Source of the DNA: Sinorhizobium meliloti
Lineage (GTDB): Bacteria > Pseudomonadota > Alphaproteobacteria > Rhizobiales > Rhizobiaceae
NCBI RefSeq assembly: GCF_017876815.1
Contig: NZ_JAGIOS010000004.1
Span: 1-32,000, forward strand
Length of the DNA stretch: 32,000 nt
Direction of reading: 5' to 3'
Part shown: piece after piece, positions 1 through 32,000 of the stretch
How the letters are laid out: every line of letters begins with the position of its first letter
Position numbering within the stretch: position 1 is the first letter of the stretch
Translations under genes and position numbers: made by a program
The notes under the pieces: model-generated
Database searches by the model: none
Seen by the model: the letters and a program-made list of their open reading frames with translations, nothing else
Told to the model about the DNA's origin: nothing

Positions 1-1969
1 CGAGCGACAGCCGCCGCAGACGCTCCATCATTTGAACGGCCAACAATGAGTGGCCGCCGAGTTCGAAGAAGTTGTCGTGGCGCCCGACCTGCTCGACGCC
101 GAGAAGCTCGGCCCAGATCCCGGCCAGCAGCGTCTCGATCTCGCCCTGCGGCGCCTCGTAGGCCCGACGCGCATAGGCATCGTCGTCGGGGACCGGCAGC
201 GCCTTGCGATCGAGCTTGCCGTTCACCGTCAGCGGCAGTGCATCCAGCCGCACGAAGGCCGACGGCACCATGTAGTCCGGCAGCAGGCCACCCAGATGCG
301 CCCGCAACGACGCAGCAAGCCCGGCGCCATCGGCTTCGGCCGACCCGTCCGTCGTCTTCGCAACCACATAGGCGACGAGCCGCTTGTCGCCCGCCGCATC
401 CGCGTGCGCCACCACCGCGGCATCGCCGACAAGCTCATGCTCCAGCAGCCGGGCGGCGATCTCGCCCGGCTCGATGCGGAAGCCGCGGATCTTCACCTGG
501 TCGTCATTGCGGCCCAGAAACTCGAGATTGCCGTCCGGCAGGTAGCGCGCCAGGTCGCCGCTCCGGTACATCCGGGCGCCGGCCTTGCCGCTGAACGGAT
601 CCGCCAGGAACCGCTCCGCCGTCAGATCCGGACGGTTCAGGTAGCCGCGCGCCACCCCCGCCCCGCCGATATAAAGCTCACCAACCGCCCCAAACGGAAC
701 CGGCTGACCATGGCCGTCAAGCACATAAAGCCGCGTGTTCGCAATCGGACGGCCGATCGGCACATACCGGTGAGGCGCCTCAATTCTCGTGTCGGTAAGA
801 AAGGTGGTCGCCCAAATCGTAGTCTCCGTCGGACCATAAAGATTTCTGAGAGATTTTACCCTTCTGCCGAGGTTCGAGGCCAGTTCTGAAGGCAACGCTT
901 CGCCGCCACACAACGCACTTAAATCGGGCGCACCCTCCCAGCCGGCGTCGAAGAGCATACGCCACGCCGCGGGGTCGCCTGCATCACAGTTATCTTCTGA
1001 TGGGATAGATACCGCTGTAATCCAATAACACTGGTTCCGTGAGCAACAACGACGTTAGCTCCCACGGCCAGTGGCAGATAGAGTTCCAGCCCCGCAATGT
1101 CGAAAGAGATCGTCGTGATCGCGAGGAGTGAATCGCGCTCTGTGAGGCCCGATACATCTAAAAGAGCGCGTAGAACATTGAGAACACTTGCATGCTCGAC
1201 CATGACGCCCTTAGGCGTGCCGGTGGATCCCGATGTGTAGATGACATAGGCGAGATTGCGGGCTGTCAGGCCGAGGGCATGCGGGTCGGGATCGTCAGGG
1301 ACTGGTCGGCCCAAGCGGCATGGCCGCATCGAGATCGACCGCGCTCAGATCGGCGATTGCCTCGGCGCCCAACGCCGCGCGGCCGGCGGCGTCGCAAAGC
1401 AGCAGCCGCGGGCCGGCATCGTCGAGCAACTGCCGCAGCCGTTCGCCGGATAGGCCGGGTCGAGCGGCACATAGGCGCCGCCGGCCTTGAGGATCGCCAG
1501 CAGTCCCACCACCATCGCCGGGCTGCGCTCGACGCAGATCGCCACTGGCTGGTCCGGCCTCACCCCGAGCCCGATCAGATGATGGGCCAGCCGGTTGGCA
1601 TCGGCATTGAGCGCGCCATAGGAGATCGACTGCTCTTCGAAGACCAGTGCGACCGCGTCGGCACCCGGCGCACCTGCGCCTCGAACAGCGCATGCACGCA
1701 AAGATCCGACGGATAGTCCGCTTCCGTCCGGTTCAACTCCTCCAGCAGGTAGCTGCGCTCCTCAGCCGGAAGAATGTCGAGCTCGCGCACCGGCCTATCG
1801 GGCGCTTGCTCCAGCGCGTCGACCAGTTGCTCGAGCGCCCGCTGCATATAGCCGCAGATCCGATCGGCGGAGATCGTTCGACCGCATCCGCCGTGAGCCC
1901 CAGCTCCTGACCAAAATCATCCACCGACAATGTCAGCGGGTAGTTGGTCCGTTCCTCGCCCCCAGCCAT
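1..1969 (-). pseudogene. Frameshift-broken, 3'-partial continuation of the same NRPS (module 10: end of C domain, Gly-type A domain, start of T domain); may be a sequencing artefact rather than a true pseudogene
   Basis: Minus-strand fragments 1733..1969, 1575..1847, 1345..1701 and 919..1329, plus an unlisted frame open to nt 1, together reproduce the C-end/A/T sequence of intact module 5 (16159-19431). Continuity is broken by seven 1-nt deletions relative to the other copies, at 971-974, 1298/1299, 1317-1318, 1448-1449, 1660-1661, 1876 and 1959-1963. The GGHS Ser codon is at 47-49. The Ser-to-Ser distance M9-M10 is 3266 nt, exactly 3273 (the M4-M5 distance) minus 7. Confidence 0.85.
758..1191 (-). 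other. A-domain specificity cassette c (copy 3 of 3), Gly, carrying a 1-nt deletion
   Basis: Nucleotide sequence matches 16975-17409 except that the G5 run is G4 at 971-974, shifting the frame ([12 protein letters not shown] instead of [12 protein letters not shown]). Confidence 0.8.
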
Positions 1970-4900
1970 TCCATGCCGGACAGCACGTCGCTTGTTCCCT
2001 CGCCGGCCATGGCCGGCGTGTTGTGGCGATAGTTCAGCAGCGCACTGAACAGTGGCGCTGGTGCGGCAATATCGCAGCAGCGTTGCGCCAATGCCAGCGA
2101 GGCATGCTCGTGTGAGAGCAATTCGGCCAGACGGGCGTGGGCGATACGCACACTTTCCTCGACCCCGGTCTCATCCAGATCCAGCCGCAACGGCAAGGTA
2201 TTCATGAACAAGCCCATGGCACGGTCGGCGCCGGCACCCGCATGCATGCGGCCGAACAGCACCGTGCCGAACACCACCTGCTCGCGCCCGCTGCTCAGCG
2301 CCACCACCTGGGCCCAGGCCAGATGGCAAAGGCTAGCCAGACTCACCCCCAGCCGCCGCGCCTGGTGGCGCAGCCGATCGTTGAGCGCCTGCGGCAGCAT
2401 CCGCCGTGCCTCGCGGGATCCGCGGCCGTCGCCGTAGACCTCGCTCAGAGCGAACGGCAGGGTCGGCTCGTCGATGTCGGCCAGCATCTCCCGGAAGAAC
2501 GCTTCATGCGCTTTGGCATCCATGCCAAGCCGCGCCTGCGCCACCAGGTTGCGGAACGGCTGCGGCGCTGCAAGCTCATGCGCGCGCCCCTGCAGCACGG
2601 CCCGGACCTCGGCATGCATCACTTCGGCCGTCGTATGATCGCCGATCAGATGGTGCTGCAACACCAAAAGCAGCCAGCGCCCACTGCCCGGTTCGCGCGC
2701 GATCACGAACCGCATCAGCGGCGCCCGGCCAAGGTCGAGACGGTACTGGCGCGGATCGAACCGCCGCCTGAGCTCATCGGCGCCGGAACCATCACAGCCC
2801 TCCAGCTCGACCTCGAGCACATCCAAGGCCGCCTTGCGCCAGACAACCTGCGCCGGGCTCGACAGACCCTCCCAGACAAAGGCCGTGCGCAGAATGTCGT
2901 GGCGGTCGACCACCTGTTGAACCGCAGCAAGGTAGCGATCGAGCACACCCCGCTCGGCAAAGGCCATCTGCGACATCAGGAGATAGGGGTCACCCTGGGT
3001 TGCCAGCAAATGATGGAACAGAATGCCGTCCTGCAGCGGCGACAGGCCATAGATATCCTGGATATTGCCGACGCCGCCGGGCACCGTCGACACGATCCGG
3101 TCGATCTCCGGTTGGGTAAGATCGATCAGCGGCAGCATCTGCGGCGTGATCGCCGTACTCTGTTCCGTGATCGGGTTGGCAGGCACCTCCACCTCCCGGT
3201 GGCTGCCAAGACTGGCGGCCAGATCGGCAAGCATCGGCTTTGCAAATACGGTGCGAACCTCGACCCCGAGCGACAGCCGCCGCAGACGCTCCATCATTTG
3301 AACGGCCAACAATGAGTGGCCGCCGAGCTCGAAGAAGTTGTCGTGGCGCCCGACCTGCTCGACGCCGAGAAGCTCGGCCCAGATCCCGGCCAGCAGCGTC
3401 TCGATCTCGCCCTGCGGCGCCTCGTAGGCCCGACGCGCATAGGCATCGTCGTCGGGGACCGGCAGCGCCTTGCGGTCGAGCTTGCCGTTCACCGTCAGCG
3501 GCAGTGCATCCAGCCGCACGAAGGCCGACGGCACCATGTAGTCCGGTAGCAGGCCACCCAGATGCGCCCGCAACGACGCAGCAAGCCCGGCGCCATCGGC
3601 TTCGGCCGACCCGTCCGTCGTCTTCGCAACCACATAGGCGACGAGCCGCTTGTCGCCCGCCGCATCCGCGTGCGCCACCACCGCGGCATCGCCGACAAGC
3701 TCATGCTCCAGCAGCCGGGCGGCGATCTCGCCCGGCTCGATGCGGAAGCCGCGGATCTTCACCTGGTCGTCATTGCGGCCCAGAAACTCGAGATTGCCGT
3801 CCGGCAGGTAGCGCGCCAGGTCGCCGCTCCGGTACATCCGGGCGCCGGCCTTGCCGCTGAACGGATCCGCCAGGAACCGCTCCGCCGTCAGATCCGGACG
3901 GTTCAGGTAGCCGCGCGCCACCCCCGCCCCGCCGATATAAAGCTCACCAACCGCCCCAAACGGAACCGGCTGACCATGGCCGTCCAGCAGATAGATCCGC
4001 GTGTTCGAGATCGGACGCCCGATCGTTTCGACAACAGCCTGTCCCCTCGGCATGCAAATCCAAGTCGAGTACGTCGTTGTCTCCGAAGGGGCGTACAGAT
4101 TGCAAATCTTCTGGACGCGCGTGCTCTCGAATATCCTCTCGATTAGGTCTGCCTTCACCCGCTCGCCCGCCAAATTGATGACGCTTGCCGATGCCGGCAC
4201 GGCTTTCTGGTTGACCAGAGCGGTGATCGCCGAGGGGACCGTGTTGATCAAGGAGGCATCCACGGGCGTTCGGGCCAGCTTCAGTGCATCCTCGACGAGG
4301 TACAGCTTGCTTCCCTGCGAAAGCGGAAGGAAACACTCGTAAACGGACAGATCAAAACAGACCGAGGTCGAGAACAGCGTGCGCCTGATCTCTGATTCGG
4401 CAAACACGCCGCCACTCCAATGCAGCAGGTTCACTGTGTTCCGATGCTCGACCATGACGCCCTTAGGCGTGCCGGTGGATCCCGATGTGTAGATGACATA
4501 GGCGAGATTGCGGGCTGTCAGGCCGAGGGCATGCGGGTCGGGATCGTCAGCGGACTGGTCGGCCCAGGCGGGCATGGCCGTATCGAGATCGACCGCGCTC
4601 AGATCGGCGATTGCCTCGGCGCCCAACGCCGCGCGGCCGGCGGCGTCGCAAAGCAGCAGCCGCGGGCCGGCATCGTCGAGCAACTGCCGCAGCCGTTCGC
4701 CGGGATAGGCCGGGTCGAGCGGCACATAGGCGCCGCCGGCCTTGAGGATCGCCAGCAGTCCCACCACCATCGCCGGGCTGCGCTCGACGCAGATCGCCAC
4801 TGGCTGGTCCGGCCTCACCCCGAGCCCGATCAGATGATGGGCCAGCCGGTTGGCATCGGCATTGAGCGCGCCATAGGAGATCGACTGCTCTTCGAAGACC

Positions 4901-7900
4901 AGTGCGACCGCGTCGGGCACCCGGCGCACCTGCGCCTCGAACAGCGCATGCACGCAAAGATCCGACGGATAGTCCGCTTCCGTCCGGTTCAACTCCTCCA
5001 GCAGGTAGCTGCGCTCCTCAGCCGGAAGAATGTCGAGCTCGCGCACCGGCCTATCGGGCGCTTGCTCCAGCGCGTCGACCAGTTGCTCGAGCGCCCGCTG
5101 CATATAGCCGCAGATCCGATCGGCGGAGATCGGTTCGACCGCATCCGCCGTGAGCCCCAGCTCCTGACCAAAATCATCCACCGACAATGTCAGCGGGTAG
5201 TTGGTCCGTTCCTCGTCCCCCAGCCATTCCATGCCGGACAGCACGTCGCTTGTTCCCTCGCCGGCCATGGCCGGCGTGTTGTGGCGATAGTTCAGCAGCG
5301 CACTGAACAGTGGCGCTGGTGCGGCAATATCGCTGCAGCGTTGCGCCAATGCCAGCGAGGCATGCTCGTGTGAGAGCAATTCGGCCAGACGGGCGTGGGC
5401 GATACGCACACTTTCCTCGACCCCGGTCTCATCCAGATCCAGCCGCAACGGCAAGGTATTCATGAACAAGCCCATGGCACGGTCGGCGCCGGCACCCGCA
5501 TGCATGCGGCCGAACAGCACCGTGCCGAACACCACCTGCTCGCGCCCGCTGCTCAGCGCCACCACCTGGGCCCAGGCCAGATGGCAAAGGCTAGCCAGAC
5601 TCACCCCCAGCCGCCGCGCCTGGTGGCGCAGCCGATCGTTGAGCGCCTGCGGCAGCATCCGCCGTGCCTCGCGGGATCCGCGGCCGTCGCCGTAGACCTC
5701 GCTCAGAGCGAACGGCAGGGTCGGCTCGTCGATGTCGGCCAGCATCTCCCGGAAGAACGCTTCATGCGCTTTGGCATCCATGCCAAGCCGCGCCTGCGCC
5801 ACCAGGTTGCGGAACGGCTGCGGCGCTGCAAGCTCATGCGCGCGCCCCTGCAGCACGGCCCGGACCTCGGCATGCATCACTTCGGCCGTCGTATGATCGC
5901 CGATCAGATGGTGCTGCAACACCAAAAGCAGCCAGCGCCCACTGCCCGGTTCGCGCGCGATCACGAACCGCATCAGCGGCGCCCGGCCAAGGTCGAGACG
6001 GTACTGGCGCGGATCGAACCGCCGCCTGAGCTCATCGGCGCCGGAACCATCACAGCCCTCCAGCTCGACCTCGAGCACATCCAAGGCCGCCTTGCGCCAG
6101 ACAACCTGCGCCGGGCTCGACAGACCCTCCCAGACAAAGGCCGTGCGCAGAATGTCGTGGCGGTCGACCACCTGTTGAACCGCAGCAAGGTAGCGATCGA
6201 GCACACCCCGCTCGGCAAAGGCCATCTGCGACATCAGGAGATAGGGGTCACCCTGGGTTGCCAGCAAATGATGGAACAGAATGCCGTCCTGCAGCGGCGA
6301 CAGGCCATAGATATCCTGGATATTGCCGACGCCGCCGGGCACCGTCGACACGATCCGGTCGATCTCCGGTTGGGTAAGATCGATCAGCGGCAGCATCTGC
6401 GGCGTGATCGCCGTACTCTGTTCCGTGATCGGGTTGGCAGGCACCGCCACCTCCCGGTGGCTGCCAAGACTGGCGGCCAGATCGGCAAGCATCGGCTTTG
6501 CAAATACGGTGCGAACCTCGACCCCGAGCGACAGCCGCCGCAGACGCTCCATCATTTGAACGGCCAACAATGAGTGGCCGCCGAGTTCGAAGAAGTTGTC
6601 GTGGCGCCCGACCTGCTCGACGCCGAGAAGCTCGGCCCAGATCCCGGCCAGCAGCGTCTCGATCTCGCCCTGCGGCGCCTCGTAGGCCCGACGCGCATAG
6701 GCATCGTCGTCGGGGACCGGCAGCGCCTTGCGGTCGAGCTTGCCGTTCACCGTCAGCGGCAGTGCATCCAGCCGCACGAAGGCCGACGGCACCATGTAGT
6801 CCGGTAGCAGGCCACCCAGATGCGCCCGCAACGACGCAGCAAGCCCGGCGCCATCGGCTTCGGCCGACCCGTCCGTCGTCTTCGCAACCACATAGGCGAC
6901 GAGCCGCTTGTCGCCCGCCGCATCCGCGTGCGCCACCACCGCGGCATCGCCGACAAGCTCATGCTCCAGCAGCCGGGCGGCGATCTCGCCCGGCTCGATG
7001 CGGAAGCCGCGGATCTTCACCTGGTCGTCATTGCGGCCCAGAAACTCGAGATTGCCGTCCGGCAGGTAGCGCGCCAGGTCGCCGCTCCGGTACATCCGGG
7101 CGCCGGCCTTGCCGCTGAACCGATCCGCCAGGAACCGCTCCGCCGTCAGATCCGGACGGTTCAGGTAGCCGCGCGCCACCCCCGCCCCGCCGATATAAAG
7201 CTCACCAACCGCCCCAAACGGGACGGGTGCGCCATGACCGTCAAGCACATAAAGCCGCGTGTTCGCAATCGGACGGCCGATCGGGATTGACGTAAGGCCT
7301 TCTACGTCGCCCGTTATTTCGAATGCGGCGCATCCAACGGTGGCCTCTGTCGGACCAAAATGGTTGATCAGGCGCACATTTGGAAAACGCCGCTGCCAAA
7401 GTTGCATGTCTGCTGGAACCAGCGATTCGCCACCAACCATAAGTGCTTTAGTTGGAGGTTGTCCCTCGTTATCATCAATCTTTTTGTTAAGAATGCTCAG
7501 ATGCGAGGGAGTAACTTTAACCAAGTCGAAGGCTTGTCCCTTCTTCAATTCACCGAGAGAGATAATTTGGACAGTTGGATCTAGAAGATGAAGTTTCGTT
7601 CCCGCCAACAGCGGACCGAATAGGGTCGTAACGATGCCATCAAAACTCATTGAATGCGTTACAGGCGAGCCGTTGGACGTTCTTTTGTAAAAGCTTCGAT
7701 TTGACCACTGCAAATAGTTCGACAAGTGTTGATGCTCGACCATGACGCCCTTAGGCGTGCCGGTGGATCCCGATGTGTAGATGACATAGGCGAGATTGCG
7801 GGCTGTCAGGCCGAGGGCATGCGGGTCGGGATCGTCAGCGGACTGGTCGGCCCAGGCGGGCATGGCTGCATCGAGATCGACCGCGCTCAGATCGGCGATT

Positions 7901-10900
7901 GCCTCGGCGCCCAACGCCGCGCGACCGGCGGCGTCGCAAAGCAGCAGCCGCGGGCCGGCATCGTCGAGCAACTGCCGCAGCCGTTCGCCGGGATAGGCCG
8001 GGTCGAGCGGCACATAGGCGCCGCCGGCCTTGAGGATCGCCAGCAGTCCCACCACCATCGCCGGGCTGCGCTCGACGCAGATCGCCACTGGCTGGTCCGG
8101 CCTCACCCCGAGCCCGATCAGATGATGGGCCAGCCGGTTGGCATCGGCATTGAGCGCGCCATAGGAGATCGACTGCTCTTCGAAGACCAGTGCGACCGCG
8201 TCGGGCACCCGGCGCACCTGCGCCTCGAACAGCGCATGCACGCAAAGATCCGACGGATAGTCCGCTTCCGTCCGGTTCAACTCCTCCAGCAGGTAGCTGC
8301 GCTCGTCGGGAGGCAGGATGTCCAGCTCGGACACCGGCTGCTCGGCATCGGCAAGCATCGCCCGCAGCAGCGCCAGCAGATAACCACATTGCCGCTCGAT
8401 CGTCGCCCGGTCGAACAACGCCGTCGCATAACCGAGAGTCCCGGCGATGGCCTCGCCCTGCTCTCCCAGGTTCAGTTCCAGATCGAACTTGACCTGATCG
8501 AGCCCCTCGCCCGCAGCCTCCACCTGCAGCCCCGGCAGGTCCAATGACCCGCCGGTGTTGTTCTGCCAGGCCAGTCCCACCTGGAACAACGGCGTGTGAC
8601 CGAGAGCCCGGGGCGGCTGGACGATCTCCACCACCTGCTCGAACGGCAGGTCCTGATGATCCTGCGCAGTCAAGGCCGCGCGCCGCGCCCGTTCCAGGAG
8701 ATCGGACACGCTCGGCTCGCCCGACAGATCGATTCGAACCGCCAGGGTGTTGACGAAGAAACCGATTAGATCCTCGATCTCGCGGCGACGACGATTGGCC
8801 GTCGGCACACCGATCACGATATCGTCCTGCCCGGACAGGCGCGACAGCACCGCAGCCCAGGCCGCCAGCACTGTCATGAACAACGTCGTGCCATGCTGCC
8901 GGCTCAGCCGCTTGAGCCCGCGCGTCAGAGCCTCATCGATGATAACCGGCACGCTGGCTCCGGCAAACGACTGCTGTGCCGGCCGCGGCCGGTCCGTCGG
9001 CAGCGCCAGACGGGCCGGGGCGCCAGACAGGGTGTCGCGCCAATACTGCGCCTGACGCTGCAGCCGCTCGCCGGACAACCATTGCCGTTGCCAGGCGGCA
9101 TAATCCGGATACTGGATCGCCAGCGGCGGCAAAGGATCGTCCTCTCCAGCCTCAAACGCGCGGTAAAGGCTGCTGAGCTCGCGCACCAGCACCCCCATCG
9201 ACCAGCCGTCCGAGACTATGTGATGCTGCGTCAGCAGAAAGACGTGCTCCTCATCCGCCAGCCGGATCAGCCGGCCGCGGATCAGCGGCTCGCGCGCCAG
9301 ATCGAACGGCGTGCGCGCCTCTTCTTGGCACAGATCCAAAAGCGCGGCTTGCGCATCCGGCCTGTCCCGCAGATCGTGCTCGACCACCGGCAATCCCCTG
9401 TCCCCGGACAAAATCTGGACCTGCGGGTCATCCTCTCCGGCGACGAACGTGCAGCGCAGCGCCTCGTGACGGGCAAACAGGCGGTCAAGGCTGCGCCGCC
9501 AGGCGACACGGTCGAGTCTGCCCTGCAGTCGCCACCCCAGGGGAATGTTATAGTTCGTGCTGTCTTCGTCCAACTGTGCCAAGAACCAGAGACGCTGCTG
9601 CGAATAGGACAGCGGAAGCGCACCATCACGTCCGACTGGCATGATGACCGGTGCTGTCTGCGCACCAGAACCGTTCAGCACTTCGCCAACACTTAGCGCC
9701 AAATCGGCCAATGTTGGCTTGGCGAACAGGATCGCCAGCGGCAGCTCCACTGCCAAGGCCTCGGTCAGCCGGACGAGCACGCGCACCGCCAACAATGAGT
9801 GGCCGCCGAGCTCGAAGAAGTTGTCGTGGCGCCCGACCTGCTCGACGCCGAGAAGCTCGGCCCAGATCCCGGCCAGCAGCGTCTCGATCTCGCCCTGCGG
9901 CGCCTCGTAGGCCCGACGCGCATAGGCATCGTCGTCGGGGACCGGCAGCGCCTTGCGGTCGAGCTTGCCGTTCACCGTCAGCGGCAGTGCATCCAGCCGC
10001 ACGAAGGCCGACGGCACCATGTAGTCCGGTAGCAGGCCACCCAGATGCGCCCGCAACGACGCAGCAAGCCCGGCGCCATCGGCTTCGGCCGACCCGTCCG
10101 TCGTCTTCGCAACCACATAGGCGACGAGCCGCTTGTCGCCCGCCGCATCCGCGTGCGCCACCACCGCGGCATCGCCGACAAGCTCATGCTCCAGCAGCCG
10201 GGCGGCGATCTCGCCCGGCTCGATGCGGAAGCCGCGGATCTTCACCTGGTCGTCATTGCGGCCCAGAAACTCGAGATTGCCGTCCGGCAGGTAGCGCGCC
10301 AGGTCGCCGCTCCGGTACATCCGGGCGCCGGCCTTGCCGCTGAACGGATCCGCCAGGAACCGCTCCGCCGTCAGATCCGGACGGTTCAGGTAGCCGCGCG
10401 CCACCCCCGCCCCGCCGATATAAAGCTCACCAACCGCCCCAAACGGAACCGGCTGACCATGGCCGTCCAGCAGATAGATCCGCGTGTTCGAGATCGGACG
10501 CCCGATCGTTTCGACAACAGCCTGTCCCCTCGGCATGCAAATCCAAGTCGAGTACGTCGTTGTCTCCGAAGGGGCGTACAGATTGCAAATCTTCTGGACG
10601 CGCGTGCTCTCGAATATCCTCTCGATTAGGTCTGCCTTCACCCGCTCGCCCGCCAAATTGATGACGCTTGCCGATGCCGGCACGGCTTTCTGGTTGACCA
10701 GAGCGGTGATCGCCGAGGGGACCGTGTTGATCAAGGAGGCATCCACGGGCGTTCGGGCCAGCTTCAGTGCATCCTCGACGAGGTACAGCTTGCTTCCCTG
10801 CGAAAGCGGAAGGAAACACTCGTAAACGGACAGATCAAAACAGACCGAGGTCGAGAACAGCGTGCGCCTGATCTCTGATTCGGCAAACACGCCGCCACTC

Positions 10901-13900
10901 CAATGCAGCAGGTTCACTGTGTTCCGATGCTCGACCATGACGCCCTTAGGCGTGCCGGTGGATCCCGATGTGTAGATGACATAGGCGAGATTGCGGGCTG
11001 TCAGGCCGAGGGCATGCGGGTCGGGATCGTCAGCGGACTGGTCGGCCCAGGCGGGCATGGCCGTATCGAGATCGACCGCGCTCAGATCGGCGATTGCCTC
11101 GGCGCCCAACGCCGCGCGACCGGCGGCGTCGCAAAGCAGCAGCCGCGGGCCGGCATCGTCGAGCAACTGCCGCAGCCGTTCGCCGGGATAGGCCGGGTCG
11201 AGCGGCACATAGGCGCCGCCGGCCTTGAGGATCGCCAGCAGTCCCACCACCATCGCCGGGCTGCGCTCGACGCAGATCGCCACTGGCTGGTCCGGCCTCA
11301 CCCCGAGCCCGATCAGATGATGGGCCAGCCGGTTGGCATCGGCATTGAGCGCGCCATAGGAGATCGACTGCTCTTCGAAGACCAGTGCGACCGCGTCGGG
11401 CACCCGGCGCACCTGCGCCTCGAACAGCGCATGCACGCAAAGATCCGACGGATAGTCCGCTTCCGTCCGGTTCAACTCCTCCAGCAGGTAGCTGCGCTCG
11501 TCGGGAGGCAGGATGTCCAGCTCGGACACCGGCTGCTCGGCATCGGCAAGCATCGCCCGCAGCAGCGCCAGCAGATAACCACATTGCCGCTCGATCGTCG
11601 CCCGGTCGAACAACGCCGTCGCATAACCGAGAGTCCCGGCGATGGCCTCGCCCTGCTCTCCCAGGTTCAGTTCCAGATCGAACTTGACCTGATCGAGCCC
11701 CTCGCCCGCAGCCTCCACCTGCAGCCCCGGCAGGTCCAATGACCCGCCGGTGTTGTTCTGCCAGGCCAGTCCCACCTGGAACAACGGCGTGTGACCGAGA
11801 GCCCGGGGCGGCTGGACGATCTCCACCACCTGCTCGAACGGCAGGTCCTGATGATCCTGCGCAGTCAAGGCCGCGCGCCGCGCCCGTTCCAGGAGATCGG
11901 ACACGCTCGGCTCGCCCGACAGATCGATTCGAACCGCCAGGGTGTTGACGAAGAAACCGATTAGATCCTCGATCTCGCGGCGACGACGATTGGCCGTCGG
12001 CACACCGATCACGATATCGTCCTGCCCGGACAGGCGCGACAGCACCGCAGCCCAGGCCGCCAGCACTGTCATGAACAACGTCGTGCCATGCTGCCGGCTC
12101 AGCCGCTTGAGCCCGCGCGTCAGAGCCTCATCGATGATAACCGGCACGCTGGCTCCGGCAAACGACTGCTGTGCCGGCCGCGGCCGGTCCGTCGGCAGCG
12201 CCAGACGGGCCGGGGCGCCAGACAGGGTGTCGCGCCAATACTGCGCCTGACGCTGCAGCCGCTCGCCGGACAACCATTGCCGTTGCCAGGCGGCATAATC
12301 CGGATACTGGATCGCCAGCGGCGGCAAAGGATCGTCCTCTCCAGCCTCAAACGCGCGGTAAAGGCTGCTGAGCTCGCGCACCAGCACCCCCATCGACCAG
12401 CCGTCCGAGACTATGTGATGCTGCGTCAGCAGAAAGACGTGCTCCTCATCCGCCAGCCGGATCAGCCGGCCGCGGATCAGCGGCTCGCGCGCCAGATCGA
12501 ACGGCGTGCGCGCCTCTTCTTGGCACAGATCCAAAAGCGCGGCTTGCGCATCCGGCCTGTCCCGCAGATCGTGCTCGACCACCGGCAATCCCCTGTCCCC
12601 GGACAAAATCTGGACCTGCGGGTCATCCTCTCCGGCGACGAACGTGCAGCGCAGCGCCTCGTGACGGGCAAACAGGCGGTCAAGGCTGCGCCGCCAGGCG
12701 ACACGGTCGAGTCTGCCCTGCAGTCGCCACCCCAGGGGAATGTTATAGTTCGTGCTGTCTTCGTCCAACTGTGCCAAGAACCAGAGACGCTGCTGCGAAT
12801 AGGACAGCGGAAGCGCACCATCACGTCCGACTGGCATGATGACCGGTGCTGTCTGCGCACCAGAACCGTTCAGCACTTCGCCAACACTTAGCGCCAAATC
12901 GGCCAATGTTGGCTTGGCGAACAGGATCGCCAGCGGCAGCTCCACTGCCAAGGCCTCGGTCAGCCGGACGAGCACGCGCACCGCCAACAATGAGTGGCCG
13001 CCGAGCTCGAAGAAGTTGTCGTGGCGCCCGACCTGCTCGACGCCGAGAAGCTCGGCCCAGATCCCGGCCAGCAGCGTCTCGATCTCGCCCTGCGGCGCCT
13101 CGTAGGCCCGACGCGCATAGGCATCGTCGTCGGGGACCGGCAGCGCCTTGCGGTCGAGCTTGCCGTTCACCGTCAGCGGCAGTGCATCCAGCCGCACGAA
13201 GGCCGACGGCACCATGTAGTCCGGTAGCAGGCCACCCAGATGCGCCCGCAACGACGCAGCAAGCCCGGCGCCATCGGCTTCGGCCGACCCGTCCGTCGTC
13301 TTCGCAACCACATAGGCGACGAGCCGCTTGTCGCCCGCCGCATCCGCGTGCGCCACCACCGCGGCATCGCCGACAAGCTCATGCTCCAGCAGCCGGGCGG
13401 CGATCTCGCCCGGCTCGATGCGGAAGCCGCGGATCTTCACCTGGTCGTCATTGCGGCCCAGAAACTCGAGATTGCCGTCCGGCAGGTAGCGCGCCAGGTC
13501 GCCGCTCCGGTACATCCGGGCGCCGGCCTTGCCGCTGAACGGATCCGCCAGGAACCGCTCCGCCGTCAGATCCGGACGGTTCAGGTAGCCGCGCGCCACC
13601 CCCGCCCCGCCGATATAAAGCTCACCAACCGCCCCAAACGGAACCGGCTGACCATGGCCGTCAAGCACATAAAGCCGCGTGTTCGCAATCGGACGGCCGA
13701 TCGGCACATACCGGTGAGGCGCCTCAATTCTCGTGTCGGTAAGAAAGGTGGTCGCCCAAATCGTAGTCTCCGTCGGACCATAAAGATTTCTGAGAGATTT
13801 TACCCTTCTGCCGAGGTTCGAGGCCAGTTCTGAAGGCAACGCTTCGCCGCCACACAACGCACTTAAATCGGGCGCACCCTCCCAGCCGGCGTCGAAGAGC

Positions 13901-16900
13901 ATACGCCACGCCGCGGGGGTCGCCTGCATCACAGTTATCTTCTGATGGGATAGATACCGCTGTAATCCAATAACACTGGTTCCGTGAGCAACAACGACGT
14001 TAGCTCCCACGGCCAGTGGCAGATAGAGTTCCAGCCCCGCAATGTCGAAAGAGATCGTCGTGATCGCGAGGAGTGAATCGCGCTCTGTGAGGCCCGATAC
14101 ATCTAAAAGAGCGCGTAGAACATTGAGAACACTTGCATGCTCGACCATGACGCCCTTAGGCGTGCCGGTGGATCCCGATGTGTAGATGACATAGGCGAGA
14201 TTGCGGGCTGTCAGGCCGAGGGCATGCGGGTCGGGATCGTCAGCGGACTGGTCGGCCCAAGCGGGCATGGCCGCATCGAGATCGACCGCGCTCAGATCGG
14301 CGATTGCCTCGGCGCCCAACGCCGCGCGACCGGCGGCGTCGCAAAGCAGCAGCCGCGGGCCGGCATCGTCGAGCAACTGCCGCAGCCGTTCGCCGGGATA
14401 GGCCGGGTCGAGCGGCACATAGGCGCCGCCGGCCTTGAGGATCGCCAGCAGTCCCACCACCATCGCCGGGCTGCGCTCGACGCAGATCGCCACTGGCTGG
14501 TCCGGCCTCACCCCGAGCCCGATCAGATGATGGGCCAGCCGGTTGGCATCGGCATTGAGCGCGCCATAGGAGATCGACTGCTCTTCGAAGACCAGTGCGA
14601 CCGCGTCGGGCACCCGGCGCACCTGCGCCTCGAACAGCGCATGCACGCAAAGATCCGACGGATAGTCCGCTTCCGTCCGGTTCAACTCCTCCAGCAGGTA
14701 GCTGCGCTCCTCAGCCGGAAGAATGTCGAGCTCGCGCACCGGCCTATCGGGCGCTTGCTCCAGCGCGTCGACCAGTTGCTCGAGCGCCCGCTGCATATAG
14801 CCGCAGATCCGATCGGCGGAGATCGGTTCGACCGCATCCGCCGTGAGCCCCAGCTCCTGACCAAAATCATCCACCGACAATGTCAGCGGGTAGTTGGTCC
14901 GTTCCTCGCCCCCCAGCCATTCCATGCCGGACAGCACGTCGCTTGTTCCCTCGCCGGCCATGGCCGGCGTGTTGTGGCGATAGTTCAGCAGCGCACTGAA
15001 CAGTGGCGCTGGTGCGGCAATATCGCTGCAGCGTTGCGCCAATGCCAGCGAGGCATGCTCGTGTGAGAGCAATTCGGCCAGACGGGCGTGGGCGATACGC
15101 ACACTTTCCTCGACCCCGGTCTCATCCAGATCCAGCCGCAACGGCAAGGTATTCATGAACAAGCCCATGGCACGGTCGGCGCCGGCACCCGCATGCATGC
15201 GGCCGAACAGCACCGTGCCGAACACCACCTGCTCGCGCCCGCTGCTCAGCGCCACCACCTGGGCCCAGGCCAGATGGCAAAGGCTAGCCAGACTCACCCC
15301 CAGCCGCCGCGCCTGGTGGCGCAGCCGATCGTTGAGCGCCTGCGGCAGCATCCGCCGTGCCTCGCGGGATCCGCGGCCGTCGCCGTAGACCTCGCTCAGA
15401 GCGAACGGCAGGGTCGGCTCGTCGATGTCGGCCAGCATCTCCCGGAAGAACGCTTCATGCGCTTTGGCATCCATGCCAAGCCGCGCCTGCGCCACCAGGT
15501 TGCGGAACGGCTGCGGCGCTGCAAGCTCATGCGCGCGCCCCTGCAGCACGGCCCGGACCTCGGCATGCATCACTTCGGCCGTCGTATGATCGCCGATCAG
15601 ATGGTGCTGCAACACCAAAAGCAGCCAGCGCCCACTGCCCGGTTCGCGCGCGATCACGAACCGCATCAGCGGCGCCCGGCCAAGGTCGAGACGGTACTGG
15701 CGCGGATCGAACCGCCGCCTGAGCTCATCGGCGCCGGAACCATCACAGCCCTCCAGCTCGACCTCGAGCACATCCAAGGCCGCCTTGCGCCAGACAACCT
15801 GCGCCGGGCTCGACAGACCCTCCCAGACAAAGGCCGTGCGCAGAATGTCGTGGCGGTCGACCACCTGTTGAACCGCAGCAAGGTAGCGATCGAGCACACC
15901 CCGCTCGGCAAAGGCCATCTGCGACATCAGGAGATAGGGGTCACCCTGGGTTGCCAGCAAATGATGGAACAGAATGCCGTCCTGCAGCGGCGACAGGCCA
16001 TAGATATCCTGGATATTGCCGACGCCGCCGGGCACCGTCGACACGATCCGGTCGATCTCCGGTTGGGTAAGATCGATCAGCGGCAGCATCTGCGGCGTGA
16101 TCGCCGTACTCTGTTCCGTGATCGGGTTGGCAGGCACCGCCACCTCCCGGTGGCTGCCAAGACTGGCGGCCAGATCGGCAAGCATCGGCTTTGCAAATAC
16201 GGTGCGAACCTCGACCCCGAGCGACAGCCGCCGCAGACGCTCCATCATTTGAACGGCCAACAATGAGTGGCCGCCGAGTTCGAAGAAGTTGTCGTGGCGC
16301 CCGACCTGCTCGACGCCGAGAAGCTCGGCCCAGATCCCGGCCAGCAGCGTCTCGATCTCGCCCTGCGGCGCCTCGTAGGCCCGACGCGCATAGGCATCGT
16401 CGTCGGGGACCGGCAGCGCCTTGCGATCGAGCTTGCCGTTCACCGTCAGCGGCAGTGCATCCAGCCGCACGAAGGCCGACGGCACCATGTAGTCCGGCAG
16501 CAGGCCACCCAGATGCGCCCGCAACGACGCAGCAAGCCCGGCGCCATCGGCTTCGGCCGACCCGTCCGTCGTCTTCGCAACCACATAGGCGACGAGCCGC
16601 TTGTCGCCCGCCGCATCCGCGTGCGCCACCACCGCGGCATCGCCGACAAGCTCATGCTCCAGCAGCCGGGCGGCGATCTCGCCCGGCTCGATGCGGAAGC
16701 CGCGGATCTTCACCTGGTCGTCATTGCGGCCCAGAAACTCGAGATTGCCGTCCGGCAGGTAGCGCGCCAGGTCGCCGCTCCGGTACATCCGGGCGCCGGC
16801 CTTGCCGCTGAACGGATCCGCCAGGAACCGCTCCGCCGTCAGATCCGGACGGTTCAGGTAGCCGCGCGCCACCCCCGCCCCGCCGATATAAAGCTCACCA

Positions 16901-19900
16901 ACCGCCCCAAACGGAACCGGCTGACCATGGCCGTCAAGCACATAAAGCCGCGTGTTCGCAATCGGACGGCCGATCGGCACATACCGGTGAGGCGCCTCAA
17001 TTCTCGTGTCGGTAAGAAAGGTGGTCGCCCAAATCGTAGTCTCCGTCGGACCATAAAGATTTCTGAGAGATTTTACCCTTCTGCCGAGGTTCGAGGCCAG
17101 TTCTGAAGGCAACGCTTCGCCGCCACACAACGCACTTAAATCGGGCGCACCCTCCCAGCCGGCGTCGAAGAGCATACGCCACGCCGCGGGGGTCGCCTGC
17201 ATCACAGTTATCTTCTGATGGGATAGATACCGCTGTAATCCAATAACACTGGTTCCGTGAGCAACAACGACGTTAGCTCCCACGGCCAGTGGCAGATAGA
17301 GTTCCAGCCCCGCAATGTCGAAAGAGATCGTCGTGATCGCGAGGAGTGAATCGCGCTCTGTGAGGCCCGATACATCTAAAAGAGCGCGTAGAACATTGAG
17401 AACACTTGCATGCTCGACCATGACGCCCTTAGGCGTGCCGGTGGATCCCGATGTGTAGATGACATAGGCGAGATTGCGGGCTGTCAGGCCGAGGGCATGC
17501 GGGTCGGGATCGTCAGCGGACTGGTCGGCCCAAGCGGGCATGGCCGCATCGAGATCGACCGCGCTCAGATCGGCGATTGCCTCGGCGCCCAACGCCGCGC
17601 GGCCGGCGGCGTCGCAAAGCAGCAGCCGCGGGCCGGCATCGTCGAGCAACTGCCGCAGCCGTTCGCCGGGATAGGCCGGGTCGAGCGGCACATAGGCGCC
17701 GCCGGCCTTGAGGATCGCCAGCAGTCCCACCACCATCGCCGGGCTGCGCTCGACGCAGATCGCCACTGGCTGGTCCGGCCTCACCCCGAGCCCGATCAGA
17801 TGATGGGCCAGCCGGTTGGCATCGGCATTGAGCGCGCCATAGGAGATCGACTGCTCTTCGAAGACCAGTGCGACCGCGTCGGGCACCCGGCGCACCTGCG
17901 CCTCGAACAGCGCATGCACGCAAAGATCCGACGGATAGTCCGCTTCCGTCCGGTTCAACTCCTCCAGCAGGTAGCTGCGCTCCTCAGCCGGAAGAATGTC
18001 GAGCTCGCGCACCGGCCTATCGGGCGCTTGCTCCAGCGCGTCGACCAGTTGCTCGAGCGCCCGCTGCATATAGCCGCAGATCCGATCGGCGGAGATCGGT
18101 TCGACCGCATCCGCCGTGAGCCCCAGCTCCTGACCAAAATCATCCACCGACAATGTCAGCGGGTAGTTGGTCCGTTCCTCGTCCCCCAGCCATTCCATGC
18201 CGGACAGCACGTCGCTTGTTCCCTCGCCGGCCATGGCCGGCGTGTTGTGGCGATAGTTCAGCAGCGCACTGAACAGTGGCGCTGGTGCGGCAATATCGCT
18301 GCAGCGTTGCGCCAATGCCAGCGAGGCATGCTCGTGTGAGAGCAATTCGGCCAGACGGGCGTGGGCGATACGCACACTTTCCTCGACCCCGGTCTCATCC
18401 AGATCCAGCCGCAACGGCAAGGTATTCATGAACAAGCCCATGGCACGGTCGGCGCCGGCACCCGCATGCATGCGGCCGAACAGCACCGTGCCGAACACCA
18501 CCTGCTCGCGCCCGCTGCTCAGCGCCACCACCTGGGCCCAGGCCAGATGGCAAAGGCTAGCCAGACTCACCCCCAGCCGCCGCGCCTGGTGGCGCAGCCG
18601 ATCGTTGAGCGCCTGCGGCAGCATCCGCCGTGCCTCGCGGGATCCGCGGCCGTCGCCGTAGACCTCGCTCAGAGCGAACGGCAGGGTCGGCTCGTCGATG
18701 TCGGCCAGCATCTCCCGGAAGAACGCTTCATGCGCTTTGGCATCCATGCCAAGCCGCGCCTGCGCCACCAGGTTGCGGAACGGCTGCGGCGCTGCAAGCT
18801 CATGCGCGCGCCCCTGCAGCACGGCCCGGACCTCGGCATGCATCACTTCGGCCGTCGTATGATCGCCGATCAGATGGTGCTGCAACACCAAAAGCAGCCA
18901 GCGCCCACTGCCCGGTTCGCGCGCGATCACGAACCGCATCAGCGGCGCCCGGCCAAGGTCGAGACGGTACTGGCGCGGATCGAACCGCCGCCTGAGCTCA
19001 TCGGCGCCGGAACCATCACAGCCCTCCAGCTCGACCTCGAGCACATCCAAGGCCGCCTTGCGCCAGACAACCTGCGCCGGGCTCGACAGACCCTCCCAGA
19101 CAAAGGCCGTGCGCAGAATGTCGTGGCGGTCGACCACCTGTTGAACCGCAGCAAGGTAGCGATCGAGCACACCCCGCTCGGCAAAGGCCATCTGCGACAT
19201 CAGGAGATAGGGGTCACCCTGGGTTGCCAGCAAATGATGGAACAGAATGCCGTCCTGCAGCGGCGACAGGCCATAGATATCCTGGATATTGCCGACGCCG
19301 CCGGGCACCGTCGACACGATCCGGTCGATCTCCGGTTGGGTAAGATCGATCAGCGGCAGCATCTGCGGCGTGATCGCCGTACTCTGTTCCGTGATCGGGT
19401 TGGCAGGCACCGCCACCTCCCGGTGGCTGCCAAGACTGGCGGCCAGATCGGCAAGCATCGGCTTTGCAAATACGGTGCGAACCTCGACCCCGAGCGACAG
19501 CCGCCGCAGACGCTCCATCATTTGAACGGCCAACAATGAGTGGCCGCCGAGCTCGAAGAAGTTGTCGTGGCGCCCGACCTGCTCGACGCCGAGAAGCTCG
19601 GCCCAGATCCCGGCCAGCAGCGTCTCGATCTCGCCCTGCGGCGCCTCGTAGGCCCGACGCGCATAGGCATCGTCGTCGGGGACCGGCAGCGCCTTGCGGT
19701 CGAGCTTGCCGTTCACCGTCAGCGGCAGTGCATCCAGCCGCACGAAGGCCGACGGCACCATGTAGTCCGGTAGCAGGCCACCCAGATGCGCCCGCAACGA
19801 CGCAGCAAGCCCGGCGCCATCGGCTTCGGCCGACCCGTCCGTCGTCTTCGCAACCACATAGGCGACGAGCCGCTTGTCGCCCGCCGCATCCGCGTGCGCC

Positions 19901-22900
19901 ACCACCGCGGCATCGCCGACAAGCTCATGCTCCAGCAGCCGGGCGGCGATCTCGCCCGGCTCGATGCGGAAGCCGCGGATCTTCACCTGGTCGTCATTGC
20001 GGCCCAGAAACTCGAGATTGCCGTCCGGCAGGTAGCGCGCCAGGTCGCCGCTCCGGTACATCCGGGCGCCGGCCTTGCCGCTGAACGGATCCGCCAGGAA
20101 CCGCTCCGCCGTCAGATCCGGACGGTTCAGGTAGCCGCGCGCCACCCCCGCCCCGCCGATATAAAGCTCACCAACCGCCCCAAACGGAACCGGCTGACCA
20201 TGGCCGTCCAGCAGATAGATCCGCGTGTTCGAGATCGGACGCCCGATCGTTTCGACAACAGCCTGTCCCCTCGGCATGCAAATCCAAGTCGAGTACGTCG
20301 TTGTCTCCGAAGGGGCGTACAGATTGCAAATCTTCTGGACGCGCGTGCTCTCGAATATCCTCTCGATTAGGTCTGCCTTCACCCGCTCGCCCGCCAAATT
20401 GATGACGCTTGCCGATGCCGGCACGGCTTTCTGGTTGACCAGAGCGGTGATCGCCGAGGGGACCGTGTTGATCAAGGAGGCATCCACGGGCGTTCGGGCC
20501 AGCTTCAGTGCATCCTCGACGAGGTACAGCTTGCTTCCCTGCGAAAGCGGAAGGAAACACTCGTAAACGGACAGATCAAAACAGACCGAGGTCGAGAACA
20601 GCGTGCGCCTGATCTCTGATTCGGCAAACACGCCGCCACTCCAATGCAGCAGGTTCACTGTGTTCCGATGCTCGACCATGACGCCCTTAGGCGTGCCGGT
20701 GGATCCCGATGTGTAGATGACATAGGCGAGATTGCGGGCTGTCAGGCCGAGGGCATGCGGGTCGGGATCGTCAGCGGACTGGTCGGCCCAGGCGGGCATG
20801 GCCGTATCGAGATCGACCGCGCTCAGATCGGCGATTGCCTCGGCGCCCAACGCCGCGCGACCGGCGGCGTCGCAAAGCAGCAGCCGCGGGCCGGCATCGT
20901 CGAGCAACTGCCGCAGCCGTTCGCCGGGATAGGCCGGGTCGAGCGGCACATAGGCGCCGCCGGCCTTGAGGATCGCCAGCAGTCCCACCACCATCGCCGG
21001 GCTGCGCTCGACGCAGATCGCCACTGGCTGGTCCGGCCTCACCCCGAGCCCGATCAGATGATGGGCCAGCCGGTTGGCATCGGCATTGAGCGCGCCATAG
21101 GAGATCGACTGCTCTTCGAAGACCAGTGCGACCGCGTCGGGCACCCGGCGCACCTGCGCCTCGAACAGCGCATGCACGCAAAGATCCGACGGATAGTCCG
21201 CTTCCGTCCGGTTCAACTCCTCCAGCAGGTAGCTGCGCTCCTCAGCCGGAAGAATGTCGAGCTCGCGCACCGGCCTATCGGGCGCTCGCTCCAGCGCGTC
21301 GACCAGTTGCTCGAGCGCCCGCTGCATATAGCCGCAGATCCGATCGGCGGAGATCGGTTCGACCGCATCCGCCGTGAGCCCCAGCTCCTGACCAAAATCA
21401 TCCACCGACAATGTCAGCGGGTAGTTGGTCCGTTCCTCGCCCCCCAGCCATTCCATGCCGGACAGCACGTCGCTTGTTCCCTCGCCGGCCATGGCCGGCG
21501 TGTTGTGGCGATAGTTCAGCAGCGCACTGAACAGTGGCGCTGGTGCGGCAATATCGCTGCAGCGTTGCGCCAATGCCAGCGAGGCATGCTCGTGTGAGAG
21601 CAATTCGGCCAGACGGGCGTGGGCGATACGCACACTTTCCTCGACCCCGGTCTCATCCAGATCCAGCCGCAACGGCAAGGTATTCATGAACAAGCCCATG
21701 GCACGGTCGGCGCCGGCACCCGCATGCATGCGGCCGAACAGCACCGTGCCGAACACCACCTGCTCGCGCCCGCTGCTCAGCGCCACCACCTGGGCCCAGG
21801 CCAGATGGCAAAGGCTAGCCAGACTCACCCCCAGCCGCCGCGCCTGGTGGCGCAGCCGATCGTTGAGCGCCTGCGGCAGCATCCGCCGTGCCTCGCGGGA
21901 TCCGCGGCCGTCGCCGTAGACCTCGCTCAGAGCGAACGGCAGGGTCGGCTCGTCGATGTCGGCCAGCATCTCCCGGAAGAACGCTTCATGCGCTTTGGCA
22001 TCCATGCCAAGCCGCGCCTGCGCCACCAGGTTGCGGAACGGCTGCGGCGCTGCAAGCTCATGCGCGCGCCCCTGCAGCACGGCCCGGACCTCGGCATGCA
22101 TCACTTCGGCCGTCGTATGATCGCCGATCAGATGGTGCTGCAACACCAAAAGCAGCCAGCGCCCACTGCCCGGTTCGCGCGCGATCACGAACCGCATCAG
22201 CGGCGCCCGGCCAAGGTCGAGACGGTACTGGCGCGGATCGAACCGCCGCCTGAGCTCATCGGCGCCGGAACCATCACAGCCCTCCAGCTCGACCTCGAGC
22301 ACATCCAAGGCCGCCTTGCGCCAGACAACCTGCGCCGGGCTCGACAGACCCTCCCAGACAAAGGCCGTGCGCAGAATGTCGTGGCGGTCGACCACCTGTT
22401 GAACCGCAGCAAGGTAGCGATCGAGCACACCCCGCTCGGCAAAGGCCATCTGCGACATCAGGAGATAGGGGTCACCCTGGGTTGCCAGCAAATGATGGAA
22501 CAGAATGCCGTCCTGCAGCGGCGACAGGCCATAGATATCCTGGATATTGCCGACGCCGCCGGGCACCGTCGACACGATCCGGTCGATCTCCGGTTGGGTA
22601 AGATCGATCAGCGGCAGCATCTGCGGCGTGATCGCCGTACTCTGTTCCGTGATCGGGTTGGCAGGCACCGCCACCTCCCGGTGGCTGCCAAGACTGGCGG
22701 CCAGATCGGCAAGCATCGGCTTTGCAAATACGGTGCGAACCTCGACCCCGAGCGACAGCCGCCGCAGACGCTCCATCATTTGAACGGCCAACAATGAGTG
22801 GCCGCCGAGTTCGAAGAAGTTGTCGTGGCGCCCGACCTGCTCGACGCCGAGAAGCTCGGCCCAGATCCCGGCCAGCAGCGTCTCGATCTCGCCCTGCGGC

Positions 22901-25900
22901 GCCTCGTAGGCCCGACGCGCATAGGCATCGTCGTCGGGGACCGGCAGCGCCTTGCGGTCGAGCTTGCCGTTCACCGTCAGCGGCAGTGCATCCAGCCGCA
23001 CGAAGGCCGACGGCACCATGTAGTCCGGTAGCAGGCCACCCAGATGCGCCCGCAACGACGCAGCAAGCCCGGCGCCATCGGCTTCGGCCGACCCGTCCGT
23101 CGTCTTCGCAACCACATAGGCGACGAGCCGCTTGTCGCCCGCCGCATCCGCGTGCGCCACCACCGCGGCATCGCCGACAAGCTCATGCTCCAGCAGCCGG
23201 GCGGCGATCTCGCCCGGCTCGATGCGGAAGCCGCGGATCTTCACCTGGTCGTCATTGCGGCCCAGAAACTCGAGATTGCCGTCCGGCAGGTAGCGCGCCA
23301 GGTCGCCGCTCCGGTACATCCGGGCGCCGGCCTTGCCGCTGAACCGATCCGCCAGGAACCGCTCCGCCGTCAGATCCGGACGGTTCAGGTAGCCGCGCGC
23401 CACCCCCGCCCCGCCGATATAAAGCTCACCAACCGCCCCAAACGGGACGGGTGCGCCATGACCGTCAAGCACATAAAGCCGCGTGTTCGCAATCGGACGG
23501 CCGATCGGCACATTCGTCGATGCGGAAAGATCTGCAGGGATGTCATGGAAAGCACAACCGACAACCGCTTCCGTCGGGCCATACTCGTTGACCATTCTAG
23601 CCGCCGGCTGGATCTGACGCCATAGCTCGACCGTCGAAGACGACAATGCCTCACCGCCAATGACGAGCACCTCCACCTGACTGGCATCTCCAGCCGACTG
23701 CAGTTGCTGTCCAAGAACATCCAGATGGCTCGGGGTGACATTGACCAGCCCGCACGGTGTGCCGACCCTTGACCTGATCCCCTCGACCTCGTCCCCCTCT
23801 TTCGTAAGCAATGCATGGCCGCCAGAGACCAAAGGCGCAAACAGGCTGTTGACCGTGGCATCGAAGGCGAGCGAAGAGGAGACGACGGATGAGGATATGG
23901 GAGCGTAGCTCTCACGAGCCCAGCTTAGATAATTGGTCATCCCGCGATGCTCGACCATGACGCCCTTAGGCGTGCCGGTGGATCCCGATGTGTAGATGAC
24001 ATAGGCGAGATTGCGGGCTGTCAGGCCGAGGGCATGCGGGTCGGGATCGTCAGCGGACTGGTCGGCCCAGGCGGGCATGGCTGCATCGAGATCGACCGCG
24101 CTCAGATCGGCGATTGCCTCGGCGCCCAACGCCGCGCGACCGGCGGCGTCGCAAAGCAGCAGCCGCGGGCCGGCATCGTCGAGCAACTGCCGCAGCCGTT
24201 CGCCGGGATAGGCCGGGTCGAGCGGCACATAGGCGCCGCCGGCCTTGAGGATCGCCAGCAGTCCCACCACCATCGCCGGGCTGCGCTCGACGCAGATCGC
24301 CACTGGCTGGTCCGGCCTCACCCCGAGCCCGATCAGATGATGGGCCAGCCGGTTGGCATCGGCATTGAGCGCGCCATAGGAGATCGACTGCTCTTCGAAG
24401 ACCAGTGCGACCGCGTCGGGCACCCGGCGCACCTGCGCCTCGAACAGCGCATGCACGCAAAGATCCGACGGATAGTCCGCTTCCGTCCGGTTCAACTCCT
24501 CCAGCAGGTAGCTGCGCTCCTCAGCCGGAAGAATGTCGAGCTCGCGCACCGGCCTATCGGGCGCTTGCTCCAGCGCGTCGACCAGTTGCTCGAGCGCCCG
24601 CTGCATATAGCCGCAGATCCGATCGGCGGAGATCGGTTCGACCGCATCCGCCGTGAGCCCCAGCTCCTGACCAAAATCATCCACCGACAATGTCAGCGGG
24701 TAGTTGGTCCGTTCCTCGTCCCCCAGCCATTCCATGCCGGACAGCACGTCGCTTGTTCCCTCGCCGGCCATGGCCGGCGTGTTGTGGCGATAGTTCAGCA
24801 GCGCACTGAACAGTGGCGCTGGTGCGGCAATATCGCTGCAGCGTTGCGCCAATGCCAGCGAGGCATGCTCGTGTGAGAGCAATTCGGCCAGACGGGCGTG
24901 GGCGATACGCACACTTTCCTCGACCCCGGTCTCATCCAGATCCAGCCGCAACGGCAAGGTATTCATGAACAAGCCCATGGCACGGTCGGCGCCGGCACCC
25001 GCATGCATGCGGCCGAACAGCACCGTGCCGAACACCACCTGCTCGCGCCCGCTGCTCAGCGCCACCACCTGGGCCCAGGCCAGATGGCAAAGGCTAGCCA
25101 GACTCACCCCCAGCCGCCGCGCCTGGTGGCGCAGCCGATCGTTGAGCGCCTGCGGCAGCATCCGCCGTGCCTCGCGGGATCCGCGGCCGTCGCCGTAGAC
25201 CTCGCTCAGAGCGAACGGCAGGGTCGGCTCGTCGATGTCGGCCAGCATCTCCCGGAAGAACGCTTCATGCGCTTTGGCATCCATGCCAAGCCGCGCCTGC
25301 GCCACCAGGTTGCGGAACGGCTGCGGCGCTGCAAGCTCATGCGCGCGCCCCTGCAGCACGGCCCGGACCTCGGCATGCATCACTTCGGCCGTCGTATGAT
25401 CGCCGATCAGATGGTGCTGCAACACCAAAAGCAGCCAGCGCCCACTGCCCGGTTCGCGCGCGATCACGAACCGCATCAGCGGCGCCCGGCCAAGGTCGAG
25501 ACGGTACTGGCGCGGATCGAACCGCCGCCTGAGCTCATCGGCGCCGGAACCATCACAGCCCTCCAGCTCGACCTCGAGCACATCCAAGGCCGCCTTGCGC
25601 CAGACAACCTGCGCCGGGCTCGACAGACCCTCCCAGACAAAGGCCGTGCGCAGAATGTCGTGGCGGTCGACCACCTGTTGAACCGCAGCAAGGTAGCGAT
25701 CGAGCACACCCCGCTCGGCAAAGGCCATCTGCGACATCAGGAGATAGGGGTCACCCTGGGTTGCCAGCAAATGATGGAACAGAATGCCGTCCTGCAGCGG
25801 CGACAGGCCATAGATATCCTGGATATTGCCGACGCCGCCGGGCACCGTCGACACGATCCGGTCGATCTCCGGTTGGGTAAGATCGATCAGCGGCAGCATC

Positions 25901-28900
25901 TGCGGCGTGATCGCCGTACTCTGTTCCGTGATCGGGTTGGCAGGCACCGCCACCTCCCGGTGGCTGCCAAGACTGGCGGCCAGATCGGCAAGCATCGGCT
26001 TTGCAAATACGGTGCGAACCTCGACCCCGAGCGACAGCCGCCGCAGACGCTCCATCATTTGAACGGCCAACAATGAGTGGCCGCCGAGTTCGAAGAAGTT
26101 GTCGTGGCGCCCGACCTGCTCGACGCCGAGAAGCTCGGCCCAGATCCCGGCCAGCAGCGTCTCGATCTCGCCCTGCGGCGCCTCGTAGGCCCGACGCGCA
26201 TAGGCATCGTCGTCGGGGACCGGCAGCGCCTTGCGGTCGAGCTTGCCGTTCACCGTCAGCGGCAGTGCATCCAGCCGCACGAAGGCCGACGGCACCATGT
26301 AGTCCGGTAGCAGGCCACCCAGATGCGCCCGCAACGACGCAGCAAGCCCGGCGCCATCGGCTTCGGCCGACCCGTCCGTCGTCTTCGCAACCACATAGGC
26401 GACGAGCCGCTTGTCGCCCGCCGCATCCGCGTGCGCCACCACCGCGGCATCGCCGACAAGCTCATGCTCCAGCAGCCGGGCGGCGATCTCGCCCGGCTCG
26501 ATGCGGAAGCCGCGGATCTTCACCTGGTCGTCATTGCGGCCCAGAAACTCGAGATTGCCGTCCGGCAGGTAGCGCGCCAGGTCGCCGCTCCGGTACATCC
26601 GGGCGCCGGCCTTGCCGCTGAACCGATCCGCCAGGAACCGCTCCGCCGTCAGATCCGGACGGTTCAGGTAGCCGCGCGCCACCCCCGCCCCGCCGATATA
26701 AAGCTCACCAACCGCCCCAAACGGAACCGGCTGACCATGGCCGTCAAGCACATAAAGCCGCGTGTTCGCAATCGGACGGCCGATCGGCACATTCGTCGAT
26801 GCGGAAAGATCTGCAGGGATGTCATGGAAAGCACAACCGACAACCGCTTCCGTCGGGCCATACTCGTTGACCATTCTAGCCGCCGGCTGGATCTGACGCC
26901 ATAGCTCGACCGTCGAAGACGACAATGCCTCACCGCCAATGACGAGCACCTCCACCTGACTGGCATCTCCAGCCGACTGCAGTTGCTGTCCAAGAACATC
27001 CAGATGGCTCGGGGTGACATTGACCAGCCCGCACGGTGTGCCGACCCTTGACCTGATCCCCTCGACCTCGTCCCCCTCTTTCGTAAGCAATGCATGGCCG
27101 CCAGAGACCAAAGGCGCAAACAGGCTGTTGACCGTGGCATCGAAGGCGAGCGAAGAGGAGACGACGGATGAGGATATGGGAGCGTAGCTCTCACGAGCCC
27201 AGCTTAGATAATTGGTCATCCCGCGATGCTCGACCATGACGCCCTTAGGCGTGCCGGTGGATCCCGATGTGTAGATGACATAGGCGAGATTGCGGGCTGT
27301 CAGGCCGAGGGCATGCGGGTCGGGATCGTCAGCGGACTGGTCGGCCCAGGCGGGCATGGCTGCATCGAGATCGACCGCGCTCAGATCGTCGATTGCCTCG
27401 GCGCCCAACGCCGCGCGGCCGGCGGCGTCGCAAAGCAGCAGCCGCGGGCCGGCATCGTCGAGCAACTGCCGCAGCCGTTCGCCGGGATAGGCCGGGTCGA
27501 GCGGCACATAGGCGCCGCCGGCCTTGAGGATCGCCAGCAGTCCCACCACCATCGCCGGGCTGCGCTCGACGCAGATCGCCACTGGCTGGTCCGGCCTCAC
27601 CCCGAGCCCGATCAGATGATGGGCCAGCCGGTTGGCATCGGCATTGAGCGCGCCATAGGAGATCGACTGCTCTTCGAAGACCAGTGCGACCGCGTCGGGC
27701 ACCCGGCGCACCTGCGCCTCGAACAGCGCATGCACGCAAAGATCCGACGGATAGTCCGCTTCCGTCCGGTTCAACTCCTCCAGCAGGTAGCTGCGCTCCT
27801 CAGCCGGAAGAATGTCGAGCTCGCGCACCGGCCTATCGGGCGCTTGCTCCAGCGCGTCGACCAGTTGCTCGAGCGCCCGCTGCATATAGCCGCAGATCCG
27901 ATCGGCGGAGATCGGTTCGACCGCATCCGCCGTGAGCCCCAGCTCCTGACCAAAATCATCCACCGACAATGTCAGCGGGTAGTTGGTCCGTTCCTCGTCC
28001 CCCAGCCATTCCATGCCGGACAGCACGTCGCTTGTTCCCTCGCCGGCCATGGCCGGCGTGTTGTGGCGATAGTTCAGCAGCGCACTGAACAGTGGCGCTG
28101 GTGCGGCAATATCGCTGCAGCGTTGCGCCAATGCCAGCGAGGCATGCTCGTGTGAGAGCAATTCGGCCAGACGGGCGTGGGCGATACGCACACTTTCCTC
28201 GACCCCGGTCTCATCCAGATCCAGCCGCAACGGCAAGGTATTCACGAACAAGCCCATGGCACGGTCGGCGCCGGCACCCGCATGCATGCGGCCGAACAGC
28301 ACCGTGCCGAACACCACCTGCTCGCGCCCGCTGCTCAGCGCCACCACCTGGGCCCAGGCCAGATGGCAAAGGCTAGCCAGACTCACCCCCAGCCGCCGCG
28401 CCTGGTGGCGCAGCCGATCGTTGAGCGCCTGCGGCAGCATCCGCCGTGCCTCGCGGGATCCGCGGCCGTCGCCGTAGACCTCGCTCAGAGCGAACGGCAG
28501 GGTCGGCTCGTCGATGTCGGCCAGCATCTCCCGGAAGAACGCTTCATGCGCTTTGGCATCCATGCCAAGCCGCGCCTGCGCCACCAGGTTGCGGAACGGC
28601 TGCGGCGCTGCAAGCTCATGCGCGCGCCCCTGCAGCACGGCCCGGACCTCGGCATGCATCACTTCGGCCGTCGTATGATCGCCGATCAGATGGTGCTGCA
28701 ACACCAAAAGCAGCCAGCGCCCACTGCCCGGTTCGCGCGCGATCACGAACCGCATCAGCGGCGCCCGGCCAAGGTCGAGACGGTACTGGCGCGGATCGAA
28801 CCGCCGCCTGAGCTCATCGGCGCCGGAACCATCACAGCCCTCCAGCTCGACCTCGAGCACATCCAAGGCCGCCTTGCGCCAGACAACCTGCGCCGGGCTC

Positions 28901-31900
28901 GACAGACCCTCCCAGACAAAGGCCGTGCGCAGAATGTCGTGGCGGTCGACCACCTGTTGAACCGCAGCAAGGTAGCGATCGAGCACACCCCGCTCGGCAA
29001 AGGCCATCTGCGACATCAGGAGATAGGGGTCACCCTGGGTTGCCAGCAAATGATGGAACAGAATGCCGTCCTGCAGCGGCGACAGGCCATAGATATCCTG
29101 GATATTGCCGACGCCGCCGGGCACCGTCGACACGATCCGGTCGATCTCCGGTTGGGTAAGATCGATCAGCGGCAGCATCTGCGGCGTGATCGCCGTACTC
29201 TGTTCCGTGATCGGGTTGGCAGGCACCGCCACCTCCCGGTGGCTGCCAAGACTGGCGGCCAGATCGGCAAGCATCGGCTTTGCAAATACGGTGCGAACCT
29301 CGACCCCGAGCGACAGCCGCCGCAGACGCTCCATCATTTGAACGGCCAACAATGAGTGGCCGCCGAGCTCGAAGAAGTTGTCGTGGCGCCCGACCTGCTC
29401 GACGCCGAGAAGCTCGGCCCAGATCCCGGCCAGCAGCGTCTCGATCTCGCCCTGCGGCGCCTCGTAGGCCCGACGCGCATAGGCATCGTCGTCGGGGACC
29501 GGCAGCGCCTTGCGATCGAGCTTGCCGTTCACCGTCAGCGGCAGTGCATCCAGCCGCACGAAGGCCGACGGCACCATGTAGTCCGGTAGCAGGCCACCCA
29601 GATGCGCCCGCAACGACGCAGCAAGCCCGGCGCCATCGGCTTCGGCCGACCCGTCCGTCGTCTTCGCAACCACATAGGCGACGAGCCGCTTGTCGCCCGC
29701 CGCATCCGCGTGCGCCACCACCGCGGCATCGCCGACAAGCTCATGCTCCAGCAGCCGGGCGGCGATCTCGCCCGGCTCGATGCGGAAGCCGCGGATCTTC
29801 ACCTGGTCGTCATTGCGGCCCAGAAACTCGAGATTGCCGTCCGGCAGGTAGCGCGCCAGGTCGCCGCTCCGGTACATCCGGGCGCCGGCCTTGCCGCTGA
29901 ACCGATCCGCCAGGAACCGCTCCGCCGTCAGATCCGGACGGTTCAGGTAGCCGCGCGCCACCCCCGCCCCGCCGATATAAAGCTCACCAACCGCCCCAAA
30001 CGGAACCGGCTGACCATGGCCGTCAAGCACATAAAGCCGCGTGTTCGCAATCGGACGGCCGATCGGCACATTCGTCGATGCGGAAAGATCTGCAGGGATG
30101 TCATGGAAAGCACAACCGACAACCGCTTCCGTCGGGCCATACTCGTTGACCATTCTAGCCGCCGGCTGGATCTGACGCCATAGCTCGACCGTCGAAGACG
30201 ACAATGCCTCACCGCCAATGACGAGCACCTCCACCTGACTGGCATCTCCAGCCGACTGCAGTTGCTGTCCAAGAACATCCAGATGGCTCGGGGTGACATT
30301 GACCAGCCCGCACGGTGTGCCGACCCTTGACCTGATCCCCTCGACCTCGTCCCCCTCTTTCGTAAGCAATGCATGGCCGCCAGAGACCAAAGGCGCAAAC
30401 AGGCTGTTGACCGTGGCATCGAAGGCGAGCGAAGAGGAGACGACGGATGAGGATATGGGAGCGTAGCTCTCACGAGCCCAGCTTAGATAATTGGTCATCC
30501 CGCGATGCTCGACCATGACGCCCTTAGGCGTGCCGGTGGATCCCGATGTGTAGATGACATAGGCGAGATTGCGGGCTGTCAGGCCGAGGGCATGCGGGTC
30601 GGGATCGTCAGCGGACTGGTCGGCCCAGGCGGGCATGGCTGCATCGAGATCGACCGCGCTCAGATCGGCGATTGCCTCGGCGCCCAACGCCGCGCGACCG
30701 GCGGCGTCGCAAAGCAGCAGCCGCGGGCCGGCATCGTCGAGCAACTGCCGCAGCCGTTCGCCGGGATAGGCCGGGTCGAGCGGCACATAGGCGCCGCCGG
30801 CCTTGAGGATCGCCAGCAGTCCCACCACCATCGCCGGGCTGCGCTCGACGCAGATCGCCACTGGCTGGTCCGGCCTCACCCCGAGCCCGATCAGATGATG
30901 GGCCAGCCGGTTGGCATCGGCATTGAGCGCGCCATAGGAGATCGACTGCTCTTCGAAGACCAGTGCGACCGCGTCGGGCACCCGGCGCACCTGCGCCTCG
31001 AACAGCGCATGCACGCAAAGATCCGACGGATAGTCCGCTTCCGTCCGGTTCAACTCCTCCAGCAGGTAGCTGCGCTCGTCGGGAGGCAGGATGTCCAGCT
31101 CGGACACCGGCTGCTCGGCATCGGCAAGCATCGCCCGCAGCAGCGCCAGCAGATAACCACATTGCCGCTCGATCGTCGCCCGGTCGAACAACGCCGTCGC
31201 ATAACCGAGAGTCCCGGCGATGGCCTCGCCCTGCTCTCCCAGGTTCAGTTCCAGATCGAACTTGACCTGATCGAGCCCCTCGCCCGCAGCCTCCACCTGC
31301 AGCCCCGGCAGGTCCAATGACCCGCCGGTGTTGTTCTGCCAGGCCAGTCCCACCTGGAACAACGGCGTGTGACCGAGAGCCCGGGGCGGCTGGACGATCT
31401 CCACCACCTGCTCGAACGGCAGGTCCTGATGATCCTGCGCAGTCAAGGCCGCGCGCCGCGCCCGTTCCAGGAGATCGGACACGCTCGGCTCGCCCGACAG
31501 ATCGATTCGAACCGCCAGGGTGTTGACGAAGAAACCGATTAGATCCTCGATCTCGCGGCGACGACGATTGGCCGTCGGCACACCGATCACGATATCGTCC
31601 TGCCCGGACAGGCGCGACAGCACCGCAGCCCAGGCCGCCAGCACTGTCATGAACAACGTCGTGCCATGCTGCCGGCTCAGCCGCTTGAGCCCGCGCGTCA
31701 GAGCCTCATCGATGATAACCGGCACGCTGGCTCCGGCAAACGACTGCTGTGCCGGCCGCGGCCGGTCCGTCGGCAGCGCCAGACGGGCCGGGGCGCCAGA
31801 CAGGGTGTCGCGCCAATACTGCGCCTGACGCTGCAGCCGCTCGCCGGACAACCATTGCCGTTGCCAGGCGGCATAATCCGGATACTGGATCGCCAGCGGC

Positions 31901-32000
31901 GGCAAAGGATCGTCCTCTCCAGCCTCAAACGCGCGGTAAAGGCTGCTGAGCTCGCGCACCAGCACCCCCATCGACCAGCCGTCCGAGACTATGTGATGCT
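1933..32000 (-). CDS. Giant multimodular non-ribosomal peptide synthetase (NRPS), 5'-partial; nine complete C-A-T modules plus the start of a tenth in one uninterrupted frame
   Basis: Single minus-strand ORF 1933..31971 (10,012 aa) in the supplied track. The frame stays open to nt 32000. The condensation His-motif HHIVSDGW is encoded at 31975-31998, upstream of the first listed Met, so that Met (31971) is internal and the true start lies beyond the window. The translation shows repeated canonical NRPS motifs: C (HHxxxD), A3 [42 protein letters not shown]10 NGKLDRKAL, and [11 protein letters not shown]. Confidence 0.97.
3208..6465 (-). other. NRPS module M9: C(HHLIGDH type)-A(cassette b, Cys-type)-T
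   Basis: C ~5069-6319 (N-terminal HHLLATQGD 6247-6273; HHLIGDH 5893-5913). A ~3460-4965 (A3 4459-4491; cassette b 3985-4443). T ~3208-3414 (Ser codon 3313-3315; AVQMMERL type). Confidence 0.9.
3985..4443 (-). other. A-domain specificity cassette b (copy 3 of 3), Cys-type
   Basis: Same translated block as 20209-20667. The antisense ORFs 3944..4336 and 20168..20560 are identical. Confidence 0.8.
6466..9690 (-). other. NRPS module M8: C(LCL-like)-A(cassette d, Asp-like)-T
   Basis: C ~8357-9619 (HHIVSDGW 9202-9225). A ~6718-8253 (A3 7747-7779; cassette d 7282-7731). T ~6466-6672 (Ser codon 6571-6573; AVQMMERL type). Confidence 0.9.
7282..7731 (-). other. A-domain specificity cassette d (single copy); manual code DGTKMGHVGK, Asp-like
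   Basis: QHLSNYLQW...[12 protein letters not shown]...LVKVTPSHL...LMVGGESL...[14 protein letters not shown]...LTSIPIGRP (150 codons). T239/K278/H322 match the Asp signature DLTKVGHIGK (7 of 10 residues). Hand-counted GC is 215/450 (about 48 %). Confidence 0.8.
9691..12885 (-). other. NRPS module M7: C(LCL-like)-A(cassette b, Cys-type)-T(variant)
   Basis: C ~11552-12814 ([13 protein letters not shown] start; HHIVSDGW 12397-12420). A ~9943-11448 (A3 10942-10974; cassette b 10468-10926). T ~9691-9897 (Ser codon 9796-9798; [12 protein letters not shown] type). Confidence 0.9.
10468..10926 (-). other. A-domain specificity cassette b (copy 2 of 3), Cys-type
   Basis: Same translated block as 20209-20667. 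The antisense ORFs 10427..10819 and 20168..20560 are identical. Confidence 0.8.
12886..16158 (-). other. NRPS module M6: C(HHLIGDH type)-A(cassette c, Gly)-T(variant)
   Basis: C ~14762-16012 (HHLIGDH 15586-15606). A ~13138-14658 (A3 14152-14184; cassette c 13702-14136). T ~12886-13092 (Ser codon 12991-12993; [12 protein letters not shown]-type C-terminal half, which precedes an LCL-like C domain). Confidence 0.9.
13702..14136 (-). other. A-domain specificity cassette c (copy 2 of 3), Gly
   Basis: Same translated block as 16975-17409. Confidence 0.85.
16159..19431 (-). other. NRPS module M5: C(HHLIGDH type)-A(cassette c, Gly)-T
   Basis: C ~18035-19285 (HHLIGDH 18859-18879). A ~16411-17931 (A3 17425-17457; cassette c 16975-17409). 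T ~16159-16365 (Ser codon 16264-16266; AVQMMERL type). Confidence 0.9.
16975..17409 (-). other. A-domain specificity cassette c (copy 1 of 3); manual code DILQLGLIWK, Gly
   Basis: [11 protein letters not shown]...[12 protein letters not shown]...VMQATPAAW...ALCGGEAL...[13 protein letters not shown]...HRYVPIGRP (145 codons). The extracted code equals the textbook Gly signature DILQLGLIWK. Confidence 0.85.
19432..22689 (-). other. NRPS module M4: C(HHLIGDH type)-A(cassette b, Cys-type)-T
   Basis: C ~21293-22543 (HHLIGDH 22117-22137). A ~19684-21189 (A3 20683-20715; cassette b 20209-20667). T ~19432-19638 (Ser codon 19537-19539; AVQMMERL type). Confidence 0.9.
20209..20667 (-). other. A-domain specificity cassette b (copy 1 of 3); manual code DLYNNALTYK, Cys-type
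   Basis: RNTVNLLHW...[12 protein letters not shown]...LINTVPSAI...VINLAGERV...[14 protein letters not shown]...[17 protein letters not shown]. The divergent block extends past IGRP to the LLDG codons. APSE in place of GPTE, together with the FDLSVYE and NLAGE motifs, is what I recall for Cys-activating A domains. Confidence 0.8.
22690..25968 (-). other. NRPS module M3: C(HHLIGDH type)-A(cassette a)-T
   Basis: C ~24572-25822 (HHLIGDH 25396-25416). A ~22942-24468 (A3 23962-23994; cassette a 23506-23946). T ~22690-22896 (Ser codon 22795-22797; AVQMMERL type). Confidence 0.9.
23506..23946 (-). other. A-domain specificity cassette a (copy 3 of 3)
   Basis: Same translated block as 30064-30504. 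Its downstream flank differs (GHGAPVPFG instead of GHGQPVPFG; SNP cluster 23445-23461). Confidence 0.8.
25969..29247 (-). other. NRPS module M2: C(HHLIGDH type)-A(cassette a)-T
   Basis: C ~27851-29101 (HHLIGDH 28675-28695). A ~26221-27747 (A3 27241-27273; cassette a 26785-27225). T ~25969-26175 (Ser codon 26074-26076; AVQMMERL type). Confidence 0.9.
26785..27225 (-). other. A-domain specificity cassette a (copy 2 of 3)
   Basis: Same translated block as 30064-30504. The antisense ORFs 26664..27194 and 29943..30473 have identical translations. Confidence 0.8.
29248..32000 (-). other. NRPS module M1: C(LCL-like, partial)-A(cassette a)-T
   Basis: C ~31130-32000 (HHIVSDGW 31975-31998, N-terminal part outside the window). 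A ~29500-31026 (A3 [11 protein letters not shown] 30520-30552; cassette a 30064-30504). T ~29248-29454 (GGHS Ser codon 29353-29355; AVQMMERL-type C-terminal half). Confidence 0.9.
30064..30504 (-). other. A-domain specificity cassette a (copy 1 of 3); manual 10-residue code DANNVGEVGK, substrate unassigned (Asn-like)
   Basis: 147 codons lie between the conserved VMVEH and IGRP codons: RGMTNYLSW...[11 protein letters not shown]...LVNVTPSHL...LVIGGEAL...[14 protein letters not shown]. The code was extracted by hand alignment to GrsA-PheA positions 235-331 plus the Lys of NGKLDRK. The same sequence occurs in M2 and M3. Confidence 0.8.

Follow-up and report, generated by a model that had tools for sequence, protein, structure and literature searches.

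Near-identical modules in an orphan NRPS of conjugative rhizobial plasmids point to concerted evolution by recombination between modules

The window, a 32,000-nt stretch of DNA from a Sinorhizobium meliloti strain, carries ten consecutive nonribosomal peptide synthetase (NRPS) modules made of almost identical DNA, and we consider it likely (probability roughly 85%) that this identity reflects concerted evolution through inter-module recombination and not a single recent burst of duplication. We observed a mosaic organization of the modules, paralogues that resemble each other more than they resemble orthologues, cassettes that are old, substitutions fixed in all copies on one plasmid, and module orders and numbers that vary across strains. 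An earlier note on this sequence had proposed either recent serial duplication or concerted evolution inside a single gene. Synonymous divergence (dS), old cassettes, and fixed differences support the second option and speak against duplication as the sole cause, and homogenization in relatives extends over two adjacent NRPS genes.

This orphan NRPS locus is found on conjugative plasmids of rhizobia. The window is entirely gene-internal, with HHIVSDGWS, a C-domain active-site motif, at its 5' edge, and appears to be the interior of the first gene in a two-gene assembly line of 14–16 modules with the organization F-like-[C-A-T]n-TE, borne by conjugative accessory plasmids of rhizobia and here by one of S. 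meliloti type. The coding strand is the minus strand. Modules 1–9 occupy a single 10,012-residue ORF, module 10 is frame-broken, and the homologous gene of S. meliloti ml46 has an intact reading frame; the gene is presumably functional in the source strain. The modules are type I NRPS elongation modules (C-A-T): Pfam matches scoring far above gathering thresholds repeat along the ORF in the order Condensation, AMP-binding, AMP-binding_C, PP-binding, and a GGHS motif recurs once per 3.2–3.3 kb. We found no description of this rhizobial NRPS in openly accessible literature or in targeted look-ups in two plasmid surveys. All ten carrier Ser codons lie in GGHS motifs on the minus strand (29353–29355, 26074–26076, 22795–22797, 19537–19539, and 16264–16266 in modules 1–5; 12991–12993, 9796–9798, 6571–6573, 3313–3315, and 47–49 in modules 6–10). 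Their previously reported spacings (3279, 3279, 3258, 3273, 3273, 3195, 3225, 3258, and 3266 nt) were reproduced exactly, and every intact spacing is divisible by 3, as had been claimed; the exception is the last, 3266 nt, which is 3273 nt shortened by seven 1-nt deletions.

Each module is a four-part mosaic. The first part, a putative 'chirality unit', joins the C-terminal half of the T domain to the C domain and has two alleles, of 1523 or 1460 nt. The second, a 608-nt linker running from the CA motif to A3 at the start of the A domain, and the fourth, a 711-nt linker running from just before A6 to the T-domain Ser (A C-terminus plus T N-terminus), are common to all modules; the earlier note had put these shared segments at ~570 and ~700 nt. 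The third part is an A-core cassette of 416–446 nt, represented in the window by four families, and would serve as a 'specificity unit' from A3 to just before A6 that contains Stachelhaus positions 235–331. Beyond what had been noted before, the swapped cassettes are of two kinds, the A core and the two-allele T-C-terminus plus C-domain unit. Breakpoints are sharp, with identity in 90-nt windows dropping from 99–100% to 45–55%, and fall directly after GGHSLLAV, ~20 residues before the CA motif, directly after A3, and directly before PIGRPIANT. By motif, the 1523-nt allele is a predicted dual epimerization/condensation (E/C) domain, with HHLLATQGD 101 residues past the Ser; this motif is missing from the 1460-nt LCL allele, which carries HHIVSDG. 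The E/C units would epimerize the upstream residue, and the substrates and chirality given here are likewise predicted from motifs. Specificity codes were read by alignment to a GrsA-PheA fragment, a procedure validated by its recovery of DAWTIAAICK.

Module 1 (29353–32000), which the window edge leaves incomplete and whose first 1100 nt are 100% identical to the internal LCL units, consists of an LCL-type C domain present from its HHIVSDG motif on (31112–32000), a CA–A3 linker (30504–31111), an A core of family a with the predicted Asn-like code DANNVGEVGK (30067–30503), and an A6–T1 linker up to the carrier Ser (29353–30066). Modules 2 and 3 combine a dual E/C unit with core a. In module 2 (26074–29352) the E/C unit, linker, core, and Ser-containing linker span 27833–29352, 27225–27832, 26788–27224, and 26074–26787; in module 3 (22795–26073) the same parts span 24554–26073, 23946–24553, 23509–23945, and 22795–23508, and a 16-nt patch (23446–23461) holds seven linked changes that match module 8. 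Module 4 (19537–22794) has a dual E/C unit (21275–22794), a linker (20667–21274), core b with the predicted Ala-type code DLYNNALTYK (20251–20666), and the Ser-containing linker (19537–20250). Module 5 (16264–19536; parts at 18017–19536, 17409–18016, 16978–17408, and 16264–16977) and module 6 (12991–16263; parts at 14744–16263, 14136–14743, 13705–14135, and 12991–13704) carry dual E/C units and core c, with the predicted Gly-type code DILQLGLIWK; the T domain of module 6 is of the LAVRVLV type, the one found ahead of LCL domains. Such LCL units, of the 1460-nt allele, occur in module 7 (9796–12990), with core b (11534–12990, 10926–11533, 10510–10925, and 9796–10509), and in module 8 (6571–9795), with core g, whose code DGTKMGHVGK is Asp-like with an uncertain substrate (8339–9795, 7731–8338, 7285–7730, and 6571–7284). 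Module 9 (3313–6570) again has a dual E/C unit and core b (5051–6570, 4443–5050, 4027–4442, and 3313–4026). The frame-broken module 10 (47–3312) has a dual E/C unit (~1795–3312), a linker (~1187–1794), core c (~761–1186), and a Ser-containing linker (47–760); because its T domain is of the LAVQMME type, at least one further E/C-containing module should lie beyond the window.

Over all pairs of the ten modules, both linkers average 98.9% identity, with minima of 97.8% (608 nt) and 97.6% (711 nt), and most 90-nt windows of the shared segments are 99.4–100% identical, confirming the near-identity of scaffold DNA described in the earlier note. Whole Ser-to-Ser units are 99.7% (U1 and U2), 99.9% (U3 and U8), or 99.8–99.9% (U4, U5, and U9) identical.

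Several observations favor concerted evolution over simple recency. First, paralogues are closer than orthologues. In six assemblies, linker identity averages 94.8–99.4% within a plasmid and 77–84% between genera, and the lowest within-plasmid values (85–98%) exceed the highest between genera (~84%). On protein-guided codon alignments whose reading frame was set from the Ser codon, the per-segment dS and related-strain comparisons proposed earlier gave scaffold values of 0.010–0.049 within a plasmid versus 0.43–0.65 between genera. For C units, identity is 99.3–100% within a plasmid (100% among five E/C units of Bradyrhizobium) and 80–83% between genera. Second, the multi-cassette array is old, as cassette families with identical codes and both C types are common across genera: six families (a, b, d, e, f, and h) are each found in at least two genera, at dS 0.49–0.75, the codes of b, d, and e are identical across Sinorhizobium, Bradyrhizobium, and Mesorhizobium, and both C types are present in all three. 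Third, lineage-specific substitutions are common to all or many copies. In a count covering the LCL units, the E/C units, and the A6–T1 linker, 14–17, 6–7, and 4–6 substitutions, respectively, separate every copy on one plasmid from every copy on another as fixed differences, and only 0–1 (LCL) or 0–7 (E/C) are private to a single copy. Such substitutions are fixed in all 5–9 copies even within a species (ml46 versus AK21); in WSM419, the variant GGHSLLT occurs in five of nine E/C-type T domains. Module number differs as well, at 14–16 in the Sinorhizobium plasmids and 8 to at least 12 in the Mesorhizobium and Bradyrhizobium loci.

The closest plasmid record, S. meliloti ml46 pMl1 (CP140885.1), is 99.86% identical over window positions 4444–32000. 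Collinearity stops exactly at the core of module 9, which is core c in ml46 and core b in the window; the cassettes of modules 9–10 differ between the two, and none of the plasmid records runs collinear with positions 1–9000 of the window. In modules 1–8, where module order is the same, 32 of 35 differences fall at sites that vary among paralogues. Only 20 of 1226 scaffold columns are variable, and 25 of 27 orthologue differences reuse alleles of other modules (binomial P ~7e-43). These differences include two short tracts of 7 and 4 linked sites, although a polishing artefact would look alike. Four A-core families are found in the window and six in ml46. In ml46 and WSM419 (and in the portion of AK21 examined), arrays open with a-a-a and close with a'-a-...-e-c; the divergent a' cassette always sits in the second gene, with an 'a' module directly following it. 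We considered the ml56 plasmid as a candidate for scaffold-mediated in-frame loss of modules 1–5 and dropped it: the 17,743-nt deletion is not a multiple of 3, and one of its ends lies outside the repeats.

The same data bear on the possibility that one module was very recently duplicated into ten or more, with cores and C types pasted in later and no continuing homogenization. Near-zero divergence among copies would be expected from such a history, and the variable module number shows that duplications and deletions do happen. We nevertheless regard this history as unlikely, as three genera share the cassette families, code for code, and both C types at dS 0.5–0.75; the array ends and the a' marker hold their relative positions between plasmids; and, with each plasmid having fixed its own substitutions, every lineage would have had to rebuild its whole array independently and in a similar order.

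An assembly or polishing artefact, in which repeats were misassembled or multi-mapped short reads erased true differences between paralogues, was named in the earlier note as a way in which its observation could fail. The consensus is indeed imperfect. Compared with near-identical modules 5 and 6, module 10 has seven single-base deletions on the minus strand between 974 and 1963 (at ~1958–1963, 1876, 1661, 1449, 1318, 1298, and 974), six of them contractions of C or G runs, and relative to U4 it shows these seven deletions, no insertions, and only two substitutions; the apparent stop at 1933–1935 results from the deletions, and the frame break is probably a sequencing error. Seven homopolymer-type deletions within 1 kb, a g-b-c order in modules 8–10 that is seen in no other plasmid record and makes local misassembly conceivable there, and the location of window–ml46 differences at paralogue-variable sites, as polishing errors would have it, all lend this explanation something. 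It is nonetheless very improbable as an account of the whole pattern. At least six independent assemblies from four genera have the same architecture, modules 1–8 are collinear in the window and ml46 at the identity given above, and the plasmid-specific fixed differences are consistent in a way that polishing noise would not produce. The same pattern, moreover, is found in WSM419, with nine E/C units at 99.3–99.9% identity in a 16-module array, and that genome is a finished assembly of ~13x Sanger coverage in which mate pairs and PCR settled the repeats (PMC3035259).

A 1179-nt antisense ORF had been reported in seven copies with at most one amino-acid change, and we found these copies on the plus strand (2137–3315, 5395–6573, 15088–16266, 18361–19539, 21619–22797, 24898–26076, and 28177–29355), differing by 0–2 nt and 0–1 residues. 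We rejected this ORF as a real gene: each copy is simply what the opposite strand of one of the seven dual E/C domains reads, and its stop is the Ser codon TCA read as TGA on that strand. Maintenance of a 392-residue frame seven times might suggest that purifying selection at the nucleotide level, on an overlapping antisense gene or mRNA structure, keeps copies identical without recombination, but this is scarcely credible, given that the ORF spans E/C domains only whereas LCL units and both linkers are homogenized equally, long stop-free antisense frames are expected in coding DNA of 65% GC, the same segments diverge freely at synonymous sites between genera (dS 0.4–0.65), which argues against any general nucleotide-level constraint, and selection cannot produce a new substitution in all copies.

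Under concerted evolution, inter-module homologous recombination, comprising gene conversion and occasional unequal crossing-over, would hold both linkers near-identical across the modules of a plasmid; RecA-type conversion is a plausible molecular process. Copies of the same cassette allele would be homogenized as well, and distinct alleles would persist for two reasons: at ~45–55% identity they are too divergent to recombine with one another, and selection preserves the peptide sequence. Alongside gene conversion, whose defining non-reciprocity is not visible in end-state sequences, recurrent unequal crossing-over could also play a part if selection acted on what the array contains. The predicted peptides differ among the window, ml46, AK21, and WSM419. 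A more tentative idea is that homogenized linkers are maintained because they make the assembly line evolvable, yielding a mobile, cassette-shuffling cluster for D/L-peptides of ~14–16 residues that vary among strains of one rhizobial species, with turnover driven by diversifying selection from legume hosts or competing rhizobia and conjugative spread across alpha- and beta-rhizobia.

NRPS engineering lacks knowledge of where modules can be cut and rejoined, and this locus is a natural experiment at DNA-level resolution: within one assembly line a single linker pair serves all modules, chirality units come in two interchangeable forms, and A-core cassettes in at least seven families. Related plasmids in at least four genera, with several strains per species, have differing cassette orders. 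The locus offers field-tested fusion points (after GGHSLLAV, ~20 residues before the CA motif, after A3, and before PIGxPxxN) and a dated series usable for comparing conversion rate with cassette turnover, and it draws attention to a peptide pathway, uncharacterized and widely mobile, of legume symbionts that matter to agriculture.

Current concepts are unchanged by the locus. Both the phenomenon and the 'unit-and-linker' anatomy are already published for other NRPSs, to which it adds an unusually clean further case, and the earlier statement that NRPS paralogues normally diverge strongly overstated the rarity of concerted evolution, which is known for a subset of NRPSs (PMC4256081, PMC11428043). 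[quoted passage not shown] 2024, PMC11428043). The rhizobial breakpoints fall at the same four boundaries, the T1 motif (GGxS Ser), the CA motif (ELLETFNxTE(VA)YP in the kahalalide NRPSs, with a 13-residue rhizobial counterpart of its own), A3, and an extended A6, and delimit the same parts: a mid-T-to-CA chirality unit, a CA–A3 linker, an A-core specificity unit, and an A6–T1 linker. Conserved linkers have been proposed as recombination hotspots in that system (PMC11428043). There, however, the exchange is between 20 separate pathways in a symbiont that lives obligately inside cells, with D-residues supplied by separate E domains, whereas the rhizobial exchange occurs within one two-gene line on a conjugative plasmid and the predicted D-type unit is a dual E/C domain; the rhizobial locus also differs in its linker identity at the DNA level (dS ~0.02) and in a cross-genus series that dates homogenization. 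Concerted evolution of NRPS and PKS domains, with the syringopeptin NRPS and mycolactone PKS as extremes, was described by Medema et al. 2014 (PMC4256081), who reported the same cluster-specific grouping of paralogous domains and internal recombination after module duplication, in a model that lets functionally diverging cassettes 'escape' the cycle. Their hosts and clusters differ from ours, and their analysis used protein-level trees of whole domains, whereas sub-domain breakpoints, dS, and fixed differences were measured directly here. Swapping of A-core subdomains is likewise known (Baunach et al. 2021, PMC8097286; Crusemann 2013 and Kries 2015, cited there), with a variable segment similarly limited to the A core with its specificity residues and a native C-A linker, Asub, and Asub-T interface; that work concerns orthologous clusters for different congeners, whereas the rhizobial locus holds 4 (window) to 6 (ml46) cassette families in otherwise identical modules of one gene or gene pair. 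GRINS in assembly-line PKS genes (Nivina et al. 2021, PMC8256042), found mainly in actinobacterial PKSs and rare in proteobacteria, resemble the rhizobial locus in near-identity within a cluster and much lower identity between homologous clusters, and in the invocation of gene conversion. The rhizobial repeats exceed 500 bp and 80% identity within the same cluster, as GRINS do, but lack the intense mean |GC| and |TA| skew above 0.15 that defines GRINS: in 200-nt windows (the original window size may differ) skew is 0.07–0.12 in linkers and 0.09–0.14 in C units, whole-segment skews are at most 0.125, and linkers are no more skewed than the variable cores, so that we do not class the locus as GRINS.

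The NRPS is encoded on the minus strand, with module 1 at high coordinates and a dominant open reading frame of 10,012 amino acids (window 1933-31971), and sets of Pfam Condensation, AMP-binding, AMP-binding_C, and PP-binding domains recur along the window. The frame continues without interruption through a C-domain active-site motif, HHIVSDGWS, at the window's 5′ end, which means that the annotated ATG does not mark a start and that the gene extends beyond the window. The ten GGHS carrier motifs place successive carrier serines 3279, 3279, 3258, 3273, 3273, 3195, 3225, 3258, and 3266 nt apart, exactly as the earlier note had read them, and its observation that the modules are nearly identical is borne out by these spacings, by the identity of shared segments, and by the repeated antisense ORFs.

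Alignment of the nine Ser-to-Ser units revealed a four-part mosaic with sharp edges. The first segment, from the carrier Ser to ~20 residues short of the CA motif, has two alleles. The 1523-nt allele is used seven times (six copies of exactly 1523 nt and a module 10 copy lacking two bases), and the 1460-nt allele is used twice in complete form and again in the truncated C domain at the 5′ window edge (100% identity over 1100 nt). Identity between the two alleles is ~45-50% versus 99.8-100% among copies of the same allele. The second segment (608 nt, ending just past the A3 motif; the CA-A3 linker) and the fourth (711 nt, beginning at PIGRPIANT, spanning A6-A10 and the first half of the T domain, and ending at the Ser; the A6-T1 linker) are common to all modules, with a mean identity of 98.9%, minima of 97.8% and 97.6%, and dS values of 0.025-0.027 across the ten. 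The third segment is an A-core cassette of 416-446 nt, which belongs to one of four families in the window and runs a-a-a-b-c-c-b-g-b-c from module 1 to module 10. Tandem Repeats Finder also reported two copies of a 21-nt unit, GATCCCGCCCAGCAGCGCCTC, with a 77% match at window 116-158; nine more occurrences at intervals of ~3.2-3.3 kb fall at the same A6-T1 linker site in every module, making this a small in-frame internal repeat that travels with the linker and shows no hint of a function of its own.

The segment alleles differ in predicted chemistry. Near its N-terminus the 1523-nt allele reads HHLLATQGD, and HH[I/L]xxxxGD is a motif specific to dual epimerization/condensation (E/C) domains (PMC1894796). 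In the 1460-nt allele, as in LCL domains, the canonical HHIVSDG stands alone. The C-terminal half of the T domain co-varies with C type, reading LAVQMME before E/C and LAVRVLV before LCL domains. Specificity codes were read after aligning the cores with a PheA reference fragment, whose own known code was recovered; they were DANNVGEVGK for family a, DLYNNALTYK for b, DILQLGLIWK for c, and DGTKMGHVGK for g. By published code tables, family a would be Asn-like, b would specify Ala, c Gly, and g, uncertainly, an Asp-like residue.

Concerted evolution through homologous recombination among modules best explains this mosaic, with a probability of roughly 0.85. Gene conversion would homogenize the linkers and all copies of each cassette allele, and unequal exchange within linkers would alter module number and order; Sinorhizobium strains have 14-16 modules and differ in their cassette strings. 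Cassette alleles would stay distinct because their sequences have diverged too far for pairing and because selection acts on them. Three comparisons bear on this model, drawn from the window, S. meliloti ml46 (CP140885.1; 16 modules), S. medicae WSM419 (NC_009622.1; 16), AK21 (at least 13), Bradyrhizobium sp. 2S1 (at least 12), and Mesorhizobium mediterraneum R31 (8).

First, both linkers are 94.8-99.4% identical among the modules of each plasmid (dS 0.010-0.049) but 77-84% identical between genera (dS 0.43-0.65). C units follow the same pattern of high identity within and low identity between plasmids; the five Bradyrhizobium E/C units, for example, are mutually 100% identical and 81% identical to the Sinorhizobium E/C unit. 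A-core cassettes group by family across genera (dS 0.49-0.75), and families b, d (DFWNIGMVHK), and e (DAWLLGNVVK) each keep one and the same code across Sinorhizobium, Bradyrhizobium, and Mesorhizobium. These common families and codes indicate that the multi-cassette, two-chirality architecture is older than the split of the plasmid lineages, and the surroundings of the cassettes have been homogenized independently within each lineage.

Second, over a shorter timescale, 14 fixed differences set the complete group of five ml46 LCL copies apart from the complete group of five in WSM419, and 17 set it apart from the six copies of AK21, a strain of the same species; LCL alleles private to one copy number only 0-1. 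Fixed all-copy differences between plasmids also number 6-7 in E/C units and 4-6 in the A6-T1 linker. Array order is nevertheless recognizably orthologous in ml46, WSM419, and the fetched part of AK21, with an a-a-a start and an a'-a-...-e-c end; in the second gene the divergent a' cassette always sits directly ahead of an 'a' module. Gene conversion predicts such a pairing of conserved array positions with all-copy substitutions; independent re-duplication does not. Where the earlier note had offered either very recent serial duplication or ongoing conversion, the conversion form is supported and recent duplication alone is unlikely.

Third, 32 of the 35 differences between the window and ml46 in modules 1-8 fall at sites that vary among paralogues. 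Only 20 of 1226 linker columns vary, yet 25 of 27 window-ml46 differences reuse alleles of other modules (P ~7e-43), and the differences include two short linked tracts. This reuse fits ongoing conversion, but we regard it as supporting rather than decisive, because short-read polishing errors in repeats could give the same pattern. As an account of the whole phenomenon, an assembly or polishing artefact is nonetheless improbable, more so than duplication. WSM419 was finished with ~13x Sanger reads, and its repeats were resolved by mate pairs and PCR (PMC3035259); its 16 modules show the same pattern, the nine E/C units being 99.3-99.9% identical and the linkers ~99%, and the phenomenon is therefore real. 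Selection at the nucleotide level, including on the seven 1179-nt antisense ORFs, is the least credible alternative. These ORFs, noted earlier, do exist and differ by 0-2 nt between copies, but each is no more than the opposite strand of one of the seven 1523-nt units.

WSM419 also carries an Ala-to-Thr change beside the carrier Ser (GGHSLLTVQMME) in the T domains of modules 1, 2, 4, 6, and 15, which are five of its nine E/C-type T domains; none of the S. meliloti plasmids examined has it. This variant looks like one partway through its spread among paralogues.

Residual doubt in the window is confined to seven deletions and the order of modules 9 and 10. The final spacing of 3266 nt is 3273 minus 7, and unit 9 differs from the nearly identical unit 4 by two substitutions, seven single-base deletions, and no insertions. 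All seven deletions, six of them contractions of C or G runs, fall in module 10 within window 974-1963, at 974, 1298, 1318, 1449, 1661, 1876, and ~1960. Such an excess of indels over substitutions is expected of consensus error, not gene decay, and the stop at window 1933 is therefore probably an artefact of sequence errors, in which case the true frame would be intact and the gene would run on beyond window position 1. The packing of these deletions into 1 kb of an otherwise clean 32-kb window suggests that a long-read assembly was left unpolished at this spot.

The closest record, ml46 plasmid pMl1, is 99.86% identical over window 4444-32000, and collinearity stops exactly at the module 9 core, where the window reads b-c and ml46 reads c-b. 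The tenth T domain of the window belongs to the class found ahead of E/C units, its ml46 counterpart being the gene-ending type, and the gene of the source strain must thus comprise eleven modules or more. The order in window 1-4443, which has no match among the plasmid records, could have arisen by insertion of one module or by exchange of two cassettes.

In ml46 the assembly line is divided between two intact genes (33.2 and 20.3 kb). It opens with a formyltransferase-like domain joined to a full LCL copy and closes with a thioesterase; its neighbors encode a LysR regulator, a nitroreductase/SagB-like protein, and a PPTase. The Formyl_trans_N-like domain (CP140885.1 39560-40170, minus strand; ~200 residues; partial Pfam match, E=4e-12) precedes an LCL that is 99.8% identical to an internal LCL unit over 1933 nt, giving an unusual F-C-A-T initiation module. 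Where formyltransferases usually have their His, in the motif N-x-H-x-S-L-L-P, this domain appears by eye to read N-Y-N-D-S-P-L-P. On the same strand, a 511-residue ORF (15114-16649, with a 4-nt overlap onto the NRPS2 terminus) and a 219-residue ORF (13618-14277) have no Pfam match; both also adjoin the WSM419 cluster, followed by the SagB-like nitroreductase and PPTase, and may have uncharacterized tailoring or export functions. The sister plasmid of strain ml56 (CP140923.1) lacks 17,743 nt relative to ml46 (sense coordinates 9438-27180), from just past the F-like domain to 45 nt inside the module 6 CA-A3 linker. The gap length does not divide by 3 and one of its ends falls beyond the repeats; it leaves the F-like domain as an ORF of its own and the NRPS annotated in fragments. 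Module shuffling is disfavored, and the gap has the look of an inactivating loss or of faulty assembly.

The window matches NRPSs on accessory, mostly conjugative plasmids of S. meliloti and S. medicae. Rhizobial plasmids with the locus number roughly 75 (24 in Sinorhizobium, 25 in Rhizobium, and 23-32 in Bradyrhizobium). Plasmids of Rhizobium leguminosarum and R. ruizarguesonis match at ~97% nucleotide identity, far closer than the relatedness of the genera, and those of Bradyrhizobium, Mesorhizobium, other Rhizobium, and Paraburkholderia at 80-86%, the β-rhizobium Paraburkholderia lying at ~80%. The ~97% and ~80% matches imply, from identity levels, that the NRPS has probably been transferred horizontally and repeatedly among legume symbionts.

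Literature searches and two plasmid surveys, whose coverage took in few subscription journals, returned no published description of this rhizobial plasmid NRPS. It is established that NRPS/PKS domains evolve in concert by internal recombination, the extreme cases named being syringopeptin and mycolactone (PMC4256081). Exchange limited to the A core, in which neither the C-A linker nor the Asub-T interface is disturbed, has been described as the principal way in which NRPs diversify (PMC8097286). The present locus is a useful natural map of permissive NRPS fusion points and conceptually not new. It is notable as an unusually clean case, with whole C domains 100% identical and dS of ~0.02 versus ~0.5, and for adding a series of mobile plasmids that spans genera and strains. 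The kahalalide unit-and-linker NRPSs have a CA motif recognizably the same as that found here (PMC11428043). GRINS share the logic of repeats plus conversion, but the nucleotide skew that defines them is absent from the rhizobial NRPS (PMC8256042).

Follow-up and report, generated by a model that had tools for sequence, protein, structure and literature searches.

The window analyzed here, a stretch of 32,000 nt, carries part of a giant NRPS gene in which near-identical linkers alternate with heterologous islands. Our best explanation, to which as a whole we give a probability of roughly 0.8, is that these ten modules are part of an NRPS that is encoded by two genes, totals roughly 14-19 modules and resides on conjugative accessory plasmids in rhizobia, with a "unit-and-linker" layout in which the linkers are homogenised by recombination and the islands between them are exchanged to give strain-specific peptides.

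The NRPS gene and its replicon

The ORF list, the translation and the Pfam domains place the gene across the entire window:

1-32000, minus strand: giant NRPS gene of ten C-A-T modules, open at both window ends
974-1958, minus strand: seven 1-nt deletions in module M10 relative to M5/M6 and to strain ml46, mostly in short C runs

Its first visible NRPS part, read along the minus strand, is the interior of a C domain (HHIVSDG). Pfam analysis of the first 3,400 aa of the reading frame found Condensation, AMP-binding, AMP-binding_C and PP-binding in repeating order, motif scans of the whole translation found the A3, A5, A8, A10 and T-domain Ser motifs of a modular NRPS, and the best PDB matches are LgrA, McyA, PvdL and GrsA. 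Over 27.5 kb the window matches the NRPS encoded on plasmid pMl1 of S. meliloti ml46 with 99.86% identity. An apparent stop at 1933-1935 results from the frameshifts that the single-base deletions cause in M10. The same NRPS chassis lies on rhizobial plasmids that are conjugative (MOBP or MOBQ relaxase, MPF_T), and its identity is 98-100% in S. meliloti and S. medicae, ~97% in R. leguminosarum, ~82% in Rhizobium sp. 007 and ~80% in Bradyrhizobium. The NRPS of the finished, Sanger-era WSM419 plasmid pSMED03 consists of two intact ORFs of 8,915 and 8,914 aa.

Linkers, specificity cassettes and T-C blocks

MAFFT alignment of the ten module units shows ~100% identity from a 10-residue stretch in the C-A linker, 45 codons 5' of A1, to the His codon of PKGVMVEH; downstream of a divergent block ~100% identity resumes at CCGATCGG (IGRP) and runs up to an 11-residue stretch in the T domain. 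The initial annotation had correctly described a repeated scaffold with four cassette versions, in which identity returns from IGRP via A10 into the T domain; it was also right that the upstream shared DNA ends at the His codon, but the start of that identity is in the C-A linker, upstream of A1 where it had been placed. All modules of the window thus have two conserved linkers in common:

27226-27798, minus strand: CA-A3 linker of M2, 573 nt, standing for ten copies; 5/573 sites vary across M1-M9 in the alignment
30505, 27226, 23947, 20668, 17410, 14137, 10927, 7732, 4444 and 1192, minus strand: starts of the CA-A3 linker copies
26065-26787, minus strand: A6-T1 linker of M2, 723 nt, from IGRP via A10 to an 11-residue stretch in the T domain, standing for ten copies

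The A6-T1 linker has 20/723 variable sites, 15 of which fall in its first 63 nt. Between the CA-A3 and A6-T1 linkers lie the specificity cassettes:

30067-30504, minus strand: M1 cassette, class a, code DANNVGEVGK (alignment and code reading)
26788-27225, minus strand: M2 cassette, class a, identical to the M1 and M3 copies
23509-23946, minus strand: M3 cassette, class a; a 16-nt patch in common with M8 follows (23446-23461)
20209-20667, minus strand: M4 cassette, class b, code DLYNNALTYK; core 20251-20667 and class-linked 42-nt 3' tail 20209-20250
16978-17409, minus strand: M5 cassette, class c, code DILQLGLIWK (alignment and code reading)
13705-14136, minus strand: M6 cassette, class c (alignment)
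10468-10926, minus strand: M7 cassette, class b; core 10510-10926 plus 3' tail
7285-7731, minus strand: M8 cassette, class d, code DGTKMGHVGK, GC 0.48; the patch in common with M3 follows (7222-7237)
3985-4443, minus strand: M9 cassette, class b; core 4027-4443 plus 3' tail
761-1191, minus strand: M10 cassette, class c, with one 1-nt deletion at 974 (alignment)

The cassettes are 438 nt (class a; M1-M3), 417 nt (b; M4, M7 and M9), 432 nt (c; M5, M6 and M10) and 447 nt (d; M8) long, or 139-149 codons, and a comparison of classes and coordinates agrees exactly with the module-to-class assignment made before. Each cassette reaches from where A3 ends up to IGRP, directly before A6, and includes the region from the FD motif (position 235) through YGPTE+4 (positions 330/331), which bears out the view that the variable block is the specificity-conferring sub-domain and holds the specificity-code region. 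From their hand-derived Stachelhaus codes, read against textbook codes, we take classes a, b, c and d to be an Asn-like variant, Cys-like, Gly and Asp-like, respectively; if these predictions are right, the cassettes would set substrate choice. Relatives carry further classes (e, f, g, h, i and a Bradyrhizobium Ser-code cassette, among others), and the chassis holds at least nine cassettes.

Cassette copies within a class are identical, as are, very nearly, the modules outside the cassette, so could a single module have been amplified recently and its binding-pocket region then have diverged by fast point mutation under positive selection? Both of those observations are what such a history would give, but the classes share only 23-34% amino-acid identity and differ in length and composition next to flanks with 0-5 differences, the same classes occur in genera whose scaffolds differ by 20%, and no cassette sequences intermediate between classes were seen; we therefore regard this history as scarcely credible.

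A maximum-likelihood two-breakpoint fit placed the left breakpoint 0-2 nt past the His codon following A3 in 6/6 class pairs (2*dLL 655-809) and the right breakpoints at +418 to +447 nt, with the exception of the b/d pair (+480/+510). The specificity unit thus extends from the end of A3 to where the extended A6 motif begins, and its edges are sharp, as had been claimed, rather than a gradual decay of identity. The class b right edge is ~42 nt further 3' than the IGRP edge (8 class-linked differences), the 16-nt patch directly 3' of the cassette is common to M3 and M8 only, and class-linked SNPs reach ~138 nt 5' and ~160 nt 3' of the cassette. The idea that all cassettes have the same codon-precise breakpoints therefore holds for the left edge in all class pairs of the window, but not for the right edge of class b, and it does not extend to the relatives: class f, like b, ends further 3', Bradyrhizobium class i starts 19 nt earlier, the boundaries in Rhizobium sp. 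007 are ragged, and an internal patch of 115 nt is all that separates variant a1 from a, the patch changing two code positions (DANNVGEVGK to DATKVGEVGK).

A second exchangeable block, which the initial annotation overlooked, comprises part of the T domain and the C domain and has two alleles:

24520-26064, minus strand: T-C block, putative dual E/C allele, 1545 nt, consisting of the T-domain half past the Ser motif, the C domain and the linker to ERSYLL
27799-29343, 24520-26064, 21241-22785, 17983-19527, 14710-16254, 5017-6561 and 1761-3303, minus strand: the seven copies of the putative dual E/C allele
11500-12981, minus strand: T-C block, LCL allele (HHIVSDG), 1482 nt; copies at 11500-12981, 8305-9786 and (partial) 31078-32000

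The two alleles part ways right after GGHSLLA and rejoin at ERSYLL, and they correspond to a chirality unit that runs from the T1 Ser to CA, with predicted D and L subtypes. The motifs HHLLATQGD and HHLIGDH can be read in the translation of the putative dual E/C allele, which is predicted to act as an epimerase. Balibar et al. in 2005 reportedly gave as the hallmark of dual E/C domains an N-terminal HH[I/L]xxxxGD besides the HHxxxD active-site motif.

Homogenised linkers and exchanged islands

Within a genome the linker scaffolds are 97-100% identical in all lineages except Rhizobium sp. 007 (97.4-100% in WSM419), and between Sinorhizobium and Bradyrhizobium they are ~80% identical. The linker consensuses of ml46 and WSM419 differ at 10 sites in CA-A3 (leaving aside three alignment-edge columns) and 7 in A6-T1, and most of these differences, including a 3-nt indel, are present in 16/16 copies per strain; between ml46 and Bradyrhizobium, 115/122 and 126/128 linker differences are fixed in all copies of both. 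Paralogues within a genome are thus closer than orthologues between genomes, and lineage-specific changes have become fixed in all copies. The scaffold is invariant because concerted evolution continually homogenises the linkers, and this invariance arose after the lineages split.

The cassettes, on the other hand, group by class across genera and are conserved at least as well as the scaffold (a 84-99%, b 81-99%, c 90-98%); cassette f shows 96.5% identity between ml46 and Rhizobium sp. 007, a pair whose scaffolds share 80-83%. Scaffolds of the window are at least 99% identical to one another and ~80% to those of Bradyrhizobium, whereas for cassette a or b identity to the Bradyrhizobium counterpart is 74-81%, and to the other classes in its own gene only ~40%. 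The histories of scaffold and cassettes are therefore incongruent, as the initial annotation's proposal implied.

There are nine different module orders among the window and its eight relatives, and every strain examined is predicted to encode a different peptide. Over 9.9 kb, S. meliloti ml46 and S. medicae ml4 align collinearly with 97-100% identity, except in the module 9 cassette, which is class c in the former and b in the latter (39-56% identity across five 100-nt windows). These orthologous modules differ only in Acore and keep the C-A linker, Asub and T, and this single c-to-b replacement supports the earlier claim that nature swaps A-domain cassettes. Cassette and C-domain type assort independently: E-a/L-a, E-b/L-b, E-c/L-c and E-d/L-d are all represented across the window and its eight relatives (cassette d is preceded by an LCL domain in the window and by an E/C domain in WSM419), which by qualitative assessment is free re-assortment of adjacent units. 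WSM419 also has a chimera, an a-cassette with an f-type 3' tail, and at the level of whole modules ml56 has a deletion, strain 1132 has lost one module and WSM1115 has a tandem duplication of 6 modules.

The module orders derive from public assemblies of 2.8-kb perfect repeats. The records of ml56 and WSM1115 and M10 of the window are visibly error-prone, so part of the module-order diversity could be mis-assembly, but the ORFs of ml46, AK21, strain 1132 and WSM419 are intact, which speaks against it. Might assembly or polishing have produced the whole pattern, with multi-mapped reads homogenising the repeats and scrambling the module order? The homopolymer type of the seven 1-nt deletions in M10, the breakage of the ml56 and WSM1115 records into many CDSs, and the short-read assemblies of many rhizobia, which shatter into 400-1000 bp contigs at the NRPS gene because of its near-identical repeats, would all fit. 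The same architecture is found, however, in eight independently assembled plasmid records, including the finished WSM419 pSMED03, AK21 and strain 1132, and polishing could not make the 573-nt and 723-nt identities from the 50-60% identity typical of A domains, so we consider such an artefact very improbable.

With near-identical repeats broken by unrelated cassettes, ordinary homologous recombination would re-deal the cassettes. Both linkers would stay near-identical through unequal crossing-over and RecA-type gene conversion between repeat copies, and the linkers set apart the two heterologous island types, specificity cassette and T-C block (LCL or dual E/C). Perfect in-phase homology extends for hundreds of bases on either side of each island, so that a double crossover or a conversion tract spanning it would replace it exactly, and a single unequal crossover would gain or lose whole modules in frame. 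The sharp common boundaries would then be heterology edges at conserved motifs, made without a dedicated mechanism, and the outcome would be a different predicted peptide per strain. We infer this recombination mechanism, and any selection for diversity, from these patterns; a comparable pattern would also result if one module were re-amplified repeatedly and cassettes were then re-inserted.

Base composition and the origin of the cassettes

The cassettes have GC 0.48-0.59 and GC3 0.48-0.74, the scaffold has GC 0.68-0.70 and GC3 0.82-0.85, and the jump occurs exactly at the boundaries; in 140 control A domains from unrelated NRPS loci there is none (cassette-minus-flank GC3 +0.01 +/- 0.05). 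This jump, together with the sharpness of the boundaries at the edges of conserved motifs, agrees with the literal reading of the initial annotation, that four sub-domains from outside donors were inserted at two codon-precise sites of a pre-existing invariant scaffold. The cassettes, however, match in composition the plasmid genes nearby as well as the F and TE parts of this assembly line, which are single-copy, and it is therefore the scaffold that is the compositional outlier. No outside donor of the cassettes turned up; cassettes a, c and d, like the scaffold, have their closest relatives within the same rhizobial family, and the next-best match for cassette d has only 39% identity. The cassettes have moreover co-diverged with the scaffold between genera and their classes recur in related plasmids, the scaffold was homogenised only after the lineage split, and the deviating b and f right edges and the sub-cassette patches do not agree with two fixed sites. 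Outside donors are thus unlikely, and the cassette classes are old members of a rhizobial plasmid NRPS family, without fresh import.

Plain concerted evolution does not account for the strong GC3 contrast between repeated parts (~0.8) and single-copy parts (~0.5-0.7), which has persisted although Sinorhizobium and Bradyrhizobium have diverged at roughly 35% of third positions. One tentative possibility is that the locus is a plasmid-borne, self-shuffling diversity generator, whose linkers allow homologous recombination to assemble a new peptide in nearly every rhizobial strain, and that it also shows two stable GC3 states in one reading frame, high where there are conversion partners and low where the sequence is single-copy. 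If this is true, the two states are a within-gene natural experiment on GC-biased gene conversion in bacteria, and the contrast could feed the debate over that process.

Relation to known systems

This uncharacterised gene cluster is widespread in legume symbionts, and its strain-specific predicted products appear rich in Cys, Gly and Asx. Its hosts can be cultured and manipulated genetically and have dozens of finished plasmids, and the cluster offers field-tested NRPS fusion points (directly past the His after A3, at IGRP, after GGHSLLA and at ERSYLL) as well as a panel for sub-domain exchangeability, in which one chassis accommodates two C types and at least nine cassettes and to which the a/a1 pair can be added. 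The A domains of hormaomycin synthetase are said to be natural sub-domain swaps that inspired the work of Cruesemann et al. in 2013. Engineered swaps (Kries et al. 2015, GrsA; Thong et al. 2021, the enduracidin flavodoxin-like sub-domain) are laboratory constructs that, in review-level descriptions, exchange the pocket sub-domain in a constant frame and change the substrate; their likeness to the rhizobial cassette is at the level of those descriptions.

The rhizobial layout matches the "unit-and-linker" layout published once before, for the NRPSs of Ca. Endobryopsis kahalalidifaciens (PNAS Nexus 2024, PMC11428043). Both have the same partition, with CA-A3 and A6-T1 linkers as recombination substrates and specificity and chirality units that assort independently. 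Endobryopsis is an intracellular algal symbiont with ~20 paralogous pathways in its genome, whereas here a free-living or symbiotic alphaproteobacterium carries the genes on a conjugative plasmid and the diversity is between strains at one locus; the rhizobial linkers are essentially identical in DNA (5/573 and 20/723), the CA boundary is 45 codons upstream of A1 rather than ~28, and epimerisation is assigned to predicted dual E/C domains rather than to separate E domains. The rhizobial NRPS is thus a second, independent and cleaner natural case for A3-to-A6 and T1-to-CA units as real NRPS exchange units.

In the natural Acore sub-domain swaps that Baunach et al. 2021 (PMC8097286) described for NRPSs of cyanobacteria and others, it is likewise the specificity-bearing part of the A domain alone that is replaced, while the C-A linker, Asub and the Asub-T interface are left intact. 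Those swaps have varied boundaries, usually cover longer stretches and were inferred between gene clusters, whereas the rhizobial unit is minimal, with one left edge for every class and ten repeats in one gene. Concerted evolution in assembly-line genes, of which the mycolactone PKS and the syringopeptin NRPS are extreme cases, was described by Medema et al. 2014 (PMC4256081), who found that domains cluster by gene cluster over position, homogenised by internal recombination, and proposed interoperability. All-copy fixation in the rhizobial linkers is the same signature; their study dealt with whole domains, whereas the rhizobial homogenisation stops at sub-domain edges and the islands remain.

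Modular anatomy of the NRPS gene

The NRPS in the window lies on the minus strand, where a single frame enters within a condensation domain (HHIVSDG...) and spans ten C-A-T modules (M1-M10). When the gene was split at the T-domain anchor FFELGGHSL and the ten resulting units were aligned, identity was ~100% from GAGCGCAGCTACCTG, which encodes ERSYLL and lies 45 codons upstream of A1, as far as the CAT codon that ends ...PKGVMVEH, was lost at the base directly after this His codon, and was regained at ~100% at CCGATCGG (IGRP), from where it is kept through A10 to GGHSLLA. A two-breakpoint likelihood fit placed the left edge 0-2 nt past the His codon in 6 of 6 class pairs (2*dLL 655-809). The modules vary at 5 of 573 sites in the linker 5' of the exchanged block (CA-A3) and at 20 of 723 sites in the 3' linker (A6-T1). 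The block between them, the specificity cassette, falls into four classes, a (M1-M3), b (M4, M7 and M9), c (M5, M6 and M10) and d (M8), whose copies are identical within a class and share 23-34% amino-acid identity between classes. This is exactly the assignment made in the initial annotation, whose observation is confirmed, including its statement that the block holds nine of the ten code positions (the cassette spans the FD motif, position 235, to YGPTE+4, positions 330/331). The hand-derived codes are DANNVGEVGK (a), DLYNNALTYK (b), DILQLGLIWK (c) and DGTKMGHVGK (d); set against textbook codes, we take these to be an Asn-like variant, Cys, Gly and Asp-like, respectively.

A second variable block runs from right after GGHSLLA across the C domain and up to ERSYLL. 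It has two alleles, an LCL form of 1482 nt with the motif HHIVSDG and a dual E/C-like form of 1545 nt with the motifs HHLLATQGD and HHLIGDH.

Features located in the window
38-3303, compared with the sister plasmid of strain ml46: cassette order b then c at modules 9-10 (c then b in ml46)
974-1958, minus strand: seven 1-base deletions in M10, mostly in short C runs
1933-1935: apparent stop in M10
2137-3315, 5395-6573 and 15088-16266, plus strand: examples of long ORFs (392, 309 and 206 aa) that recur once per module
7222-7237: 16-nt patch after the M8 cassette (class d)
23446-23461: 16-nt patch after the M3 cassette (class a)

The plus-strand ORFs were rejected as genes and are antisense by-products of the GC-rich repeats. 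The cassette boundaries carry some finer structure: the right edge of class b lies ~42 nt more 3' (eight class-linked differences), and a few class-linked SNPs, which move with the cassette between strains, reach ~138 nt upstream and ~160 nt downstream of it. The 16-nt patch, found after the cassettes of M3 and M8 only (context GACGGTCATGGCGCACCCGTCCCG), codes GHGAPVP rather than GHGQPVP, matches the flank that other rhizobia have beside d-type cassettes, and is probably what is left of an older conversion tract.

The M10 deletions, recognised by comparison with the near-identical M5 and M6 and with the ml46 plasmid, give rise to the apparent stop and to downstream frame changes. M10 could be a real pseudogene; because most of the deletions lie in short C runs they look like sequencing errors, and long-read homopolymer errors in a repeat are the likely explanation. 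The M10 T domain belongs to the type found ahead of an E/C block; the gene therefore runs on past module 10, the point at which the first ml46 gene ends. The stretch from the end of M8 to M10 resembles that from the end of M3 to M5 in ml46, a likeness suggestive of a duplication of several modules in the source strain.

Cassette exchange and scaffold homogenisation

Each module was typed by its cassette class and its C-block allele, written E for dual E/C-like and L for LCL. The window and eight relatives gave nine different strings, and the same cassette is found behind either type of C block. Cassettes thus move.

Module strings and rearrangements in relatives (a1, e and f are further cassettes)
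ml46: L-a E-a E-a E-b E-c E-c L-b L-d E-c E-b; second gene L-f L-b L-a1 L-a E-e E-c
WSM419: L-a E-a E-a E-d E-b E-b E-c E-b; second gene L-b L-a L-f L-a1 L-a L-a E-e E-c
AK21: 14 modules
1132: 15 modules
ml56: deletion
WSM1115: six-module tandem duplication

The genes of ml46 and S. medicae ml4 are collinear over 9.9 kb at 97-100% identity, apart from ~450 nt of module 9 that are class c in ml46 and class b in ml4; in modules 4-8 the MAFFT alignment of this pair slipped by one whole module, and the difference at position 6, which concerns chirality only (E-c vs L-c), is taken from block classification alone. There are also chimeras. In WSM419 an a-cassette is fused to an f-type tail (IGERIPDLRIYLL), and cassette a1 (in ml46 module 13, AK21, 1132, ml4, WSM419 and WSM1115) is cassette a with a 115-nt internal patch that alters code positions 239 and 278, changing DANNVGEVGK to DATKVGEVGK, the textbook Asn code. 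The a1 patch makes a nested mosaic on a scale below that of the cassette. Boundaries are untidier in the less homogenised relatives; class i of Bradyrhizobium starts at -19 nt, and the edges in Rhizobium sp. 007 are ragged.

Why, then, is the scaffold invariant? Linkers within one genome are 97-100% identical in every lineage but Rhizobium sp. 007, which has two chassis lineages 81-87% identical to each other, whereas Sinorhizobium and Bradyrhizobium linkers are ~80% identical. Most sites at which the linker consensus differs between ml46 and WSM419, including a 3-nt indel, are fixed in 16 of 16 copies in each strain, and in comparison with Bradyrhizobium 115 of 122 and 126 of 128 linker differences are fixed throughout the copies on both sides. 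Such all-copy fixation is the classical signature of concerted evolution, a process already reported for NRPS and PKS genes (PMC4256081).

The cassettes cluster by class across genera, and their conservation equals or exceeds that of the scaffold: 97.9-99.3% between the window and WSM419 (linkers 97.5-98.2%), 81% for b and 69% for d between the window and Bradyrhizobium (linkers 80-81%), and 96.5% for f between ml46 and Rhizobium sp. 007 (linkers 80-83%). The scaffold has thus had a history incongruent with that of the cassettes, as the initial annotation had predicted. Its interpretation, that cassettes were put into an invariant scaffold, is partly supported: the incongruence stands, but the direction differs from that picture, the cassette classes being old residents of the family around which the scaffold has been repeatedly homogenised.

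For the exchange itself we infer a recombination mechanism. Each island (cassette or C block) is bordered by 573 nt and at least 723 nt of perfect in-phase homology, so that a conversion tract or double crossover over the island could produce an exact swap and an unequal crossover could alter module number in frame. The codon-precise breakpoints would then be the edges of heterology, which coincide with the ends of conserved motifs. We put the probability at roughly 0.8 that this is a unit-and-linker NRPS under concerted evolution, in which homologous recombination re-deals cassettes and C blocks.

Base composition

GC3 follows repeat status inside one ORF, in the window as in the S. meliloti ml46 and ml56 records. 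It is 0.82-0.85 in the linkers and 0.79 in the C blocks, which are repeated, against 0.48-0.74 in the cassettes, 0.50-0.56 in the F domain, 0.57 in the TE unit and 0.39-0.57 in the docking tails, which are single- or low-copy and have the same GC3 as neighbouring plasmid genes (0.49-0.73). Cassette minus flank GC3 is -0.09 to -0.35 here, against +0.011 +/- 0.046 for a control set of 140 A domains of unrelated loci. A scan of genome contigs with peptide patterns derived from an alignment around cassette d (ending [FY]GPTE) was too generic: it picked up 80 unrelated NRPS loci, 33-59% identical, which then served for the composition control.

The contrast is also present in Bradyrhizobium, where linker third positions are only 63-70% identical to those of Sinorhizobium, so it looks maintained rather than newly imported. 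The natural candidate for its cause is GC-biased gene conversion confined to sequence that has conversion partners; the alternative is a GC-rich foreign chassis that was spread by conversion. Polarised substitutions between the S. meliloti and S. medicae consensus sequences are ~20 S>W to 4 W>S in the chassis and 16 to 5 in the cassettes, and since both are AT-biased the count does not discriminate between biased conversion and a foreign chassis.

A plasmid-borne family and its known counterparts

Megablast against plasmids showed that the window NRPS belongs to a family on conjugative accessory plasmids, with members in S. meliloti ml46 pMl1 (99.5-99.9% identity to the window), S. medicae including WSM419 pSMED03 (~98%), R. 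leguminosarum and R. ruizarguesonis (~97%), Rhizobium sp. 007 (~82%) and Bradyrhizobium (~80%). Most of the chassis is present in about 65 PLSDB records. In ml46 the assembly line is divided between two genes, of 11,063 and 6,778 aa, and has 16 modules in all; a formyltransferase-like domain stands at its N terminus and a thioesterase at its C terminus. Its neighbours encode a LysR regulator, a SagB-type dehydrogenase, a PPTase and a ParB-N protein. The context kept in relatives comprises LysR, an NRPS with the formyltransferase-like domain fused to LCL, a terminal TE, a 511-aa hypothetical protein, ParB-N, a SagB-family dehydrogenase and a PPTase, and the products of these clusters are predicted to be rich in Cys, Gly and Asx. 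For ml46, WSM419, AK21 and 1132 the cassette strings predict peptides of 14-16 residues that differ between strains. In R. leguminosarum Vaf10 the cluster is decaying, with an interrupted c-type cassette and IS21, IS3 and ISNCY between NRPS fragments. A second chassis copy, 84% identical and in 7 places, lies on CP140947.1, a 1.56-Mb S. meliloti replicon (megaplasmid or chromid), and could be a partner in exchange between replicons.

Protein searches with cassettes d and c and the 5' linker mostly matched contigs of 400-1000 bp, each one cassette with a linker stub on either side, from Bradyrhizobium, Mesorhizobium, Rhizobium, Ensifer, Paraburkholderia and Cupriavidus; the family extends to beta-rhizobia (Paraburkholderia mimosarum and Cupriavidus). 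The many short matches indicate that it occurs widely among nodule bacteria and that short-read assemblies regularly break at it. In many short-read rhizobial assemblies the relatives are present as cassette-plus-stub contigs only, so the family is systematically mis-assembled, and it is probably under-annotated. No paper on this rhizobial cluster was found in the literature searched.

A unit-and-linker organisation was described in 2024 for Ca. Endobryopsis kahalalidifaciens. It consists of a specificity unit (end of A3 to an extended A6 motif), a chirality unit (T1 to CA) and the two linkers CA-A3 and A6-T1, and according to its authors it had been seen in no other NRPS pathway (PMC11428043). 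The rhizobial layout is the same, unit for unit. Acore sub-domain swapping in nature is likewise established, with diverse boundaries and usually longer exchanged stretches (Baunach et al. 2021, PMC8097286), and such swapping is also in use as an engineering strategy. Since all three have been described, the rhizobial NRPS introduces no new principle; it is an unusually clean further case of a described layout.

Follow-up and report, generated by a model that had tools for sequence, protein, structure and literature searches.

The window analyzed here, bases 1–32000 (32 kb) of C4, a 229,537-bp contig representing an accessory plasmid of Sinorhizobium meliloti, contains a huge minus-strand open reading frame (ORF; 1933–31971; 10,012 aa from the first ATG) composed of repeating ~3.27-kb units. 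Near its end, a stretch with seven private single-base deletions (971–1963, minus strand) breaks the frame in one of its NRPS modules, raising the question of whether these record the truncating decay of a giant gene or errors in the deposited consensus. The initial annotation of this stretch had entertained both, with a preference for under-called homopolymers or insufficient polishing in a multi-mapping repeat, and this preference is supported by all the evidence gathered below. To this our analysis adds that the circular contig starts at base 1 of the window, that the deletions straddle the resulting junction, and that the gene continues past it.

A giant NRPS gene cut by the ends of a circular contig

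The genome (7.34 Mb) is assembled as four contigs of 3.9, 1.65, 1.56, and 0.23 Mb, with C2 and C3 being the pSymB-type and pSymA-type replicons of S. meliloti, respectively. On C4, each unit of the giant ORF displays a Condensation, an AMP-binding, and a PP-binding domain (Pfam), and the resulting modules are near-identical except for cassettes of 0.45 kb. NRPS units also occupy the last 36 kb of the contig. When aligned to the paralogous units, the last base of C4 falls on 16217 and its first base on 16218, amounting to a seamless join, and a stop-free frame of 666 aa crosses the junction from 973 through base 1 into 229537–228516. Thus, C4 is a circle that was opened midway through a PCP domain, with the gene running on past the cut. 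The linearization point (position 1, the first base of C4, joining 229537) is placed by Pfam in mid-PCP, away from any gene boundary. An untrimmed overlap of the contig ends could be ruled out: the opening 7.7 kb of C4 and its counterpart at the other end differ in their unit lengths and cassettes, and the end of C4 matches 7731–16217, not 1–8487.

Read across the junction, NRPS gene 1 (minus strand; 1–32000 in the window) extends from an ATG at C4:33048 to base 1 and then from 229537 to 213205, and, if uninterrupted, would code for an N-terminal Formyl_trans_N domain followed by 15 C-A-PCP modules (Pfam). Gene 2 (213214–192872) contributes six modules, with the final one showing the architecture C-A-PCP-Thioesterase (Pfam). 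Together they constitute an assembly line of 21 modules (C4:192872–229537 plus 1–33048), whose repeated C/AMP-binding/PP-binding domains and terminal Thioesterase identify it as a modular, type I non-ribosomal peptide synthetase (NRPS). The lack of a release domain, which the initial annotation had anticipated were the truncation genuine, is therefore an effect of the window edge, as gene 2 ends in C-A-PCP-TE. As assembled, gene 1 measures 49,381 nt; adding the 8 nucleotides that it lacks relative to the paralogs (or 11 with an in-frame triplet) yields an exact multiple of 3, implying that, apart from the deletions, a single frame connects the start codon (ATG) at 33048 with the stop that follows 213205. 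From the N- to the C-terminus, the order of the cassettes in this plasmid is B B B A C C A E A C / C A B G A // D A F B G C (here and below, a single slash marks the contig junction and a double slash the gene boundary). The true gene 1 is most likely uninterrupted, with a predicted architecture of F-(C-A-PCP)x15, and followed by gene 2 with (C-A-PCP)x6-TE.

Gene 1 contains a 15.8-kb direct repeat, and the cut falls inside one of its two copies. Copy A (C4:221055–229537 plus 1–7284, the latter being its right-hand part; 15,767 bp) holds the junction and all the deletions, while copy B (7731–23508), its intact and error-free paralog 16.2 kb away, is 99.886% identical to it. Both copies are on the minus strand, and each spans about five modules of the same gene. 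They are separated solely by a unique A-domain specificity cassette of 446 bp (7285–7730, minus strand), which is also the first unique anchor encountered rightward of the junction. Copies A and B differ by 7 substitutions and 9 deletion events, with no deletions found in the other 12.8 kb of copy A or in copy B. Their near-identity could be due to strong gene conversion or to the block having been duplicated very recently.

Nine deletions on the two sides of the junction

Alignment of window positions 1–2300 to the best paralog (16218–18524), both by BLAST and globally, returned 7 single-base gaps and 1 mismatch, thereby recovering the seven deletions first reported against the intact copies at the same sites. 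At 971 a run of five Gs is reduced to four; at 1299 the C is missing from CAGCGGA; at 1317, 1448, and 1660 three Gs are in each case reduced to two; at 1876 GG is reduced to G; and at 1959 a T or C is missing ahead of a run of five Cs. Within one NRPS module, they extend from the C-terminal part of the C domain (about 84% through it) to mid-adenylation domain. The TGA (1933–1935, minus strand) that ends the 10,012-aa ORF is reached only via the frame shift at 1959 and right after it, as originally reported. The truncated product had been described as ending after the C domain; by Pfam, the ORF stops short of that, having covered approximately 84% of the condensation domain. The original reading that 758–1963 is devoid of substitutions holds over a longer range, with none in the alignment of 1–2075 and the first mismatch at 2076, where a private A replaces the T found in 11 paralogs and all units of the relatives. 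A second private substitution is seen at 3188, with a T in place of the G that all 20 remaining units carry. Neither variant occurs in any of those 20 units or in the relatives. Both lie just outside the deletion cluster and may belong to the same low-quality patch as further consensus errors.

The cluster extends across the junction. At C4:228515 a G is missing from CCCGCAT, a further frameshifting 1-bp deletion, and at C4:228833 there is an in-frame 3-bp deletion (GCT), both private to the unit to the left of the junction. Beyond these two, the junction-spanning sequence shows no difference from 7731–18524 in the 7.4 kb leftward. In total, there are nine deletion events, all between −1023 and +1958 from the junction, with no insertion and with zero substitutions in the entire cluster from 228515 to 1959. 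Of the eight 1-bp deletions, six fall in G or C runs and those at 1299 and 228515 are non-homopolymeric, and the 700–970 bp or so closest to the junction on either side are error-free. With the missing bases restored, each of the two junction units comes to exactly 3273 bp, like its paralogs. If the nine events were uniformly distributed along the 15.8-kb copy, the probability of all falling within ±1958 bp of the junction would be about 4 × 10−6.

The 7.3-Mb genome holds a single instance of each deleted 24-mer, as against 4–20 of the intact version, and when all 21 units are aligned with MAFFT, no conserved column shows a private 1-bp deletion except in the two units flanking the junction. 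The remaining private states of the 21 units fall either within a unique specificity cassette or where gene 1 meets gene 2. None of the nine deletions is carried by the other 19 units, the partner repeat copy, or the approximately 60 units of five related plasmids.

As a baseline for natural divergence, 287 kb of pairwise alignments between other repeats of the same genome, namely rRNA operons and IS copies, display 861 substitutions and 88 gap openings, i.e., an indel fraction of 0.093 or about 10 substitutions per indel, with many pairs being free of indels. Given that fraction, at least 9 of the 11 private events being indels has a probability of 2 × 10−8. A genome-wide high indel error is ruled out by these mostly indel-free rRNA and IS copies, together with the 0.12 or so 1-bp indels per kb in the NRPS flanks relative to the plasmid of strain ml46. 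Nor do the other replicons suggest that contig ends are generally faulty in this assembly. In NZ_CP021795.1, the two ends of C2 adjoin each other with about 100% identity; those of C3 do likewise in pSmeSM11c of strain SM11, with the last 5 kb matching perfectly; and those of C1 are contiguous in a related genome, with an intact 714-aa ORF crossing the C1 junction. Against a 94%-identical relative, C1 shows one 1-bp gap at −1183, where an ORF has its extreme 5′ edge. Hence, poor quality is limited to the end that lies in the 15.8-kb repeat.

About 3.7 kb before the end of C3, an alpha/beta-hydrolase (haloperoxidase-like) gene looks frameshifted by eye. An assembly error was ruled out in this case by the perfect match of the 5-kb stretch in S. 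meliloti SM11 pSmeSM11c, and, judging from this shared sequence, the gene is a genuine pseudogene common to the two.

Orthologous loci in related plasmids

The flanks of the NRPS locus are 99.9% identical to those in pMl1 of S. meliloti ml46 and ml56. Across 40.4 kb of flanks, the comparison with ml46 yields 15 substitutions, five 1-bp indels, and one 7-bp indel. With 9 events in 3.0 kb as against 6 indel events in these 40.4 kb, the junction patch is about 20-fold denser in such events (Fisher P = 1 × 10−7). One of the flank differences, a single base at C4:38297 relative to CP140885.1 (ml46; ~185.3–186.7 kb), falls in a gene for a PLP-dependent transferase. This gene has no CDS listed in ml46, is a 1335-bp CDS in ml56 and 1132, and is an open frame in C4, suggesting that the difference is probably a frameshift error of ml46, not of C4, and that at least one of the six flank indels is probably ml46's own.

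Comparison with other assemblies of the same species had been proposed as a check on the deletions. In related plasmids, the deleted variants, as well as the A at 2076 and the T at 3188, are absent from the units of S. meliloti ml46 and ml56, from those of 1132 and AK21, and from those of S. medicae WSM419. Gene 1 and gene 2 are both intact in ml46 (33,192 and 20,337 bp, respectively), 1132 (29,997 and 20,337 bp), AK21 (23,325 and 23,592 bp), and WSM419 (26,748 and 26,745 bp). Furthermore, the chimeric peptides created by the frameshifts (minus-strand ORFs 919–1329 and 1345–1701) are found in one contig only, C4 itself, among 15 billion proteins.

These loci are orthologous, with flanks 99.9% identical, yet their module number and cassette order vary. 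The order in ml46 is B B B A C C A E C A // D A F B G C, and our array departs from its closest relatives exactly around the junction, with E A C / C A B G A as against E C A in ml46 and 1132. The flank-to-flank distance exceeds that of ml46 by about 16.2 kb, equal to one repeat period. Gene 1 has 15 modules here as compared to 7–10 in the relatives with intact genes, while gene 2 (D A F B G C) is more conserved. The locus shares its family, two-gene layout, and 4-bp overlap with the homogenized (“unit-and-linker” or concertedly evolving) NRPS arrays of S. medicae WSM419 pSMED03 and S. meliloti ml46 pMl1, and differs from them in the 15-module gene 1 (versus 7–10) with its internal 15.8-kb direct repeat.

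A second long-read assembly shows damage at the same locus. Relative to ml46, the array of ml56 (CP140923.1) has 32 indel events and 19 substitutions, and its NRPS is annotated as several fragments. The lesions noted for record positions 131630–132057 and 141635–159046 comprise a patch of 430 bp with 25 small insertions, 1-bp indels scattered in the NRPS, and a 17.7-kb deletion relative to ml46; no indels separate ml56 from ml46 in a 6.6-kb flank. The ml56 lesions probably represent assembly errors or a collapsed repeat. Their domination by indels suggests that the same NRPS locus draws consensus errors in another long-read assembly.

Consensus error and its alternatives

The variants around the junction are private to one repeat copy with error-free versions in its paralogs; their spectrum is one of indels only, mostly deletions in short homopolymers; and their position is tied to an assembly coordinate, not to a biological landmark. 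Accordingly, we posit with a probability of roughly 0.87 that the seven deletions are a local consensus or polishing artifact of long-read assembly rather than mutations. The eighth 1-bp deletion, at 228515, would likewise be a consensus error, as would probably the 3-bp deletion at 228833. The errors fill the middle of the split repeat copy on both sides of the cut, for which we propose the following mechanism. Reads spanning the cut would be unable to align end to end at the split copy and would fit the intact partner copy 16.2 kb away perfectly, leaving the split copy with little long-read consensus support. Any short-read polishing would also fail, as correct reads would go to the 4–20 error-free paralogs. 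Two observations fit this model less well: coverage falling towards the contig end would not predict the clean innermost 700–970 bp, and the 1-bp deletions at 1299 and 228515, two out of eight, lie outside homopolymers.

Both elements of this scenario have precedents. In the Polypolish study (Wick and Holt 2022, PMC8812927), reads favor the error-free copy of a repeat, such that the error in the other copy stays uncorrected. The present deletions resemble residual errors of this type in being frameshifting, mostly homopolymeric and restricted to one repeat copy with the others clean; they differ in being concentrated in about 3 kb at the linearization point instead of being scattered over the repeat family. 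Circlator (Hunt et al. 2015, PMC4699355) addressed the low quality of contig ends and the need for polishing after circularization. As in that case, the errors are at both ends of a contig representing a circular replicon; unlike in that case, the ends of the other replicons are clean, as are the innermost 700–970 bp on each side. Given the clean ends of those replicons, a contig end by itself appears insufficient, and the context of the 15.8-kb repeat seems to be required.

Bacterial pseudogene decay is deletion-biased, and one could view the deposited deletions at face value as eight real frameshifts that split gene 1 after about 9.8 modules, leaving the five downstream modules untranslated and gene 2 without an upstream partner. 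A locus whose module number and order differ among strains is evolutionarily labile, which would also accommodate such a loss. Indeed, like genuine frameshifted NRPS pseudogenes, this is a giant ORF broken by frameshifts and truncated in a C domain. However, it departs from them in having no accompanying substitutions or downstream stops, in that its changes are unshared and in being tied to an assembly coordinate. Zero substitutions against nine deletions stands in stark contrast to the 861 substitutions and 88 gap openings of the other repeats; the prior chance that a cluster would straddle an arbitrary assembly coordinate is about 1.3%; and no lesion is common to any of ml46, ml56, 1132, AK21, or WSM419. 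Moreover, a gene with eight true frameshifts is improbable given that the 16 kb of gene 1 downstream of the cluster remain free of stops and private changes and that the frame is restored by the addition of 8 or 11 nucleotides. We hence consider the truncating decay offered in the initial annotation to be highly improbable, a cluster lacking substitutions and anchored to the junction giving it no support. The short G runs at several of the sites might alternatively bring to mind a contingency locus with programmed or phase-variable frameshifting at homopolymer tracts. However, these tracts are just 2–5 bases long as opposed to the long tracts of such loci, two sites are not homopolymers at all, eight simultaneous off states never restore the frame, and the same tracts are unaltered in 20 paralogs and all relatives. 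Phase variation is thus effectively excluded by tract length.

A different concern is that the junction itself is structurally mis-assembled or derives from a mixed plasmid population, making the count of 15 modules in gene 1 wrong or variable. This is no true alternative, for the deletions would still be artifacts, but a more severe version of the consensus-error explanation. The error patch would then mark a thinly supported bridge, which would tally with the array differing from ml46 and 1132 exactly around the junction, with the excess of about 16.2 kb over ml46 between flanks that are 99.9% identical, and with a 15.8-kb repeat of 99.9% identity being near the resolving limit of typical long reads. 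Against this, the repeat is present on both sides of the unique cassette at 7285–7730, which requires two copies; the cassette contexts G-A followed by the gene boundary, and A-B-G, sit 8–16 kb inside the contig; the junction units reach exactly 3273 bp after the missing bases are added; and the ends of C4 are not duplicates of one another. On balance, we regard a structural error as unlikely, though clearly less so than pseudogenization.

Taking the deletions as consensus errors, the deposited sequence makes a giant NRPS resemble a truncated pseudogene accompanied by several orphan fragments, and analyses of gene content, pseudogene counts or biosynthetic clusters of the C4 plasmid would be misled by it. 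More generally, it illustrates a failure mode in which a circular contig cut inside a long near-identical repeat retains unpolished errors at the cut; rotation of the contig followed by repeat-aware re-polishing would fix them. The seven deletions are thus almost certainly an artifact and not a real biological feature, and by themselves offer no new biology. Gene 1, possibly of about 49 kb with 15 modules, is of some natural-product interest. If the eight 1-bp deletions are errors and the module count is right, a reading that is slightly more likely than not, gene 1 is a single ORF of about 49.4 kb (~16,460 codons) with a formyltransferase domain and 15 modules, which together with gene 2 would make a 21-residue, probably N-formylated peptide, and whose extra five modules would stem from a very recent 16-kb block duplication. 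The kolossin synthetase gene spans 49 kbp and specifies a protein of 1.8 MDa (bioRxiv 10.1101/2025.10.02.680031). If true, the ~49.4-kb gene 1 of this S. meliloti plasmid would match or slightly exceed it as the largest single-chain bacterial NRPS.

Follow-up and report, generated by a model that had tools for sequence, protein, structure and literature searches.

Dual epimerisation/condensation-type domains of a giant plasmid-borne NRPS in Sinorhizobium meliloti and their position after glycine modules

A giant nonribosomal peptide synthetase (NRPS) of Sinorhizobium meliloti contains repeated condensation (C) domains with an HHLIGDH core, and domains of this type follow two Gly modules, where epimerisation would have no stereochemical effect. 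To which subtype do these domains belong, and how did they come to stand after an achiral residue? The answer that we consider quite probable is that they are dual epimerisation/condensation (E/C) domains of an NRPS encoded on a Sinorhizobium accessory plasmid, and that their placement after Gly arose by block-wise recombination or gene conversion.

The NRPS gene and its replicon

The window, which is the whole stretch of 32,000 nucleotides that was analysed, is the start of a contig of 229,537 bp with 60.2% GC, which belongs to a genome of four replicons and 7.34 Mb. It is filled almost completely by one NRPS open reading frame (1933..31971, minus strand, 10,012 aa). The ends of the contig join into a circular replicon and the NRPS spans its origin; beyond the window, it runs on into ORFs of 5,134 and 6,781 aa, with a TE domain at the end. 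At the head of the assembly line, an LCL domain is fused to a formyltransferase-like domain, and the line comprises about 21 modules as assembled, a number that could be wrong because of the near-identical 3.2-kb repeats. The Pfam matches on the ORF were just AMP-binding, AMP-binding_C, PP-binding and Condensation, the last with one match per module, and Pfam revealed no extra E-type domain. The megablast search of the stretch 5017-6564 against plasmid records returned accessory plasmids of S. meliloti and S. medicae at 99-100% identity, Rhizobium plasmids at 98-99%, and other records, mostly from Bradyrhizobium, at 80-90%. Our literature search found no paper on the product of this rhizobial NRPS cluster.

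The ORF stops at 1933, and the adjoining stretch (1..1933, minus strand), which holds the rest of an E/C copy, the A(Gly) domain of module 10 (M10) and the start of a T domain, is readable only by switching frames. Alignment to the module-5 copy revealed seven one-base deletions at 970-1958, mostly in short G/C runs, and no substitutions; one further frameshift is located close to the contig end. A decaying pseudogene, none of whose NRPS domains works in this strain, would be in line with an ORF that goes on only through seven frame changes, and also with the additional frameshift near the contig end and with the copy of Rhizobium leguminosarum Vaf10, which is broken by IS elements (too many for a comparison). 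This explanation is nevertheless very unlikely, as the 30 kb upstream are open with not one stop, and the near-identical first gene of S. meliloti ml46 is intact at 11,063 aa. Moreover, the deletions are all one-base, lie mostly in short G/C runs less than 2 kb from the contig start and are accompanied by no substitutions; this pattern is the signature of a consensus error, which is therefore the likelier cause of the frame breaks at 970-1958.

Motifs and subtype of the HHLIGDH domains

Scanning the NRPS ORF with regular expressions yielded HHLLATQGD seven times, HHLIGDH seven times and HHIVSDG three times (the first HHIVSDG is cut by the window edge). The HHLIGDH core lies 120 residues after HHLLATQGD in each copy, and the copies begin at NIQDIYG and end at ...DILPAEE. 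All of them are on the minus strand. The motif scan and the HMM placed three copies after M1 (27796..29106), M2 (24517..25827) and M3 (21238..22548), which share the A code DANNVGEVGK, a fourth after M4 (Ala; 17980..19290) and a fifth after M5 (Gly; 14707..16017), where the A code also identifies the Gly-to-E/C junction within the window. Another copy (5014..6324) follows M8 (Asp-like) and precedes the A domain of M9 (Ala); the seventh (1954..3066) follows M9 (Ala), and loses its frame near 1958 through a deletion of one base. The stretch 5017-6564 of the minus strand translates into an open 516 aa, in which half a T domain (its C-terminal part) is followed by a linker and the whole C domain. 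The earlier note had counted seven copies with both motifs, and had located these at 6273-6247 (HHLLATQGD) and 5913-5893 (HHLIGDH) in the copy after M8, which is exactly where the scan found them. The copies differ from each other at no more than 2 of 470 residues; they thus count as one repeated sequence and not as independent occurrences, and so the significance of the assignment rests on the HMM and tree tests and not on the copy number.

The HHIVSDG domains, also on the minus strand, are of the LCL type. One is located at 11500..12813 (core 12420-12400), the second starts at 9618 (core 9225-9205), and the remaining one (core 31998-31978) is truncated at the end of the window. The order of the modules in the window is LCL-X, E/C-X, E/C-X, E/C-Ala, E/C-Gly, E/C-Gly, LCL-Ala, LCL-Asp*, E/C-Ala and E/C-(Gly).

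An additional His motif, HH[I/L]xxxxGD, close to the N-terminus defines the dual E/C domains (Rausch et al. 2007, PMC1894796), and the motif that the earlier note had used is the published one. The core of these domains is HHxxxDH, in which His, less often Ala or Asn, replaces the Gly of HHxxxDG (2023 Pseudomonas lipopeptide paper, PMC10531924); the "Dual" file of Rausch 2007 already lists a Bradyrhizobium homologue with the identical HHLIGDH core. One HMM per subtype (Dual, DCL, LCL and Starter) was constructed from subsets of the Rausch 2007 supplementary alignments (7-21 sequences each), the Dual HMM without the Bradyrhizobium sequence. The HHLIGDH domains scored 648 bits with the Dual HMM, as against 189 with DCL, 61 with LCL and 60 with Starter, and they still reached 611 bits with a Dual HMM from Pseudomonas and Ralstonia sequences alone. 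The HHIVSDG domains scored 560 bits with LCL, 228 with DCL and 103 with Dual. The dual reading, which the earlier note had based on the motifs, is thus firmly backed by the subtype profiles.

The other suggested check, a phylogeny that included LCL, DCL, dual and starter references, led to the same placement. The ML tree was reconstructed from 55 sequences, with E and Cy domains left out. The HHLIGDH domains were located inside the dual clade (support 100/100, stem length 1.57), as sister to module 3 of NP_768748 from B. japonicum (100/99) and next to plu2670 and plu3263 of Photorhabdus (100/100); the HHIVSDG domains were in the LCL clade, as sister to the ArfC LCL domains (100/99). Plain DCL or LCL domains were rejected by the HMM scores and the tree. 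A separate E-domain-like function was also rejected from the module context and from the absence of a TIGR01720 match in the HHLIGDH domain at E <= 0.01: the domain directly follows a C-A-T module and opens the next one, with the A domain right after it and no separate E domain.

The residue that had looked unusual turned out to be the common one. Species-representative genomes were scanned, and every C domain of 73 loci (rhizobia, many Pseudomonas, Lysobacter, Caballeronia and others) was classified with the same subtype profiles, which gave 251 Dual domains, 250 of them with a readable core. The seventh core residue of these 250 was H in 228, A in 17, another residue in five and G in none; among the LCL-classified domains, G occupied this position in 39 of 40. 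The N-terminal His motif was present in 226 of the 251 Dual-classified domains vs none of the 49 non-Dual domains. The earlier description of the HHLIGDH core as atypical was hence mistaken, and an atypical or novel C subtype was discarded, the His-for-Gly core being usual in the dual clade. Judged by their sequences, the HHLIGDH domains are normal members of the known dual E/C subtype, and their sole oddity is the position after Gly.

The nearest relative, module 3 of NP_768748 from B. japonicum USDA 110, belongs to the Dual set of Rausch 2007 and shares the HHLIGDH core and a 17-residue opening with the domains here (80% identity over 421 residues); its N-terminal motif is HHLLAAKGD instead of HHLLATQGD. 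However, NP_768748 is a shorter and different NRPS, with Ser upstream and Phe downstream of the domain, and its dual function has been predicted but never characterised. The C/E domains of Photorhabdus luminescens plu3263 and plu2670, which we take to be the GameXPeptide synthetase GxpS and kolossin synthetase, share the HHLIGDH core, HHLLAxxGD and a clade (100/100) with the rhizobial domains, at 64.5-67% identity. They differ in that their hosts are entomopathogenic gammaproteobacteria, and their peptides are short or of known structure. The Pseudomonas E/C domains of arthrofactin, orfamide, syringafactin and entolysin are also similar in the HHxxxDH and HH[I/L]xxxxGD motifs, the T-E/C-A context and the lack of a separate E domain, whereas they form a separate sub-clade with 48-58% identity (Ofa/Syf dual domains). 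Moreover, a lipoinitiation (starter) C domain opens the Pseudomonas lines, whereas the rhizobial NRPS starts with the formyltransferase-like domain fused to LCL.

The search of the PDB found no solved dual-clade structure near the HHLIGDH domain; the nearest structures were DCL-like (McyB 8hlk and PvdL), and McyB was the best match (E = 9e-43). No solved structure and no other non-dual subtype is nearer than the DCL domains (McyB PDB 8hlk, SrfA-C and GrsB), which show 23-30% identity; but they have an HHxxxDG core, lack the N-terminal His motif and stand downstream of a separate E domain. This proximity agrees with the idea of a dual domain as a DCL catalyst to which an epimerase activity has been added (Rausch 2007, PMC1894796).

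Predicted catalysis by the E/C domains

A catalytic cycle may be proposed by homology to the E/C domains of the arthrofactin, orfamide and GxpS type. The upstream T domain would present the peptidyl thioester, and the E/C domain would take and return the alpha-proton of the C-terminal residue, which would convert it from L to D. The DCL-like active site would then join this donor, now D-configured, to the L-aminoacyl-S-T that its own module carries. On this basis, D-configuration is predicted for the residues of M1-M4, M8 and M9, and outside the window for those of M13, M14, M19 and M20. After the Gly of M5 and M10, the exchange of the alpha-proton would be without stereochemical effect, and the domain would in effect be a plain condensation domain. 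We infer the epimerase activity, the D residues and the neutrality after Gly.

The D-configuration is only a prediction, since of the 468 Pseudomonas E/C-type domains whose outcome is known, 74 (about one in six) are epi-inactive, and the sequence cannot tell which (PMC10531924). The rhizobial domains might therefore belong to the dual clade by descent and perform condensation only, so that the peptide would be all-L or mostly L. The presence of the same domain after the achiral Gly is in line with such a loss. Moreover, positions that seem to be homologous can hold LCL in one strain and E/C in another, as with Thr-to-LCL here and Thr-to-E/C in S. meliloti AK21, and such swaps would be easier if neutral. 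We nevertheless consider the loss of epimerisation unlikely. Both His motifs are intact in all copies, and the C/E domains of GxpS, the closest characterised relatives, do epimerise, their stereochemistry having been confirmed by isotope labelling. Furthermore, two C types, each with its own T variant, are kept side by side in four strains, which is hard to explain if they are equivalent.

Some other alpha-proton chemistry might also be considered, for example a dehydration of the upstream residue, which has been suggested for the C domains of solanimycin SolF/G/H, also of the dual clade. The best NCBIfam match of the HHLIGDH domain is indeed the SolG model NF041803, with 635 bits over the C domain, a score far short of the whole-protein cutoff of the model (2200). 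The solanimycin paper assigns the C domain of SolG to the dual clade, and proposes that it is iterative and possibly dehydrates Ser. However, the residues predicted upstream of the domains studied here are Ala, Gly, Leu, Asp-like and Asn-like, none of which has a beta-leaving group, and a dehydratase-like role is for this reason unlikely. The sole Thr module of this strain precedes an LCL domain, and the SolG-type domains have HHxxDDx and not HHxxxDH; overall, such a role seems hardly credible. Epimerisation coupled to condensation is thus the reading that we retain.

Gly modules upstream of E/C domains and exchange of sequence blocks

The Stachelhaus positions were read by alignment to a GrsA fragment; position 331 was read as C or as a gap in some A codes, which were corrected by eye to ...VG. 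The A domains of M5 and M6 both have exactly the canonical Gly code DILQLGLIWK (FDIAGLE at 17322-17302 and 14049-14029), which also occurs in three more modules outside the window. The A(Gly)-T unit of M5 (16018..17979, minus strand) includes the T variant that always precedes E/C; that of M6 (12814..14706, minus strand) includes the LCL-preceding variant, and an LCL domain is next. The pocket of M10 is readable in the frameshifted stretch 1-1933 as FDIAGLE...TTIW (Gly), and the E/C domain downstream of it falls beyond the window, at the opposite end of the circular contig. The claim that E/C domains follow the Gly modules M5 and M10 is therefore confirmed, by an exact code and a following E/C copy for M5, and by a readable Gly pocket with its E/C across the contig junction for M10. 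The other A codes are Ala-type DLYNNALT(Y)K, Asn-like DANNVGEVGK and Asp-like DGTKMGHVGK, and also include Leu, Thr and Asn. A wrong assignment of the Gly modules was rejected, as their code is exactly DILQLGLIWK.

This arrangement seems to be rare elsewhere. None of the 164 sampled dual domains with a readable upstream code had a Gly-type A domain upstream, and the four Gly-like A domains in the 73-locus sample were all followed by LCL. Similarly, the label 'gly_TO' appears 22 times in the LCL file of Rausch, but not once in the Dual and DCL files. No Gly-to-C/E junction was present among the Photorhabdus sequences examined, and the literature search for precedents of Gly before E/C found nothing useful. 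Altogether, the upstream residue is known for about 220 other dual domains, and the junction occurs in none of them. Within Sinorhizobium it recurs: one is located on pSMED03 of S. medicae WSM419 and two on pMl1 of S. meliloti ml46, whereas S. meliloti AK21 has none, so that, with the plasmid studied here, three of the four examined carry the junction.

Two other origins of the junction were rejected. It is not an assembly artefact, as it occurs in the records of WSM419 and ml46, which are both labelled as complete. It does not involve a Gly-specialised E/C variant either, as the only difference from the reference copy is D383G, which is shared with copies after other residues.

The structure of the repeats suggests how the junction arose. 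All E/C units share a homogenised block of 2.84 kb (4442..7284, minus strand) with 99.1-99.9% DNA identity. It begins in the A domain, downstream of the pocket, covers T and E/C, and ends a little beyond motif A3 of the next A domain; the modules are distinguished essentially by a pocket island of some 440 bp in the A domain. The T domain co-varies with the type of the next C domain in this genome and in WSM419, with one variant before E/C and another before LCL. The number of modules is 21 here as assembled, 16 in WSM419, 16 in ml46 and 14 in AK21, and the E/C and LCL pattern is also variable between the strains. Recombination that exchanges C/E and LCL units has been documented for GxpS. Block-wise recombination or gene conversion of a unit of half-T, E/C and A scaffold would set the C type independently of the pocket cassette of about 440 bp, which determines the amino acid.

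Two explanations of E/C after Gly had been offered in the earlier note, an indiscriminate duplication of cassettes and a different function of this subtype. The first is favoured by the near-identity of the 2.84-kb block and of the copies. Since the shared block is 99.1-99.9% identical and the differences are confined to the A-domain pocket, cassette homogenisation appears to be the best explanation of E/C after Gly. In the simplest reading, the C type is shuffled independently of the pocket, and a dual domain after the achiral Gly is stereochemically silent and is hence tolerated. The rarity of the junction elsewhere suggests that the arrangement could carry a cost which this reading ignores.

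It is also conceivable, though we think it improbable, that the junction is kept for a reason other than stereochemistry, for example with half-T and E/C providing a docking or gating context for the next module. The near-identical E/C copies (at least 99.5%) after six residue types, together with the E/C-to-LCL swaps from strain to strain, might amount to a natural isogenic panel on the switching of epimerisation. Block-wise exchange with a silent domain after Gly remains the explanation that we prefer.

For annotation, these results mean that the HHLIGDH domains should be labelled as dual E/C, and that tentative D marks may be placed in the predicted peptide at M1-M4, M8 and M9. A correct stereochemical prediction would aid structure elucidation and synthesis for the product of a widespread plasmid-borne rhizobial NRPS. 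The current understanding of dual domains is left unchanged. The recurrent position of E/C after Gly is nonetheless a small natural experiment, which suggests that a dual domain tolerates an achiral residue at its donor site, and such tolerance would be useful for the recombination of NRPS modules.

Extent of the NRPS and its frame breaks

The two ends of the complete contig C4 (NZ_JAGIOS010000004.1) join, and the T (carrier) domain that is cut at window position 1 resumes at C4:229535. Since this domain is continuous across the contig ends, the NRPS runs across the origin of a plasmid that is circular and 229.5 kb long. In total it comprises about 21 modules, distributed over the ORFs 33099-1936, 228606-213205 and 213214-192872 (C4). 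The NRPS frame is broken, with a stop at 1933, because of seven single-base deletions at window positions 970-1958 relative to the module-5 copy; most of them are located in short G/C runs. No substitutions relative to this copy were found within the deletion-bearing stretch, and the nearest one is at 2076. The seven deletions are probably a consensus error close to the contig start; without the frameshifts, the first NRPS gene would encode more than 16,000 aa.

Organization of the assembly line

At the start of the assembly line, just outside the window (C4:32290-33048), is a domain resembling Formyl_trans_N (Pfam, 50 bits), which is fused directly to an LCL-type (plain) condensation domain and not to an A domain. 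The formyltransferase-like domain has N-Y-N at the place of the expected catalytic motif N-x-H, which suggests that it may not be an active formyltransferase. Three modules in a row carry the pocket code DANNVGEVGK (window 30423-30403, 27144-27124 and 23865-23845; termed X), which resembles the Asn code, though its residue is N at both 239 and 278. The T domains include two variants that part four residues past the GGHS serine (window 29364-29317, 13002-12955 and equivalents). The first of these ten-residue variants is followed in every case by a dual epimerisation/condensation (E/C) domain, and the second in every case by an LCL domain. A third variant, RVLAQA, precedes the terminal thioesterase-type (TE) domain.

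Neighbouring genes, homologous clusters and implied horizontal spread

The genes immediately downstream of the TE (C4:188021-192872) encode a 511-aa and a 249-aa protein next to it, neither with a match in Pfam, together with a nitroreductase/SagB-family protein and an Sfp-type PPTase, and then a DDE transposase. This gene set is likewise located 3' of the NRPS in S. medicae WSM419 and in S. meliloti AK21 and ml46. The ml46 plasmid also has an alanine racemase gene (CP140885.1 102165-103337; L081 7166-8338) about 23 kb from the NRPS, of possible relevance to the Ala modules. The orthologous clusters contain 16 (WSM419), 14 (AK21) and 16 (ml46) modules, compared with 21 here. X-X at the N-terminus and Asn-X-Leu-Gly-TE at the C-terminus are conserved. 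The choice of E/C or LCL varies between strains at apparently homologous positions, for example Thr-to-E/C in AK21 and Thr-to-LCL here.

A copy of the NRPS on plasmid unnamed4 of R. leguminosarum Vaf10 is broken up by IS elements. Among the sequence-search matches, the E/C-coding DNA shows 98-99% identity between Sinorhizobium and plasmids of Rhizobium leguminosarum/ruizarguesonis. Such identity between genera implies that this DNA has recently spread horizontally among rhizobial genera.

What the first reader, a model, noticed from the sequence alone, without database searches (positions are those of the whole stretch)
8305..12984. Second cassette class: C-terminal half of the T domain, the linker and the whole C domain are exchanged as one unit, with a breakpoint 2-3 codons after the phosphopantetheinyl Ser
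All ten T domains are identical up to [12 protein letters not shown]. From the Ala/Val codons onward (about 7 nt downstream of the Ser codon) there are two versions. [31 protein letters not shown] is always followed by the HHLIGDH-type C domain. [32 protein letters not shown] is always followed by the LCL-like HHIVSDGW C domain. Identity between the two resumes exactly at ...[19 protein letters not shown] (for example 8304/8305 and 5016/5017). The LCL-type cassette is 1485 nt (8305-9789, 11500-12984, 31078 to beyond the window). The other is 1548 nt (for example 5017-6564). This suggests that T-helix/C-domain contacts are kept together during module shuffling, while the A-T N-terminal half stays with the A domain.
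Basis: seen in the sequence. Interest (0 to 1): 0.68.

Follow-up and report, generated by a model that had tools for sequence, protein, structure and literature searches.

The report
NRPS carrier-half plus condensation-domain unit
In a giant rhizobial plasmid gene for a peptide-making enzyme whose repeated modules are otherwise almost identical, the second half of each carrier domain always travels with the following condensation domain as one block that probably sets L or D stereochemistry; this is a very clean natural example of an exchange unit that has already been described in other synthetases.

Summary
The window holds one minus-strand NRPS gene, closest to Sinorhizobium meliloti accessory-plasmid NRPS genes. 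Its modules are 99.5-100% identical in DNA except for two kinds of insert. One is the block examined here: the T domain from the third codon after the Ser, the T-C linker, and the whole C domain up to ERSYLL. It has two versions, an LCL type of 1485 nt and a dual E/C type of 1548 nt. Copies within a type differ by 0-3 nt, while the two types share 28% aa and 47% nt identity. T variant and C type stay coupled in every module of the complete clusters of related plasmids, and in 155 of 156 non-identical T-C pairs from other genera. [quoted passage not shown] Some qualifications apply. Both edges vary by a few to about 40 nt between relatives. The C domain also occurs without the T half. One draft-genome module may be uncoupled. 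The two versions share no internal homology, so passive linkage explains part of the pattern.

The parts
1933..31971 (-). Intact part of the NRPS reading frame (10012 aa). It is open at the 5' end of the gene and continues below 1933 through frameshifts to window position 1.
11500..12984 (-). LCL-type unit, copy 1 (1485 nt). It comprises the T second half ([34 protein letters not shown]), the linker, the LCL condensation domain (HHIVSDGW) and the first part of the C-A interdomain.
8305..9789 (-). LCL-type unit, copy 2 (1485 nt), 100% identical to copy 1.
31078..32000 (-). 3' part (923 nt) of a third LCL condensation domain, identical to the other two copies. By synteny with ml46 it is the first C domain of the protein, preceded there by a formyltransferase domain and not by a T domain.
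5017..6564 (-). Dual E/C-type unit (1548 nt). It comprises the T second half ([33 protein letters not shown]), the linker, and a condensation domain with HHLLATQGD and HHLIGDH. Further intact copies lie at 27799-29346, 24520-26067, 21241-22788, 17983-19530 and 14710-16257.
1761..3306 (-). Seventh dual E/C-type unit, with two single-base deletions (at about 1959 and 1877) that break the frame.
12982..12993 (-). 5' junction. The Ser codon TCA is at 12993-12991, the shared TTG TTG GC at 12990-12983, and the first differing base at 12982 (third base of the Ala codon). The same layout occurs at 9798-9787 and in all dual-type modules.
8263..8305 (-). 3' junction. The last differing base is 8305. Identity resumes at 8304 with ERS + [14 protein letters not shown] (the CA motif), which ends 28 aa before the A1 motif ISYGAL.
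10927..11499 (-). CA-A3 linker of the module between the two LCL units (573 nt, ERSYLL to GVMVEH), near-identical in all ten modules.
10468..10926 (-). A-core specificity cassette, type b (RNTVNLLHW...), one of four types in the window (a, b, c, d).
9790..10467 (-). A6-T1 linker (the C-terminal part of the A domain plus the T first half up to GGHSLL), shared by all modules whatever the A core or the downstream unit.
1..40 (-). Start of the dual-type T second half of the tenth T domain (Ser codon at 49-47), cut by the window edge.

Best explanation
The window is part of a multimodular NRPS gene on a rhizobial accessory plasmid that is built on a unit-and-linker plan. Two DNA linkers are kept almost identical in every module. 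One runs from the CA motif to A3. The other runs from A6 to the T-domain GGHSLL motif. The homogeneity comes from intragenic homologous recombination: module duplication, unequal crossing-over and gene conversion.

Two kinds of non-homologous insert sit between the linkers. One is the A core, which sets substrate choice. The other is the block studied here: T helices 2-4, the T-C linker, the C domain and the first part of the C-A interdomain. This block comes as an LCL version, which leaves the upstream residue L. It also comes as a dual epimerisation/condensation version, which is inferred to make that residue D.

Recombination can start and end only in the linkers, so each block moves whole. 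The part of the carrier domain that docks on the downstream condensation domain therefore stays with its partner.

Shown here: the mosaic itself, both junctions at base resolution, homogenised linkers, module-order differences between strains, and the coupling of T variant with C type.

Inferred: epimerisation by the dual type, and the functional need for a matched T half and C domain.
For: Mosaic and junctions.

Domain types:
- Both units match the Pfam Condensation and PP-binding families.
- The LCL unit is closest to Txo1/Txo2 and to the TycC PCP-C didomain 2JGP.
- The other unit is closest to McyB, PvdL and SrfA C domains, which I take from memory to be DCL-type. It also carries the N-terminal HHLLATQGD motif.

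Linker homogenisation: linkers are 99.7% identical within S. meliloti and about 97% within two Mesorhizobium genomes, against 78-87% between genomes.

Rearrangement between strains: related strains hold the same units in different orders.
- ml46: a a a b c c b d c b | e b a a f c
- WSM419: a a a d b b c b | b a e a a a f c
- The window has one module more than ml46, and colinearity ends exactly at the A3 edge.

Coupling counts:
- It holds for all T domains in ml46, WSM419 and five other plasmid loci. These include a terminal T with an LCL-type second half that faces an LCL C domain on the next protein, and a third T variant before the TE domain.
- Among 149 non-identical T domains from other genera, 67 of 68 that precede dual C domains carry the ERLR-type helix 2, and 88 of 88 that precede LCL do not.

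Identity of T halves:
- Second half: 0.34 for same locus and different type, against 0.47 for different locus and same type.
- First half: 0.77 against 0.68 for the same two comparisons.

Junctions elsewhere: in independently homogenised genomes the 5' junction lies 7-18 nt after the Ser codon. Short-read contigs from several genera consist of just the LCL unit plus a short overhang.

Literature: the same boundaries and the same logic are described. The hydrophobic residues of T helix 3 that dock on the C domain lie in the second half.
Against: - Within this gene the coupling is not independent evidence. All copies of a type are near-clonal, and the two types share no in-register identical stretch; their longest shared string is 14 nt and out of register. 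They would therefore be co-inherited even without selection.
- The trans-paired T at the gene boundary may be a former cis unit that was later split.
- The unit edges are not fixed. WSM419 has a reciprocal exchange of the last 13 codons and an A/T polymorphism at the junction codon.
- One Paraburkholderia atlantica module joins an LCL-type T half to a dual C domain.
- The same C domain works without any T half in cis, behind a formyltransferase domain or a docking sequence.
- The peptide product is unknown, so there is no stereochemical proof of the D/L assignment.
Confidence: 0.8

Rival explanations
1. Passive linkage only. The T second half and the C domain travel together simply because they are adjacent and the two versions share no homology anywhere between the GGHSLL motif and the CA motif. 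No crossover can separate them, and no functional matching of T half to C domain is needed.
For: - The longest common string between the two cassettes is 14 nt and is out of register.
- All copies of a type are near-clonal.
- Where the two types do share sequence, recombinants appear. These are the 13-codon tail exchange in WSM419 at a GCCGA microhomology and the Paraburkholderia module whose junction lies in the shared FARPVLxDLAAS stretch.
Against: - Type-specific T second halves are conserved across phyla. They are more alike between loci than the two types are within one gene, and 155 of 156 non-identical pairs are coupled.
- In many rhizobial lineages the two T types share about 45 nt at the end of the T domain, yet only one candidate recombinant was seen.
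- Published phylogenetic and covariation work reaches the same conclusion.
Confidence: 0.15
2. Assembly or polishing artefact. Near-identical repeats of about 3.2 kb were collapsed or homogenised by the assembler, which created artificially sharp borders.
For: - The window contains a cluster of seven single-base deletions at 975-1959.
- It has one module more than the closest record.
- A synonymous GAG/GAA site differs between orthologous modules of the window and ml46.
All three could be consensus errors.
Against: - The same mosaic with the same junctions is present in the WSM419 pSMED03 reference record (which I recall as a finished genome) and in several independent complete plasmids.
- The cassettes are long, intact reading frames that match different branches of the C-domain family.
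Confidence: 0.02
3. In-place divergence. All modules descend from one duplicated module. The T-half/C region diverged under selection into two forms, while the rest stayed constant under purifying selection, without any exchange of blocks.
For: None specific. It would also give conserved flanks and variable cores.
Against: - The flanks are identical at synonymous sites too, over as much as 1710 nt, whereas the cassettes are only 47% identical in DNA and differ in length by 63 nt.
- The two C domains belong to different, ancient C-domain clades.
- The first differences at the junction are synonymous.
- Unit order differs between strains that are 98-99.8% identical.
Confidence: 0.02

Closest known systems
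"Chirality unit" of the unit-and-linker organisation in Candidatus Endobryopsis kahalalidifaciens NRPSs (PNAS Nexus 2024, PMC11428043)
   Same: [quoted passage not shown] That motif reads ELLETFNxTE(V/A)YP there and [14 protein letters not shown] here.
- It is flanked by conserved CA-A3 and A6-T1 linkers that act as recombination substrates.
- A separate A3-to-A6 specificity unit exists.
- A third T subtype precedes the TE domain.
(searches compared)
   Different: - There, the D subtype is T-E-DCL with a separate epimerisation domain. Here it is a single dual E/C domain.
- The host here is a culturable rhizobium, the genes lie on conjugative accessory plasmids, and the mosaic is seen inside one gene pair rather than across about 20 pathways.
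- Linker identity here reaches 100% at the DNA level.
- The authors state that this organisation had not been seen in other pathways.
XUT exchange unit and the natural recombination breakpoint in the T-domain FFxxGGxS motif (Bozhüyük et al., bioRxiv 10.1101/2022.12.02.518901)
   Same: - A sharp change of phylogenetic history inside the T core motif.
- The T second half shares its history with the downstream C domain and splits by LCL versus C/E.
- Natural T-C versus T-C/E exchanges change stereochemistry.

   Different: - Their breakpoint is a region inferred from protein phylogenies, and their engineered fusion site IV lies inside FFxx|GGxS. Here the junction is seen at base resolution, 8 nt after the Ser codon, that is three residues into helix 2.
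- Their unit is Tp2-C-A-Tp1. Here the A domain is itself split into linker, core and linker.
Exchange of TC-LCL didomains for TE-E-DCL tridomains in cyanobacterial and other NRPSs (Baunach et al. 2021, PMC8097286)
   Same: - A special T domain and a special C domain are replaced together when stereochemistry changes.
- A-core swaps are a separate, complementary class of event.

   Different: There, the exchanged piece runs from A8 of one module to A1 of the next, so it includes the Asub domain and the whole T domain. Here the Asub domain and the T first half stay in the invariant linker.
T1-motif subtypes linked to the adjacent C/E subtype (He et al. 2023, PMC10212144; earlier TE/TC work recalled from memory)
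   Same: The sequence around and after the Ser depends on the subtype of the next domain.
   Different: That work concerns the core motif itself (LGGHSL, LGGDSI, LGGHSI). Here the core motif GGHSLL is identical in both types, and the differences begin after it.

Membership tests
NRPS chirality unit (PMC11428043) | 5' edge at the T1 motif, so that the T first half is uninformative and the T second half is subtype-specific | tested here: met
   The first difference is the 9th base after the Ser codon. The T first half is identical in all modules. In relatives the second half follows the type and the first half follows the locus.
NRPS chirality unit (PMC11428043) | 3' edge at the CA motif, about 28 aa before A1 | tested here: met
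   Identity resumes at ERS+[14 protein letters not shown], and 28 residues separate ...DYP from ISYGAL. In relatives the edge varies from 0 to 65 nt before the LN codon.
NRPS chirality unit (PMC11428043) | Flanked by conserved CA-A3 and A6-T1 linkers, with an independent A3-A6 specificity unit | tested here: met
   The linkers are 573 nt and about 680-725 nt long and near-identical in all ten modules. There are four A-core types. Types b and c each occur with both downstream units.
NRPS chirality unit (PMC11428043) | Subtypes correspond to the L or D configuration of the incorporated residue | not testable with these tools
   The product is unknown. The D assignment rests on dual E/C sequence motifs only.
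Dual epimerisation/condensation (E/C) domain | Condensation fold with the HHxxxD active-site motif | tested here: met
   Pfam Condensation match at 137.8 bits over profile positions 2-455. The motif HHLIGDH is present.
Dual epimerisation/condensation (E/C) domain | Additional N-terminal HH[I/L]xxxxGD motif (criterion recalled from Rausch et al. 2007 and Balibar et al. 2005) | tested here: met
   HHLLATQGD is present in every HHLIGDH-type copy.
Dual epimerisation/condensation (E/C) domain | Belongs to the D-clade of C domains and has no separate E domain upstream | tested here: met
   The closest solved structures are C domains of McyB, PvdL, BacC and SrfA, which I take from memory to be DCL-type. 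In contrast, the HHIVSDGW type is closest to Txo1/Txo2 and the TycC PCP-C didomain 2JGP. No E domain lies between T and C.
Dual epimerisation/condensation (E/C) domain | Catalyses epimerisation of the upstream thioester | not testable with these tools
   This needs product stereochemistry or an enzyme assay.
XUT natural breakpoint (bioRxiv 10.1101/2022.12.02.518901) | Recombination boundary inside or next to FFxxGGxS, with the T second half sharing the history of the downstream C domain | tested here: met
   The junction is 8 nt after the Ser codon here, and 7-18 nt after it in other homogenised genomes. Coupling holds in 155 of 156 non-identical pairs.

The most novel reading that the evidence does not exclude
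Conjugative accessory plasmids of rhizobia (Sinorhizobium, Rhizobium, Mesorhizobium, Bradyrhizobium, Paraburkholderia) carry a family of 8- to 17-module NRPS genes that form a second, independent natural unit-and-linker system. Linkers homogenised to as much as 100% DNA identity serve as recombination substrates. Strains that are 98-99.8% identical then encode different peptide sequences and D/L patterns by reshuffling A cores and T-half/C units. Because the hosts are culturable and genetically tractable, and because natural recombinants exist at both unit edges (the WSM419 tail swap and the Paraburkholderia T-half/dual-C module), the system would allow a direct test of which part of the T domain must match the downstream C domain.
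Probability: 0.45. Interest if true: 0.5.

Novelty: new member of a known kind. Interest (0 to 1): 0.33.

Why it matters
NRPS engineers need to know where modules can be cut without breaking carrier-to-catalyst contacts. This gene shows nature's own cut sites at single-base resolution: just after GGHSLL in the carrier domain, and at the CA motif before the adenylation domain. It agrees with the XUT and chirality-unit concepts and extends them to dual E/C domains and to rhizobial plasmids. The authors of the chirality-unit paper left open whether their organisation is peculiar to one uncultured algal symbiont. A culturable rhizobial counterpart suggests it is more general, and it offers a system in which T-half/C matching and peptide diversification between strains could be tested experimentally. 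For the scan itself, the finding is correct but already explained.

Tried and rejected
1. Exact source of the window. The closest records are S. meliloti ml46 pMl1 (99.84% over 20 kb) and ml56 pMl1 (99.76% over 10.3 kb). Neither is colinear with the whole window, so the source strain is not in the collections searched.

2. Single-sequence AlphaFold2 of the T domain. Confidence was low (mean pLDDT 55). Only the helix pattern (15-27, 46-59, 66-69, 74-85, with Ser at 45) was used, and only as agreement with the literature. No T-C didomain model was attempted, because no permitted deep alignment was available.

3. Literature search for this rhizobial NRPS or its product (pSMED03, WSM419, rhizobia plus NRPS). 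Nothing relevant was found in the held library.

4. A simple regular expression for the dual-type helix 2 gave three apparent exceptions. Two were near-misses (ERVRR, GRLRH), and only L035:3602 is a real exception.

5. Ungapped anchoring on the Ser codon is meaningless for loci whose linkers are not homogenised (L006, L034 and the Photorhabdus loci). Junction positions are quoted only for genomes with at least 96% upstream identity.

6. The synonymous GAG/GAA site 22 nt upstream of the junction was considered as a four-gamete proof of recombination. It is kept only as a note, because it differs between orthologous modules of two long-read assemblies and could be a polishing error.

7. The assembly-artefact and in-place-divergence explanations were rejected (see the rival explanations).


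Full report
**What is in the window.**

The only long reading frame is on the minus strand, 31971..1933 (10012 aa). The codons upstream of its first ATG read HHIVSDGWS, so the gene runs off the window. Below 1933 the same protein continues in shifting frames to position 1.

The protein is a non-ribosomal peptide synthetase with ten A-T modules. Both cassette proteins match the Pfam Condensation and PP-binding families.

**Check of the observation.**

The ten Ser codons lie at 29355, 26076, 22797, 19539, 16266, 12993, 9798, 6573, 3315 and 49. All T domains share ...GGC CAC TCA TTG TTG GC.

- The first difference between the two versions is the 9th base after the Ser codon (GCC vs GCG, both Ala).
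- The next difference is GTT vs GTG (both Val).
- The first amino-acid difference is Q vs R at residue +5.
- At the other end, the last difference is the base just before GAG CGC AGC (ERSYLL).

The block lengths are exactly 1485 and 1548 nt. The two complete LCL copies and the 923-nt partial copy are identical. The six intact dual copies differ at 0-3 sites. The seventh (3306-1761) lacks two bases.

Between the types, identity is 28% in protein and 47% in aligned codons. The longest shared string is 14 nt and is out of register. The flanks are perfectly identical for 21-1710 nt on one side and 380-1712 nt on the other. This cannot be chance.

Two corrections apply. The C type after the tenth T lies outside the window. 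The partial LCL copy at the 5' end is probably not preceded by a T domain (see "Limits of the one-unit description" below).

**The rest of the module.**

Outside this block the modules have three parts:
- a 573-nt stretch from ERSYLL to GVMVEH;
- a variable A core in four versions, named here a, b, c and d;
- a stretch of about 680-725 nt from [14 protein letters not shown] to GGHSLL.

The first and third parts are near-identical in all modules.

Read N to C, the window contains LCL-a-EC-a-EC-a-EC-b-EC-c-EC-c-LCL-b-LCL-d-EC-b-EC-c-EC. A cores b and c each occur with both downstream units.

**What the two C domains are.**

The HHIVSDGW domain is closest to the teixobactin Txo1/Txo2 C domains and to the TycC PCP-C didomain. 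It is therefore an ordinary LCL domain.

The HHLIGDH domain scores lower on the Pfam Condensation model. Its closest solved structures are C domains of McyB, PvdL, BacC and SrfA, which I take from memory to be DCL-type. It carries a second motif, HHLLATQGD, near its N-terminus. From memory of Rausch et al. 2007 and Balibar et al. 2005, these features are the signature of dual epimerisation/condensation domains. No separate E domain is present. Epimerisation itself is inferred, not shown.

**Source and relatives.**

The window matches accessory plasmids of Sinorhizobium meliloti and S. medicae at 98.5-100% over a 5.2-kb probe. The closest record is CP140885.1 (S. meliloti ml46, plasmid pMl1, conjugative), at 99.84% over 20 kb. 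It is not the same record.

In ml46 the NRPS consists of two genes, of 11063 and 6778 aa. Neighbouring genes encode a phosphopantetheinyl transferase and a SagB-type dehydrogenase.

Relatives of the LCL unit occur at 74-85% aa identity in Sinorhizobium, Ensifer, Mesorhizobium, Bradyrhizobium, Rhizobium and Paraburkholderia. They occur at about 60-67% in Mycetohabitans, Photorhabdus, Xenorhabdus and several MAGs.

ml46 has 16 modules:
- Gene A: F-LCL-a-EC-a-EC-a-EC-b-EC-c-EC-c-L-b-L-d-EC-c-EC-b-T
- Gene B: LCL-e-L-b-L-a-L-a-EC-f-EC-c-T-TE

In ml46:
- Every QMMERL-type T precedes a dual C domain.
- Every RVLVRL-type T precedes an LCL domain.
- The last T of gene A is RVLVRL-type as far as FAKPTLA and then carries a docking-like tail. 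It faces the LCL domain that opens gene B.
- The final T has a third second half (RVLAQALALGMK...) in front of the TE domain.

S. medicae WSM419 pSMED03, which I recall as a finished reference genome, gives the same result for 15 modules. So do ml56, Rhizobium sp. 007, M. mediterraneum, a second S. medicae cluster and R. leguminosarum Vaf10.

In the 78 loci from other species I found 149 non-identical T domains followed by a recognisable domain.
- 67 of the 68 that precede dual C domains carry an ERLR-like helix 2.
- None of the 88 that precede LCL domains does.

Identity of the T halves separates as follows:

| Comparison | T second half | T first half |
|---|---|---|
| Same locus, different type | 0.34 | 0.77 |
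| Different locus, same type | 0.47 | 0.68 |

The second half therefore follows the type of the downstream domain, and the first half follows the locus.

**Evidence for recombination and concerted evolution.**

Linkers are 99.7% identical within the window and about 97% within two Mesorhizobium genomes. Between genomes they are only 78-87% identical.

Unit order differs between close strains. The window has one module more than ml46. About 2.8 kb of ml46 aligns twice to the window, and the colinear alignment stops at window 4444, which is the A3 edge of an A core.

In other genomes with homogenised linkers, the first mismatch between the two T types falls shortly after the Ser codon:
- S. terangae: 12 nt
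- M. waimense: 15 nt
- Mesorhizobium AaZ16 and M. kowhaii: 18 nt
- WSM419: 7-9 nt

Several short-read assemblies contain contigs of 1.5-1.8 kb that are just the LCL unit plus 30-80 nt upstream of the Ser codon and 41-51 nt past the start of the CA motif. That is the pattern expected if the flanks are repeats in those genomes too.

**Limits of the "one unit" description.**

1. The same LCL domain, with identical DNA, is used without a T half. In ml46 it follows a Formyl_trans_N domain, with identity starting at CAG ACA GCA (QTAPVIMPV). It also follows the N-terminal docking sequence of gene B, with identity starting at CGT GAT GGT (RDGALPL). By synteny, the partial copy at 31078-32000 is the first of these.
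2. In WSM419 one dual unit ends with the LCL-type last 13 codons ([13 protein letters not shown]), and one LCL unit ends with the dual-type last 13 codons ([13 protein letters not shown]). This is a reciprocal pair, joined at a GCCGA microhomology. In the window, ml46 and ml56, body and tail are always matched.
3. In WSM419 five of nine dual-type T domains read LLT and four read LLA at the junction codon.
4. In Paraburkholderia atlantica (L035, a draft scaffold) one module has an LCL-type T second half through ...FARPVLGDLAAS. It then switches to the dual-type linker and C domain. The junction lies in a stretch that the two T types share in that lineage. I cannot exclude a chimeric assembly there.
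5. The claim that the T first half stays with the A domain needs rewording. The T first half belongs to an invariant linker together with the C-terminal A subdomain, and it does not co-vary with the specificity core.

**Position on the T-domain fold.**

The literature places the Ser at the N-terminus of helix 2. It has the first T half contacting the A domain and the second half contacting the C domain. Hydrophobic residues of helix 3 (L65, L68 and F69 in TycC3-PCP numbering) form the docking surface for the C domain.

A single-sequence AlphaFold2 model of the window's T domain is of low confidence (pLDDT 55). It does show the expected helices at 15-27, 46-59, 66-69 and 74-85, with Ser at 45.

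The junction is therefore three to five residues into helix 2. Helices 2 (most of it), 3 and 4 go with the C domain. The two types differ in helix 2 (VRLTEAL vs ERLRRLS) and helix 3 (LAILF vs VRTVF).

**Comparison with what is known.**

Bozhüyük et al. (bioRxiv 10.1101/2022.12.02.518901) found a sharp change of phylogenetic history inside FFxxGGxS. They showed that the second T half shares its history with the downstream C domain and splits by LCL versus C/E. They noted natural T-C versus T-C/E exchanges and built the XUT engineering units on this basis.

The 2024 PNAS Nexus paper on Ca. Endobryopsis kahalalidifaciens (PMC11428043) defines four elements:
- a specificity unit from A3 to A6;
- two conserved linkers that act as recombination hot spots;
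- a third T subtype in front of the TE domain.

All four boundaries, the 28-aa spacing and the three T subtypes are reproduced here. The main difference is that the D-type unit here is a dual E/C domain rather than T-E-DCL. The other differences are the host, the plasmid location and the degree of DNA identity.

Baunach et al. 2021 describe joint replacement of TC-LCL by TE-E-DCL, but with wider borders running from A8 to A1. He et al. 2023 link the T1 motif to the subtype of the adjacent C domain. Here the core motif itself is the same in both types.

**Verdict.**

The phenomenon belongs to a known kind, and this is a new and unusually clean member of it.

I found no paper in the held library describing this rhizobial NRPS family. 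The chirality-unit authors say their organisation had not been seen elsewhere. The rhizobial system therefore has some value as a second, culturable example. That is the reason for a moderate rather than a low score.

Noticed in passing
window 975-1959 (minus strand): Seven single-base deletions, mostly in short C or G runs, fall within about 1 kb when this region is compared with an intact copy of the same module (window 19530-16224). They break the frame repeatedly, while the other 30 kb has no frameshift. This is either consensus error in a long-read assembly or recent decay of the tenth module.
   Followed up: partly
window about 1190-4443, compared with L079 28374-32405 and 29566-49901: The window carries one module (A core b plus a dual E/C unit) more than the closest record, ml46. 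Colinearity ends exactly at the A3 edge of an A core (window 4444). This is a module insertion or deletion between strains that are 99.8% identical, or else a misassembly.
   Followed up: partly
window, 22 nt upstream of each cassette start (e.g. 13006, 9811, 6586): A synonymous GAG/GAA site in FFE occurs in all four combinations with the two cassette types. It also differs between orthologous modules of the window and ml46. This could reflect gene conversion right next to the junction, or polishing errors among repeats.
   Followed up: partly
window, A cores, e.g. 10468-10926 (b) and 7290-7731 (d): Four A-core cassettes ([36 protein letters not shown]) lie between GVMVEH (A3) and IGRPI(A/S)NTR (A6). 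They correspond to the specificity unit of the published unit-and-linker model. Two more types (AQIVRLFE, QSLVNLTA) occur in ml46 and WSM419.
   Followed up: partly
L082 (S. medicae WSM419, minus strand), positions 9957 and 26354 of the reverse complement: The last 13 codons of the unit are exchanged reciprocally between one dual and one LCL cassette, with the crossover at a GCCGA microhomology. The final 40 nt or so before ERSYLL are therefore not tied to the C type.
   Followed up: yes
L035:3540-3770 (Paraburkholderia atlantica CNPSo 3155, scaffold_107): This is the only uncoupled module found. An LCL-type T second half is joined at ...DLAAS to a dual-type linker and C domain. The source is a draft short-read scaffold, so a chimeric assembly is not excluded.
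   Followed up: partly
L080 about 8460-9170 and L079 24979-25200 (CP140885.1, ml46): The first NRPS gene starts with a Formyl_trans_N domain (E = 3e-13) fused directly to an LCL condensation domain, with no A-T loading module in between. The gene boundary carries a docking-like tail and head. A SagB-type dehydrogenase and a PPTase lie downstream.
   Followed up: partly
L010, L014, L021, L026, L032, L040 and others: Short-read assemblies of Bradyrhizobium, Mesorhizobium and Rhizobium break these genes into 1.5-2 kb contigs that correspond to single units plus a k-mer-sized overhang. The clusters are therefore systematically fragmented and probably under-reported in draft genomes.
   Followed up: partly
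L083 (Rhizobium sp. 007 plasmid, minus strand): One gene mixes three sub-variants of the LCL-type T half (RSFSRLSQAVGV, QLSSRLSQAVGV and the Sinorhizobium-like [12 protein letters not shown]). This suggests that units were imported from different rhizobial lineages.
   Followed up: no
window dual cassettes, offsets 1101, 1348 and 1501 from each cassette start: The only polymorphisms among the intact dual units are non-synonymous: GLFVNT/GLFMNT, EWLGD/EWLGG and LEQAP/LERAP. They are shared in different combinations among copies.
   Followed up: no
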